Source of the DNA: Protoeuglena noctilucae
Taxonomy: Eukaryota
Assembly: GCA_958009085.1 (NCBI GenBank)
Contig: OY253673.1
Coordinates: 930,001-994,000, forward strand
Reading direction: 5' to 3'
Length of the DNA stretch: 64,000 bases
The notes beneath the pieces were generated by a model that searched no databases, was not told where the DNA came from, and saw only the letters and a list, made by a program, of their open reading frames with translations. Both the position numbers and the translations under genes were made by a program. The stretch's first letter is position 1. Every line of letters begins with the position of its first letter. Shown one piece after another: positions 1 to 64,000 of the stretch.

Positions 1-103
1 ACTACGGCTCGGTGGTTGTTAGTTACTTCATGTTGTCTCTCTATGGATCATGGGCCTATTGATTTGTGTGAAGCATAAGCAACTGCATTTGCCTCGTCCT
101 CAG

Positions 104-2928
104 GACATGGACGAGTGGCTGTACGGTGCCAGCTGGGTGGCGGGCACGATCGCCACGCTGGCGGCGGGGAGCGAGGTGGCGGCGCGGACGTTCGTGGGCC
201 TCCCGGACTTCTCATCCATGGCGCGGACCCTAGTGACGCTGATAAAGGTGCGGATAGAACAGTGACATGGTGTCGTGGGTGTTCCCGCTGGCATCTGTGT
301 GCTTTCTGTGTAGAGGGTAGAGGTTGGCGCGAGCGTGTGAGAGCTGCGCGTGAGAGCGGTTCCGTCTGACCCGCGGCCGCCCCTGTGTTTGCGTCAGGTG
401 GAGGAGGTGCAGAGTGCGGCGGCGGCCTGCCTGGGTATGCTGCACAAGTACGCCCCCGTCGTGGGGGAGCTGCTGCGGGAGGCGGTGGCGGAGAGGAGTG
501 ACGGGGTGTCGCTGGGGCTGCTGGAGAGCGCAGGTGAAGAGAGTGGGGGCAGTGCGCTTGGTTTCTGTCCATTGCTCGTGCACGCGCCGTCTCTCGTGCC
601 CTGAAGTGCTCTCACCCGTGTCAGGGCTTTCCCCTCCCGTGCTGCTCTGTCCTGGATATCTGAGCAACACTCACTGTCTCACCACCACCCGCGTGTCCCT
701 GGGACCCTCGCAGGCATGGCCCTGGATGCTTTGGACGCCCAGCTGCGCTCACTGACCCTGGCGGAGAAGCGGACGTGGCTGTCCACACGCATCCAGCAGG
801 AGCTCAAGCCATTCGCACCGGGGATCGCGCTGGAGGGCGTGATGGGTGAGGGCGCGGCACGCGTACATGTCAAAAGCCCATGAGCGGTGCTGGTGGTGGT
901 GCGAGAGGGCGTCAGGTGGTGATCCAGATGTGGACCCTCAAAGGCTGCATGGTCCCTCACATATTGCAGGGCCTTGGACTCTCAAAACGCACACCCGCTC
1001 GCCCCGCGTGCAGGTCCCGCGAGCATCACGTGCGCCAGGGACCACGTGGCGGAGGGCCTGTGCCAGATGATGGTTGAGGGGCGCGGCCTGGCGCAGGACC
1101 TGAGGGGCGGCCTGGAGGTGGTCTTCGAGGGGGAGACGGGGCAGGGCGCCGCGGTGCTGCGGGAGTGGTTCGCCCTCATCGCCCAAGACCTGGCACGGCC
1201 GGAGCTGAACCTCCTCACCAGCCGCAACGGCGGGCAGAGCTTCCAGCCGGCCGGCTTTGCCTCGGACGCCGCCGACCCCGCTATCCTTGGTGAGAGAAGG
1301 GCGAGGTGCTTTGCACGGCGCTTTATGAGTGGGCAAGGGTGCACTGGTCATGCCTGCTTGCCTCACTCGCCTGTTGCGCATCCCCCCCACAACCGCTACC
1401 GAGCCCATTCGCCCTGGCTTTCTCAGCAATAGAGTACTCTGCCTGTACCGCAGACGTGTGGTATGAGATGCTGGGCCGTGCGGGGGGCGCAGCGCTTTTC
1501 CACGCCGTCCCCTTCAGCTGCACCCTCACGCACGGCACTCTGCGGTACCTCCTCGGTCGGGGCCCTTGTTTGGAGGATTTGAAGGAGGCCGACCCGGACA
1601 CTTACACCCACAAGGCGAGGGCACGAGGCTGCGTAGGGGAGGTGCTGGCCTGGCCTCCTGCAGAGCGCCACGGGTTGGCGGTGTAAAGGGCATTGGACTT
1701 GGGCATGCTGTCACGGCTTGGCCATGTAGGGGGCAGTTGCATGATGCATGGTTTCACGGCTGTATAGGGTTGTTGTCACCCGTACCCCCTTGTGTCATGT
1801 GCCCAGGTGCGCTATCTCCTGGACAACGCCATCGACGCCCTGTGCCTGGGGCTCACCTTCACGGACGTCGCTGACGATTCGGGGTTCTTCCGGGCACCGG
1901 GGGAGGAGGTGGAGCTGTGCGAGGGCGGGGCGAGCGTGGACGTCACAGGTGACACCGCAGCAAGTGCTTTGAGGCATTGCCATACGGGCTGTCAGTCGAT
2001 GGACGATGTAATCGTTAGCAGTACGAGGACATCTCGTCTCTTTACGTTCGCAGATGCCAACAAGCACGAGTACGTGGAGCTGCTGGTGCGGTGGCGGCTG
2101 TGTGGGTCGGTGGAGCGCGCCTTAGGGTCCCTGCGCCGCGGGGTGGAGGCCGTCATCCCGGGCGCGGTGCTGCGGAGGTGCGGGGAGGTGCTGACGGTGG
2201 AGGAGTTTGCGGGGATGCTGTTTGGGGAGAGGGAGATTGACGTGGGGGACTGGCGGGCGCACGCCAAGGTGGAGGGGGAGACGCTCACCAAGGCGAGGCG
2301 GATGGGGTGTCGCTGTGGAGTGGCAGATGCCATTTCCAATGTGCGATGCCGCGCTCGGATGCTGCCCCTTTTTCTTCGCTCTTTGTGATGGATGCCAGCC
2401 TCGGCTGCTGCCTTTGTCTCTGCCCTTAGGAGTGACCTTACCCCGCCCCCACTGTCGCCTCGCACCCGTGCCTTGCAGAAGGAGGAGGGCCGGCAGGTGG
2501 TGGAGTGGTTCTGGGAAGTCGTGGAGGGGCTGCAGCAAGCGGACCGCCGTGCCCTGCTGCAGTTCGCCACCGCCTGCACCAACGTCCCGGTGGGTGGGTT
2601 CTCCCGGCTGCAGAGCGCCCACGGCACCTACCACCCCTTCACCGTGGGGGAGCTGTCCGGGCGGCAGGGCACCAACTCGCTCCCTCGCGCCGCCGCTTGC
2701 TTCAACACCATCTTCCTGCCCATCTACACCACCAAAGAGGAATTGGAGCAACAACTGAAGGTGGCCATCGGAATGGGCAAGGGCGTCATTGATGAGCAGG
2801 CGATGGTCATCGGGACCCGGAGTGCGCGGGAGGCGGGGGCGAGGGGCACGCGGGAGGGAGCGGAGGGGGCAGAGGCGGGGGATGGTACGGGCGTCGGGAC
2901 GACGGGCACAGCGCCGGGCCTGTCATAG
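104..2928 (+). CDS. HECT-domain E3 ubiquitin ligase (multi-exon, 5' end probably upstream of the window)
   Basis: Spliced exons give HECT motifs LEVVFEGETGQGAAVLREWF, ANKHEYVELLVRWRL, EIDVGDWRAH, VVEWFWEVV, LLQFATAC and the catalytic Cys region LPRAAACFNTIFLPIYTTKEELEQQL; stop TAG at 2926-2928. Confidence 0.9.
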
Positions 2929-3155
2929 CCCCATTGGGCCCCGGCTGTTGCGGATGCATGTCGCGTTTCATTTGCCACCGCGCAAGGTCGCGGCACCCCA
3001 CATGCCTGCATGCACTTGCCTGCCCATTTCCACCGCATCCCTTGTGCATTTTCATGACTAGGCGCGTCGCTGGCACCTCTCCACTGTCGCATGCCCAATG
3101 CTATCGATGCCAAAAAAGCGCTCTTTCTTTTAAACGCTGGCAGTCAGACCAGGCA

Positions 3156-4992
3156 TCATGCCCCTTGCTGTGCCCCCTCGCCAGCCCGGCTGAGCGCAGC
3201 GGCCACGTCCACAGCCGCCCTCAGCAGCGCCTCGTCAGACCCCTTGGGGCCCACGAGACTCAGCCCTACGGGCAGCCACGCGCCCTCCGCCTCCTCGGGA
3301 ACAGAAGCCGCAGGGATGGACACTTGGGGCAAGCCGCACAGCCCCGCCACGCACGTCAGCGACAGCGCTCGCCTGCGGAAATCCTCCAGGTCCGCGCCCG
3401 GCAGACCCCGCCGCGGCGCCGGCTCAGGTGCGGTCGGAATAACCATCACTGCGCCCTGGCCCAGGATGGACGCCACCCGAGCCTCGACCTGAGGATGCAG
3501 GGGCATGTCAGGTGCTAAGTGAGTACCAGCACTGGCCCTGCTACGCCCCCGCTCTCCCTGCTACCCTCCAACGCACCCTGCCCCACCCGTTGCTACTCCA
3601 CCGCACAGCACTAGACCGTCCCACCTGTTGCCGCACGCCCTGCGCCCGCTCCGCCTCCGCCTCTGTGACTTGAGACGCCATCTCAAACCGCTCCTTAATG
3701 CCCGGCCCGAACTGCGGCCGCTGCTGCGTTACCCAATCCCCGTGGTTGGTCCACACCTCCCGTGCCTGAAGGACTCTGAAGGAGTCCAGCCACTCTGGCG
3801 CTGTGCCTACCCCGCCTGGGTCCCCCACATCCACCGCCCGTGGCTCTGAGCCCAGGAGCGACTCTGACCCCCGCAGTCGATCCAACAAGACGTGAGAAAG
3901 GGCGTACCCGGTGGTGGGGCTCGCCAGATCCCAGAGGTCGACGGGGAACACCCAGGACGTGAGCGGCGTTTTGCTGCCTGGGGCCGACCGGGCCAGTAAC
4001 GCCGACCCCACGCGCTCCAAAGTGACTGCGTCCCTCGCGAACCACCCCACGGTGTCAAACGACTGCGGGGGTGGCGGGGAGGGATCCACGTCGCGCTGTC
4101 GAGGTGCACTGGAGCTGCAAGCACGCATGTTCGGCTCACACGCCTTTCGTCACTCTCACCTGCGCGAGGGGCCTCGCCCCAGTCAGTGGGATGCGGCCCC
4201 AGGTGGTGCGAATGCCAAAGAGTCCGCAGTGGCTGGCGGGGACGCGCACCGACCCTGCCGTGTCCGAACCTAGGGCGAAATCCACCTCCCCGCTCTGCAC
4301 TGCGACGGCGCGTGCATCGGGGCGCTGTGAAGGCTCGGGAACGAAGAGGCCCAGAGGCCCAGAGGCCCAGACAGCAGCAGTGGCTAATCTTGGCAGCACC
4401 GCACGGCAGCGGGGACTGCGCTTGTGACCAGTCGCCTGCAGCCTCACCGGCAGCCGCAGAGCCGGAGCTCGATCCTCCCGGCACTCGGCCCGGGGCGCGG
4501 ATGTTGGGGGGCGTGCCGTACCACCGATTCTCCCCGTTAAGCGAGTATGCTAACTCGTCCATCTGCACCTTGCCCATCAGGCGAGCACCCGACTCCAGGC
4601 ACCACTGCAGCGGACAGGGGAGGGTGCGTCCCAAGGGCGGGGGTGGCGCTGCGTCCGCCCCGCCAACGCGGCTGGACACTCGCCTGCACCACGGGGGCAG
4701 TCGTGTCGGGTACTGGATGTGAGTCACGCCACTGGGGGTTCCCAAACCCCGTCGCCTGGCCCGCCACGTCGAACAGGTCTTTCACGGCGAAGGTAGCTCC
4801 CCGCAGTGGCCCCGTTTCCGATCCCGGTACCTCGACTCGAGGCTCGACCCACACGGTCTTATCTTGGAAGGCCGATGTCGACGTGAGGCGAGCCCTGCTC
4901 CGCAACCCTTGCAGCACCGCGTGCGCGCCGCTGAGGCGAAATCGGGATCTCAGAGCGTGCCTGTGCCACAGCATCTTGATATTGGAAGCCAT
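3156..4992 (-). CDS. Amidase-signature family protein (AMI1/Toc64 amidase-like)
   Basis: GPLRGATFAVKDLFDVAG, MDELAYSLNGEN, PGGSSSGSAAA, DFALGSDTAGSVRVPASHCGLFGIRTT, GLCGLPQVSIP; start codon uncertain (4974, 4992 or 5004). Confidence 0.9.
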
Positions 4993-5345
4993 CGGGCCGA
5001 CCATGGCAAGCGGAACGGACACGACGGAGCGACAGGACCCGGGCGCCGAGTGTGACTGCGATAGAGCACTCCAGCACGGTCGTGCACGCATCGACGACGT
5101 TGACAACGTCAAGTCGCGCGTGACCATGGAGATATTTATGTCTAGGAAGGGACGTCACTCCAGGAGACAAGCAGTCTACGGCCTGTCAGAGAGCAGCAAA
5201 GTTCTGGCATCCTGTGGCCGCGATCTGTGCATTTTCGCCGCGTCCGTCGCATCGAGAGGACTAAGCACATCTCGAGCGTGCACGTCACATTGGTTCCCTT
5301 GCTTCTGCGCACTGCAGCGCATGGTTCTCGCGCTTGCGGTGCGAG

Positions 5346-6932
5346 ATGGCAGCGGTGTTGGTCGTGGGCCTGGCGGGTCGCCAGCGCCATCTGAGGGGAG
5401 GCCAGCCGCTACAACCGTGGGGACCGATGGTCGCTAGCCGGTCGACGCGGCGCGTACCCTCGCTTTCCGTGGCCAGTGAGTGGCACAGCTCCGCGTGGTC
5501 GTTTGGAGGCGTACAGGCAGCGATCTGCCTGATGCGCGCCTCCCCCGCGGTCTTTATTGTCGATCATAGGAACTGCGCGAGATGATAGTGGCATCGGGGC
5601 GGTCAGCGGCCGCATCCACTCCCTCGCTCTGCGCCATTGATAGTTTCGCGATTTCCGCCGCACGTCTCTGTTCCCGTGTCGCGCCAGCAGGGTCGACGAC
5701 GTACAGCAGGGACTTCACTTCCGCGCCGCGTCTCATCCAGCACAAGAACGAGGCGTTCTGGTTCTACCGCTTCCTCAGCATCGTCTACGACAAGGTGGGC
5801 GGGCCGCGGCGCGCGCGCGCCACCCGCACGGCCACCCCTATCGACGCCTCGACATCCACTCGCCACCTTTGACGCCGCAGATCGTCAACCCGGGCCACTG
5901 GACGGAGGACATGCGGGAGGACGCGCTGTCGGTGGCGAGGCTCGACTCCCCGGACCTGAAGGTCTGCGACGTGGGCGGGGGCACGGGGTTCTGCACGCAG
6001 GGCATCGTGAAGGCGGGCGTGCGCCCGGAGAACATCACGTTGTTAGACCAGTCCCCGCACCAGCTGGCCAAGGCCCGGGGCAAGGCGGACCTGGCGGGCG
6101 TGGAGACCGTCGTGGGCGACGCGGAGGACCTGCCCTTCGAGACGGACGCCTACGATCGGTACGTGTCCGCGGGGAGCATCGAGTACTGGCCCGAGCCGCA
6201 GAGGGGCATCTGCGAGGCCTACCGAGTCATCAAGCCCGGTGAGGGCCTGGGGCAAAGGGTGCCTCTGCGATGGGCAGGGGTGGGCGTACCCAAGAGCTCT
6301 CAATGCCGTTGCGACTGGCTGCGTGGACGCCACCCCCCTGCTCATCTGCGCCTTGCTTTGCTCTGCGCAGGCGGCACTGCGTGCCTGATTGGCCCCGTGC
6401 ACCCCACGCACCCCGTCTCTCGGTTCTTCGCGGACGTGTGGATGCTCTTCCCGACCGAGGAGGAGTACATCGAGTGGTTCACCAAGGCGGGGTTTGAGAA
6501 CGTCCACGTCCACCGCATCGGGCCCAAGTGGTACCGGGGCGTCCGCCGCCACGGCCTCATCATGGGGTGCTCGGTCGTCGGGACGAAGCCCAAGGCACGC
6601 GGCGACGCCCGGATGCACATGCGCACGCACATGCTCACGCACGCTCACATGCACGAACGCACACACGCATGCACGCACACACACACGCCAGCCCCCTCTG
6701 CTCTTGGGAAGCACAACAGGAGCTTTCTCCTCCCCCGCGTCGCCCGCAGCCCGGCCCTTCGCCCCTGAAGCTGCCCGCCACGTCTGAGAGGTCCGGGGCG
6801 ATGAACACCAACCCCCTGGCCTTCCTCCTCCGCCTCCTGCTCGGCACGGCGGCCGGGTTCTACTACTTCGTCCTCCCCATCTACATGTACCTCAAGAACC
6901 TCGTGTGGCCCAAGAACGCGCCCGGCTTCTGA
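5346..6932 (+). CDS. VTE3: MPBQ/MSBQ methyltransferase (plastoquinone/tocopherol synthesis), plastid-targeted
   Basis: PRLIQHKNEAFWFYRFLSIVYDK|IVNPGHWTEDMR, DVGGGTGF, YVSAGSIEYWPEPQRGI, IGPKWYRGVRRHGLIMGCSV and C-terminal TM FLLRLLLGTAAGFYYFVLPIYMYLK match plant APG1/VTE3. Confidence 0.93.
6614..6688 (+). repeat. Intronic GCAC/ACAC low-complexity microsatellite
   Basis: Run of gcacatgcgcacgcacatgctcacgcacgc...cacacacacgc inside the last VTE3 intron. Confidence 0.7.
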
Positions 6933-7114
6933 CGAGCCTCGCAAGCCAGGGCCGCGTGGCTGCTCCTCGTTGAACCCAGCAGTGAAAGAAACAAAAGGTC
7001 GATTTGGGGTAACATAGCACACGTCGCGGCGCCTACAGCACCGCTATTGATTCCTGTTGCGTGTTTCATCGCCTGCATCACGCCGGCCCGCACTGCGCGT
7101 CCCGGCTGCTACCC

Positions 7115-9092
7115 CTAGGCTCGGTCCACGAGCGACGTGAAGGCGCGGGACAGGGCGCGTCCCAGCACGACCACTCCGTTTGTCTGCGAGGCGTCGTAGG
7201 CCTTGGCGGCCGGCAGGGCCTTCTCAAGCGCCTCCACCACCTCCAGGGCAGAGGGGCGCTCCTGGGGGTCCTGGCGCCAGCACCACTCGGCCAGGGTGGC
7301 GAGGTTCTCGGGGACAGGGGGCAGCGAGGGGCGCAGAGTCCCCGCCTCGACGCCCCGGGCGGCCTGCACGGGGGTGAGGAACTTGTCTGTGTAGGGCACG
7401 CGGAGGGAGAGGGCCTCGGCCAAGAGGACGCCGAGGCTGAAGACGTCCGCGGGGGGGCCGTATGAGTCGTGGCGGATGACCTCGGGAGCCATGTACTCGT
7501 ACGTGCCTGGGAAGGGGAAGGGAAGGGGCATCAGCACTGAGGGGGATAAAGAGTTCAAATGCACGCGAGGTCAGAGTCGACGTTACGAGTAGCGCACGCG
7601 TAAGCCTAGTCTGCGCACACCCACGCACGCACGCACGCACCCGTCTCGCCAGTCATGACACCGTCGGTCGGGCACCGCCGCGCAAGGCCCGTGTCCCCGA
7701 GCTTGGCGTGGCCGGCCGCAGACATGAGCACGTTGGAGGCCTTCAGGTCGCGGTGGACGAAGGGAGGCTGGTGCGTGTGAAGGAGCGCAAGACCCCTGGG
7801 AGTGAAAGGAGGGAATGATGCGTGTGCAGGACAGCAACATATAGCACTGCATAGCAACTTCGGCACGGTTGGCCGGCAGCGGGGGATGCAGGGCGGGTCT
7901 GTTCGCCTGTCACGCCTCACCTGGCGACGTCCAGCACCGCCCGGACGCGGGTCGTCACGAGTTTGCGGAACTCGGCCGAAGCCGCCGGGGCGCTCTGCCG
8001 GCTGTGCAGCCACGCGGAGAGCGGCCCGCCCTCCATGCGCTCAAACACCATCCAGCAGCACACCTGCGCCGCAGGGCAGACGGCGGCATGCGCGTCAGCA
8101 CGCAGGCCCCCAAGGCGGGCGGTGCGGGTTGCCGTTGCCATCGCCACCTCGCACCTTGGCGGCGCCCTCCTTGCCGTCCGGGCTGGCCTGGATCGAGACG
8201 CCGAGCAACGACACGATGTAGGGGCTCCGCGCCCTCGTCAAGAAGTCAAGCTCTCGCGTGAGAGACACCGCCTGGTCGAGATCGGCGACCTCCACCACCT
8301 TGACCGCCACGTCCTGGCCGCGCCACGTGCCAGCGTAGGTGGCACCGAACGCGCCGCGTCCCATGTTCTTCCCCAGCGTGACCGCGGCAGGGTCGATAAG
8401 CCAGCCGCCCCGCTCCAGCGCCCCGCTCACGTCCGTCCAGAACGACGCCGGCAGGTGCAAGAGGGACTTGTCAGGGCCGTCGCGCCCGGGCAGATCGACG
8501 GGCAGGTCGGGGAGGGCGGAGGTGTCGCGGAGGGCGGCGAGGAGGCGATCGGACTGCGAGTCTCCATCCTCGACCTCGGCTCCCTCGTGAGTTCCCTTCT
8601 CCTTCGGGGCAGCGGATGCCTGGCGCATACGCAAGACGAGAGCACTCAAGAAGGCGACGCGGTCCTTCAGGCCGGCGTTGTCCGCCTCCGCGGTATCTGC
8701 GAAGTCGAGAGGCGCACATGACGCCAAGCGACAGTTGGCCGTCTTCCCGGCGCCCACCTCGATGATATGCGAGCTTACCTACGCGATGAGCAAGAGCTTC
8801 ATTTACTTGCTTCTGCGACTCGATGACTTCCATGAGGGCCATGTTCTGCACGGACAGAACGGACGGTGCACGTCCAAACACTCGCCGGGTCCGCGGCGCG
8901 CGGGCCGACCATCGGCTGGCATTCCCCCGGCGATTCTGAAACTACATGCGTCCCCACACTGACCTCCGCAGCCAGGCCCTCGAGCTGCTTTGCCGTGGGA
9001 GCGCTACCGGCATCGCCGCGAGCCGCATGATCCATGGATCCAGCCCGGTCCAGCGAGGGCATGGAATGCCAGAAGACCGTATCCGTCGGCAC
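7115..9092 (-). CDS. Raf-like/TKL Ser/Thr protein kinase with N-terminal coiled coil
   Basis: MGRGAFGATYAGTWRGQDVAVK, PFVHRDLKASNVLM, AKLGDTGLAR, MTGETGTYEYMAPEVI, ADVFSLGV, CWRQDPQERPS; 5' end uncertain (may extend to about 9324). Confidence 0.88.
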
Positions 9093-9744
9093 GGCTGCGC
9101 ACGGAAACCCTCAGATGTCAAGCCGCTGGATGTCCCCAAGCTTGTGGAGAGGACTAAACTCTCTGGATATGCCTTTCCGCGGGTTCCTGGCTATCGCTCT
9201 GTGATCCTCAGGCACTGTGGTCGACGAAAGTCGTCGGTTCCACGCTTGGGCTGTGACGGTGACGGTGTCACTGCCGTTCACTGGCGCTTCAACCGTCAGC
9301 AAACTCTTCCCCCTGCCTTACCATGGGCGCGGCAGTCGCACGCTGCTCATCGCAACCCGTGCTCCGACCGCGCACAATCGTTCCGCGCATCAGCGCAGGC
9401 TGGACATCTCCCCAGCGTGTCGCAGCGTACGGTCATCTGCCGACGCCTTGCCGTCGTCGCTGAAGCGGACGCTGGTAGCTGAACGCGTTGCGCGATAGGT
9501 CCATACCATGTCGCCACGAAATGGGCGCCGCGCCGGAGGAGAACGTGCTTGCCGTGTGGAGTGCGACGCCCCCCGCGGCCAAGCGACGCCGCCGTTCCAG
9601 GGAAAGCGTGCCGAAGGTTCGGAAACGAACGCGATTGTTTAATGGCTGACCATGGCAGTGATCCTCACTCAGGAGACGCGCCGGCCGGGCCCTATGACCA
9701 GCGTGTAACATCGCAATGGTGCTCTCGTCCTGGTCTGAACGCAG

Positions 9745-12700
9745 GGCACTGAGCATGCGGAAGCAACGCATCGGGGCGTGCACGGCGCTGCGCTAGACTG
9801 CTCCGGACCAGCCAATGCGGCCCCTCAGGCCGGGCGCGTACCATCACGCAATGGCGGCAGGGTCGTGGCCCCCGACAAGACAGGGCCGCCATCCGGCTTG
9901 GGCACGGACCCGTGTCCGCCAGCGCCGACTGCCACGGTCCCCCGCCCCGGCGTCCCCGTGCCGGCCGCTCCCCCCCGGCGCCCCCCCTCCCGCGAGGCCT
10001 TCGTCAGCCTCTACTTCCGCCGCATGGTCCCTCCCTGGGGCCTCGCATGCCAGCGCTCCCGGCAGTCGGAGGCGCCGTGCCCCGGTCGCATGGAGATCAA
10101 CAGTGCCGCGGACGGCCGCCGCCTGTGGCTCTGCTCGCATAGGTGGCACGGCTGCCGCTGCCGGTGGTCGCCTCCCGAACCCGTCCTCTCCCCCGCTCTG
10201 CGGTGAGTGTGCCCGTGACCTGCCTCTCGCCGCCGGCAGCAGGAGCGGTGGCTGCCTGTTGGCCTACCCCGTTGCACTGACGGTCTCTGTGGCTGCGCCT
10301 GCAGACTTGAGGCCATCGACCGAGACTCCTTCCGCATATCCGTGACGCTGGCCTCCGCGCTGTGGACCAAGGTGGCGTGCGGGGGCCTGCGCCGTGTGCT
10401 GCAGGACCTGGGGCTGGCTGCGCACGTGCTCAGCGAGGCGACACCTGCACAAGCCGGACCAGGCAGCGTCCTGGGGCCTGCGGAGACAGGTGGCGCGCAA
10501 GGGGAGAGTGCGGGCGCGGTGGCGGACGTGGAGTCATCCGGGGCCGCTGCGTCGGGACCCCCCGAGACATGCCCCGTGGTCCCTGAGTCAGTGGTAGTGC
10601 CCATGGGGTCATACCCGGAGGTGGTGGACCGCTTACGCCGCGCCAAGGTGCTGGACCGAGTCGCGGCGGAGATCCCCGCGGGAGTGCTGATGAGCCTGCA
10701 GGGACGCACGCCCCGGGAGGGCGAGGGCGAGGTCGCGTCCCGGCTGGCGCGGGTGCCACAGGCGCTGCGGGCCCGGCTGCTGCCCTTCCAAGTGGACGCC
10801 GTCCGCTTCGGCCTCAAGCGTGGCGGGCGCGTGCTGCTGGCGGACGAGATGGGCGTGGGCAAGTCGGTGCAGGCACTCGCCATAGCCACGTGCTACCGGG
10901 ACCAGTGGCCGCTGCTGGTCGTCGCACCCGCGGCGCTGCGGCTCGTGTGGGTGGAGCAAATTGAGGTCTGGCTGCCGGGAGTCAGGTGGGCAGCCGCGCG
11001 CCGTCTGTGGAGCCCGCAGACACCGACCGATCCAAAGCGACCCTGAGGCAGCGACCCTTGCCGCGCAGGCCAGCGGACGTGTCGGTGGTGGAGTCGTCCG
11101 GGGACGCCCCCTGGCTCATTCCGTCGTCCCGCGCACGGCCTCCCGTCACGGTCGCTTCCTACGACATGCTGGCCCGGCTCAGCTGCCACGCATGCCGTGC
11201 CGCGCTGCAGGGGCAGGGGCCGAGGGGGCCGGAGGCGTCACGGTGCAGGGCATCGGGACGGTGCATGGCGGGCGGCGGGTGGGGCGTGGTCATTGCGGAC
11301 GAAAGCCACTGCCTGCGCGCCTGCCAGCACGGCGACGGCCCTGACAAGACGGTGGCAGCCCTCAACGTCATCCGCCGCGCCCACCGGGCGGTGCTCCTCT
11401 CGGGCACGCCCAGCCTCTCCAAGCCCTTTGACCTCTTCTCGCAAGTGGACGCCCTCGTCCCGCGCCTCCTCGGAGCCAAGGACGCCTTTGGGCGACGCTA
11501 CTGCCTCCGGGAGGCGCCCCCCACTGCGGGGCCGTCTGGCCGCCAGCCGTGGCCGCCGGGCCCGCGGTTCACTTCTGGGCGGCACCTGCACGAGCTGCAC
11601 GCGCTGCTGAGGCGGGAGGCGAGCGCTGCTTGTGCTGCCGCATGCTCTGCCCCTTGCTGCCGTAGACACCCATGCTTAAGCACTCACTCAGACCGTTGCA
11701 CACCCCCGCACGTGTCTGGCGCAGGTGATGATTCGGCGACTGAAGGCCGAGGTGCTGTCGCAGCTGCCGCCGATGGCGCGTCACGTGGTGCGACTGCCCC
11801 CGCCCTCCCCCACCGACTGGCCGGGCAGCCGCGGGGTGCCGCTGATTGGCGACGCGGCGGATGCGGACTCGCTCGCGGACGCGGACCCCGTGGCGCGCGG
11901 GGGGGTCGAGGAGGGCGCGCCGATGGGCCAGCAGCAGCGTGTGGGGATTGCGAAGGTGCGGGAGGCGGCGCGGTGGCTGTGGGCGAGGCTGGGGGTGCGG
12001 ACGGAGGGGGACGAGGGGTCGCCGGGGGAGGTGGAGGACGGGGACGGCGCGGGAGATGGGGAGGAGGGCACCCAGGCAAGCGTGGGGTCGCAGGGTGCTT
12101 GGTGCTGCGTGGGTGGGTGAGAGAACGTTGTGCTGAGAGGTGGGCTGTGTGCAGCAACAACATTCGTTGCGCCGTCGCAGGGGTCGTTTGGGTGCGCCAA
12201 CTCCGCCCTGGGTTGCGTGCCGCGCACGGTGATCTTTGCCCACCACCGCTTGGTGATGGATGCGTGGGACGCGGAGATCCGCAGAGCGGCGCGGGAGATG
12301 GCACCGCGGGCGGGCGTGGAGCCCAAGGCGAGATTTGGCGTTTGTGACTTGCCTGGCATGTAGTGACGCAGAGCCCTGCATGCTTCACACACAGCAATGC
12401 CCCCTGCCCCACCCGACCGCAGATGATCCGGATCGATGGTTCCACGGACAGCCGCGAGCGCTTCGAGTCCTGCCAGCTCTTCAACACCCGCGACGAGTAC
12501 CGCTTTGCCCTCATCTCGCTCACCGCGGGGGGCGTCGGCATCGACCTCAGTCAGGCCGCGGAGGTGGTGTTTGCCGAGCTGCCCGTGGAGGCGGGGTGGG
12601 TCCAGCAGGCGGAGGGGCGGGCGCACCGACGGGGCGGGCAGGCGAACGGAGTGGCAGGTGAGGCAGCGGACGGCTGAGTCAGACCCAGGTGCCCCTTTGC

Positions 12701-14773
12701 TGGTCTCGCTGCGGACTTCGCCTTTCCACCTCCCCGCCCTTGCAGTCCACTTCCTGGTGGCCGAGCAGACGGTGGACGAGGCCACGTGGGTGCACCTCAT
12801 GCGCAGCATGTGCTGCCTGTGCCAGGTGCACGACGGGGGAGAGGGCGCCGTGGTGCAGGGAGGGGAGCCCTCCCTGGGGGAGGGAGCTCGAAAGCCACCT
12901 TCGACGGTGGAAGGGGACGCGGGGGTTTCGGATCAAACCCCGCCTGCGGAGGTGGGGCTGGCGTGGGCGGGGGATGAGGACGCTGGGTGCTCTAGCCCTA
13001 CCAAGGGTCGCTTGGTCGAGGGATTGAAGACGGAGACGACCGAAGTCGTGGGCCGCGAAGCGTGGGGTGGGTGCGGGGAGGGTGCAGGGACGAGGGGCGA
13101 GGGGGCGCTGGGGAGTGAGGAAGGCTCGCCGGTGGCTTCGACCGTTGTCGAGGGCGATGGGACTCCGGGGCGGGACGACGGCGCTTGCGAGGGTGGCGAC
13201 AGGGACCGTCACAGTGGCGACGTGGATCGTGAGTGTGGCGGCGGGGCTCGCGAGGGTGGCAATGGGGGTGCGCCCACTGGCACCGCAATTGACGTGTCTG
13301 ACGTGTCGGCGTCGGAGAGTGAGTCCGAGTCAGGGCAATGCACCCCCGAGACGGCGATGATCCGTGACTTCCTGCGCAAGCGCTGCGCGTACAAGAAGCG
13401 ACGGCAGAGCGGGGGGCGGCGACAGGGTGACGAGGGGGCGGCTGGGGTGCGCCTGCCAGGAGAGGCGGGGTCTTGCGATGGCCCAGGCGCGGGTGAGTGC
13501 GGGTCAGTGTTCTTTGAGGTCAGTCCCCACACCCGCCGCATCCACCTGCACCGCTCCCGGGACGGCGCGTGCCCCCTGGGTCTGTCGGTGCCCCTGTGCG
13601 GGGCGGGCATGCTGCGGCGGGAGGGCCCGGTGGAGGTGTTCGAGGCGCTGCAGGGGGGCGGCACGGGGGCGTGGGACCTGGGGGCGCACTACGGCATCGA
13701 GGCTGCGGCGGCCGTGGGGGCCATGAGCGAGGCCGAGGCACGCGCGGCGGCCGAGGCCACGGGGCGGTTCGTGCGCGAGTGGTGCGAGATGTCCGCCATG
13801 GCGCGGCACAAGCTGCTGGGGCGCGTGCTGTCCGCGGACGTCCAGTCGGAGGGGGCGGGGGAGGGGGGCGCGCCGGCCGGGGAGGGCGCGGGGGGCAGCC
13901 GGCAGCGGGTGGGTCAGGCGGCGGCGGTGACGGGGCAGGGGATGCCCGCCGAGGCGCAGAGGCGGGTGGTCGCGGTGGCGGGGACGCGAGGGGCCGTGCG
14001 GGAGTGGACCGTGGGCGTGCTCCCGGGCCCCGACGGGCCCCATCGCCTGTGCATCATGTGCTGGGCGCCGTGCGGGTCAGCCGACGCACGCGCGGGGCCC
14101 ATCCCCTTCGCGGCGCTCTTTTGCGCGGCGCCCTGCCACGCCCGCTACGTGGCGGCGTGCACGTCGGGGGGCCTGCGCCGGCAGCTGGCCCGGGTGGAGC
14201 GGGGGGTGTGCCAGGCGTGCGGGCTCGACACGCGCGCGCTGTGCCTCGAGCTGCAGTCGGTGCGCCGTGGGTCCCCCGACTTCGCCCGCCTGCGCGAGGC
14301 CATCCTCCGCCGCCGCGCCCCTCGCTTCTTCGAGCGGGGCATGAAGGCCTACCGCGACCGGCTGCTGCACTGCGCCCAGGTGAGCGCAGGCGGGGATGGG
14401 CGCAGACGCAGGGGTGAGCACAGACGAGGGTGAGCGCAGGTTGGTGAGCACAGATGGGGGTGCGTGGGATACGCGCCCCTTGCTCGCCAGCACGCCTTCT
14501 CGTGCCGGTCGCTGAGCTTGCTTCACATCCCGGGTTCCGCAGGAGGGCTTTGCGTGGAACGCTGACCACATCGTGCCCGTCTTCCGCGGCGGCGGCGAGT
14601 GCGCGGTCGACAACATGCGGACCCTCTGCGTGCCGTGCCACGCGGACGTCACGCGGCGGCAGGCGGGGGAGCGGGCGCGGGAGGCGCGGGCCGCGCGTCC
14701 CCGCGGGCAGCCCACCCTCCGCGAGTTCCTGAGCCAGGCCGAGGAGCCGGAGGGGCCAGCCACACTCGCTTAA
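9745..14773 (+). CDS. ZRANB3: ZRANB3/SMARCAL1-like SNF2 annealing helicase with C-terminal HNH endonuclease domain
   Basis: LLPFQVDAVRF, GGRVLLADEMGVGKSVQA, VIADESH, LLSGTPSLSKPFDLF, MIRRLKAEVLSQLP, IRIDGST, QAEGRAHRRG, ERGVCQACGLD and WNADHIVPVFRGGGECAVDNMRTLCVPCHADVT; true start lies upstream of the acceptor at 9744. Confidence 0.88.
14380..14453 (+). repeat. Four copies of GTGAGCRCAG at the 5' end of the last ZRANB3 intron
   Basis: Copies at 14380, 14414, 14430 and 14444. Confidence 0.8.
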
Positions 14774-14940
14774 ACAACCACCATCTGCATGGGTACGACT
14801 GCTACTCTTGCACAGGCACGGCGGGCTGGGCGCTAGTTGAAGATGCCAGTAGCGTGCATCGTCCGTTAGAAGCTGGCGCAGACTGGAACGTGGAAGGTGC
14901 ATGCGGCGACTGGGATGCCACACGCATAAGGGCCGCCGGC

Positions 14941-16444
14941 TCATGGGGCGGGGTCAACCTTCACGGGCGCGTCGCCCCGCACCGCCATGGCCAGCTGGTA
15001 GGGTTCGGGCATGAAGTTGCCCTCCCGTAGCAGCACCACGGCTGCCTTGACGTCCTGCACCATGCGGAAGAGCTCGTAGGCGTCCACGGGCACCGGCTCC
15101 AATCCCTCCTCGCCCTCCTCCGCGGCAAGGGCGGAGAAGCGCTCCGCGTCTGCCAGGGACTCGAACGCCACCACGCCGTCCACAATCCGGGAGACGGACA
15201 GCCGGCTGGGCTCGCCGGGCTTGGGGGGGCAAGCGCGCGTGGGGTTGGAAGACGCCCGAGCCGGGGCTCAGAGAAGCTCGCCCGTCCCAGAGCCCCGCAA
15301 GAGCAGCGGCACTCCATAAGAGGCACGAGAGGTGTGACATTTGGCGACTCGCCACGCGCCCACCTTGCTGAGGCCCAGGATGCGTGCCAGCTCCTCCTCC
15401 GTGTCAGAGGCAGGCAGGCGCGTGCGCAGGTAGTAGGCCCTGCCCATGTCGCTGTCCGCCTGGCGCGCGCCCAGCGTCAGCAGCGTCTTGGACGGCACGA
15501 ACGGGCACCCCGTCAACACCTCGTACGACGCATGGACGCGATCCCACAGCTGCCGCTGGGACCTGCGGGTACGCAGACTGACAGGAGCGTCGCCAAGGCC
15601 GCAGCACGGCGTCACACGGCGCGCGTGACCGCTGCATGTCTCCTTAACAGCCGCCTCACCGCTGGAACTCCTCGCTCTGAAGGAAGCCCAGGAAGCTCTC
15701 GGGGGACGCCATCGCATCGGGCGCAAGTGCGCTCCCCGCCCCGGCCTTCGCCGCACCCGCCTTCGCCGCGCCCCCTGGCAACGTTCCCCTGTGTCCCGAG
15801 CTCTTGAACCTCTGCCGCTGCATCTCCAGGTCCTCCATCCACGCCGCCAGCACGTCGCCGCGGACGTCACACAGCCCCTCCTCCAAAATGAAGTGCGCGG
15901 GGATCTCCCCGTTCTGCGCGCAGCGCCGTGGAAACGATGGCATTTCGGCGGTCGATGCCCCACGCTCCAAATCGCGCATCCGCCACCCCTGCGCCCCCCC
16001 CGCACCTCATGCAGCGCCGCACACGCGGGCCCGTCCTTTCCAGAGGCGTAGCCCCCCTCCGCCTCGCCATCCGAGCACGGGTATCTGCGTAGGAGGCGCG
16101 GTGGACGAGGGCTGGGGACTTGTGGGGACTTGCGAGCCCATCGAGAGCCACCCACGCTGCAAAGGCGCAGAAACGAGCTCCCCCGCGGTCGCCGCTCACC
16201 GAATCCTCCGCTCCGTCCCGTTCGGATACCGAAGGATCCTCACGTTCTCTAAACTCCCGGCGGTCGCTGCGCGCACGCCGTGCCATCGAATTCAGGAACA
16301 GTTAGGGGCGAGCGCCCGCCGCAGCGTCCCCAGCGCACAGCTACCGATGCCTCGCCGATCAAGGACCGAGAAAGACGATGCCGAGGCGCATCCTCGCGGA
16401 CCGATACCGGCGCACGCGAGCGGGGCACGCCCTCCCACAGCCAT
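14941..16444 (-). CDS. Conserved hypothetical protein with DUF3110-like C-terminus
   Basis: Spliced exons ENVRILRYPNGTERRIRYPC, NGEIPAHFILEEGL and DGVVAFESLADAERFSALAAEEG...VDAYELFRMV, resembling the cyanobacterial/plant DUF3110 pattern (FEsedDAxRy); start inferred. Confidence 0.5.
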
Positions 16445-17096
16445 GCGTGTCCGGGCGGCCCGCGAGGGTGGCCAGAACTGCCCCGCCCGGCCCCGTCAGG
16501 GCCCGTGGCGAGCAAAGACTGGCGCAATGTGCCCGAGCAGCTGCGGCGCCCGGCGCACGACCCGGTTTCTGGGTGCCAAGCGTGCGCACCTGGGGCACGG
16601 ACGTAGGACCCCCGCGGCGTGATATAGCCGCGGTCGGCACCCGCGACAGGCGCATAGGATCGCCACCATGCGCCTCCCTTGATCGCGACGGCGGAGGGAC
16701 GGAACGCGCGGAGTTTCGGAGGTTTTGAAAGGTAGCAGGGCACGGGGGCCGCGCGCGGGATCCTCGCGGCAGCCGAGCAGCTGCACGGAAACATTGCTGC
16801 GGCAACACGCTCCCGGGAACCCAGCGCGGGAGCTCCTGTGAGCTTCGTGCCGAAATTACTTCCCCCAGGCCGTGGTAGCGCGCGTGGGGGGTACAAGAAG
16901 GAAACGCGACTGCACGAAGCGCCTGCAAACGTCGCCTCGTCGCTCCTTCGCGCGGGGTGTCACTGGAGCACGGTTCTGACGTCAGAATTTGCCACTTTAA
17001 GGGCCGCGAGTCCGCGCCGCCCCCTCCCTGCATTGCCCTGTGGAAGCAGAGGGCGAATTGGAGCTCCGCTCGTTGTTGGAGGACGGATCCGCAGCC

Positions 17097-19360
17097 ATGG
17101 CTATGGAAACCTTTCTCTTCACCTCCGAGGCGAGGCCCTGCGGTCGCTCTCACCTGCTGCAGCTTCCGTGCAATCCTCTTACGAGCACGGGATGACCGAC
17201 CGCCCCTCTCGCCCCCCGCACGCAGTCGGTGAACGTGAGTCCTGGGCCGGCGATCACGGATGATCCTGCGCCCCTTGCGCAATCCCATCTCACAGATGCG
17301 AGTGTTTCCGTTGCCGATGCCTGGGAGCCGGGGCCCCGCGGGGGCCCGATGCGCGCGGCGGCCGGCCCCAGGCCTGCCCAACCAGCGGCTGTCCTGCCGC
17401 GCTGCGTCCCGCCGAGCGCGCCCACCAGATCCCCTCGCCGTGCGGTGCGGTGCCGTTTTTCGCTGATATTGATCCCCACCGATGCGCCGGCACCCCGCGA
17501 GCCCCGCCAGACTCGAGGCCCCGAGGAGGCCTCGGGAGACGGCGGCATCGCGGCGCCCCCCGGCCATCGCACGGCCGCCCTGGTTTCCGTTTTCGCTTGA
17601 GCCTCGCGAGATCTCCCCGGAGATGCCCCGCCCGATCGGGGATCGGCGCGCCAAATGGATTTCTGGGGCCCGCGGCGAGAGCGTGCCGCTCGCGCCGTTC
17701 CAGCGCCCGCGCGCGCGCTGTCCCTCTCTCGTGCGTGTTTAGGGTCCGATCGTCGACGGTCCTGCGCCGCGCTGTGCCGCTGGGGGGCCACCCCGCGGCC
17801 TGCCATGGCGCGTGTCCTGCCGCCGGGGCGAGCGCGGGGATCGGCGGGGCGCGTCGGGCTTTCGTCTCTCGCATCGGACGGAGATCGAAAGTTGCGTCGT
17901 TGGGTAAACAGCCTGCCCTCGCCCCGGCCGGCCCGCAGGAGGGGCACCCCGACAAGCTCTGCGACCAGGTGTCCGATGCGATCCTGGACGCGTGCCTGGC
18001 GGAGGACCCCGACTCCAAGGTGGCGTGCGAGACGGCCACCAAGACCAACATGGTGATGGTCTTCGGAGAGATCACGACCAAGGCCAAGGTGGGGGCGCGG
18101 GCCCGGCCGCGCTGAGGCACGCTGGGCTGGCCGCCGCACAGCGGCTTCGCGACGCGTCACGTCGTTCTGCCTCCCCCGCCCAGGTCGACTACGAGGCCAT
18201 CGTGCGCAAGGTGTGCAGCGACATCGGCTTCACCTCGGCGGACGTGGGCCTGGACGCGGACAAGTGCAAGGTGCTGGTGCACATCGAGGAGCAGTCGCCT
18301 GACATCGGGCAGGGCGTGCACGGCATGGGGACCAAGACCCTCGAGGAGATCGGCGCCGGTGACCAGGGCCACATGTTCGGGTACGCGACGGACGAGACGC
18401 CCGAGCTCATGCCCCTGACGCACGTCCTGGCCACCCAGCTGGGGTACAAGCTCACGGAGGCGAGGCTGCGGGGCTGCGGGGCTGAGGTTGCGTTGCTTGT
18501 CAGGCCGCCGGGTCCAGCCGCTCACGTCGGGCAGCGCCCTCGCCCGCAGGTGCGCAAGAACGGCACGTGCCCGTGGCTGCGCCCCGACGGCAAGACGCAG
18601 GTCACGGTCGAGTACAAGCGCGATGGCAACGTGATCTCGCCGGTGCGCGTGCACACGATCCTGATCTCGACCCAGCACAACCCCGACGTGACGAACGAGA
18701 AGATCCGCGCCGACATCATGGAGCACGTCATCAAGGCGGTCGTGCCGGCCAAGTACCTGGACGACAAGACCATCTACCACATCAACCCCTCCGGCCGGTT
18801 CGTGATCGGTGGGCCCCACGGGGACGCGGGCCTCACGGGCCGCAAGATCATCATCGACACGTACGGGGGGTGGGGCGCCCACGGCGGCGGGGCCTTCTCC
18901 GGCAAGGACCCGACCAAGGTGGACCGCTCGGGCGCCTACATCGCGCGCCAGGCGGCCAAGTCGGTCGTGGCGGCGGGCCTGGCCAAGCGCGCGCTCGTGC
19001 AGGTGTCGTACGCCATCGGTGTCCCGGAGCCCCTCTCGGTCCACGTGGACACCTACGGCACGGGCAGCGTGCCCGACAAGGACATCCTGGTGGCAATCAA
19101 GAAGGCCTTTGACTTCAGGCGAGGGAGGGGATGGACACGACGGGCAGAGACGCGGCCACACCACCGCGACCCTGCCACCGTGGCCTTGTGTTGGCGCCGT
19201 GACCCGAGCGCCGCCGCTCCTCCGCCCCCGCAGGCCCGGCCTCATCGCCCGCGACCTGGACCTCAAGCGCCCCCGGTACCAGAAGACGGCGGCGTACGGT
19301 CACTTTGGCCGCGACGACCCCGACTTCACGTGGGAGAAGGTCCGCGCCCTCAGCGCCTGA
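17097..19360 (+). CDS. METK: S-adenosylmethionine synthetase; exons 17097-17129, 17226-17234, 17939-18088, 18184-18459, 18550-19118, 19234-19360
   Basis: [107 protein letters not shown]. Confidence 0.97.
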
Positions 19361-19600
19361 GACCGGGGACCCGCAGCAGCGCGGACGCCGGTCCATCTAG
19401 GCCGAGGCTCCGCACGTGCTAGGCGCACGGTGCCGCTCACGAGTTGCTGATGCCGTGTTGCGCCGTGCATGCCGGCCAGCTGCCTTGAAGTGTTCGGCAG
19501 ACTCCTTTGCCAGCTGGCTCCATTGCCTTCAAGCAAGCGCCTTGCCGGCAGTCGCCAGCAATGACAGGAGCAACACAAGCTCGTGGTGGTTGGCATCGTG

Positions 19601-21809
19601 TCACGTGCGCGGGGTAATCGTGAGTGCCTCGGGGCCTGGGCTCGGCTTCCCGGGGGAGGGCGTCGCGGGCCCCTCTCCCATCCGCAGCTTCTCCAAATCC
19701 TGAGAAATCCAGGGAGGGCAGGACGTCTGTCGCAGGCACAAGAGCGGCACTCAGCACTCCATGCGCCACCACTCCGCGACCTCCGCTCGCCCTCACCCGG
19801 CTAAGGCGGTAGTACTCGTTGGGGTGCCGCGCCCCGTCGCAGGTGTTCCTCTCGCAGCCGTTCTTCCCCTCGAACGTCATGCCGCAGGCAATTTGTGCGT
19901 GCCCCTCGGCTGCCTTGGCCACGATCTCCGGCACGCGTGCGGCTGGCACCCCGTACCTTGTCAGGAGGCCGGAGAGGGCGTCACGCGCCATCCACCGGAA
20001 GGGGCAGCCTTGCATCTCCCCCGCCGCCTCGTTCGGAAGCTCCGGGATGACCTGCGGGGCCAGGCGGGGCAGCCCAAGAGATGCGGTCGCCAAGCCACGG
20101 TGTGCTGGCCGTCACGCTCAGCGGGGTCGATGCCACGAGGTGTATGCATGGGCCACGCAAACGGCCCGCTCCCATCCCCTCCTCACCGTCATGCACGACA
20201 GCGGGGTGTAGTCGGCTCGCTTCCCCTCCTTCCCGTAGCTGTGCCGGATGTTGTATGCGTACTGCTTGTCAAACGCCTCGCCCGTGCACTTGGGGCTGAA
20301 CTCCTGGCGCCAGAACGCCAGCGCTTGCTCCAGTGGCAAACCGATGCCTTTGAGGAACAGCCCGAGTTGCCGCCGGCCTTGGTGCTGCGGGGGCGAGAAG
20401 CCAGCGCCAGACAGTGAGCCCCGCTGTGGGCGCGCCGTGTGGGTGAGGATGCGCCGCACGCCGCAGCACCTTGAGGTGCCGGTTGCGGTGGAGGTGGTCG
20501 TACATGTTGAACATGCACAGAGGGAAGTGCTGGTGCGCCAGGGCCGGAATGGCGTGCACCGTCACGTCCTCGTCCCGCATGGCGCTCGTGTAGTCGGCAC
20601 CGGCCCCGAACCGCAGCTTGGGCAGCGACTGGATGATCGGCACAAGCCTCTCCTTCTCGTCCTCTTCGTTGAACGAGCCCCACCGACGCCCGATCTGGCT
20701 CAAGCTCTTGGACAGCTCCGACCTGCGAGCAAGAGGGAAGCCACCACGCGTCCTTCCCTGCCGGCCGCACTGCGCTGTCTGTCCAGCACTCGTGCAGCTG
20801 CCGTCACCTAAACTTGGACGCAAGCACCGCGACCAGCTGGTCCCACGACAGGAAGGCCACCCCACCCCGCACCAGCACCTCTCGCCGTGCCACCAGCTCC
20901 GGCACTAGGTAGAACGGAATCTTGTAGAAGAGCGCGCGGGAAGCCTCATCGTCCCTGCGAGCAAGCGCGCCCCTGGTCACCGCGCCGCAACACCGACGTC
21001 AACAGTGCTCAGCGGTCCACGGCATCCCACGCGCGCACCCAATGGACAGCTTGCGCGCCTCCTCCTCCATCCTCCGCGCACGCATGACGAGCAGGAGGTC
21101 CCCCTTGACCTGCGCGTACTCGCCACGCGTCAGCGGCTCGCAGTCGTCGCCCACACTTGCCAGGATCCCTGCCGCCACGTGGTTGCGCCCGTCCAGCCGG
21201 CACTTGAACAGCTCCACCTCTTGCCGCAGCAGCCACTGCCGGTCGTCCTCCGTCCGCGAAAAGGCCAGCCGCAGCACGTAATGCGACACCCGGTCCTTTG
21301 CCTCATCGTCCCTGCAGAAGCACAACACCATCGCCCTCACACACCGTGGCCCGGCCCGGGAGAGCGCGGCCCTACACGGCGTCCACAGCTAATCCCCGCG
21401 CACCCGATATGGGTTTTGAACTTGTCCAGCCCCTCCCTGACAATCTCCTCCCGCTTGGCGCCCCGGGTACGAAGGTCCTCCAGCGCCCGCAGCACCTCCA
21501 GGCGGTCGCGGGCGAAGCGGTCGAACTCCTCGAGGCTTATGTCACCCTGGGGGGGCTCCAGGTACATGTACCGGGACGCCGCCTCCCGCGCGCCCGCGTC
21601 GGACGGGGGCCCCGCGCGGGGCCTGCGTGCACGACGCGTGTGCAGCCGACGCGATGGATGTGGCGTGCCCGCTTGCGATGCACGCGAACGACATAAGCTC
21701 CATCCAATCACAGGCAAGCAATTCCGGGCCGGCGGGCGTCGGTGGCGCGGCGAAGGCGTTTTGAAAACGCTTGCGCGCCTCCTCACCCCCCCGCCTGTTG
21801 GAAGCCCAT
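19601..21809 (-). CDS. PRIM2: DNA primase large subunit
   Basis: [103 protein letters not shown] (Fe-S Cys ligands present). Confidence 0.95.
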
Positions 21810-22250
21810 GGAGGTCTGTCAGCCCCACCCCCTCGTTACTGAGCCGAGCGACGAGCGCTTCGCCACTACGAAACTACGTCGCGGGGAAAACGCGCCTCGC
21901 TGGAACGCTTCCCTTCCAGCTGCCACTTCTGGCGTGCTTGTCACTCTAAATGCTAGGCGACGAACAGGGAATGAAGCTTGGCTCGTTGCGAGTGTGGCGG
22001 GCAGCGCGTGGCGGCTGCCTTCACTCGACGTGGCGCCAAGGAGGGCGCGTCCTGGCGCCTGACAGAGAAGGGCGGGAACGCCGACGGCAGGCTCTTGGGT
22101 CACCTTTCGCCCGCCAATCCATCGAGAACTTTGAAGTGGGCGTTTCTGCAGGATCCGCCACCCACTTCATCCCCGCCAGCAGCCGATCTTGCGCCAGCAG
22201 GCTGGGAGTTCCACGCCTTGAAGCCTGAAGAGCCCGGGCGAGGTGGTTCC

Positions 22251-23267
22251 ATGGCGGACGCAGCGCAAGAGGTCAGCGAGGGAGCTGGAGCTGGCACCCG
22301 GCCCAAACCGGATGCCGATGCCGTGCCGGACAGCCCAGGTGAGCATCGAGTCCTTGGCGGTGCAATCGTTCACCACTCGCGTTTGGATGATGCAGATGGC
22401 TTGTAGGCAGTGGTAACGGTCGAATTAAGCGCATGGGCATCGAAAATCGGCGTCACCCTGCGCGCCGCAGAGGCCCGGGGCCAGGGCAGCGGCAAGGCGC
22501 GTCAGGGGAAAGCCGATGAGAACTGGACGATCCCCAAGGCCAACATCAAGCGGATCGTGAGCGCCAAGCTCGCCGAAGTGCAGGGAGAGAAGAAATTCCA
22601 GGTCTGTTGGCGCCGGTGAATCCATGCCGCGCCCGATGGTGGTCGTGGCAGACGCGGTGGCAGGATGAGCTGATAGTCCCTATCTTGCAGGTCAGCAAGG
22701 AGGCTCTCTTGGCGTTCGGGGAGGTCACCATGACGTTCATCAGCTACGTGATGGCCGTGGCCAACGAGGTGCTGAAGAGCAAGGGCAAGCGACAGACCGT
22801 GCAGCCGGAGGAGGTGCTGGACGTGAGTGCGCGGAATCTGGCGATTATCAGCTGCTAGCTGGCATCTAAGTGCAGGCGAGACGAGGGAGTGCCTCAGTCC
22901 CGTACAGGCCATTGACATGATCGAGATGGGGGAGTTCCGGGCCGAGCTCGAGTCGAGCCTGGCGTCCTTCAACGAGCAGAAGGCTGAGAAGGCGGACGCG
23001 GCAAAGAAGCGCAAGGCGGCGGCCCAGGTGGGTGCATATCCCATGCAGCGGCGGGGCGTGCAGGAGGGTCGATGTAGATGCGTGGAGTGGTGCCACGGCT
23101 AACGTGCTCATGTCGCATCTATGCAGGCTCGCTCTCCCTCCAAGCACACGAGGGCAGAGACGGGAGAGGGCGCTGGGGAAGATGCGGAGGACGAGGGGGA
23201 TGAGGAGGGGGGTGGGGATGAGGAGGAGGGGAAGGGTGGTGCTGACGACGAGGGCGCAGACGATTAG
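22251..23267 (+). CDS. POLE3: Histone-fold protein, DNA polymerase epsilon subunit 3 / DPB4 / CHRAC17-like, with acidic tail
   Basis: TIPKANIKRIVSAKL...VSKEALLAFGEVTMTFISYVMAVANEV...KRQTVQPEEVLDAIDMIEMGEF followed by an E/D-rich tail; NF-YB-like fold. Confidence 0.75.
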
Positions 23268-23673
23268 AGCGAGCTGTTTCCAGGCATTGCGTATCATGCA
23301 CGAGATTGGCACTATGAAGCACGGTGCAGGCTTTGTCCGTGGAGAAAGAGATTGTCCTGCCATTCAAGCGCGGGCCATGCGTGTAACGTTGTGTTTCTGG
23401 CTGCATCAGCGAAGCGGGGTGACCTAGCTCCCGTTCCATAGCTGCGTATTCAACGACAACTCTGCCCTGCGTGCTCCACACGCTACTTGCGCGCAGCAGT
23501 CTCCGTCGCATCTGAAGAGCTCTTTCGCTCCCTGTGGAGCGTGCCGCCACTCGATATACCCGCTGAAGGACAGTACGTCGCCTGTTCGTAACAGGAGCGC
23601 CGCAGTCGTGGGCAAGGCGGCAGCCGGGGGCTTACCTTGACTGGGGGGCTTCGCGCCCCCCGCGGGTGGGAGG

Positions 23674-26600
23674 ATGACGCGCAAAGAAGACGCGGGAGGT
23701 GTGGCCCGGCAGAAACATTCCTACGCTGCGCCGTGATGACAGGAATGGCGCTTGAACGATTGCATGCAGCGCGAGCCCTTCCACGCATGGTGTGCCAAGT
23801 GGATGGGCGAGCAGCCGCGTCTCTCGTCCTCGCAGGCGTTTCGGAAAACGTCAAGGTGGTTGTGAGATGCCGGTGAGATAGTCCTCCTACTCTCGGCGCG
23901 TCTCGCGTGGCTAGCTCAGCCTGCGCAGGCCCGGTTGGGGCCATGGACCCCGCACGGCCGCGCTCGCGCGGTTCTCTGTGAATTATGAGGCTGAGGTCGA
24001 CGTTCGCTCCATGTCGCATCCCCCCAGGCCGTTGAATTCGGAGGAGGTGCAGGACGGGAGGAAGCGCATTGTGTCGATGGATACCAAGGCCGGCCAGATC
24101 TTTATCAAGAACCCCAAGGCCCCCGAGGAGCCGCCCAAGACCTTTTCGTTTGACCTGGTCTACGATGAGAACGTTCGTCAGATCGATTTGTATAACGAGG
24201 TGCGCCAGGGGCGTGGACCTGCAGTGGCAGGTGCGCTCGGCAGGACCCGCTTGCCTGCGGCCGCCTCTGACAGCGACTTGGGCGCCTGCAGGTTGCCCGG
24301 CCGGTCGTGGAGTCCGTAATCGAGGGCTTCAACGGCACCATCTTTGCGTACGGCCAGACAGGGACGGGCAAGACCCACACCATGGACGGCGGGTCGACCG
24401 CCGAGTCGCAGGCGAGGGGTGGCACCCGGGGATGCACACGGGGACAGCAACAGCGCTCCACTCCTCACCTTGCCTTCACGACCACGTCCTCAAACTTAAG
24501 CTCCTCGCCTCGCTGCGTCCCAGGGCATCATCCCAAACTCCTTCGACCAAGTCTTCAACTTCATCGCCGCCACCGACCACCGCGAGTTCCTCGTCCGGGG
24601 GTCGTTCCTCGGTGAGCCTGGCGCTGCTGCTGCTGCTGCTGCTGCTGCGAGGCGGTCTGTCTTGGGCTCGTGACTCTGGAGCTGGGCATGTCAGCATGCA
24701 TGTCTGGTGTGTCCTTGGCGCTTTCTGCAGAGATCTACAACGAGGAGATCCGGGACCTGCTGTCGCGCAACCCCAAGAACAAGCTGGAGCTGAAGGAAGA
24801 CCAGGACGGCGGGGTCTTCGTCAAGGACCTGTCCAACTACGTCGTCAAGTCGGGTGAGGGACCAGCGGGGGCGGATAGACGGGAGATGCTGTGCGTGCTG
24901 TGCGTGCGTGCCTGGTAGCGTTCCTGAGCGCCCAGAGAGGCCTCGCCCCCGCAGTCAGCGACATCAAGCAGGTGCTGGAGGTGGGCAAGCGCAACCGCTC
25001 CGTGGGCGCCACCAAGATGAACCTGGGCTCGTCGCGCTCCCACTCGGTGTTCACCATCACCATCGAGTCGACCATGCGTGACGAGCGGGGCGACGAGCAC
25101 GTGCGCGTGGGGAAGCTCAACCTGGTGGACCTGGCCGGGTCGGAGCGCGCGACCAAGACGGGCGCCACGGGGGATCGGTTCAAGGAGGGGGTCAAGGTGA
25201 AGGGCGCGCATGTTGACGTCAGTCATGCATGGCGACGGGATGCCCTTTTCGGTGGAGCGCCCCCACGACGGCGGTGGCCCGCACTTGCTTGCAGATCAAC
25301 CTCTCCTTGGCGGCGCTCGGCAACGTGATCAACGCGCTCGTGGAGGGCAAGTCCGGGCACATCCCTTACCGCGATTCCAAGCTCACGCGGCTGCTCCAGG
25401 ACAGCCTGGGCGGCAACACCAAGACGTGCATGGTGGCCAACATTGGCCCAGCCGACTGGAACTTTGACGAGACCATGTCGACGCTGCGGTACGCCAACCG
25501 CGCCAAGAACATCCAGGCGAGGGGCGACGCGTGCCCAGGGATGTTGCCCGGGCAGCCCCTAGTCATGAAGAGACGGCTAGGGCTTGCAGGCGGTGGGTGG
25601 GTGCCATAGGTCCCCTGTCTATTTCCATGACGCGCAGAACAAGCCGAAGATCAACGAGGACCCCAAGGACGCGCTCATCCGGGAGTACCAGGACGAGATG
25701 AAGCGGCTGGAGGAGCAGCTGAAGGAGATCGAGGCGCACGGGGGCAGCGCGGCGGTGCTGAAGCCCAAGGTGCGGGGCTGCGTGCGGATGGGGTGGTCTA
25801 TATCCTGTCCAGGTGGGGGCTGGACTGAGTTTGTGCAAACCGACGTCACCTTTGCCTGTTCAGATCATCGAGGAGGTGGAGATCAAGAAGCGCCAGGTCA
25901 CGGAGGACGAGAAGGAGGCGATACGCAGGGAGATCGAAGCGCAGCTGCGGTGAGAGGGTGTGAGTCTGCTGTGACGCGATGACGCAGCTGGGCCGAGGAG
26001 GTCTCATCGGCCAACGAGTCTTTCCCCACAGGCGGCAGGCGTCCAACCAGGGGAGCGTGTCGCTGTCTCCGGAAGAGGTGCAGCGCATCCAGGAGGAGGC
26101 GGAGAGGGAGGCGGAGGAGCAGAGGAGGCGGCTCGAGGTGCGGCGCTGCGCATGGCAGGGCACAGTTGGCGTATGCGTAGGGGGCTGACGGAGTGGCACA
26201 CGTGTGGGGTGCGCAGGAGGAGCGCGAGCGAGCGCGTCGAGAGGCGGAGGAGAAGGCCAAGCTGCTGAGCGAGAAGGAGCGGGAGATGCAGGGCGCGCGG
26301 GAGCGGGCGCAGCTGGTGGCGCAGGCCAAATCGCAGCTGGCGGCCAAGCTCCAGGCCATGCAGAACAAGGTGCTGCACGGAGGCGGAAAGGACGAGCTGG
26401 CGAAGAAGGCCAAGGAGAAAGAGGCCGAGGTGAGGGGCGGGGAACGAGGCACGGGGCGATCCGTGCCTGAGAGAGCCGGGACGGCCATGCCATCCGGGGT
26501 GTTGGGTGCCGGGTGACCGTCGGTGTTGTCGTCGGTCTGCAGATCGCAAAGCAGATGCAGGACCTGGAGAATCGGAGGAAGAAGGAAAGGGAGGCGGCGG

Positions 26601-27546
26601 AAAAGATCAAGGTGACCTGAGGGACGGGGTCAGGCGCAGTCGGGCTGCCCAGCACGATGCGGGCGTGCTTTGTGGCGTCAGTGGGTGCCGACCGAAAGGG
26701 GCGTCGTTGCTCGGAAAGGGCGATCGCCGTCTCGGTGGCTGCGCAGTGCATGCGCGCTGCTGCGCTTCTAGCACTGCTGCGTCTCTTCCCACCTTCGCAG
26801 GAGTTTGAGCGCCGCCGGGTGGAGAAGGACCAGAAGTACGCGAGCCTGAGCGAGGAGAGGGACGCGAAGAAGCGTGTGTTGGAGGAGCTCTGGGCCCAGC
26901 TGCAGGGCGCCCACCGCGACGTGTCGGACGTGGAGGCGGAGTTTGACCGGGAGCGCAAGTTCTTCATGGAGCAGCTGCAGGAGCTGCAGAGCCAGCTGAA
27001 GCTCAGGCGAGGGACACAGGAGCGGGGCGCAGAGGGCTCGGGAGGCCGTCAGATGGTGCCAGTCGGGCCATGGAGTCGCCTTGCTCTCAGGGAGGCCATC
27101 ATCGCGGCCTTCATCCCTCCGGACGAGCAGTCCAAGGTCATGGTGAAGGCGGTGTGGGACGAGGACGCGGAGGAGTGGCTGCTGGGCCAGGTGTCGGAGC
27201 GCGCCGAGAACGCCACGTCCGTCAAGCGCCCCGTGTCGGCCTCCGGGACACGCCGGCCCATGTCGTCGTTCGCCAAGGCGCAGGCGGCGCAGGGCGACCA
27301 GAACCCCCGCTTCAAGAGCGAGAACATCCTGACGCTGGAGCTGGACATGCCCGAGCGCACCACATATGGTGAGAGGAGGGGGCTTGCCCAGGCGCATGTA
27401 CGGTCATCAGTCAACTCTCGGCTCTTCTAACACCCGTCGCCCTGCTGCCCTGCGCAGTCTTTTCCGAGGAGACGCTCTCAGAGCCTGCCGTCAGGGACGC
27501 CCTCCAGGCACTCTTCGTGGACGGGCAGGTCTTCTTCCAGGGCTAG
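23674..27546 (+). CDS. Kinesin-2 motor subunit (KIF3B/FLA8-like, intraflagellar transport)
   Basis: [92 protein letters not shown] and tail [21 protein letters not shown] typical of KIF3-class motors. Confidence 0.93.
24623..24648 (+). repeat. (GCT)8 microsatellite in a kinesin intron
   Basis: gctgctgctgctgctgctgctgctgc just after the GTGAGC donor at 24612. Confidence 0.9.
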
Positions 27547-27683
27547 CGGCCATGCGAATGGTGGCGGCCATGGTGGGGTCGTGGGGCAGTCGCAGACCAG
27601 CGCCCTGACATGGGCGGCGATTGCATGCTATTCTACGCGGTGATTCAATGACAACAAACATAGTCTCGATCGCTTCATACATA

Positions 27684-28804
27684 TCACGCTGTCCCGTCAC
27701 GTTGCGGTGGATGTCGACTCGCATACTCCTCCCTCCGCGGCAGGGTTGCAAGAAACACATCCAATGCCGCCTCGTATCCCACCGGGTCTTCCCTGAGTAG
27801 CTCCACGTGCCTGCCGGTCGCCCAGGCCTTCTCTTGCACTGCCAGGCCATGTCCACGCCACGCGGCGACTGGGGGAAGGAACCGGGCGGGTTGAGAAACG
27901 CAAGCCTCTGACGACCGGGGGGCCGCTTCGCTGCCCAGTGCGCGCCATGCTCTTCCATTGCCGAGGGACGCACCATGGGCCCTCACGTCTCCCGCCGGCA
28001 CGACACCGTCCTGCTCTGAGAAGAGCATCAGCCTCGGGCAGGCGAGGTCGACGCTCTCCCACGCGCCGTACGCCTCTTTGACCAGCAACGCCACGGGCGC
28101 GCGGGCCAGGTACCACCCCGCGGCCCCCGAGAGAAGCGCCGACCCCCGCACGTGGCCCCCGGGCGTGACGAGCCACGGAGCGGCCCCCGCCAAGGTGCCC
28201 CGCGCGGCCACGAGCGGCGTGAGCGTGCACGGGGTCGAGTCCAGGACGACGCCCCTCACAGACGCCAGGGCCTCCTCCCCTCCGTGGCTCTCCTGCAGGG
28301 CCCGCAGTGTCATCCCGGCCACCAGGTACCCTGCGAGACTCATGACGTGGAGGACGACACCCTCGCTGCGCCTCGCCGATGCAGGGCCCTGTGGCTGGCA
28401 CACGTGGCCCAGGACGCGGTCCCTGTAGTCGCCCACGGTGCGGTGCGCTAGGGCAGGCAGGAGGATGCGGAGGGCCGGGGAGGGGAGGGTCAGCGGGCGG
28501 ATTCCCCGGCGCTCGTAGATCGCAGCGTACTGCGGGCAGGGGCAGGGCGACGTTGCGATCCCCCAGTGCCGGTCAGGCTGCTGGCGACGGGTTGTTCGGG
28601 ATGCCTTGCCTTCTGCAGATACCGCGGTCTGCCGCCCAGCCACCCAAAGATGATGGCAGAGTCCGGTGGGACATCGCGAGTTGTCTCAGCAGCAAACGCT
28701 TGGGAAGATAGGCACCGAGGCGAACGGTACGCGGGGGGTGAAACACAATGTGAATGGATTGCCTGGCCACAGCGCCCCGCTGAAGCAATAGCCAAGCGAC
28801 GCAT
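27684..28804 (-). CDS. TMEM53/DUF829 alpha-beta hydrolase-like protein
   Basis: IIFGWLGGRPRYLQK|YAAIYERRG, VLHVMSLAG, RGVVLDSTP, PRLMLFSEQDGVVP, GRHVELLREDPVGYEAAL. Confidence 0.8.
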
Positions 28805-28979
28805 CGTGTCGAGCGCTTTGACTCCACGGCGCTGTGGATCGTAACTCGCTTTGATGGACGAAAAAGCAGAAAGACTGGCGCCAGAGCACCAGCCACACCA
28901 AAGCCTTCGGCTCCCCTATTCAGCCCCCTAGTCAGTTTCAAATGGGCGCATGTGGTCCATCGGGGCTGGCGACGTTGCA

Positions 28980-29875
28980 ATGGCCACAGCGCTCTCGAGG
29001 TTCTCGTCCACGACGCCCCGGAAGATCGGGCAGCTCAGCGCCAGGCCTGTTTCCCGCATGCGACCCCCACGGGCCCTGCTAGAGAGCGTGGCTTCCATCG
29101 GCCTCGGTGCTCACACGCTGGTCGGTGGCGCGCAAGCGCTCCTCGCCCTATCCTGGAAGAACCCCCTCGGTGTTGCGGTGGGTGTGGCGTGCATTGCCGC
29201 GGGCAAGAAGATCCCAGCGCTCAGCACAGTTGCCGGCGTCCTGGCGGCCGTGCACATCCTCAGGTGCGATCCACGCGCGTGCTCAGGCGTGCTCGGGCGT
29301 GTGTCGATGCCCTTGAGCCGTGACCATAAGCTTGTTGTGAAATCCCAGCCTCGTCTTTCGCATCGCAGCTGGGATCGGTCGGTGCCCGAGTTCCCATCGT
29401 CGACGTTTGGACCTGGGGCGGCCGCGGGGTCATGTCGCATCGCGCAGAGCAACGCTCGCAACAACGCTGGCCTCCAGCCGCCCGTCGTCGCGGGCACGGT
29501 CGCAGAAGTCGAGAAGAGGGTCGTTGCGTGGATTGAGGGAGAGGAGTGGGGGCGCACTGGCATCCTCGACCGCAAGGAGGTGCCGAGGGGGGTGTACCTG
29601 CACTCCCGCCACGTGTCTCTGGTGAGCTGCTGCGCTGGCGAGGCTGACACTTATGGCGGTACACGCTGGGTCCTCGCCGACACGGCAGCTGCCTTGGGTC
29701 GCAGCTCTGGGGCTTCGCGGACGACGTCTTCATCCGCATCTCGGACGCCGGCGGTGGGCGGTGCATGGTCGAGTACCAGGGGCAGCTTCGTTTGGGAGGC
29801 GGCGACCTCGGGGTCAACCTTGCGCGGGGGAAGAGGCTGCTTGCGGCCCTCGAAGCTGCAGGCCAGCGGCAGTAG
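28980..29875 (+). CDS. DUF1499 family membrane-anchored protein
   Basis: N-terminal hydrophobic helices; spliced C-terminus YLHSRHVSL|LWGFADDVFIRI...QGQLRLGGGDLGVNLARGKRLLAAL fits the DUF1499 GFxDD...R.G..DLGVN motif; stop TAG 29873-29875. Confidence 0.75.
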
Positions 29876-30106
29876 GCTGGCGCAATTGCGGGGTGACCAC
29901 ACAGGGCATTTCAATTTCTTCTGGCAGTAGGGTCTTGGGGCTGGCCACCCGTTCTCCTCGCACTGGCAACTGACAAATCAGCGCAACGCATTTCTTACTC
30001 GGTGCAAGAGCCATTCTTGAGGGGTGCCCCCCGGTTGCCCGGCCATCCCGCTCCTGCGGTTCGGATTGACCGCATGAAGGGTGGCGGCCGTTTCGTTTGA
30101 TCGCCG

Positions 30107-31266
30107 ATGCTCTTGCTGCTGGCGGTCGCCGTGTTGTCATTGTTCGTTGCGCTCATGCCCAAGCTCATCGCCGGCGGAACCCTCGGGATGGGAACGATGG
30201 CCGCGCGACAGTCGCCCGGAATCATCCCTCGGCACCGCGCCTTCGTCGTCGCGATGAAGAGAGGCTTCAGCAGTGTGTCAAGCTTAGCCCCAAGCAAGCC
30301 CCCTTCTCGCGGCGGCAGCCCTGTGGCGGCCAGAGCAGCAGCCAGCGAGGTTGAGCGGCAGGCGAGGGGCCGAGGGAGCGCTGTGCGCCATACCCGCTGG
30401 CGTCTGCGACATGGCGTCCATCACCCGTCCCCGCCCCTCCAGCAGAGCAAGCGGACCCGGGCGGGCGAGTCTTCGGCGAGCACGTCGGGGGATGGGTCGG
30501 GGAGCTCGCGCTGGCTCATCGTCGGGCTCGGCAACCCGGGCACCCAGTATGACGGCACCCGGCACAACGTCGGGTTCCAAGTCGTCGATGCCCTGGCGCT
30601 GCGCCACGGGCTGCCCTGGTCCAAGAGCCCGCAGAGGAACGCGCAGGTGGCGCAGGGCCGCATCGAGGGCCACGCTGTCGTCCTCGTCAAGCCCATGACA
30701 TTCATGAACAAGTCCGGGGAGGCGGTCGCCCCGCTCGCCAAGATGCACAACGTCGGCCTCGCCGAAACGCTCGTGGTCTACGACGACATCGACCTCCCCG
30801 TCGGCACCGTGAGGTTGCGGAGCAAGGGGGGCCACGGGGGCCACAACGGCATGCGGTCCATGTTGGAGAGGCTGGGGCAGAAGCAGGACTTCCCAAGGAT
30901 AAAGGTTGGCGTCGGCAGGCCGGAAAGCCCGCTGGTGAGGAGTGGAACACCACTTGCTTCGGGCTCTGCCTCACACGGACAGCGACCCGACACCAGCCGC
31001 CCACGACCCAACTCCGTGTGCCTCGCAGTACCCGGTGTCCGAGTGGGTTTTGGGGAGGTTCACAGCCGCCGAGCGGCCCAGCATCGAGGCAGCAATGGCA
31101 GAGAGCGTCGCGACGGTGGAGAGCATCCTCGTGATGGGCCTCGAGAAGGCGCAGGTGAGTGAAGTCTTCTGTAGCGGGCAAAAGGCCTAGCTGGCCTGTG
31201 GAGCATCACGCACTGGGAGACGTCGCCGACCCACCGTGCTCGCAGAGCGGCGTACGCGTGGCCTGA
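30107..31266 (+). CDS. PTH: Peptidyl-tRNA hydrolase (organellar, PTH/CRS2 family)
   Basis: WLIVGLGNPGTQYDGTRHNVGF, LVKPMTFMNKSGEAV, VVYDDIDLP, KGGHGGHNGMRS, FPRIKVGVGRP; last exon SGVRVA* ends at 31266. Confidence 0.92.
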
Positions 31267-31274
31267 GAGCCTCG

Positions 31275-31810
31275 TCACGCATCCTCGCATCGGTAGTCCG
31301 CGACTATGTAGACCTCGTACGTCTCGTCCCCCAGCGTATCTGCGCGTGGTGTCTTTTAGATCGTAGCACAATTCTAGCTCGGTGAACGTGGTGCGTACTG
31401 GTACTGGAGCGTCACGCCGCTCACCCTTGCATATGCTGTCCTTCTCCAGCTGCTCCAGCATCGACGCTGCCATGCTGCGGGCAGGGACGCCGGGAATGCA
31501 TCGTGGCGCCGTCGCGACACCAGGCTTTGGGGGGGCGTACAGGACCAGGTCGCCCTCACCATTCCGCTGTTGCTGTCGAGCGACCCTCATCCTCCATGCT
31601 GTCGACGAGCTCGTCAAACGAGAGGCATCCATCGCCTGGGTGGGGGTGCACGAGATGCACGGTCAAGGCATGCCCCCTGAACGTCGACGCAGGCCACATT
31701 CATAGCACCATACCGTCGTGGTCGAAATCCTCGAAGGTCGAAGCAGTCGCCACGCGGCCCAGGGTCGCAATTGCGATGGCGAGCACTGCGACAGCGACGC
31801 GCAACATCAT
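31275..31810 (-). CDS. Small secreted EF-hand protein (about 95 aa, 4 exons)
   Basis: Signal peptide MMLRVAVAVLAIAIATLGRVATA; splicing at GT-AG sites creates the canonical EF loop DHDGDGCLSFDE; continues ATAECMAASMLEQLEKDSICKDTLGDETYEVYIVADYRCEDA*. Confidence 0.6.
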
Positions 31811-32081
31811 CCTGAGCAGCCCAGACCCCCCTGCGCTGCCCCGCGTGCCGGAGTAGCTTGCTCGTGGAGACACCGTGTCAGCGTAAGCGAGTCTGTGCCA
31901 TGTAGCCGGCGCAATGTCGAACATTTTCACACCTGCGCCCCTTGCTGTAAGAGTATTAGAGTCCCACTGCCCGCATCGCGCTACAGTCCTTTTGTATGCG
32001 TGTCCGTTGAGAGGCTCAGCCGAGGATCGGCGGCATCGCGCTTTCCCGGACACCGGGCCACAGAGGGACCGGCGGCTGAAG

Positions 32082-34471
32082 ATGGGTGGGAAGCAGCGCA
32101 TGAAGGACCGCATGTACATCACGGCGAAGGAGTGGGCCTCGGAGGGCGGGGGTTACAAGGACCGCGGCCGACTCCCGTTCCGAAAGCTTCCTTTCCATTG
32201 CTGTGCCATCACCTTCACGGGCTTCGAGGACCCGGTCTGCACAGCGGATGGTACGGTGTTCGACATCGTCAACGTGGTCCCTTACATCCAAAAGTTCGGC
32301 AAGCACCCCGTGACGGGCCAACCACTCAAGCTGGGCGACCTCATTCGCCTCCACTTCCACAAGGCGAGCACGCGTGCCCCTTGCCGCGCTCGTGGCTGGC
32401 CGGCACGTGCGCGAGGGACGCGAGTGTCATGCGAACGATCGGCATGGTCGCAGAACGGCGACAACGAGTACTGCTGCCCCGTCACGGGCAAGGTGTTCAC
32501 GGAGCACACACACATCGTGGCTGTGCGGCCCTCGGGCAACGTCTATTGCTGGGAGGCCGTGGACGAGCTCAATGTCAAGCCGAAGCACTGGAAGGACCTC
32601 CTGACGGACCAGGTGGGCGTATTGCCCGTGCATGGCTGGCGCCTGCGGCCTCTCGGGCCTCACGACCCCTGCCTACTCCCACTCCCCGCAGCCCTTCACG
32701 CGCAAGGACATAATTCACATTCAGGACCCGATGAACCTGTCGGGCAAGGTCTTGGACGACTTCGACCACGTGAAGAACGACCTCCGCGTGACCAGTGGCC
32801 CGGCCCAGGCGCACAACGTCAACTTGGCGGCGGCCTCGGACGACATGAAGCGCACCCTCGCGGCGATCGGGGCACAGACGGAGGCGAAGCCTGTATCAGA
32901 GCAGGAGAAGAAGCAGGCGGCCAAGGCGAGGCATGCGCACAGGGCCTCTGCCCTGTCCACGGAGAGCGCGTGGCTTGTGCCAAAGCTGCTCTCCTTCCAC
33001 CTTGCAGCGCGCATTGGAGGAGGCGGAGCGGAGTGCGGCGGAGAGGCGTGCTGGCAGCAAGGGGGCGGAGACGTCCAAGCCCAGCGTGCCGCAGCTGCGC
33101 CCTTCCGCCGCCCAGGCCGACAAGCCCAAAGCGTCGGACCCGCGGCTGCGTGCTCCGGAGCGGCGGGCCGTGGAGATGGTATGGCGCCCCGGGGCCGCGA
33201 CGTGGAATACGGACGAGCAGAAGGGCGACGGGCGCCAGGAGGAGTCCCGGCTGCAGGTGCGCCGCAGAGGGTCGAGGATCGTCCTGCGGCAGCTGCGGGG
33301 ACGTTCCAGAAAGCGTCTTTTGTGATGGCCGCAGAAGCTCCTGGCCATCAAGCGCCCCCATGCCCTGGTGGAGTCCAGCGTCACGACGGGCGCCATGAGC
33401 ATGTCCTTTACGTCCACGACGGCGACGGTGGCGACCTCGGACCAGCGGACTCTGGTCCGGAAGGAGCGCCGCGTGGACAAGAAGGGATACGTGCGGCTGC
33501 GCACCAACCTGGGCGACCTGAACCTCGAGCTGCACTGCGACTCGGTGCCGCGCACGTGCGAGAACTTCCTGACGCTGTGCGGGGTCGGCTACTACGACGG
33601 CGTGGCGTTCCACCGCAGTATCAAGAACTTCATGATCCAGGGCGGGGACCCCACCGGAACCGGCAAGCGAGTCCGGGGCTCCGGGCGAGGGTGCGGGTGG
33701 CTGCTCGTTCGCCTGTCGTTGCTGAAGTGCAGAGCTGGCCCCCGCAGGGGAGGGGAGTCCATCTACGGCAAGACCTTCAAGGACGAGATCAACACGGGCC
33801 TCAAGCACGCGGGGCGGGGCGTGCTGTCGATGGCCAACTCGGGGCCGCACACAAACGGGAGCCAGTTCTTCATCACCTACAAGAGCGCCCCGCACTTGGA
33901 CGGCAAGCACTCCATCTTCGGGCGCGTGGTGGGCGGTCTCGAGACGCTGGCGGCCATGGAGCGCGTCCCGACAGGTACGGGGGCTGGCCATGCGCGGGTG
34001 CGACCCCAGACAGGCCACGTGCCCCGCGCTGAGAGGGTGGGGCCCTGCCGCCCGCCGCAGATGAGGAGGACCGGCCGCTTCAGGAGATCAAGATCCTTTC
34101 GACGGAGGTCTTCACCGACCCCTTCCTTGAGCAGGAGAAGCAGGAGGTGGCGGCCAAAGAGGAGGCGGCAAAGAAGGAGGCACTGCGCTTTGAGGACCAG
34201 AAGCGGGGGGCGTGGTTCTCGACGGGGCGATCGACCAGCGGCGTGGGGGGGGCGGGGGCCAGCGCAGGTGAGGGGGCGAGCTGGCCGTGACTGGCGCCTG
34301 CCACTGCAAGGAGGCATTGCTGCATTGTGCAGTCCCGCGCTTGCTGCAGGGGAGCCCTCCGCGAGCAAGGTGGGGGCGGCGGCCCTGGAAGCCGCTCGGC
34401 AGGCCCAGGTGGGGGAGGCAAGGCCCGCCAAGAAGCCAAAGACTCAGTATGGGGACTTCAGCGGGTGGTGA
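32082..34471 (+). CDS. PPIL2: U-box/RING cyclophilin, peptidyl-prolyl isomerase (PPIL2/CYP65-like)
   Basis: [112 protein letters not shown]-terminal YGDFSGW. Confidence 0.95.
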
Positions 34472-34497
34472 TGATGGTGGGGACGCACCTGGCTCGG

Positions 34498-35570
34498 TCA
34501 GGGTGGGCAATGCAACCCGTGCCGAAGAAGCCCCGTTCGCAGAACGTGTGCGATGTCGCGCGCAAAGCTCTCGGTGGCGCTGAGTTCTCCGTCCAAGATC
34601 ACCTGGGGGTGCGGCACGCCCACGCGTGCATTGCGCCCATCTGCCCGGGTTGGTGCCTGGTTGGCCACGCATGGCAGCATACCTCCAGGAGCTGTAGCTT
34701 TCGTCGCTCTCCCTCCGACATGGGCGGCGATCTCCGGGCGCGCCTTTTTGGTGGGGAGGCCGAGCTGGTCTCGGGCGACGGCCGTCCCCAGCCTCTGCTG
34801 GCCTCCCGGCGCATTCCTGCGCCCGCACGGCACAGGGTGTTGGCGTTTTTGCACCATGTAGAGCCTCGAAGGGATTGACGGACTTGAAGCCTTACCTGCT
34901 TCAGTCACGCCCCCTCCGTTGGTAGCCTGCAGCGCATGCCTCGCTGGTGAATGGTTGAGCTCGAATTCAAATGGCCTGCCCTCGACGGAATCGTCGGGCA
35001 GCATTTGCAGGACCATGTTCTCCCTGCAGGCGGACGCCACGGGGTGGCATTGCAGCACGAGACCCGTCACAGCTGTCTGTCGCGGCAGCAGCCGCACCTG
35101 TGCGTCAGACACCGTGTGGGGACGTCTTGCAGCACAAGCTGGGCCGCCGAGCTTTGTCCGAAGGGCATGGGCGTGGTGGCAGGCGCTTGTTCCCTGCCAA
35201 AGACAGGCTCGGGATCCGCCCGGCGCTCATCCACGCGATGCCGACCCTCCCTCGTGCGCTTCTCCCCAACAATGCACCGATCATTTTCTGCCCCCTCTCC
35301 CTGGAACTCGCGGCCGCGGGAGTCCCGAACGAAGTTCTTCGCGACGGGCTGGGATGGGTGCGGCTGGGCCCGCGGGGGCGGCCCATCCGTTTCTGCAGCG
35401 TCCGTGTGTGTCCTTGGCTCCGATCCGAAGGTCATACGCTTGCTGGAGCTGCCGCCGGCCTTGGCTGCGCTCCGGGCGGGGCTTCGCGCCAGAGCCTCAC
35501 ACACGGCAGCCCAATCAATCTCCTCCCAGCCATCTGCGGCTGTAGCTTCATGGCAGCACTGCGCTCCGAT
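34498..35570 (-). CDS. Hypothetical protein (multi-exon, no recognised family)
   Basis: Successive ORF segments joined in frame by GT-AG sites (CLTHR|ENMVLQML...TEA|GSTWCKNANTLC...KLQLLE|VILDGELSATESF...*); no conserved motif; 5' end unknown. Confidence 0.35.
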
Positions 35571-35847
35571 CATCCCGCCCCACAATCTCGACGCAGCTTG
35601 CTTTCTATCGCATGGATGGTCGGGGGGCTGCAAATCAACAAGGCATGAGTTGCCTGCAGCCTCCTTCGGCCTTCCACCGCATAGATGATGTAATTCGAAC
35701 TCAACAACGAGGCAAGTTTTCTCTATGAGGGGCGGCGGCCTCTCTGGCAAGTCTCCGCAAGTTTTAACGCCGCAGCCGTGGTCCCCAAGCAGCGGCAGAC
35801 AAGGGGAAGGCTGAGGATCATGCCACTAAGCACAAGCAGCCCGACGC

Positions 35848-37088
35848 CTACAGGTTGGCCGCGACGTGCTTGCCCTGCCACGCCGTGTCTGCTACCACGA
35901 TGTCGTGGTTCCAGGGGCTCCCCGAGATCCTGTACACGGTGAACTTGTTGAGCGCCCCGACTCTCCGCACCGTGCTCGGCGCCGCCCTCGAGTTGGGCAG
36001 AAAGGCGACCATGCCTGCGATACCCACGGCGTAGCCGCCCACGACCTTGTTGAGCACCCTCCCGTCCACTTGGAGGCCCAGGTGGTGCGCGATCTTGAGC
36101 TCCTGCGTCGGACGGTCAAGTTGGCATTGGTAAACTCCGAGTTGGGACGTCCCGGCTCCCGAAACGCTTTAGACACCAAGCGCACCTCAAAGACCTTCCG
36201 ATACAGCAGGCGTATGTCCCTGTGCGGCATATCCAGCCAGGGGCTCTTGAAGGGACTGGTGGGAGAATGCACCATGAGCTCTACGACATCGCCCTTCACG
36301 GGGTGGTAGGGCGTCCTGGGGGTGGGGCCGGGACGGTGTGGTGCGTCATCGTTGCGCTGAGCCGCCCCAATTCACCGTTCCGAAGCGCGGTCGCGAGAGA
36401 AAGCTCGTGCACCTGCGCGGGGCGCTGCGGCCCGCCGTCGTCGTCGTGAAGAGCGTGCTAATGGAGACGTCCGCACGGTTGACGGTCGTCTTGACGCGGT
36501 GGCCCGTCTCAATCGTGACGGCGTCGCCCTCCGCGTCCTCCACTGCGCCGATGACCCGCATGCCCTGCAAAGCAACCACAGCAGCGATTGGACCGGACAT
36601 GAGGCAAGCATCGGCTTGGGCTTCAGGCGTCTTTCCCCACAAAAAATCCGCTTCGACTCACGGGTAGGAGCGGGACGGTGTGGTTGCTCCTGCGCACCAG
36701 ATCTATCTGCTTGTCCGTGAGCATCTTGGAAGGCAAACGAGCGAGCATGGCTGGGTCGGTCAGGTCCCGAATGCGCGACGGGTCGTCCTGCAGCCGCGGA
36801 TGGCCGATGAATGTTGCACGGAAGGCCTTGCTAGTGTTGCGATGCGGAACAGGATCTGGGAATGTCGGGGAGCGCGCGCACCTGGACCTCGGGCGGCAGG
36901 CTCGCGACGATCCGACGGTAGTCGGCGCGGGTGATGGCCCCGCGCCACTGCACGAGGGGCGCGATGGCAGAGCTGGTCCACGGCAATGAACGCCACGAAA
37001 CGGCATCCACGATTTCAGAGCTCGACGGCGGCCCGCATGCGGCCCGCGCCGTGAGCGCGAGGGAAAGAAGTGGCCGCCGGGAGGCCAT
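35848..37088 (-). CDS. Mitochondrial ribosomal protein S1-like (nucleus-encoded)
   Basis: KVFE|ELKIAHHLGLQVDGRVLNKVVGGYAVGIAGMVAFLP resembles the plant/algal mitochondrial Rps1 motif (G.ILN.VKGGYAV.IAG.VAFLP); upstream S1-like segment VTIETGHRVKTTV; Arg/Ser-rich presequence MASRRPLLSLALTARA. Confidence 0.7.
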
Positions 37089-37537
37089 GGCGCGTGGGCG
37101 CGCGCTCTGATCGCAGCCGACGCACAGAGCTCGAGCTTTTAGAACGGAGGCGTGCTCCAATCGATGTCGCGGCGCAGACGCAGCGGGCAGCCACGCGCGC
37201 CTCTCTTGTTGACCTCCAGGCGAGAAAACGCTTTGTTGGGATTGCAGCGAGTGCCTGGCTGAAAAAGGCACGTGCACTGGGGCGACCGCCCCACGCCGCC
37301 GGCGCGTTTAGGTGCCCCGGCTGCTGGCGCGCCAGAAGCCCTTCTGACGCTCCAACCCACACGCCGTTTGTGCGAAACGGCAGCTCCATTTCGGCAGCAC
37401 GGCGTCCTCATACATCTGCAGGGGCGGTTGCTCGTTTTCCCCGCGCCGTGCTGGCCGCAGCGTTCAAATGGGCGCGTTGACAGCTCGTAGCTGCGCATGA
37501 TGCGCATTCTCAGCGCCGCGATAGACGGACCACCAGA

Positions 37538-40302
37538 ATGCCGTGGTTTTGCGGCATCTGCTTTGGTGAGGCGGACTTTCGCTGCCGGATGACAACCAAC
37601 GGGGGCCTTCCCCGCTGGAAGCTTGGAACCCCACCGTGCCGCGCAGAAACGATCGCTGCACTGAAGGCGCGGGCGGAGAATCCCAACAACGTGTTTCGCC
37701 AAGCTCTCCCGTGCGGCCACACCTTCTGCAGCACGTGCGTGCGCAGGTTCTCTCGCTCCAAACAAAAAGAGCGCTGCTCATCGTGCCCGTCGTGCCGAAG
37801 CCCCTATGCCTCCACTAGTGCTGAGGATGCCCTTTCCAAGGGCTGGCTGTGGTGTCCCATCCGGCTCTTCGGCTATGAGGTGAGCGCCGCGAGCGCCGGG
37901 TATGCGACGGCCACCACGGCAGGCTCGGGCAGTCACGTGCCTCGGCGTCTGCTTGCAGGAAGACGAGCGCGGTACGCTCGGGGAGACGCAGGGCGGATCG
38001 CAGGCTACAAGGGGTGCGAACCAGGAAAGCCTGTGCGATTCTCTCAGGGAGCGTCTTAGGCAGCTGAGGTGAGGCGCAGGACAAGTGCAAGTAGGGTGCT
38101 GTCGTTGTGGGTGTGCGTGCACCCCGGAGCCCTGCCGCTCCCGCAGCCTTGAGGCGGAGACGCGGCAGGACGAGCTGGAGCAGGCCCAGGCCCTTGCAAA
38201 GGAGAAGAGCGAAGAGGCGGCGGCACAGACCATTGCGCTGGAGGTGGCACAGCGGAGGGGCAAAGATCTGCAACTCCAGCTGCTCTCAGCGAAGGACCAG
38301 GTGAGCTGCGCGGGCAGGGGATGCTGTGGCGGCCTGCCAGGGTGAGCTAGGTGCACGAGCTGCAAGGCATTTGAATGCCCCCCGATCTCAGATCACGTCC
38401 CTTCTGGAGGGTGGGGTGGAGCGGGCGCAGCGCGTGGCTGCGTTGGAGGAGGCGCTGCGTCGTGAAAAGGACTTGCGCGCGGCGGACCAGCGCCAGCAGA
38501 GCATGGAGTCGCGGGCGCTGCAGGCGGGGCTGCGGGAGGTGGATGCCGAGCGGGAGCGCCTCCGCCGCATCGGCGAGACGCTCTACGACAAGCTGCACGA
38601 GGCCAGGCTGCTGCTGGAGGCCGTGCCCGAGGAGGAGGTCCGGAGGGTCGAGTTGCGCTTCCGCTACGGACGGCGCTCGATGGCTCGGGTGCTGGCCGAG
38701 CAGGGGCGGCAGCTGGCGGCCCTACGACGGGAGCGTGCCGCGTGGGACGCTGCCCGGGACTACCTTCGCCGCCAGGGAGCCACGGACGTGCTGCGGGACA
38801 TCGAGGTGGCTGCCACGCGCAGCACTGCCGTGCCTAGTGCCCAGGACCAGGCCTGGGGGATCTGCGAGGGCGCCCGATACCAGCGAGTATGGAACGGCGG
38901 GCGTGACATCAACCTCTTCTTGCTTCGCAGAGACTCATCGATGCAAGCTCGGCGGCTGCTGGCACGGATGGGTCGTCGGCGAGGGACAGTGGCCTGGGAG
39001 TCAAGCCGAGTAAGCGGGAGCGAGGCGCGGGTGCCGTGGCGGCGAGCTGCGAGGAGGCACCTGGCAAGCGCCCCAGGTATGCATGCGCCGCGGAGGCAGG
39101 GTGGCAATCCGATATCGCTGCGGCTCACTCCGCGAGCGCCGCCCCGCCCCAGGGCCCCCGACGCGGACGACGACGTGGTACTGGTGGTGCCGGCCCTCCT
39201 GCCAGCCGAGCCGCAGCGGGGGAGAGAGTGTGCCGAGATGTCACCCAGCAATCTGACGGAGGCCGTGCTCCGCCGGAGATTCTGCGGGCACAATGGCCCG
39301 GGGATGGAAGGGGAGGCAGGGTGCGTCTCCATGCAGCAGAGGGGGGCGTGTTCGGGGAGGGAGGAAAAGGGCCTCGTCCCCCGGAAGCCTGGCGCCACCG
39401 ACTGGGTGGGCGTGGTGGCCGGGGACTTGCTTGAGGCCATGGGGGCCCTGGACGGCGACGGGGACGGCGCGGGACTGCCGCACTCTGCCAGCGAGGAGGC
39501 TTCCCCAAGACGCTCGGCAGAGGACGAGGGTGCTGCCATGCAGTCGCAGATGCAGGCACTGGGGCAGGGGCCAGACGTGGACGAGCTCGAGGTCGACGCC
39601 GTGAGTGAAGGCAGCCCGGGTGACCGAGACGCCCTCGGCTGGCCTCGCGACGCCGCGTGGGGTCGTAGGGAAACCAGCGTGGGTGGCAGCCGGCACGCCC
39701 CCGTGCACCCTGTTGTGCACGGCGCAGACGTCCAGGAGCTCGACGCAGACGGCACGCAGGCCCTGCTGCCTCCGCAACAGCTGCCAGCTTATCATCGCGC
39801 CGCGTCCGGGTCCCGCATCTCGACGCTCGACCCGGCCCTGCCCGCGACCAGGGCCACGCCTGCGCTCGGCCTCACGTCCGCTGCGGGCCCGGCGAGCGGG
39901 GCGGGTGTGGTTCTGGGCACTCTCCAGCTTGCAAGCGCAGCAGGCGGGTTCGAGTCCAATGAGCGCGCTGGCCACGCTGAAGAGGAGACCGTCATCGACG
40001 ACGGGGCCCGGGGTGGCGATGGGGAGGCCGAGGAGTCGCACCAGGGATGGGACGTCGAAGACATCCCCAATCCGTCCTTCTCCCAGTGCGACTGGGCTCT
40101 CGATGGCGTGGTCTGTCTGAGCCAGGGTGGCACGGCGCATGGTTTAGAGAGCGAGCAGGGCACTGGGTGGGCGCCCAGCCTCGCCACCTTGTCCGAAGCT
40201 GGCGAGGGGTTCATGGCGACAAGTGCGTCGACCAACCGGGGTGCCGGGGACCCTGCTAGAGACGGTGGCGGGCCAGCGACCTCGGTCTCGATGCGCAGGT
40301 GA
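37538..40302 (+). CDS. C3HC4 RING finger + coiled-coil protein (TRAIP-like architecture) with long disordered tail
   Basis: MPWFCGICF|ETIAAL...QALPCGHTFCSTCVRR...SCPSCRSPY, followed by coiled-coil exons (LEEALRREKDLR). Confidence 0.7.
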
Positions 40303-40770
40303 GCGACTTTCGAGTGCTTATGAGGCATGTTCCTGGTCAAGCATGTGAATCGCTATCGCAACACACGTGTCGGGGTCTGCAGGCTGGCTTCTGCGCCAGT
40401 GGACGCGTCTGCCAGGGAAGTCGATGCAGGGGAGCCGATTGTTGTTTTGGGACAGGTCACCAACACGGCCCATGGTCGGCGACAGGCGAAAAGAGCTGGC
40501 AGAGGTGAGGTGGCTTCCTGACTTGGCAGGTGACTGCCCGCAAGCATGGTGCACACTCTGCCCCCGCCGTGCCCGCAGCCACGCCTGCAGCCACGCCTCC
40601 GGTCTGGGGCTCGGAGCGCACCAGACATGGGACGAGGAACATTTCAAGCTTTTTCGTCCCTAAATGAAAGCACAATGATTCAACATTTGTCTCCCAAGTC
40701 CATGAGTAGTAGGCGCACGCTGCGCCCCGATGTGCACAGTGAAATCAGCAGGGTCACGGGCCGCCGCATG

Positions 40771-41673
40771 TCACTGGTCGATCACCATGCCGCGCAGCAC
40801 CGGGGGTCGTTTGAGGACCGTGTGTCGCGCCACCGTGGGGAAGAGTGCTCGGGGCCCCGTGGCGCGGAAGTTCCAATAGTGCTTCTCGTTCTGGTGCCCA
40901 AAGCTGTCCTGGCGGTCCACGGCGCCCTTGGGCTCCACCGCGACGCGCTTCTTGCCCAGGAAGAGCTGCGGGGAAGCGCCCTCGATGTCCCGCGTGGCCA
41001 GCGGAAGGTAGACCTCGGGCGGGGCCCGGAAGCTCCCATGGAAGGGCCGGGGCCTGGCCCCAGGGAGGTCGCTGATGTCCAGCGTGGCACGGGCAATGGG
41101 CCGCGAGAGGTCCACGCGGGTGCTGGGTGCCGTGCCGTCGACGAACTCGTGCACATCCAGCTTGTCGTACTGCAGTAAGACAAAGCGATGGCAGAAAAAT
41201 GCTCCTGACGACCATGCGCGCCGCACCCTGCCCGGGCGTCCCCCGTCTTATCAAACGCGAACGCGTTGGTTGCGCCTCACCGCACGGCGGAAGCCGGCCC
41301 ACTTGGACTTGTACGCCTTGTAGTTGTAAGATGCCAGCCTATAATCGGGGCTGAGCGGGTTCCGTGCCACGCCCGCCGACGCAGACTTGCCTAGGAAGGT
41401 CCGGGGGGCGGCTCCATCAATATCAAAGGCTCTGCGACGCGGGCGAGCATACGTATCCACGCAACCGTACAAGCGCCGGCGCAGTAGGCGACAGGTGACT
41501 CCACACGCCTTCTTTGCCCCCACCTTAAGGTCGAGGGCAGTTGTTCGGGCGGGAAAAGCTCCGGCGACGGTCGGCGCGTTTGCCCCGCTGTCCACACATC
41601 CGCTCTCAGAACGGGCTTGTACGTCAGCGCGAGTGCTGTAGGCGCGCCTCGCATGGTGCACCTGTGGGGGCAT
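40771..41673 (-). CDS. Hypothetical repeat protein with DIxGAxP / NPLxPxY motifs (ciliary-protein-like)
   Basis: FDIDGAAP, FVDGTAP, ISDLPGARP, TRDIEGASP and RNPLSPDY in spliced exons. Confidence 0.5.
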
Positions 41674-42456
41674 GCGTGCCGTTTTGCGGGAGCAAAAGCC
41701 TTTTATTCGGCAGGCGGTGAGAGTCACGCGAAACGATGTCAAAGCCGAAACAAGATAATCCGCCGGAAAACGCCCTCGGCCCTCCGATACGCGCAGCCAG
41801 CCTGCCCCCGCCGGACAGCTAGACGGCTCCGGCGTTTGGGCACTTAGCGCGCTACGACGCGAGCGCACCAGGCGCGCTTGACTGGTTGGCGCACCGTACA
41901 GGAGCGCACGCTAGGCACGTCCCGCGGTGGTGTGGGTGCGCCGCGGGCACCTGTGGTAGTCATGGGACGCGAGGCCGGCGGGGGGCAGCGCCGCCGGGTC
42001 CACCCGCGGCTGATGTGACATCGCCCGTCGGCTCGCGCTAGAGGGAATGGCCGGGATCCTCTTGAGCCACCATCTGCCACAACAAACGGGCCTGCGCTGG
42101 AAGCCACGCAGTCGCCGAGGAGACGCCGTGGGTCTATACAGTGAGCAGGAGTGCTGAGGTACAGCGCAAGCCCCCGCCCTAGAGTGATAAGAACCAAGTT
42201 GCCCTGCCAGTCAGCCTGCGGCACACTGTTGCCGCCCTGAACCGCAGCTGATGCCGTGATCGGGTCCAGAAGGTGCATCTGCGCAGGTTTGGTAAGGCCT
42301 AGTGTGCGTGGACCCAGAGCATCAAGGAGCTTTTTCACGCTAGAGCGTCGTTCCCGCTGCGAGCACTTGACGGATCAAGCCGCGCGGACGACGTCCAGGG
42401 ATGATGTGGCATGAGGGCGAGATCCGTTAGGTGACGCGGAAGGGAGTGGGGGGCGC

Positions 42457-44069
42457 ATGGGTCGTGACTGCTTGAGCTCTGCGGGCAGAATTTGCAGCAT
42501 GCAGCAGGCCCTGGCAGCCCGTTCTCCTCACGGCACCACGGCCGTCTTTCTTTGCAGAGCCTGCGCCAGCGCGGCTGCTGGCTTGCTGCTGCTTGCCGTC
42601 TTTCTGGGGTGCCATTGGGTCACGGCGGAACAGGGTGAGGAGGCGCAAGCGCTCTACCTTGCACTCACGCGATCACACATGCATGTAGCTCTTGCTCTCA
42701 CAGCTGGCTGATTGGAGAATCGGCGCTTGGTTTGGCAGCGCCCTTTGGCACAGGATCGCCCAGCGGCGTGAGTCAGGGCCCCGCTCTTGCAAGTGCTGAG
42801 CCCATCCCGCGAGTCACGGAGGACGCCTCCCGTGCGGGGCGCGTCGGCGGGATGCGGGGCGCCGGCAATCTGGATCGTGGGACGACCGACGTGAGGGCGC
42901 GATGCGTTCCCGCGATGGCACCGCCGTTTCCGTGCTCCAAGTCGCGATTGGGTGTTCGGACACTCGTGGTTGCGGTGGGGACCGATGACTTGACAGGTGG
43001 TATCACGGTGTCCCATGCTGGACACGCAACGCCCCCTCTGCGCCTGCCCACAGCATAACAGCATGGGGTCCTCTTTCCTGCACGCCCTGGCCATGATTCT
43101 CGTGTCCGAGGCAGGCGATGAGACGTTCATCATCGCAGCCGTGCTTGCCATGCGCAACCCGAAGGCGGGTCCGTCGCGGCGCTGCTCTGGGAAGGACACG
43201 AACGCAAAGCTGCCGTCACTTGCGGCCTGCAACATGCGATCGCTGGCATCGCCGAGAGAATCGAACATGTTCGTTGGTGTTGCCTCCGCCGCAGAGCCTC
43301 GTGTTCGCTGGTGCCCTGGGCGCCCTCATCCTCATGACCATCATCTCCACCGCCATGGGCGTCATCGTCCCCACCCTCGTGTCGCCGAGCCTCACCAAGC
43401 GCGCCGCCACCGTCCTCTACCTCATCTTCGCGGGACGTCTCTTCTGGATCGCCTACCACTCCAAGAACACCGTCGAGGAGGAGATACAGGAGGTAAGGGC
43501 AGTGCAGGGATACAGGAGGTGAGGGCAGTGTAGGTGCTGCGTCTCCTGAGCGAGGACGCACGTCCTGCTTCATGGGCCTTTCGCCACGGACTCCGCAGAC
43601 GGAGGAGAGACTCGCCAGCGACGCACCCGTGGAGGGGTACGGGGCCCGTGCCGCGGCGCTCCTCTCGCGCGTCTTCCAGCCCATCGTGGGGGAGTCGCTG
43701 GTGCTGACCTTCCTAGCCGAGTGGGGCGACCGCTCCCAGATCGCCACCATCACCATGGCTGCGGAGAGGGACCCCGTCATGGTCACGCTCAGGGCCATCC
43801 TCGGTCACGCCATCTGGTGAGGGGCCGGGTTATGCCAGGCCCGGCGCGTCCCGCGTGTGTACTCAGCAGGCACGGTCTCAGCGACCAACCCGCAACTTTC
43901 ACGCAGCACGGGGGCAGCTGTCATCGGCGGGGAGCTTTTGGCAAAGAAGATCAGCCAGCGCACCGTGGCAGTGGCGGGCGGGTGTCTCTTCCTACTCTTC
44001 GCGGTCTTCAACCTCACGTCGCCGCTGCCAGCGCTAGCCCCCGCACAGCAATGTCCTGGGACAGACTGA
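42457..44069 (+). CDS. GDT1: GDT1/TMEM165 (UPF0016) Mn2+/Ca2+ transporter with signal peptide
   Basis: Two UPF0016 motifs: ILVSEAGDETFIIAAVLAMRNPK and LTFLAEWGDRSQIATI; GHAIC-like segment and AVIGGELLAKKISQRTV. Confidence 0.9.
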
Positions 44070-44269
44070 TTACCTAGTCATGCATTTCAACGCGATGGAC
44101 CGCGACGTGCCTTCTTGTAGGCGGGGCCCTCGCTGCAGCTGCGAAAACCTTGGAAAAAGCTCAACTACCGCGAGGATCACTCGATCGGCGGCGGACTCCA
44201 GGCGCGGGCTGCGTGCCCGGCCGCGGCACGTGGCTCCGCCCTCTCTCCTCCTGCCCTCCCTCCCGGGCG

Positions 44270-47200
44270 TCATGCCAGGAGGTGGCCCACGAGGAACGCG
44301 CCACGGGCTGCGGCCACGGCCCCGTTCAGCGCGAGGGCGGAGACCGCCAGCATCGCAAAGAGCGGCGTGCGGAAGGCGTCCATGTGGGCCAGAGCCCCCC
44401 GCCCAATCCACGCGTGGGGGACGAGGACCATGGCGACGATGGAGAGGAGCTCGCATGCTGCCAGGGCGCGCTTGGGCGAAGGCCCGCGGCGGAGCTGCAG
44501 GAGTCGTCCCAGCGCGGGGGCCACCGAGGCGCCCTCCGCCACCTGCGCGTGCCACAGCGTTGCCAGGCATGAGCGCGATGGGACACTGCACCCTGCGCCA
44601 CGCTACCAGCCTGGTGGCATGCCTCTGCCGCCTCACCAGGGACGTCGCGAGCATGGCCGTGTGGTCCAGCGAGTATGCGGCTGCAGTGAAGAGCGACAGG
44701 AGGGCTGCGCGGAGGACGATGACGGGCACGCGGCGGGACAGGATGGGGCGCTGGACCTGCGTGGGCAGAAGCCACGACCGGGCGGATGAGAGAAGAGCTA
44801 ATATGGGATGCAAGAGGATGTCGGGAGGCCGGCCACCCACTCACTTCGAACCAGAGCTTGGACGCCATGTGCCCCGCGGCAATGCACACGAGCACCGAGG
44901 GGAAGAGCCCCGAGGCATAGCGGGGGTCCTGCATTGCGGGAGCATGGTGGGCGAGGAACAGCCCCGCGGCCACCGTCATGGCCACGGCGTAAAGGACCTG
45001 CAGGACATCGCCCGCCATGCGCGAACGCTCCGGCTGCGGGGAGAGGGGTGCCGAGGCCTTCAGCATGGTCGGAATCGGTGCACGGCGTCAGCACTCGCCG
45101 GAGACATCTAGGCGTCTCACCCGGGACATGAGCTTGGCCGAGGCGGGCGAGAGGCCCGCGTGGGTGCGCGCGATGCCCATCAGCAGAGCCACGAAGCCGG
45201 CACTGCTCGCGGGCACCAGGGCCATGACAGGCGCCCGACCTGCGGCAATCCCTGCGAGGAAGAACCATGCGGAGGCCAGGGCCTGCGTCCACACGTCCTG
45301 GACGATGGCGCCCGAGGCATAGATGTTGAGCGAGGCGTCGTCGAGGGGCTGGGTCTGCGAGGGAGCGGCGGGCCACGCTGCTTGCAGTGCCAGCCTCGCG
45401 CGCCGCCCCAGCATACCCTCGGAGTCGTCAGTGCGAGATGTCAAACTGGCATGCAATCGTGCAGATACCCAAGCAGTGCTCTCGTCGTCCCACGAATCCC
45501 ATCCCCACCCCACCTGGCCGTCACGCATGGCCACGGCGCTGTCCTTGGCCCACACAACGTGGTAGTCGTGGATGTAGCGTGCATCGAAGGCGGCCTCGCA
45601 GTACGCAAAGTAGAACTGGTACTTGCGCCAGAACCTCTCTGAGTAGCCCAGGCGGAGCACGTGGTCCCTGGAGAGGGAGGGCAGCGGGGGTTGGGGACAA
45701 AGTCTTGAGCAGAGAACGACGCGGCGGGACCCTGTGCCGTCCCAGGGTGCCGGCGATGCAGCTGCCGGCCAACGCCTCACTTCTGCTCTTCCCACCGCCT
45801 GCGCCACTCCCGGAGGGTGACGGCATAGTGCGGCCCGATGTCCTCCACGTCCACGAGGGCGAGGCCGGTGCCTTGGGCGGCCTGGACCATGGCCCCGATG
45901 GACGGGAGGTGCCCCCCCGGGAAGATGTGCTCGCGGATGAAGTCGGACGAGCGGCAGTACTCGTCGTACCGCTCGTCCGGCATGGTGATGGCCTGGATGC
46001 ACGCCCGGCCCCCGGACCGCAGCATCTTCCCGATGGTCTGGAAGTAGCTCTCCAGGTACTCGTGGCCCACCGCCTCGATCATCTCGCAGGACACCACGCG
46101 GTCGTACGTCCCCGCCCCCGGGCACTGGCGGTAGTCGCAGAAGAGCAGCGTGATGCGGTCGCGCAGCCCCGCCTCCTCCACGCGCCGGTTGGCCTCCTCG
46201 AGCTGCTCCTTGGAGAGGGTGAGGCCGACCACCGTGCACCCCGTCGTCTGCACCGCGCGGATGGCGAAGGCGCCCCAGCCGCACCCAATCTCCAGCACAC
46301 GGTCGTCCTTGACGATCCCCGCCCGGGAGATGAGAGCGTCGATCTTGGCAATCTGGGCGTCACGAAGGCTCCGCCCGGGGGCGTGGATGCCGCACGAGTA
46401 GGTCATGGTCTCGTCCAGGAAGGCCTTGTACATGTCGTTGCCGGCGTCGTAGTGTTCCTCGATGTTCTTCCGCGAGTTCTCCACTGCGGGGACGGGGGTG
46501 GCCGGCAAACGTGACCCAGGGAGCCACGGCGCAGACCGTGCTGCGACCACGCTGCCTCCCCTGCCACTTGGCGTTCCCCCGCGCGTGCGCACCCGAGTTG
46601 TGGCGCTTCATGTGCGTGAGCAAGAGGAGCTTGTCACCGACCCAGTTGAGGAGGCCCAGGCTGCCGCGCGACTGCTCGGCGTCCCGCGCGTTGGCCACCA
46701 GCACTGCCATCAGGGCTCCCGGGTCCTTGCACACTGCACGGCGCGGGGCGGGCGAGGCAGTTACGGCAGGGCGTGTGCAAGCGGATGCGTCATAGAGGGA
46801 AAAGCCGCATGACAGGGTGAGGCCGCGGCCCACCGATGCTGCCGTCCATCCACGCCTCGCCCAGGCCCGTGTCATGCTTCGTGATGACCTTCCACATCCC
46901 CGACGCGTTGATGACACGGAGGGTGCAGTCGGGCAAGGGTCGACCCCACCACTCGTTCTCCTTGTCCGGGAAGTCCGCGGCGGACAGCCCGGGCCCGTAC
47001 GTGCGCTGCCGGCCGTCCGGGAGAACCAGCCTGCAGGGCGCGGTGCGAGGGGATCGCATGCAAGGCGTCGCGCCCGCCGTCAGACGACGTCAGCACACGC
47101 ACTTCCAGCGCCGCACCGCAGCTGGCCGCGCTTGATCGTCCGCTTCAGGAAGACGTCGACGGTGTTCAAAGCCAGGCGGTCCCACGCCCTGATCTTGGGG

Positions 47201-49750
47201 CTCGTAGCCATGCAGTTCCATGGCAGGCGGCAGCCCAGGCAGTCCACGACCTGTGAGGGAGGGCGGTGGGGCCAGGCGTGCCTTGCTCGCGTTGCCAGCT
47301 CGCCCCTGAGCTACTCCGGCCAGCATGCAGCTACCGTGCCACTGCCGCCCGTGCCGCGCTTCTCACCACAGCGTTCGACGCCCTGACGCCGTCCTCGTGG
47401 AAGCCGTACCCACCCCATGCGCCGCAGAAGTACACACCTCCTGAAGCTCAAGCCACAAGCATAGGAGTGAGTTTGAGCGCAGACAAACACAGAGTGCTTG
47501 GAAAAGCAGGCTTAACTAGCCGGTGCGTGTACCACGCCTGGACATGCCGCCCTCGCCTGTCCCCTGGATCTCCGGAAGTCTGTGCTGTGCAGCAACGCTG
47601 GCCTGAGAGAAGACGGGGTGGTCCAGGGACAGCCTCCGGATCACGGAGGATGGCGTTGGCTCGTGAATGGGGTTGAGCGTCACGAACAGGTCGGGTGCAT
47701 CCGCGGGGAGGTTCTGGAGGCGGTTGAGCCAGTACGTCACGCACACAGCGCTGTCGGCTGAGCCGCCTGCGTGGAGGTGCAGGAGGTGTCACATCATCCA
47801 GCCAGGACATCTGTGTCAGTCGACCACTGCGTGCACGGCCCATGTCATGGACGCCGAGGTATTGGAAGTGCCCCTGACTCCCTTCAGCAACCTGCACCAG
47901 TCAGCCGCCCTCACCGCGCTTCCCGAGGAAGTTCCACGACGTCCAGCACTGCCGGCGTCGGGGCATGAGACTGGCATCCGTGTGAAGCCAGACGCCGTTC
48001 GAGTTGTAGGGGATGGCGCCCAGTACCTCCCGCTCGGCATCCGTGGCCCCACTTCCCAGGAGCTGCAGCGTCACGTCCGAGTGGGTCGCCATGACAACTG
48101 CGTAGGGACGGGTCAGGACTGTCTTGCCCCAGTTGCTACAGGTGTCACCGCGTCTATCAGCAGACACACACGTCTCAACGTTCCCGGCTGCGTTGGTGTG
48201 CAGCAACCCAGGCGACCCCAGGTCACACTCACCCGCATCAAAGGCGGACTTCTTCCCATCTGCCGTCTCGATCTCGACGCCCCCCTCGCGCGGCCCCAGC
48301 TCGCGAGAGCGGCGGGTGATGCGCACGACCGCCTGCCCCGCCCGGACGTCGTGCACGTGCGCGAGCACGGCCTTCACATAGGCCTGCGATCTGCCCTTGA
48401 CCACGCGCCACAAGGGCCGATCAAAGACGTCCAGGAGGTGGTGGTTGACCCAGAACCGCACGAGCATCTTGACGGGGAAGCCCAGCACGGTCGCGCTGGG
48501 GACGCTCCACACGGCCGCGCACATGGGCAGCACGTAGTGCTCCTTGAACGCCGCCGAGTAGTTGTGGCGGGTAAGGTACTCCCCCAAAGTCACGCTCTCG
48601 TACTCGTGGGCCATGGCGCCTTCCAAGACCTGGGAGGGACGGGGGGACAGGGGCAGGGGTAGTGGGGCAGCGATGGGCCGGGAGACCCAGGGGAGCCACC
48701 GGGTGCCGGGTTCAGATGGGAGGAGCTTGGGCAAATCATCACCCGCGGCGCCTCTCTGCCGAACCGGAGGACCTCGTACAGCATCATCAGGAAGGAAGGG
48801 CTCGTGCAGTTGGACGCCTGGGCGAACAGGGCGCTGCTGGACCACTCGAACGATCCGCCGTCCATCGAGAGCGAGAAGGACATGTCCGACTCCTCTGCAG
48901 GGTGCCGCGCAGAGGTGGCGAGTGACGCCCTGCCAGGCCTGCCTGCCCATCCATGGCAAGACATGCGCAAGGCTGGGCTCCGGGCGCGGGCGACCTCCCC
49001 CACCTGACTCGACTCCAAGCTCCTCGAGCATCCCGACGAGGTTTGGGTACGTCGTGAGGTTGAATACCTGAAAGCCCAGGTCGACAGGCCATCCGGACGT
49101 CTCATCTGCGCGCAGGGAGCCGATGCTGCAGCGATTCGGCGTCTCGGTCGCCGCTCAGATACAGCAACAATAGCAGGGTGTGCACACGCGCGGCCCGAAG
49201 TCGCAGGGCGTCCCCGCGCACCCGTGAGTGTGTGCCCGCCACACCGCGCCTCCCGCTCGAAGAGGGTCACGCGAGCGCCATTCCTGCAGGCCGGGGTGGG
49301 CAAAGAGCTTTCGTGTGTGCAGAAAGGCCCATGCGATGGGTGCGGGAGGATTTGTCTTGTGGCCGCCCGCGTTCCACTTCAGCTGTGCCGAACGCCGCGC
49401 ATGCGCCGCGGCGGCCCACCCAGCCAGCCAAATTGCCGCATTCAGAGCCATCACATCGACGTCAGGACATAAGAACCAATCAGCCAGCGGAAACCCCGGG
49501 CGACGCACCGCGCGGGCGCGGTGAGGGCGCTGCCCTGAGGCCCAGGAGTGACCCTGCCCGGCGGGAACCTCGCGAGGCTCGGGGTATGCGCGGCTGCTGC
49601 ACCCATCACATAGTATTTTAAGCATTTTCTCAGCTATTGGAGTCGGAGAGAGGGTCGCCCGCGGGAAGCTCACCGCGACAGGACGTACGCCGCACTCAGC
49701 CCGCTGATTCCCGACCCAATGACGGCGATGGGCCTCCCATCGACGTTCAT
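44270..49750 (-). CDS. Cyclopropane-fatty-acyl-phospholipid synthase, plant type: N-terminal FAD amine-oxidase-like domain + SAM methyltransferase + C-terminal multi-TM domain
   Basis: IAVIGSGISGLSAAYVL, FEREARCGGHT, DLGFQVFNLTTYPNL, CVTYWLNRLQ, YFCGAWGGYGFHEDG; then ENSRKNIEEHYDAGNDMY, VLEIGCGWG, CEMIEAVGHEY, DFIREHIFPGGHLPS, YFAYCEAAF; then hydrophobic exons down to the stop at 44270-44272. Confidence 0.9.
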
Positions 49751-50012
49751 AGCGCTTGGCTCGGCGCCACGGGGCCACGGCCCCAGTTATTCGCGGGACC
49801 GATGCGAAGCAAAATACGAGCCCTCAGAGATCATGCAGGTTATCGACGACCCGTCGCGCATTGATTAAGCCACGCAATCTGTGGGAGGCGCGTTGCAGAC
49901 GCGGCCCAGGAGGCTTGCAGTGGTGCCAGGTCTAGTGCGCCGCTTGAGGTCCTAGCTGACTCAACCCCCCAATCAACCTCCGACCAGCGCCCCGCCCCGC
50001 CAGATGCAAGGA

Positions 50013-51783
50013 CTATGCGAGGGCCTCCGCAGCGATCTTCTTCAGCTGCTCGAGCGTGAGAAACATGACCGTGTTCCACGCCGCCAGGCGCCCGAAGTTG
50101 GGCACGAACCCCTTGTACAGCCCAGCCACCCCCGCATCCCGAAGCGTCTTGACGAAGCAGTCGACGACCCCCTTGTACTGGCCCTCCTTGTCCCCCATGA
50201 TGCGGGACTTGACCACGTCCACGGGGGACCCCACGCACACGGCGCAGAAGCCCGCCCCCACCGCCGACGCCACGTGGCAAAGCGGGCCGTCCTGTGCACA
50301 GGCGTGGCGAAGGCGTGGCGGGTGACAGTGGGGGGCATGCACATGCGCAGCCAGACAAGACGCGGCCTGGCACACGAAGGCTCGCCTGCATGCCGCTCGC
50401 AAGCAGCGCCTCCTTAATCTGGTCGTACGACGCAAGCTCGGCCGCATTGATGATGGCGTTGCGGGCCACGTTGGGCCCGAGGCCCGTCCACAGGCCCGCC
50501 ACGCCCTCCTCGCGCATGATGATGCCGTACGCCTTCATGGCCGACGGGTACCGCTTGGGGGCGTCCTTGCCCATCCGCCCCTGCGCCTGCATTCGCACCT
50601 TGACGAGATCCGTGGGGTTGGCCACTGCGCGGGGGGGCGACGTGCTTCACGCGTCAGGCCAGGTCGGCAGGCGGTCCACGGGCCCAGCTGGAGATCGGGA
50701 GGCCTGTGGGATCGCACGGGCTTCCCTTCTTGGGACGGCCGCCGCTTGTGACCTACCCGCGATCGCGAACGCCCCCGTGGTGAGCGCGGCTGCGATCTTG
50801 ACCCCCAGAGAAGGCGCCCCTGGGGCATCCCCTTGGTAGAACTTCTTGATGGGGTCGTACATGCCGATCCGGAGACCTCCGTACAGACACTGCCGGTGCA
50901 AGCCGGGCCTGCAAGCGGAGCCACACACCTGGGCAGTGGGCATGAGCACCCATTAAACGGCAGGGTCCGGCAAGACCGCTGGCCGTGCAGGCGGGCCAGT
51001 CCCGCCTCTGCAACGGAGACCCAGCAGTCTCACGTGAGGCCCGACCACAATGCCGCGACGCCCTCCTCCCTCCCCACCGTCGCCATGGTCCCCAGCATGC
51101 CCTTGTACTTCAGGTTGGGGCCCGAGCCCCCTTGCAGCTGCAGCCGAACTTTGGCTGTGTCGATGGGTAGAGTGATAAACTGCGCGCGAGAGACGCCCCA
51201 TCACAGCATCGTCAGCGGGGCGCCCCTGGCCCCGCTGTCAGGTCACGAAACATGGCGCGCCGGGGGCCGAAACGCGCACACGCCGCGACGTGCGAGATCA
51301 CGACACGGATGCACACGTGCAGGCACTCGAGCACGCGGGGCAGGTCACGCAAGCACCGCGGGAGGACGGTGCCCCATCGTCCACGGGTGCCATCGTCCCG
51401 GTGCGCGAAATGGGGGAGTAACGAGGAATCGTTTCGACAGAGTGGCGTGACTGATCAGTGACACTCGCTGAAGAGGTCGAGCTGGGCGAACAGTCAGGCG
51501 CGGCATCGGAAAAGGCCCCGACAGAGCATCCCGTGGGTGAATGGCGGGCAGTGCCCGGGCAGTCGACAATCCCGGACGTCATGCAGCCGATGGGCAGGTG
51601 TGAGTAAAAATCACAGCGTGTCAAGGTGGGACGCGGCCGTCGTCGCGCAGGAGAGGCGAGACAGACCAGGAAAAGCTGTGGGTACGCCCGTCTCACCTCG
51701 GCCCAACACGCCGCGGTGGCTGACACGGGGAATAACGCCCAGGCGGGAAGGACCGCCGGAGTCTTGCTATCGCTGCCCACCAT
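50013..51783 (-). CDS. UCP1: Mitochondrial uncoupling protein (plant UCP/PUMP)
   Basis: [117 protein letters not shown]. Confidence 0.95.
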
Positions 51784-52201
51784 TCCAACGCCGCGTGGGT
51801 TTTTAGCCGGCGGGCAGCAGAACCAAACACTGCCCACGCGGTGCGCAGGAGGAGGCGACGTTGGAATAGCGTAAGTCGCGGCTGGGTCCATCGCTCTCCA
51901 CGTGCGACGGGCGCCCGAACCGTCGTGCCAGACGCCACGGTTAAAGGCCGGCGACGCGCCGACAGCACTGCTGACACTCTTGGCGATAACATTCCAGCGA
52001 TTTTGACCCCTGAAAGCCAGGCCCGTGGCGCTGGCGTCGGTGCCGCTGAGCGCGACCGGGGCTTGGAGTGGGGTCCCGAGCGGCCCGGCGAGGCTCGCAA
52101 CTCCCCTGCATGGGTAGCCATTCATCGCAAATCCGGCTACGTGTGCGCTTGGAGGGAAGTGGATGGCGCAGCCGCGTGCGCTGAGCGCGGAAGGGCGCGG
52201 G

Positions 52202-55200
52202 ATGGACGGGGACGCCATGGAGGCCGACGGAGACTCCGACGTGATCCTTGCAGCGCACTTTCGGAGGGGCGCACTTGGTATCGCGTTGTACGACCTCGGG
52301 AGCGGGTCTCTGGAAGTGCTGCAGGTGCACAACGTCGTGCTCGACCCCTCCCAGTACGCCTTGCAAGCGCTGCAGTCCATCAAAGCCTCGCGGCGGCCCC
52401 GGGTGAGACGAGCCGCGTTTCGAGGCGGCTGCGTATAGACGGGAAGGGTTTTAAGGTCTTTGTGGGTGGATGGATGCCGTAGCCCCTTGCGAGCTTGCAT
52501 GCCGTCCGCCAAGCGCAGGTGCTGTTCACGAGCGCCGGCTCCTCGACCGCGTTCTTGCAAGCGTTGCGGCAGCCATGCGCGGGGCGTGCGGGCGATTACG
52601 ACGTCAAGGTGATGCACCGCAGCAGGGGGACAGGGGATGGGACAAAGCAGGAGATGAGCAGCGGCTAGCTAGCTCATATGCATGCGAGGCACGGATACGG
52701 TCGTGTGCAGGTCGAGAAGGCCGGTGTCTTCAAATACGAAAATGCACTGGCGCGGTGCAAGGCGCTGACGGTGCAGGGGCTTCCTCTCCACCTCTCGCCG
52801 AGGGATCGCTGGGCTCAGCTTCAGACCATGTGCAACTTGCGGGGCGAGGAGCTTATCTGCGGTGAGACCTAGGGTAAACGGAGCTACCCGACACCGGTAC
52901 GGCGGAAAGTAGCACATTGCAAGGTGTGGACGAGCATTGGCACTGCAGCCACTTCTGCGCCCATGCATGCAGCTCTCGGTGGGCTCCTCGGCATCCTGCA
53001 GAGAGAGGGAATATTGACTGGCGGTGACACACCACAGGCGCCAGCGACGGTGGCATCTTTGTCGGAGATTCAAATGGAGTCCCACCTGGCGGTCGACATG
53101 GACAGCTTGCACGTAAGTTGGCTCTCTGACCAGAATGGAATAGCTCAAAAGCGCATTGTTAAGCTGGAAGAGGAGGGCCGACACTGGCAACTGGCCCCTG
53201 TACTGCACAGGGGCTATCGATATTTCAACACGAAAGCCACCCATCCCTTATGGGGATCGGCTCGTCTAAGGAGGGTTTCTCGCTGTTCGGCTTCATGAAC
53301 AAGTGCGTGACGCCGATGGGTCGTGCTCTTCTTCGGCAGCGCTTCACCATGCCTTCGCGAGACCTGAGGGTCATCAACGCTCGCCTCGACGCGGTGGAGC
53401 TGCTGATGCGGGAGCCAGAGGCGCTGCTTGCTTTCCAGAAGATCATGCGTGGAGTACGGGACGTGGGCCACATCATGAGCAGGTCATTGGTGGGATGCGG
53501 ACAGGGAGCAGGCGATGGGGCCACAACCGCCTGGGCCATCATGCGAACACCATCTGATGACCTGTGCGCAGGCTGCAACTTTCGGACGGAGCCTGCAGCC
53601 CAGGTGATCTCCTTTCGATTGCCAGCAGTCTTGGGTTCGTCGTACAGCTGCATCAGCTCACAATCGGCATTGCAAGCGAAGCTCCAGGCGCAAAGGCTTA
53701 CCTCGGATCCCTACCCCGCAACGTTAGCAGGTGAGAATGGTAGAACCTGCGTCGCGTACCTTCTACTCCAGCTCGAAGAACGGGCTGGATTGATTGTCTA
53801 CTACTTGGTCACGATCGTGCAACTGCAGATCTGTTGGTGACTACTCCAGCGTCCGCAGCCTGCCTGTGCGCTCCCTCTTCGAGTGCGAGGTGCGCTGAAG
53901 TGCTTCGTGCAATGGCCAGCGAAAATTTGCTTACACAGTAGCCCATTTCAAAAGATGTGATCTTTGTCACCCTCACAGGACTCCATGGATGGGCTATGCC
54001 AGAACACTGCCGACGGAACGCCGGGTGCCCGGCCACGCGACGCAGAGATGGGGCCTAACGGAGGGTTCAGCCCCAGTGCGCCCACGGTCCTCTCGGACGA
54101 AATCTCTGCCTGGGGCTCGCCGGCGCTAAAGGAGGCCAGAGCCCTCATCGCTCGTGTGATAGACGTTTCTCAAGACACGCAGGACGCTTGTGTTGCACAT
54201 GGAGTCTCACAGGTACGTTCTCTGCGGCTAAAACATCCATGTCGGTCGGCGCCATTGCTGTTTCGTCCTTGCAGACGGTGCTGTGTTGTACGATTCCTAA
54301 CACCTGTCTGACGCAAGCAGGAGCTGGATCAGCTTAAGAAGCTGTGGATGGAGCTCCCTGACATCCTGACGCGTGTGGCACAGTACGAGCTCGGTCGTGT
54401 ACCTGAGGCAAGTCATGTTTGGGGTTGCTGGCAGCATCCTGTTAGCATCTTTGGAGCGACGCTGTTGCCCAGGCCTTTAAGACTTCACTGCTGGGTAACT
54501 TCGATGCAGAGCATACGAAGGGGAGTGCGTGAGCAAGTCTGGCAAGTGGAGTACCTTCCATCGCTGGGGTACGTGGTGGTTGTATATGGCAAGACGATGA
54601 GCCCCGAGGCAAGTCATGCTTGGACAGGGACGGGACACCTGCGCAAGGCTCCAGTCAGAGAGGTCTGCAACGACCTCTCTGTGTCCCCCGCAGGTGCTGG
54701 AGTACCTTTCTGACTGGGAGTTCCTGTTTGACAATCAGACGGATGAGGGCGTCCCAACATCGTTTTTCAAAAGCAATGAGACAGGTGAGTAGCGATGCGA
54801 CCGTGCCTCGTCACGGTGCCAATGGAGGTGTGCTGACCTCACCCTCATTTCGCACCTCCAGCTCGACTGACAGCTTTGTACGGCGACGTGCTTCACAAGA
54901 TCACCGACCTGGAGTCTCAAATCGTGTTTGAGCTGATTCAAAAACTGGCGGGCTTCTTGCCCGCCTTCCTCACAGCCATGGCCTCTGTTGCGGAGCTGGA
55001 CTCACTCGTGTCGCTTGGTGAGTACACCTTATGCCGTTGCCGATGTATGATGCAAAGGGAGGGTTGTTCACAATCCCACTACTGTCGTCACCTTGCGCTC
55101 CTGCAGCCCTGTCTGCGCTTGAGTTCGGCCTTGTGCGACCCAAGGTCGTGTCCGAGTCTGTTCTGCATGTGAGGGACGGGTGGCACATGCTCGGCAAGCT

Positions 55201-57056
55201 TGCGCAGGAGTCCTTCGTGACGAATGATACGCACATGAGCGAGCGCAACGGCCGTGTAATGGTGGTGAATGGGCCCAACGCGTCGGGCAAGTCTGTGTAC
55301 CTCAAGCAAGTGGCCATCATCGCGTTCTTGGGTGAGGAGTGCGTGCTGCATGTCGTGTTGGTACCTCTGCCATTGTTTCCCCAGCGATGCAGGGCCCCGC
55401 TTCCAGGCTGGCTGCCAGTCTTCGTGTCGTTGCATCGACATTGCCATGGACAGCTTAAGTTGACTTCGCGGAGGTACGTGGTACGCAGCACACGTGGGCA
55501 GCTTCGTGCCAGCAGCGGAGGCCACAATCGGAGTCGCAGACCGTCTCATGACGCGCCTCTTCCACCTCGACTCTGTCGGGGGCAACAATTCCTCCTTCAT
55601 GTCTGATCTCAGCCAGGTGGGGTTTTGTGCAATGTTGAATCCGCCTCATCCGCCAAAAAGGGCCACTGTCCCAGCCCCTTGGCCTTTCAGGTCGTGGCCA
55701 TGGTCCGGATGGCATCAGGCTCCTCTTCGCTGATTATCGACGAGTTTGGAAAGGGTACACTGGCTGCGGACGGGGTGGGACTCTTGCCGGCAGTCGTGAA
55801 TCACTTTGCAAACAGTGCAGCATCTCCCCGGGCCGTGTTCGCCACGCACTTCAGCGAGCTTCAAAGCTCTCGCCACGTCCCTGTGCGTGATGCGGTGTCC
55901 TTCTACACCATGAGGTGAGGCTCAGTCCCGAAACATGCGTGAGCTTGAAAATGGACTGGATGCCTTGCACGTCCTGCCTTTGCCTTTTACTGCTGCAGCG
56001 CTCTGATTGATCAGCCATCGACTGAGTCCGTCACAAACGGGAGCGCTGGCAGGCAGACACAACCGGAACCTGACGCACGCCCTGGAAACAACATTGTGTT
56101 CTTGTACAAGCTTACGCCCGGACGCCCTGCCCTGTCCTTCGGAGTCCACGTGGCGAGGCTCTGCGGCGTGGAAGAGGGTGTCTTGCTGCGGGCACACGAG
56201 GTGGTGGACGCCCAGGCAAGTGTCGTGCCCAGGCTCTCGCGGTGTGAGAGAGTCGTGTATCTCGCTGCTTTGCCGAGAACCAGTGCTCAGTGTTTATGCA
56301 TCCGCAGCAGCATGGCACTCAAATTGGACGCCGCGCAACCCCTTACACGATCAGGCGCGATGCTTTTGCAAAGGCTGCCACGGCCCTTCTGCACAGCGTC
56401 CATGTACACTCCGCGGATCTCGACACCGTCAGCATGACCGTCAGAGAGCTCCACCGGCAGTGCCTAGGTGCAGGTGCAGGTGGTGCCGCCTCTGATGGAC
56501 CGGCTCCGGCGAGGGAAACTGAGGGGCGCCCGTCTCGCCTGTCGACAGCACGCTGGACCTCCGCATGATAAGCAGGCAACCTACCAGCAACTTGGAAATG
56601 CAGAGGGGCGAGGTAAGACCAAATGCGAATCACACATTAGGCTAAGCTTGATTGATCTGGCTACAAACTCTCAAGTCCCTGTCCTTCTCAGAAGACGAAT
56701 ATGCGCAACTACAGAGGAAGGCTGTGGGGCAGACGCTGGCCAAGACGTGCCTGGAAAGCCTCGACCCAATTACTTCCATGTTTGCGGAGGGTTCCGGAGG
56801 ACAGGTCGCAGAAGCCACGACGCAGACCGCAAGGGAGACGGAGACACCGGGGAAGCAGACGCACCGCGGGTCTGACTCGAGGGGCGAAGGGGAGCTCAAC
56901 GTCGGCAATCGGGCCTTCAAAGACATTTCCCCTGCCACCGTCGATGTCGAGCAGGGTGGGGCACAAGAGGGGCTTATGGGTCCCAACAAGAGATCCCGCT
57001 GGGCTGAACCCGAGACACGACCCAAAGGGCTTTTGGACGCAACAGGCAGCGAATAG
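52202..57056 (+). CDS. MSH5: MutS homolog 5 (meiotic crossover protein)
   Basis: IFQHESHPSLMGIGSSKEGFSLFGFMNKCVTPMGR (MSH5-typical), NGPNASGKSVYLKQVA, AHVGSFVPA, SSFMSDLSQV, IIDEFGKGTLAADGVGLL, SFGVHVARLCGV. Confidence 0.92.
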
Positions 57057-57126
57057 CTCGCACAAAACCGCTTGAAAGGATGTCCGAGAACAAGACCGTG
57101 AGCACCTGAGACCTGTAGGCGAAGCC

Positions 57127-60100
57127 TCAGTCACGCTTTGCAAGCAGCAGGATGTCCCGCATCGTTCGCTCGTCCGCCTTCTTTACGTCTGTCAAATCCC
57201 GCAACATGTCTACCGCACGCTGAAAAGCACTGGGCTCGGTTGGCCCGAGTACTCGGCCTGCTGCTGTGTGGAGCGGCGAAACGTCGTGGCTTTGATTGTT
57301 GCGAATGTAGGTCGCAAGGTACTCGGTTTGCTGCAGCGCCGCCACGCCGTTGCGAATGCGTGCAGCTTGGTCTGGTGAGGCCGAGTCCAGCAGCGTAGCA
57401 GCCCGCTGCACAGCACAAAAATTGCAGTTTTCATGACTGATGCTTACAAATCGTTGCCCACTGTCTTCGTGCACTGCACGCACACCTTGATCATTTGATG
57501 CAGCGTTTGGCCGTCCAGCCGGGCTTTTGTCTCCGCCGCATGCGTCATCATGACGTCCAGGTCGCGCGACATCACACGCCACCAGTGCCGCTTCATGCAC
57601 TGCCTCAGGACGGCTTCCACAACGGAAGGCGGAAGGCGGTAGCGCACCGCTTCATGCTCGGGTGGAAAGTCTTGCTTGGTCGAGGCCGCAAGGGCCCGGG
57701 AGCAGAACATGAAGAGGTAGGAAACTGCAACGCACGCACAGAATAAACCGTTTCGACGCGCCATCGGATGCTTCGTAAAGATAGACAGCCAGAGAGCTCG
57801 CCTGAGAGTGGGTCAAGTGCCCTTCCGTCTCTTTCTGGGCCAACGATGCGGTCCACCAGCGACTCGACAACATCGACACCCGGGTCAAAGCCACCGGGGC
57901 ACATGTCAGGCAGATTATGGATAAGATGCGCCAAGTGCTGAGGGGGCGCCACAGCCAGCATGCGAGGAGCTTGCGCCAGTGAACGAAGCTGAGTTTGGAA
58001 CGCAATCTCGACACTTGGAGGGACGGGGACGCCCAACATCTCGCGCATGATCGACACAGCTGCGTGGACAGACAGAAGAAGCTGAAGCAGTCGTACTGAC
58101 TGGACAAGCCCTGCACGCCGGAAATCGCGAGTCGCTCACTTTCGCCCACAGCCGCCAGGTCTTTGACTTCGAGCTGTCCTTCGCTCATTAATGCAGCCAA
58201 GACGTCCCAGGCCTGCTGCACCCACGCTTCCCCTGGGTCGAAACCCAGCCTCGCAAGGGCTCTCATGGCACGCGTCAAGGTCTGTGGCCGACAGCCTGCG
58301 GCCTGCCTCGACACCGCGTCCATGGCAAGAGGGAGACCAGCGACCACCACACGCAGCTCCTCCTCCGTGGGCTCGTACCTAGCCCGCACCATGAAGTGGA
58401 AGAGCTCTGCCACCGCCCAGAAAGGTTGCGAGGGGGCCGAGAACGCGGCTAGGGAAAACACGTCGTCGAAGACGGGATCAGATAGGGGGGCATGAAGGGC
58501 CACGGCAGAGCGCAGCGCACAGAAGATGTGGCTGCCGAGGCGGTCCACACCCCCCCCTGCGTGCAGGCACAGCGCTTGGCTTCACCGTCCGACTGGTCTG
58601 CTGGAAACTTGAGGGGCGTCGGTCGAATCACAGTCGCACGGTGCATGTCCTTGCCTGAATCATCGGCGCTGCTTGCACCAACTCCCTCGCCAGCAGCTGC
58701 TGCTGCAGTAGCACATCCTTCGACCAGCGCTCGCATGGCTTCCAGCACGCGGGCTTCGTTGATGCCCTCGAAGACCTCGTCCTTTGCATTTGCCGCCTGC
58801 CGCAGCACCCGCGCTATGCGGGCCACGTTGGTGGTGCGTGTATAGCGGACCAGCTTGCGCGTGACGTAGTGCAGCTGAACAAGCTCTTCCCACTCTTCCG
58901 CACTCTGCGGCAACCGAACGCCGCGAGACAGCGTGTGGATGCCATGGGAGCCGCAGATGGCTTGCAACAAAGGAAGTTGTGTAAATGTCATGCTCAGCCC
59001 ATGCCAACGAGCGTCTCCCATGCAAGGGTCGAGGATCAGCAATCCTCGAGCCCCAACTCGTCAGCACGTGGGGCTGCGCATCGCGCGGCGTTCCGGCAGG
59101 AAACCTGACGGCCGCCGGCACGGTTGATGTGCGGAGGGCAACTAAGGACACGAAACCAGGAGGTGCGGCGCAGCGCGAACGCCGTCACACGCAGGCATGG
59201 TCCACTCTTTCCTCCAAAAAACGCACAGCAAGAAGGTCGCGGCGCACCTGAGCCCACGGCGGCATGCCCTCCGGCCTGTCCTCGGCCGCGTCGGGAAGCC
59301 CCACCACATGGTGCCGCGGCTTCCGCCCTCCGTCATCGAGCTTCACCAAGCACACTTGCCCCGCGATCGAGTGCTCTTCTGGGGCCACCAGGGCTGCTTG
59401 GGCCGCGGAGGGGCCGTCAAACGCAACGACGGCGTGGACCGCACGCTTGGAGCGCCCCCGAGAGAGCGACACCCCGGTCACCGGCCCAAACCTCTGCGGT
59501 ACAGACAACGCAGACGGTGAATGTATGGTGCCAATGCAATCAGCGAGACTCAGCCGTGGAGGCCAGAGCACCGCACCTCAAAGTGGCGCTGGACATCCTC
59601 GGCGGACACCGTCTCGGGGAGGCCCGTCACGAAGACCCTGTTACTCGCCGCGTCCGTGGCGCCATCTGCTGAGCCCTGGTTCGCCCCGCCGACCGCCACA
59701 GAGGAGGAGACCGAGGCTGCTGCAACGACTCCCAACGCCATGAAGGGGCCGCCTGCCCGCACCATACGATGCTCCGCAGCCGAGTGGCGGGCAATCCCCG
59801 GGCAGCTGACGTCGCGACTGAATGTGAGCGACGCGTGCTCGCGGGTCGCGGCGGTGGAGCGCCCAGCGTCACGCCGCCAGCGCCTTAAGCCGTCGCAACA
59901 AACCGCCCCGCGCCCGTGGGGGTCCCCCGCAACTGCGCATGCCCCCGATGGAGCCACACTTGATGACGAAGCCCAGCGGCTCCCACTCCCCAGCCCCTCG
60001 ATGCGCTCGCGCAACGAAGCCCCACACGTTCCTGCAACGGCGCGCCCCGTCGAGCCGGGAAGCGGCGCGTCCGTGACGCCCTGCCGCAAGGCATCCGAAG

Positions 60101-60131
60101 CCCACAATAGGCCTCGCCGGCTCCACGCCAT
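57127..60131 (-). CDS. Putative organellar RNA-binding protein: RRM plus helical (OPR/FAST-like) region
   Basis: RRM NRVFVTGLPETVSAEDVQRHFE|RFGPVTGV...AVVAFDGPSAAQAAL; downstream CRPQTLTRAMRALARLGFDPGEAW resembles an octotricopeptide repeat; the joining of the two parts into one gene is inferred. Confidence 0.55.
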
Positions 60132-60542
60132 CGCTCGCGGCCTACATGCACGGAGGTGGAGCTCAGCTGCGAAGACCGCTGCGGAGATCGCGCCCAAACC
60201 AGGCGCCCATGGCACAAAGACAGGCTATCCACGGTGTCTCTCTTCTGTAGATCACCGAGCCATGCATGAGTGAAGGCCGGGAGCTCCTGGGAAACAAAGG
60301 TCTCGCGGCGGCGGCGGTATACCTGCGGGGAGTCGTCAGTTGGAAAGACCCTGACCTTCAGCTTGGCTGCCTCCGTCCCTCTCGCAATTCGGCCCCGTCA
60401 GTGCTGCCTCGCGCGTAGGTGCTCGTCGCCGTCACATTTGTGGGACGCGGCTTGGAAAAACATCTCGGGCACGCTTTGACCAGCCGCACCTCGAACCGGA
60501 ATGGTTCGAGTCTGACTTCATCTGGGCAGGCCGGGCTCACTC

Positions 60543-61656
60543 ATGGGCCGCAAGGACGCCCAGGCGTCCGTTCCCTTCCACCTCGATGACCTCCCCATAG
60601 ACGCCCTGACGCCCCAAGGGAAGCGCCGTGACGGGCGCTCGCACAATGAGCTCAGGTAACAATGAAGTTTCTCTCGCGGTCCCGGCGAGGGGCGTAGACC
60701 CCAGAGTGACCCGCCCGCCCATCATGCACGCGGGCCCGGCTGCGCCGGTGGATGTAAGGCCGTCTGCGAGGACCGTGTGGCGAAGGATGACCCTTTGTGG
60801 ATACCGCAGGGGGTTCTTTTTCAGGGTGGGCACCGTCAGCCGCGCGCAAGGGAGCTGTTACGCCGAGTTGGGGTCTACAAAGGTGATGGTGGGCGTCTAC
60901 GGTCCCCGGCAGACGCACCGGAGCCAGGGTTATTCGGACCAGGGCTCGCTCTTCTGCGACGTCAAGTTTGCGAACTTCGCCACGCGGCAGAGGACGGAGT
61001 CGGGCCAATCGCCGGAGGTGCGGGGCAGCTCATGCAACGCCCCCCTCTTTCATGGGAAGCGACACCCTTCCCATGATTCCCGCTGATTCCTTCCGAATCG
61101 GCAACACCAGCCTGCTTCCAGGAGAAAGAGCTATCCGCCGTCCTCCACCGGTCCCTGGTGGGTGCTGTGAAGCTGTCGGCCTATCCCAAGTCCACCATCA
61201 ACATCTTTGTCACGGTGCTGGAGAGCGGCGGCAGCGACGTGGGGCTCGTCATCACGGCGGCAGCGCTGGCGCTTGCGGATGCGAGCGTGGAGCTCCTCGA
61301 TGCCGCCGCTTCGTGCTGCGTCTCCAGGCATGGGCAGGTGCGTACGGAAGAACCGGAGCGAGGCCAGGCGTGACGGCAGGTGCTTGCCAAGGGCTCCGTT
61401 GACGATTGTGTGTTCGGAGCGTCTGCTTGCCCCGTTGGCGCAGTACCTGCTACTGGACCCAACGGGGGCGGAGGAGGCGGCGGCGGAAGGGACGGTGACC
61501 CTGGCATTCCTGCCGTCGCTGGCAAAGGTATCGCAGCTCTCAAGTACAGGTAGCTGGTCGCAAACGGCGTTCAATCAGGCTGTCCAGCTTGCCGTGGGTG
61601 GGTGTCTGCGCCTGGGCACCGCTTTGCGGGAGGTCTTGGTGGCCTCCGTTGCTTAG
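60543..61656 (+). CDS. MTR3: Exosome complex RNase PH subunit MTR3/RRP41L
   Basis: RRDGRSHNELR|GFFFRVGTVSRAQGSCYAELGSTKVMVGVYGPR, YPKSTINIFVTVLESGGSD, AALALADASVELLD, LLDPTGAEE. Confidence 0.85.
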
Positions 61657-61998
61657 GAGCTACGCTCGGCGTACCGTGCGGCGCATTACACCCGAGAATC
61701 GACACGCGCGAGGGGCCCTCCCCACGCCCTGGCCCAGCCTGCATGAAAGCGCGTTTGTGTCACTGACGCTTGGCTTACCTGGCGCGCCGTACAAATTATC
61801 CTGCGGTCAACTCAGTCCTGCAACTTATGGTGCGGTAGAGACGAGCCGGGCGGTGGTTTCTTGAAAGCGAGGCCGCTGTGGGTAGTCTGGGATCAATCAT
61901 CACGCATACCCGCCGCCCTGAGAAGACTCTGAGCCGAGTTGAAGCGGCTTTGTTTTCTCCGCGACTTACGATTGTGTGGAGAGCTGGAGGCGTGGAGA

Positions 61999-63624
61999 AT
62001 GCAACTCGCAGGTGCGCTGCGCTCGCAATCGCCCAGGTGCAGCAAATCGCGACTCTGCGAGCGAAAAGACCAGCGGATCGTCGCCGGTGTGCAACCCAAT
62101 TCACGTCATATACATGTCCTTGGATACGTAGCCGTGAACGGGCCCTCCATGCGCTCCATCGCGCGGGCTAAGCTGGGTCGCCCCAGCGGACGTACGTCCC
62201 TGAGGGTGAAGGCGTTCTTCAACACGGGCCCCAAGAAATCGGCCAGTTCGCAGGCCCCTGCTGATACGAAGAAGGTGAGGGGCGTGAATGGTGGCGGTGA
62301 GCGCCGCGAAGGGCGCCCACGACCCTGGATGGCACCCGCATCCTGGGACTCCCGCAGGCTGCGCCGCTGTTCGGCGGCCTTCTCAAGTCGCCGAAGGGCG
62401 CTGCTACCATTGCAGAGGAACGCGTGAAAGCAGCGGAGAAGGTGACGGGCGGCGGGGGAAGTCGTTCTCTTGCCGTTCTCTCTGCCCAACTTTCCCGGCG
62501 ACGCACATGCGATCTTGGCTTTCTTTGCAGACCCGCAAGAGCATCTTCGGCACGTCCGGCACGAAGCAAAGCTCGGGTCAGCCCGGCCGCCAGTCGCCAG
62601 CGCAAGACCAGCGCGCTCGGGCGCAGGCTGCAGCTGAGGAGCGCAAGCGCCAGGCGGAGGAGCAGCGCGCTCGGGCGCAGGCCGCGGCCAAAGAGCGCAA
62701 GCGCCAGGCAGAGGAGCAGAGGGCTAGGGCGCAGGCTGCGGCGGAGGAGCGCAAGCGCCAGGCGGAGGAGCAGCGGGCTCGGGCGCAGGCTGCTGCTGAG
62801 GAGCGCAAGCGCCAAGCGGAGGAGCAGCGCCGTAAGCAGCAGGAGGCGATGTTGGCTGCGCAAAAGGCGGCGGCGGAGCGCAAGGCGGCACTGGCCCGGG
62901 CGAGCGGGAGTGCCAAGGTGGCTACTGGGAGTGCCAAGGTGCCCGCTGGAAGCGCCAAGATGCAGACCTTTGCTGGGTCGGCCAAGGTTGCTGCTCGCCC
63001 TGGCACCGCCCGCGGCACCGCCCGTGGGGAGGCCAAGAGTGCGTCAGGCACCGCGACGCGAGCGGCCTTTGGCCTCTTTGGGCAGCCCAAGGCAGTGTCT
63101 ACGGCATCCCAGTCGCCCGTGGACGACAAGAAGAGGCAGATGGAAGAGGTGGGGATGCTCCGCGGTAACGGTGGTAGGCTGGCCCCAGCGCGCTGTCGCT
63201 CTGACCCCCCTACTGGTGGCCCACGACGCCGCAGGAGCTCGCTAACACGCGCAGCGCGGCATCAGAGCAGGCAGAAGAGCTGAGGGAGGCACGGAAGCTT
63301 CTGCAGGAGGCGCAGCGGGAGGTGCAGCAGGCCGCTCGCAGCGTCCAGGGGCCCCAGGCGGCCGTGGACAAGGCTGGGCGCCGCCGGTCCCTTCTGGAGG
63401 AGGAGTCCCAGAAACTGATGGGCGCGCTCGAGGAGGCAACGCAGGTGAGCCGCTCGCTTCTGGCAGTCCCACTGGGGGCCTCCGTGCTCTGGCCGGATCG
63501 AGACGGCCGGGAGCGCCGCAAACAGAACGGGCCCGTGTTCCTGCCGCAGAGGCTGGCGCAGCTGAAGAGGGACCGCCAGGCGCTGCAGCAGGAGCTGAGC
63601 AAGCCCGTCGTGCCGCTGAACTGA
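61999..63624 (+). CDS. Plastid-targeted coiled-coil tandem-repeat protein of unknown function
   Basis: Transit-peptide-like MQLA|AVNGPSMRSIARAKLGRPSGRTSLRVKAFF; four 18-aa repeats QRARAQAAAEERKRQAEE; four GSAK(V/M) repeats; C-terminal coiled coil ending KPVVPLN*. Confidence 0.65.
62609..62830 (+). repeat. Coding tandem repeat, 54 nt x4
   Basis: Unit cagcgcgctcgggcgcaggctgcagctgaggagcgcaagcgccaggcggaggag, with mostly synonymous differences between copies. Confidence 0.92.
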
Positions 63625-63672
63625 CTTCGTCACTGCGCGCTCAAGCGTTGAAAGGATCCCTAGGCCGTGCAT

Positions 63673-63982
63673 CTACCACTGGTCCCCGTACTTTTCCTTC
63701 GCGAGGCGGTTGTACTCGGCGTACCACTCCTGCTCGTTCGACATCCGGTTCCACTCGCCGACCTGCAGGTGTCGATGCGACGAATGCTCTGCCTCTGCGC
63801 GACGCAGCTGCCCCGCCGTGCCAGCGCCGGTCGCCGCATACCTTCCATGGAATGACGAAGGCGACGCCCATCGCGCAGCCCATCAAAATCTCGCGCACGA
63901 CGTTGCCCGCCTTGTGGAACTCGTTGTGGTCGCGAACCAGGCTCGGCACGGGCACCTGCTTGGCCACGCGCACGGCCGAGCC
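63673..63982 (-). CDS. COX5C: Cytochrome c oxidase subunit 5c-like (5' partial)
   Basis: GNVVREILMGCAMGVAFVIPWK|VGEWNRMSNEQEWYAEY resembles plant COX5C (PSVVKE..IG..LG...G.LWK..HWN); stop TAG at 63673-63675. Confidence 0.65.
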
Positions 63983-64000
63983 TGCAGTCGGGTCAGAGGC

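What the first reader, a model, noticed from the sequence alone, without database searches (positions are those of the whole stretch)
1615..56216. Unusually frequent GC-AG introns across the window (consensus AG|GCRAG)
Seen: reading frames are restored by GC donors at (+) 1615, 2293 (HECT), 6595 (VTE3), 11619, 12076, 12328 (ZRANB3), 17130, 18460, 19119 (METK), 24412, 25517, 27007 (kinesin), 32364, 32926, 33667 (PPIL2), 43165 (GDT1), 54408, 54609, 56216 (MSH5) and (-) 4683 (amidase), 28609 (TMEM53), 47556 (CFA), 50385 (UCP1). Examples: GTKPK|PGPSPL, KLTE|VRKNG, AKNIQ|NKPK, MRNPK|SLVF. A few (e.g. 2293) have a weaker alternative GT. All but one follow an exonic AG; the exception at 33667 (AA|GCGAGT) has a perfect +3..+6 match. 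That is 23 of roughly 150 introns by eye. Established: GC-AG introns are about 1% in most eukaryotes. Inference: this lineage has a relaxed or re-tuned 5' splice-site recognition system, possibly driven by GC pressure and compensated by exon-side pairing.
Basis: partly seen in the sequence, partly recalled or inferred. Interest (0 to 1): 0.78.

Follow-up and report, generated by a model that had tools for sequence, protein, structure and literature searches.

The report
Frequent GC-AG introns, GC-rich green alga
About one intron in five in this stretch of a GC-rich green-algal genome starts with GC instead of the usual GT; the effect is real, but it has been reported since 2011 in other GC-rich algae, so here it is another example.

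Summary
All 23 sites carry GC, and 22 of 23 follow an exonic AG.

- **RNA or transcript proof:** eight are proven. RNA contigs from two studies cover 6595, 17130, 18460, 19119 and 4683. A transcript-derived kinesin protein maps exactly and covers 24412, 25517 and 27007.
- **Homologue support:** gap-free homologue alignments support 32364, 32926, 33667, 54408 and 54609.
- **Pfam support:** domain continuity supports 1615, 2293, 12328, 43165 and 50385.
- **Refuted:** none.

Share of GC donors:
- 8 of 36 verified introns (22%);
- about 26 of 136 in my curated models;
- 18 of 126 from my own gene finder even with a 1% prior.

These are U2-type introns. GC donors occur almost only where −2, −1, +3, +4 and +5 are all consensus (AG|GCRAG). 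In that context 7 of 12 verified donors have C at +2, against 1 of 24 elsewhere.

High GC-AG shares in GC-rich algae are already in print: Micromonas pusilla 22%, Chlorella 7.7%, Aureococcus 14-40%, Emiliania 56%. A re-tuned spliceosome could not be tested and is not needed to explain the data. Verdict: a new member of a known kind.

The parts
1615..1806 (+). GC-AG intron in HECT-domain gene (aag|GCGAGG)
   Evidence: Predicted by my gene finder. The HECT profile runs on across the flanking exons, 39-89 then 138-207 with a 47-aa exon between. In-frame GT alternatives at +18 and +27 are weak.
2293..2478 (+). GC-AG intron in HECT-domain gene (aag|GCGAGG)
   Evidence: Gene finder. HECT profile 138-207 is followed by 213-302. 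An in-frame GT at -24 (aag|GTGGAG) is not excluded.
4605..4683 (-). GC-AG intron in amidase gene (cag|GCGAGT)
   Evidence: The X3 and X2 contigs of 1792 nt have a piece at 4684-5118 equal to record positions 1358-1792. Exon lengths sum exactly to 1792 only with this intron removed (sum done by hand). The Amidase profile runs 40-82 then 90-137. The junction reads ...TAPVVQ|WCLESG.
6595..6749 (+). GC-AG intron in VTE3-like methyltransferase gene (aag|GCACGC)
   Evidence: RNA joint in X2, X3 and X5. The only canonical-type cut is GC..AG.
11619..11724 (+). probable GC-AG intron in SNF2/HNH (ZRANB3-like) gene (gag|GCGAGC)
   Evidence: Gene finder. There is no in-frame GT within 60 nt. The next exon starts at SNF2 profile 216-240, but only at E 0.13.
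12076..12180 (+). probable GC-AG intron, same gene (cag|GCAAGC)
   Evidence: Gene finder and frame only. No homology evidence was obtained.
12328..12422 (+). GC-AG intron, same gene (aag|GCGAGA)
   Evidence: Gene finder. The downstream exon matches Helicase_C 44-110, which leaves about 43 profile positions for the 49-aa upstream exon.
17130..17225 (+). GC-AG intron 1 of S-adenosylmethionine synthetase gene (gag|GCGAGG)
   Evidence: An X5 contig joins 17129 to 17939 through 9 letters that lie at 17226-17234, between ...CGCAG and GTGAGT.
17226..17234 (+). 9-nt micro-exon (Ser-Val-Asn) between a GC-AG and a GT-AG intron
   Evidence: (table 5c). It completes the N-terminal domain before profile position 11.
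18460..18549 (+). GC-AG intron of S-adenosylmethionine synthetase gene (gag|GCGAGG)
   Evidence: RNA joint in X2, X3 and X5. Pfam profile 1-37 then 39-120.
19119..19233 (+). GC-AG intron of S-adenosylmethionine synthetase gene (cag|GCGAGG)
   Evidence: RNA joint in X2, X3 and X5. Pfam profile 1-104 then 107-138.
24412..24523 (+). GC-AG intron of kinesin-2 gene (cag|GCGAGG)
   Evidence: Exact mapping of the transcript-derived protein P0003. No GT..AG cut is compatible.
25517..25637 (+). GC-AG intron of kinesin-2 gene (cag|GCGAGG)
   Evidence: P0003 mapping. The kinesin profile ends at 327 of 327 at the exon end.
27007..27090 (+). GC-AG intron of kinesin-2 gene (cag|GCGAGG)
   Evidence: P0003 mapping.
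28530..28609 (-). probable GC-AG intron in DUF829/TMEM53-like gene (aag|GCAAGG)
   Evidence: Gene finder. The downstream exon starts at DUF829 profile 19. The upstream frame ends ...IIFGWLGGRPRYLQK. The 30-aa upstream exon alone gave no Pfam hit.
   Evidence: Gene finder only. It matches AGGCGAG.
32364..32453 (+). GC-AG intron of PPIL2-like gene (aag|GCGAGC)
   Evidence: The junction ...LHFHK|NGDNE is gap-free against 8 full-length homologues.
32926..33007 (+). GC-AG intron of PPIL2-like gene (aag|GCGAGG)
   Evidence: Gene finder. There is no gap at the junction, but the region is poorly conserved.
33667..33747 (+). GC-AG intron of PPIL2-like gene (caa|GCGAGT), the one donor without exonic AG
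   Evidence: It gives [16 protein letters not shown], gap-free in 8 of 8 homologues. My gene finder chose another GC donor at 33685, which adds 6 residues seen in none of them.
43165..43294 (+). GC-AG intron of GDT1-family gene (aag|GCGGGT)
   Evidence: GDT1 profile 2-27 then 32-75; with the exon ends counted, this gives 29 followed by 30.
47441..47556 (-). probable GC-AG intron in oxidoreductase/cyclopropane-fatty-acid-synthase fusion gene (cag|GCGAGG)
   Evidence: Gene finder and frame only. No family hit for the flanking exons.
50292..50385 (-). GC-AG intron of mitochondrial-carrier (UCP-like) gene (cag|GCGAGC)
   Evidence: Mito_carr repeat 24-93 of 96, then the next repeat from position 6.
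54408..54509 (+). GC-AG intron of MSH5-like gene (gag|GCAAGT); 102 nt, in frame, without a stop
   Evidence: The closest full-length relative, P0167, lacks these 34 codons. The spacing between RVP and WQVEY is 10 aa against 11 aa.
54609..54693 (+). GC-AG intron of MSH5-like gene (gag|GCAAGT)
   Evidence: The junction ...MSPE|VLEYL matches P0167 ...MAPEVLECL without a gap.
56216..56307 (+). probable GC-AG intron of MSH5-like gene (cag|GCAAGT)
   Evidence: A frame change is required to reach the conserved C-terminal exon. This is the best-consensus donor, but in-frame GT donors at 56201, 56204, 56222 and 56225 are not excluded.

Best explanation
These are ordinary major-spliceosome (U2-type) introns in the nuclear genome of a GC-rich, intron-dense chlorophyte green alga. 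About one donor in five has C instead of T at position +2.

Inferred mechanism: GC-biased mutation or fixation turns GT donors into GC donors. The change is tolerated only where the rest of the 5' splice site already pairs fully with U1 and U6 (AG|GCRAG). The C:A mismatch at +2 then stays above a recognition threshold.

Shown here:
- the introns are removed from RNA;
- their share is about 20% in this window;
- GC donors are confined to full-consensus contexts.

Inferred, not shown: that GC pressure is the cause, that the spliceosome is standard, and that the share holds genome-wide.
For: Removal from RNA: 8 of 36 RNA- or transcript-verified introns are GC-AG.

Share in the window:
- about 26 of 136 in curated models;
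- 18 of 126 from my gene finder with a 1% prior on GC, and 31 of 138-145 after self-training;
- forbidding GC costs about 102 log-odds units and 8 verified introns.

Context dependence:
- Verified set: AG|G.RAG in 7 of 8 GC donors against 5 of 28 GT donors, p 0.0006.
- Curated set: with all five flank positions consensus, 21 of 38 donors have C at +2. This does not differ from C/(C+T) = 0.61 inside introns (binomial p 0.51). With fewer matches, 5 of 97 have C.

Other points:
- No donor resembles the U12 type; all are GCGAG, GCAAG or similar.
- GC and GT introns do not differ in length (medians 102 and 105) or G+C (0.66 for both).
- The window is 59-71% G+C.
- Published parallels in GC-rich algae: Micromonas pusilla 22.2%, Chlorella sp. 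7.7% and Aureococcus 39.6%, with consensus U1 5' ends (PMC3033335, passages); Aureococcus 14-17% and Pelagomonas about 14% (bioRxiv 10.1101/2024.10.30.620910, passage); Emiliania huxleyi 56% (PMC4028052, passages).
Against: - Only one 64-kb window was seen. No genome is held, so the genome-wide share is unknown.
- 28 of the 36 verified introns come from five genes, and I chose the kinesin because it carried claimed GC donors.
- The curated set is biased.
- G+C alone does not predict the share. Micromonas RCC299 (64% G+C) has only 2.7%, so another factor must exist.
- The snRNAs and U1 proteins of this organism were not seen.
- Five claimed sites rest on frame and consensus only.
Confidence: 0.75

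Rival explanations
1. Re-tuned machinery. The lineage has a changed 5' splice-site reader, such as a variant U1 snRNA 5' arm, base modification, U1-C or another U1 protein, or U6/U5 contacts. This change makes C at +2 as good as T, and the high GC-AG share follows from it rather than from mutation pressure alone.
For: - At full-consensus donors C is as common as neutral composition predicts (21 of 38), as if +2 were not read there.
- G+C alone does not explain differences between close relatives: Micromonas pusilla 22% against RCC299 2.7%. The authors themselves suggest base modification or U1 proteins (PMC3033335, passage).
Against: - GC donors need stricter flanks than GT donors. That is the behaviour expected of a standard U1 with a mismatch at +2.
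- The putative U1 5' ends of M. pusilla and Aureococcus are reported as consensus.
- Nothing in this window bears on the machinery; there is no Rfam hit.
Confidence: 0.15
2. Local or ascertainment fluke. The window happens to hold several GC-AG-rich genes, or some inferred GC donors are wrong. The genome-wide share would then be only a few percent.
For: - One window only.
- Five claimed sites have no evidence beyond frame and consensus.
- My gene finder made at least six wrong or doubtful GC calls: 4755, 16133, 33685, 54135, 36948/37049 and 41652.
- 19 RNA joints were not shown.
Against: - Eight GC-AG introns in four unrelated genes are proven by RNA or transcript.
- The 23 claimed sites lie in 12 genes spread over 55 kb.
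- Even a 1% prior leaves 18 of 126.
Confidence: 0.05
3. Mobile-element origin. The GC-AG introns are copies of an introner-like element that carries a GC donor. Intron-generating transposons are known in Micromonas pusilla and Aureococcus, the two algae with very high GC-AG shares.
For: - The two MSH5 donors begin with nearly the same 20 letters.
- A relative's kinesin lacks all 12 downstream introns.
Against: - All-against-all BLAST of 151 intron sequences, each with 10-nt flanks, found no similarity apart from overlaps of alternative models of the same place.
- GC and GT introns have the same length and composition.
- The relative keeps only 5' introns. That pattern points to loss there rather than gain here (inference).
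Confidence: 0.03

Closest known systems
Abundant GC-AG introns of GC-rich green algae: Micromonas pusilla CCMP1545 (22.2%) and Chlorella sp. (7.7%), Iwata & Gotoh 2011, BMC Genomics 12:45 (PMC3033335; passages read)
   Same: Chlorophyte nuclear genomes with about 66% G+C. Their GC-AG share is ten to twenty times the eukaryote average of 1.3%, with the AG acceptor unchanged.
   Different: This genome is intron-dense, with about 136 introns in about 22 genes and 15 in one kinesin gene. No repeated intron family is present. From recall, M. pusilla is intron-poor and rich in introner elements. By protein identity the organism is nearer to core chlorophytes and pedinophytes (about 70-74%) than to Mamiellophyceae.
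GC-AG-rich introns of non-green GC-rich algae: Aureococcus anophagefferens (39.6% in PMC3033335; 14-17% in bioRxiv 10.1101/2024.10.30.620910), Pelagomonas calceolata (about 14%), Emiliania huxleyi (56%, PMC4028052); passages read
   Same: A high G+C genome, many GC donors and a canonical AG acceptor. The authors attribute the trait to G+C content and note that GT-only gene predictors mis-model these genes.
   Different: These are other eukaryotic supergroups. Pelagophytes have under one intron per gene. In E. huxleyi GC is the majority donor, whereas here it is a minority confined to perfect contexts.
Ordinary U2-type GC-AG introns of animals and plants (about 1%)
   Same: GC donors sit in a stronger flank consensus than GT donors. 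For mammals and plants this is recalled from Burset 2000 and Thanaraj & Clark 2001, which I did not read here; the separate clustering of GC-AG 5' sites in mammals is in PMC3033335. The rule is seen here.
   Different: The frequency is about twenty-fold higher. The local consensus is AG|GCGAG rather than AG|GCAAGT, in step with this alga's GT consensus AG|GTGAG.

Membership tests
U2-type GC-AG spliceosomal introns | GC at intron positions +1 and +2, and AG at the 3' end | tested here: met
   All 23 sites carry GC. The acceptors of 8 are resolved from RNA or protein; the rest come from models.
U2-type GC-AG spliceosomal introns | The segment is absent from mature RNA at exactly these borders | tested here: met
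   Met for 8 of 23: 6595, 17130, 18460, 19119 and 4683, and 24412, 25517 and 27007. The other 15 were not tested with RNA.
U2-type GC-AG spliceosomal introns | The 5' site resembles the major-type consensus (AG|GYRAG), not the U12 consensus (RTATCCTT) | tested here: met
   7 of 8 verified and 21 of 27 curated GC donors are AG|GCRAG, and none is ATCC-like. The U12 consensus is quoted from PMC2846911.
U2-type GC-AG spliceosomal introns | Removed by the major spliceosome (U1, U2, U4, U5, U6) | not testable with these tools
   No snRNA gene lies in the window and no genome is held.
GC-rich algal genomes with abundant GC-AG introns | Genomic G+C of about 64% or more | tested here: met
   The window is 59-71% G+C per 4 kb. 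This was measured for the window only.
GC-rich algal genomes with abundant GC-AG introns | GC-AG share far above 1-2%, genome-wide | tested here: inconclusive
   The window gives 8 of 36 verified and about 26 of 136 curated. The genome-wide share could not be measured.
Introner-like (transposon-born) introns | Introns form families of similar sequence | tested here: not met
   No cross-intron similarity in all-against-all BLAST of 151 intron sequences.

The most novel reading that the evidence does not exclude
In this alga, donor position +2 is selectively neutral between T and C whenever −2, −1, +3, +4 and +5 are all consensus. There C reaches 55-58%, close to the neutral C/(C+T) of 0.61. C is nearly forbidden otherwise, at about 5%.

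This would be a sharp pairing-threshold rule for 5' splice-site recognition. It would be seen for the first time in an intron-dense chlorophyte free of introner elements. GC pressure alone would then set the GC-AG share, and that share could be predicted from the fraction of perfect-context donors.
Probability: 0.35. Interest if true: 0.5.

Novelty: new member of a known kind. Interest (0 to 1): 0.3.

Why it matters
**Annotation.** A predictor that allows only GT-AG mis-models about one intron in five here. My GT-only run lost 8 of the 32 verified introns that were recovered with GC allowed. It also replaced the true start of the S-adenosylmethionine synthetase gene with a false one. The same problem was reported for Emiliania huxleyi.

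**Evolution.** This is another case, in an intron-dense green alga, of GC pressure reshaping a core RNA-processing signal. The context rule (C at +2 only where all other pairing positions are consensus) gives a simple, testable model of how that happens. Iwata & Gotoh called the abundance of GC-AG introns in some algae an enigma, and this bears on that question.

Tried and rejected
- **Whole genome:** none is held, so there is no genome-wide count and no snRNA search.
- **Rfam over the window:** no family matched, so no U1 or U6 is available here.
- **Earlier scan notes:** none for this genome. A word search returned only Ostreococcus intron notes, which have no bearing.
- **Protein Atlas for taxonomy:** uninformative.
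- **Third homologue search (ZRANB3-like exon 4):** no hit at E ≤ 0.001 among 1580 candidates.
- **PDB search:** exon 3 matched Rad54-like only weakly, and exon 4 matched nothing at E ≤ 10.
- **NCBIfam and Pfam:** nothing for the exons flanking 47556 and 28609.
- **PPIL2:** no transcript-derived protein was found. The only 100% hit, P0121, is a gene call from the window itself and has no Pfam domain.
- **Run X1:** it showed no joints. Its listed contigs run straight through introns, for example 7896-8321, 13824-14959 and 17959-18359. I read this as unspliced RNA or DNA carry-over and not as evidence on splicing.
- **Introner hypothesis:** rejected.
- **First gene-finder settings:** they chained the whole strand into one gene, with 619 introns. 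They were replaced by a length-penalised model.
- **Gene-finder GC calls overruled.** By RNA or homology: 4605-4755, 16085-16133, 33685-33747, 54135-54320 and 54408-54693. As shadow or merging artefacts: 4931-5847, 6135-6351, 28613-28978, 29862-30338 and 31169-31280.
- **Paper search on Chlorella, Micromonas and related names:** too loose to be useful.
- **Pucker & Brockington 2018:** the passages I read gave no algal GC-AG figures.
- **Not seen:** Additional file 1 of PMC3033335 (per-species table) and the supplements of the bioRxiv preprint. They may hold further species values.

Full report
**What the window is.** It is nuclear DNA of 59-71% G+C, densely packed with short-intron genes. Best named protein relatives are core chlorophytes and a pedinophyte at about 70-74% identity: Pedinophyceae sp. 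YPF-701, Scenedesmus, Tetradesmus, Trebouxia and Tetraselmis. I therefore treat it as a chlorophyte green alga without a close named relative in the collections. No whole genome is held, and no Rfam family, hence no snRNA gene, lies in the window.

**The sites.** All 23 coordinates carry GC. 22 of 23 follow an exonic AG, and 20 of 23 fit AG|GCRAG.

**RNA evidence.** One search found metatranscriptome runs that hold the exons of 11000-20999. I laid X1, X2, X3 (one study) and X5 (another study) on 1-20000.
- The tool showed 15 joints and withheld 19 more.
- After sliding each cut over its ambiguous letters, 12 joints fit only GT..AG and 3 fit only GC..AG: 6595-6749, 18460-18549 and 19119-19233. 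All three were seen in X2, X3 and X5.
- An X5 contig joins 17129 to 17939 through nine letters. Those letters lie at 17226-17234 between ...CGCAG and GTGAGT. Intron 1 of the S-adenosylmethionine synthetase gene is therefore GC-AG (17130-17225). It is followed by a 9-nt micro-exon and a 704-nt GT-AG intron.
- For the amidase gene on the minus strand, the 1792-nt contigs of X2 and X3 have pieces at 2867-3486, 3623-4062 and 4684-5118.
- Their record positions and total length fit exactly if 3489-3624, 4063-4159, 4300-4447 and 4605-4683 are removed. The last of these has the claimed GC donor at 4683.
- The resulting protein junction also fits the Amidase profile.
- X1 gave no joints, and its contigs run through introns. 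I set it aside as unspliced material.

**Transcript-derived protein.** A search with one kinesin exon returned P0003. It is 735 aa, 100% identical over the query, and comes from a contig of 2515 nt. The gene spans about 3.9 kb in the window, so that contig must be spliced. P0003 maps letter for letter with 15 introns. For each junction I listed every cut that gives the same protein. Twelve include a GT..AG cut. Three (24412-24523, 25517-25637, 27007-27090) include only a GC..AG cut.

**Tally of verified introns.** 36 introns, 28 GT and 8 GC, or 22%.
- 18 rest on shown RNA joints or contiguous pieces (4 GC).
- 3 rest on contig arithmetic (1 GC).
- 15 rest on P0003 (3 GC).
- I chose the kinesin because it carried claimed sites, so this figure may lean high.

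**Homology for further sites.**
- PPIL2-like gene: eight full-length homologues align without a gap across 32364 and 33667. They also do so across 32926, in a poorly conserved stretch.
The GC donor that my gene finder preferred, 33685, adds six residues seen in none.
- MSH5-like gene: the closest full-length relative, P0167, lacks the 34 in-frame codons of 54408-54509 and reads straight across 54609.
- At 56216 a frame change is needed to reach a conserved C-terminal exon. The GC site has by far the best consensus, but four weaker GT donors also keep the frame.
- Exon-by-exon Pfam coordinates run on across 1615, 2293, 12328, 43165 and 50385, and across the RNA-proven sites, which serve as positive controls.
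- Sites 11619, 12076, 28609 and 47556 have only frame, consensus and gene-finder support.

**Unbiased estimates.** I wrote a small exon-chaining gene finder. It uses a 3-periodic Markov coding score, shared flank matrices for GT and GC donors, and a prior on the GC class.
- With a prior of 1% it used 18 GC donors among 126 introns in the first round.
- Self-training from priors of 0.01, 0.05 and 0.3 converged on 31-32 of 138-145.
- It found 19 of the 23 claimed sites on its own.
- With trained parameters, forbidding GC lowered the total score from 2657 to 2555. It cut recovery of verified introns from 32 to 24 of 36, and it replaced the true start of the S-adenosylmethionine synthetase gene by a false one.
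- I then removed 17 gene-finder introns that were contradicted by RNA or homology, or that lay in shadow or merged models, and added 8. The curated set has 136 introns, 27 of them GC.
- One more gene-finder GC intron, 54135-54320, is really a GT intron from 54213 according to P0167. That leaves about 26 of 136 (19%). Two of these, 36948-37049 and 41432-41652, are doubtful.
- AGGCRAG occurs 44 times against 26.6 ± 5.4 in shuffles. Of the 24 occurrences in or at the end of sense-strand exons, 21 are inferred donors.

**Anatomy of the donors.**
- The alga's GT consensus is (C/A)AG|GTG(A/C)G, and GC donors are AG|GCGAG or GCAAG.
- Verified set: the full flank consensus occurs in 7 of 8 GC donors but 5 of 28 GT donors (p 0.0006). 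That set was not chosen by consensus.
- Put the other way, 7 of 12 perfect-context donors have C at +2, against 1 of 24 others.
- Curated set: 21 of 38 against 5 of 97. The 55% does not differ from the C/(C+T) of 0.61 inside introns.
- GC and GT introns do not differ in length or composition.
- No intron family exists.

**Interpretation.** The simplest reading is standard U1 and U6 recognition with a pairing threshold. A C at +2 costs one base pair and is tolerated only where all other positions pair. Under GC-biased mutation or fixation, perfect-context donors then drift to the neutral C:T ratio. This is an inference. The machinery itself was not seen.

**What is known.**
[quoted passage not shown] Their figures are Aureococcus 39.6%, Micromonas pusilla 22.2% and Chlorella sp. 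7.7%, against 1.3% overall.
- They also noted that Micromonas RCC299 has only 2.7%, that the putative U1 5' ends are consensus, and that the cause is 'an enigma'.
- A 2024 preprint gives 14-17% for Aureococcus and about 14% for Pelagomonas.
- Emiliania huxleyi has 56% (PMC4028052).
- My searches found no report for an intron-dense core-chlorophyte-like alga. The trait as such is not new.

**Verdict.** The finding is a new member of a known kind and of modest interest. Its main uses are as a warning for annotation and as a clean case for the threshold rule.

Noticed in passing
window 17226-17234 (+): The S-adenosylmethionine synthetase gene has a 9-nt micro-exon (Ser-Val-Asn). It lies between a 96-nt GC-AG intron and a 704-nt GT-AG intron, by far the longest verified intron here. 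It is supported by one X5 contig and found independently by my gene finder.
   Followed up: partly
L002:3090-5725 (+) and L001: A GC-rich relative on metagenome contigs has the orthologous kinesin-2, 72% identical over 633 aa. It has only three introns, all GT-AG and all in the first ~100 codons, and none of the 12 downstream introns of the window's gene. Neighbouring ORFs of 922-1144 aa are also uninterrupted. Keeping only 5' introns suggests reverse-transcript-mediated intron loss in the relative.
   Followed up: partly
protein P0004: A second metatranscriptome protein is identical to the window's kinesin for about the first 315 residues and then diverges completely. It is either a chimeric assembly with a paralogous kinesin-2 subunit or an alternative form.
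   Followed up: no
window 17138-17748 (+): RNA-library contigs of X1, X2 and X3 lie wholly inside the long intron 2 of the S-adenosylmethionine synthetase gene and run unspliced over the micro-exon (table 8). This could be pre-mRNA of a very highly expressed gene, or a separate transcript. No Rfam family matches there.
   Followed up: no
window 5271-8964: One X2 contig of 2793 nt runs from the plus-strand VTE3-like gene (GT..AG and GC..AG joints) straight into the convergent minus-strand kinase gene (CT..AC joints). The 3' ends of the two genes therefore overlap or abut.
   Followed up: no
window 54403-54425 and 54604-54626 (+): The two neighbouring MSH5 GC-AG introns begin with nearly the same letters for about 20 bases (..GAGGCAAGTCATG[T/C]TTGG..). 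BLAST found no wider similarity between them.
   Followed up: partly
window 3368-3374 (-), 34416-34422 (+), 41386-41392 (-): These are the only three AGGCRAG words inside sense-strand exons that are not inferred donors. Two of them lie in last exons. About 6-7 would be expected from the shuffle rate over 32 kb of exon. The numbers are too small to call this avoidance.
   Followed up: partly
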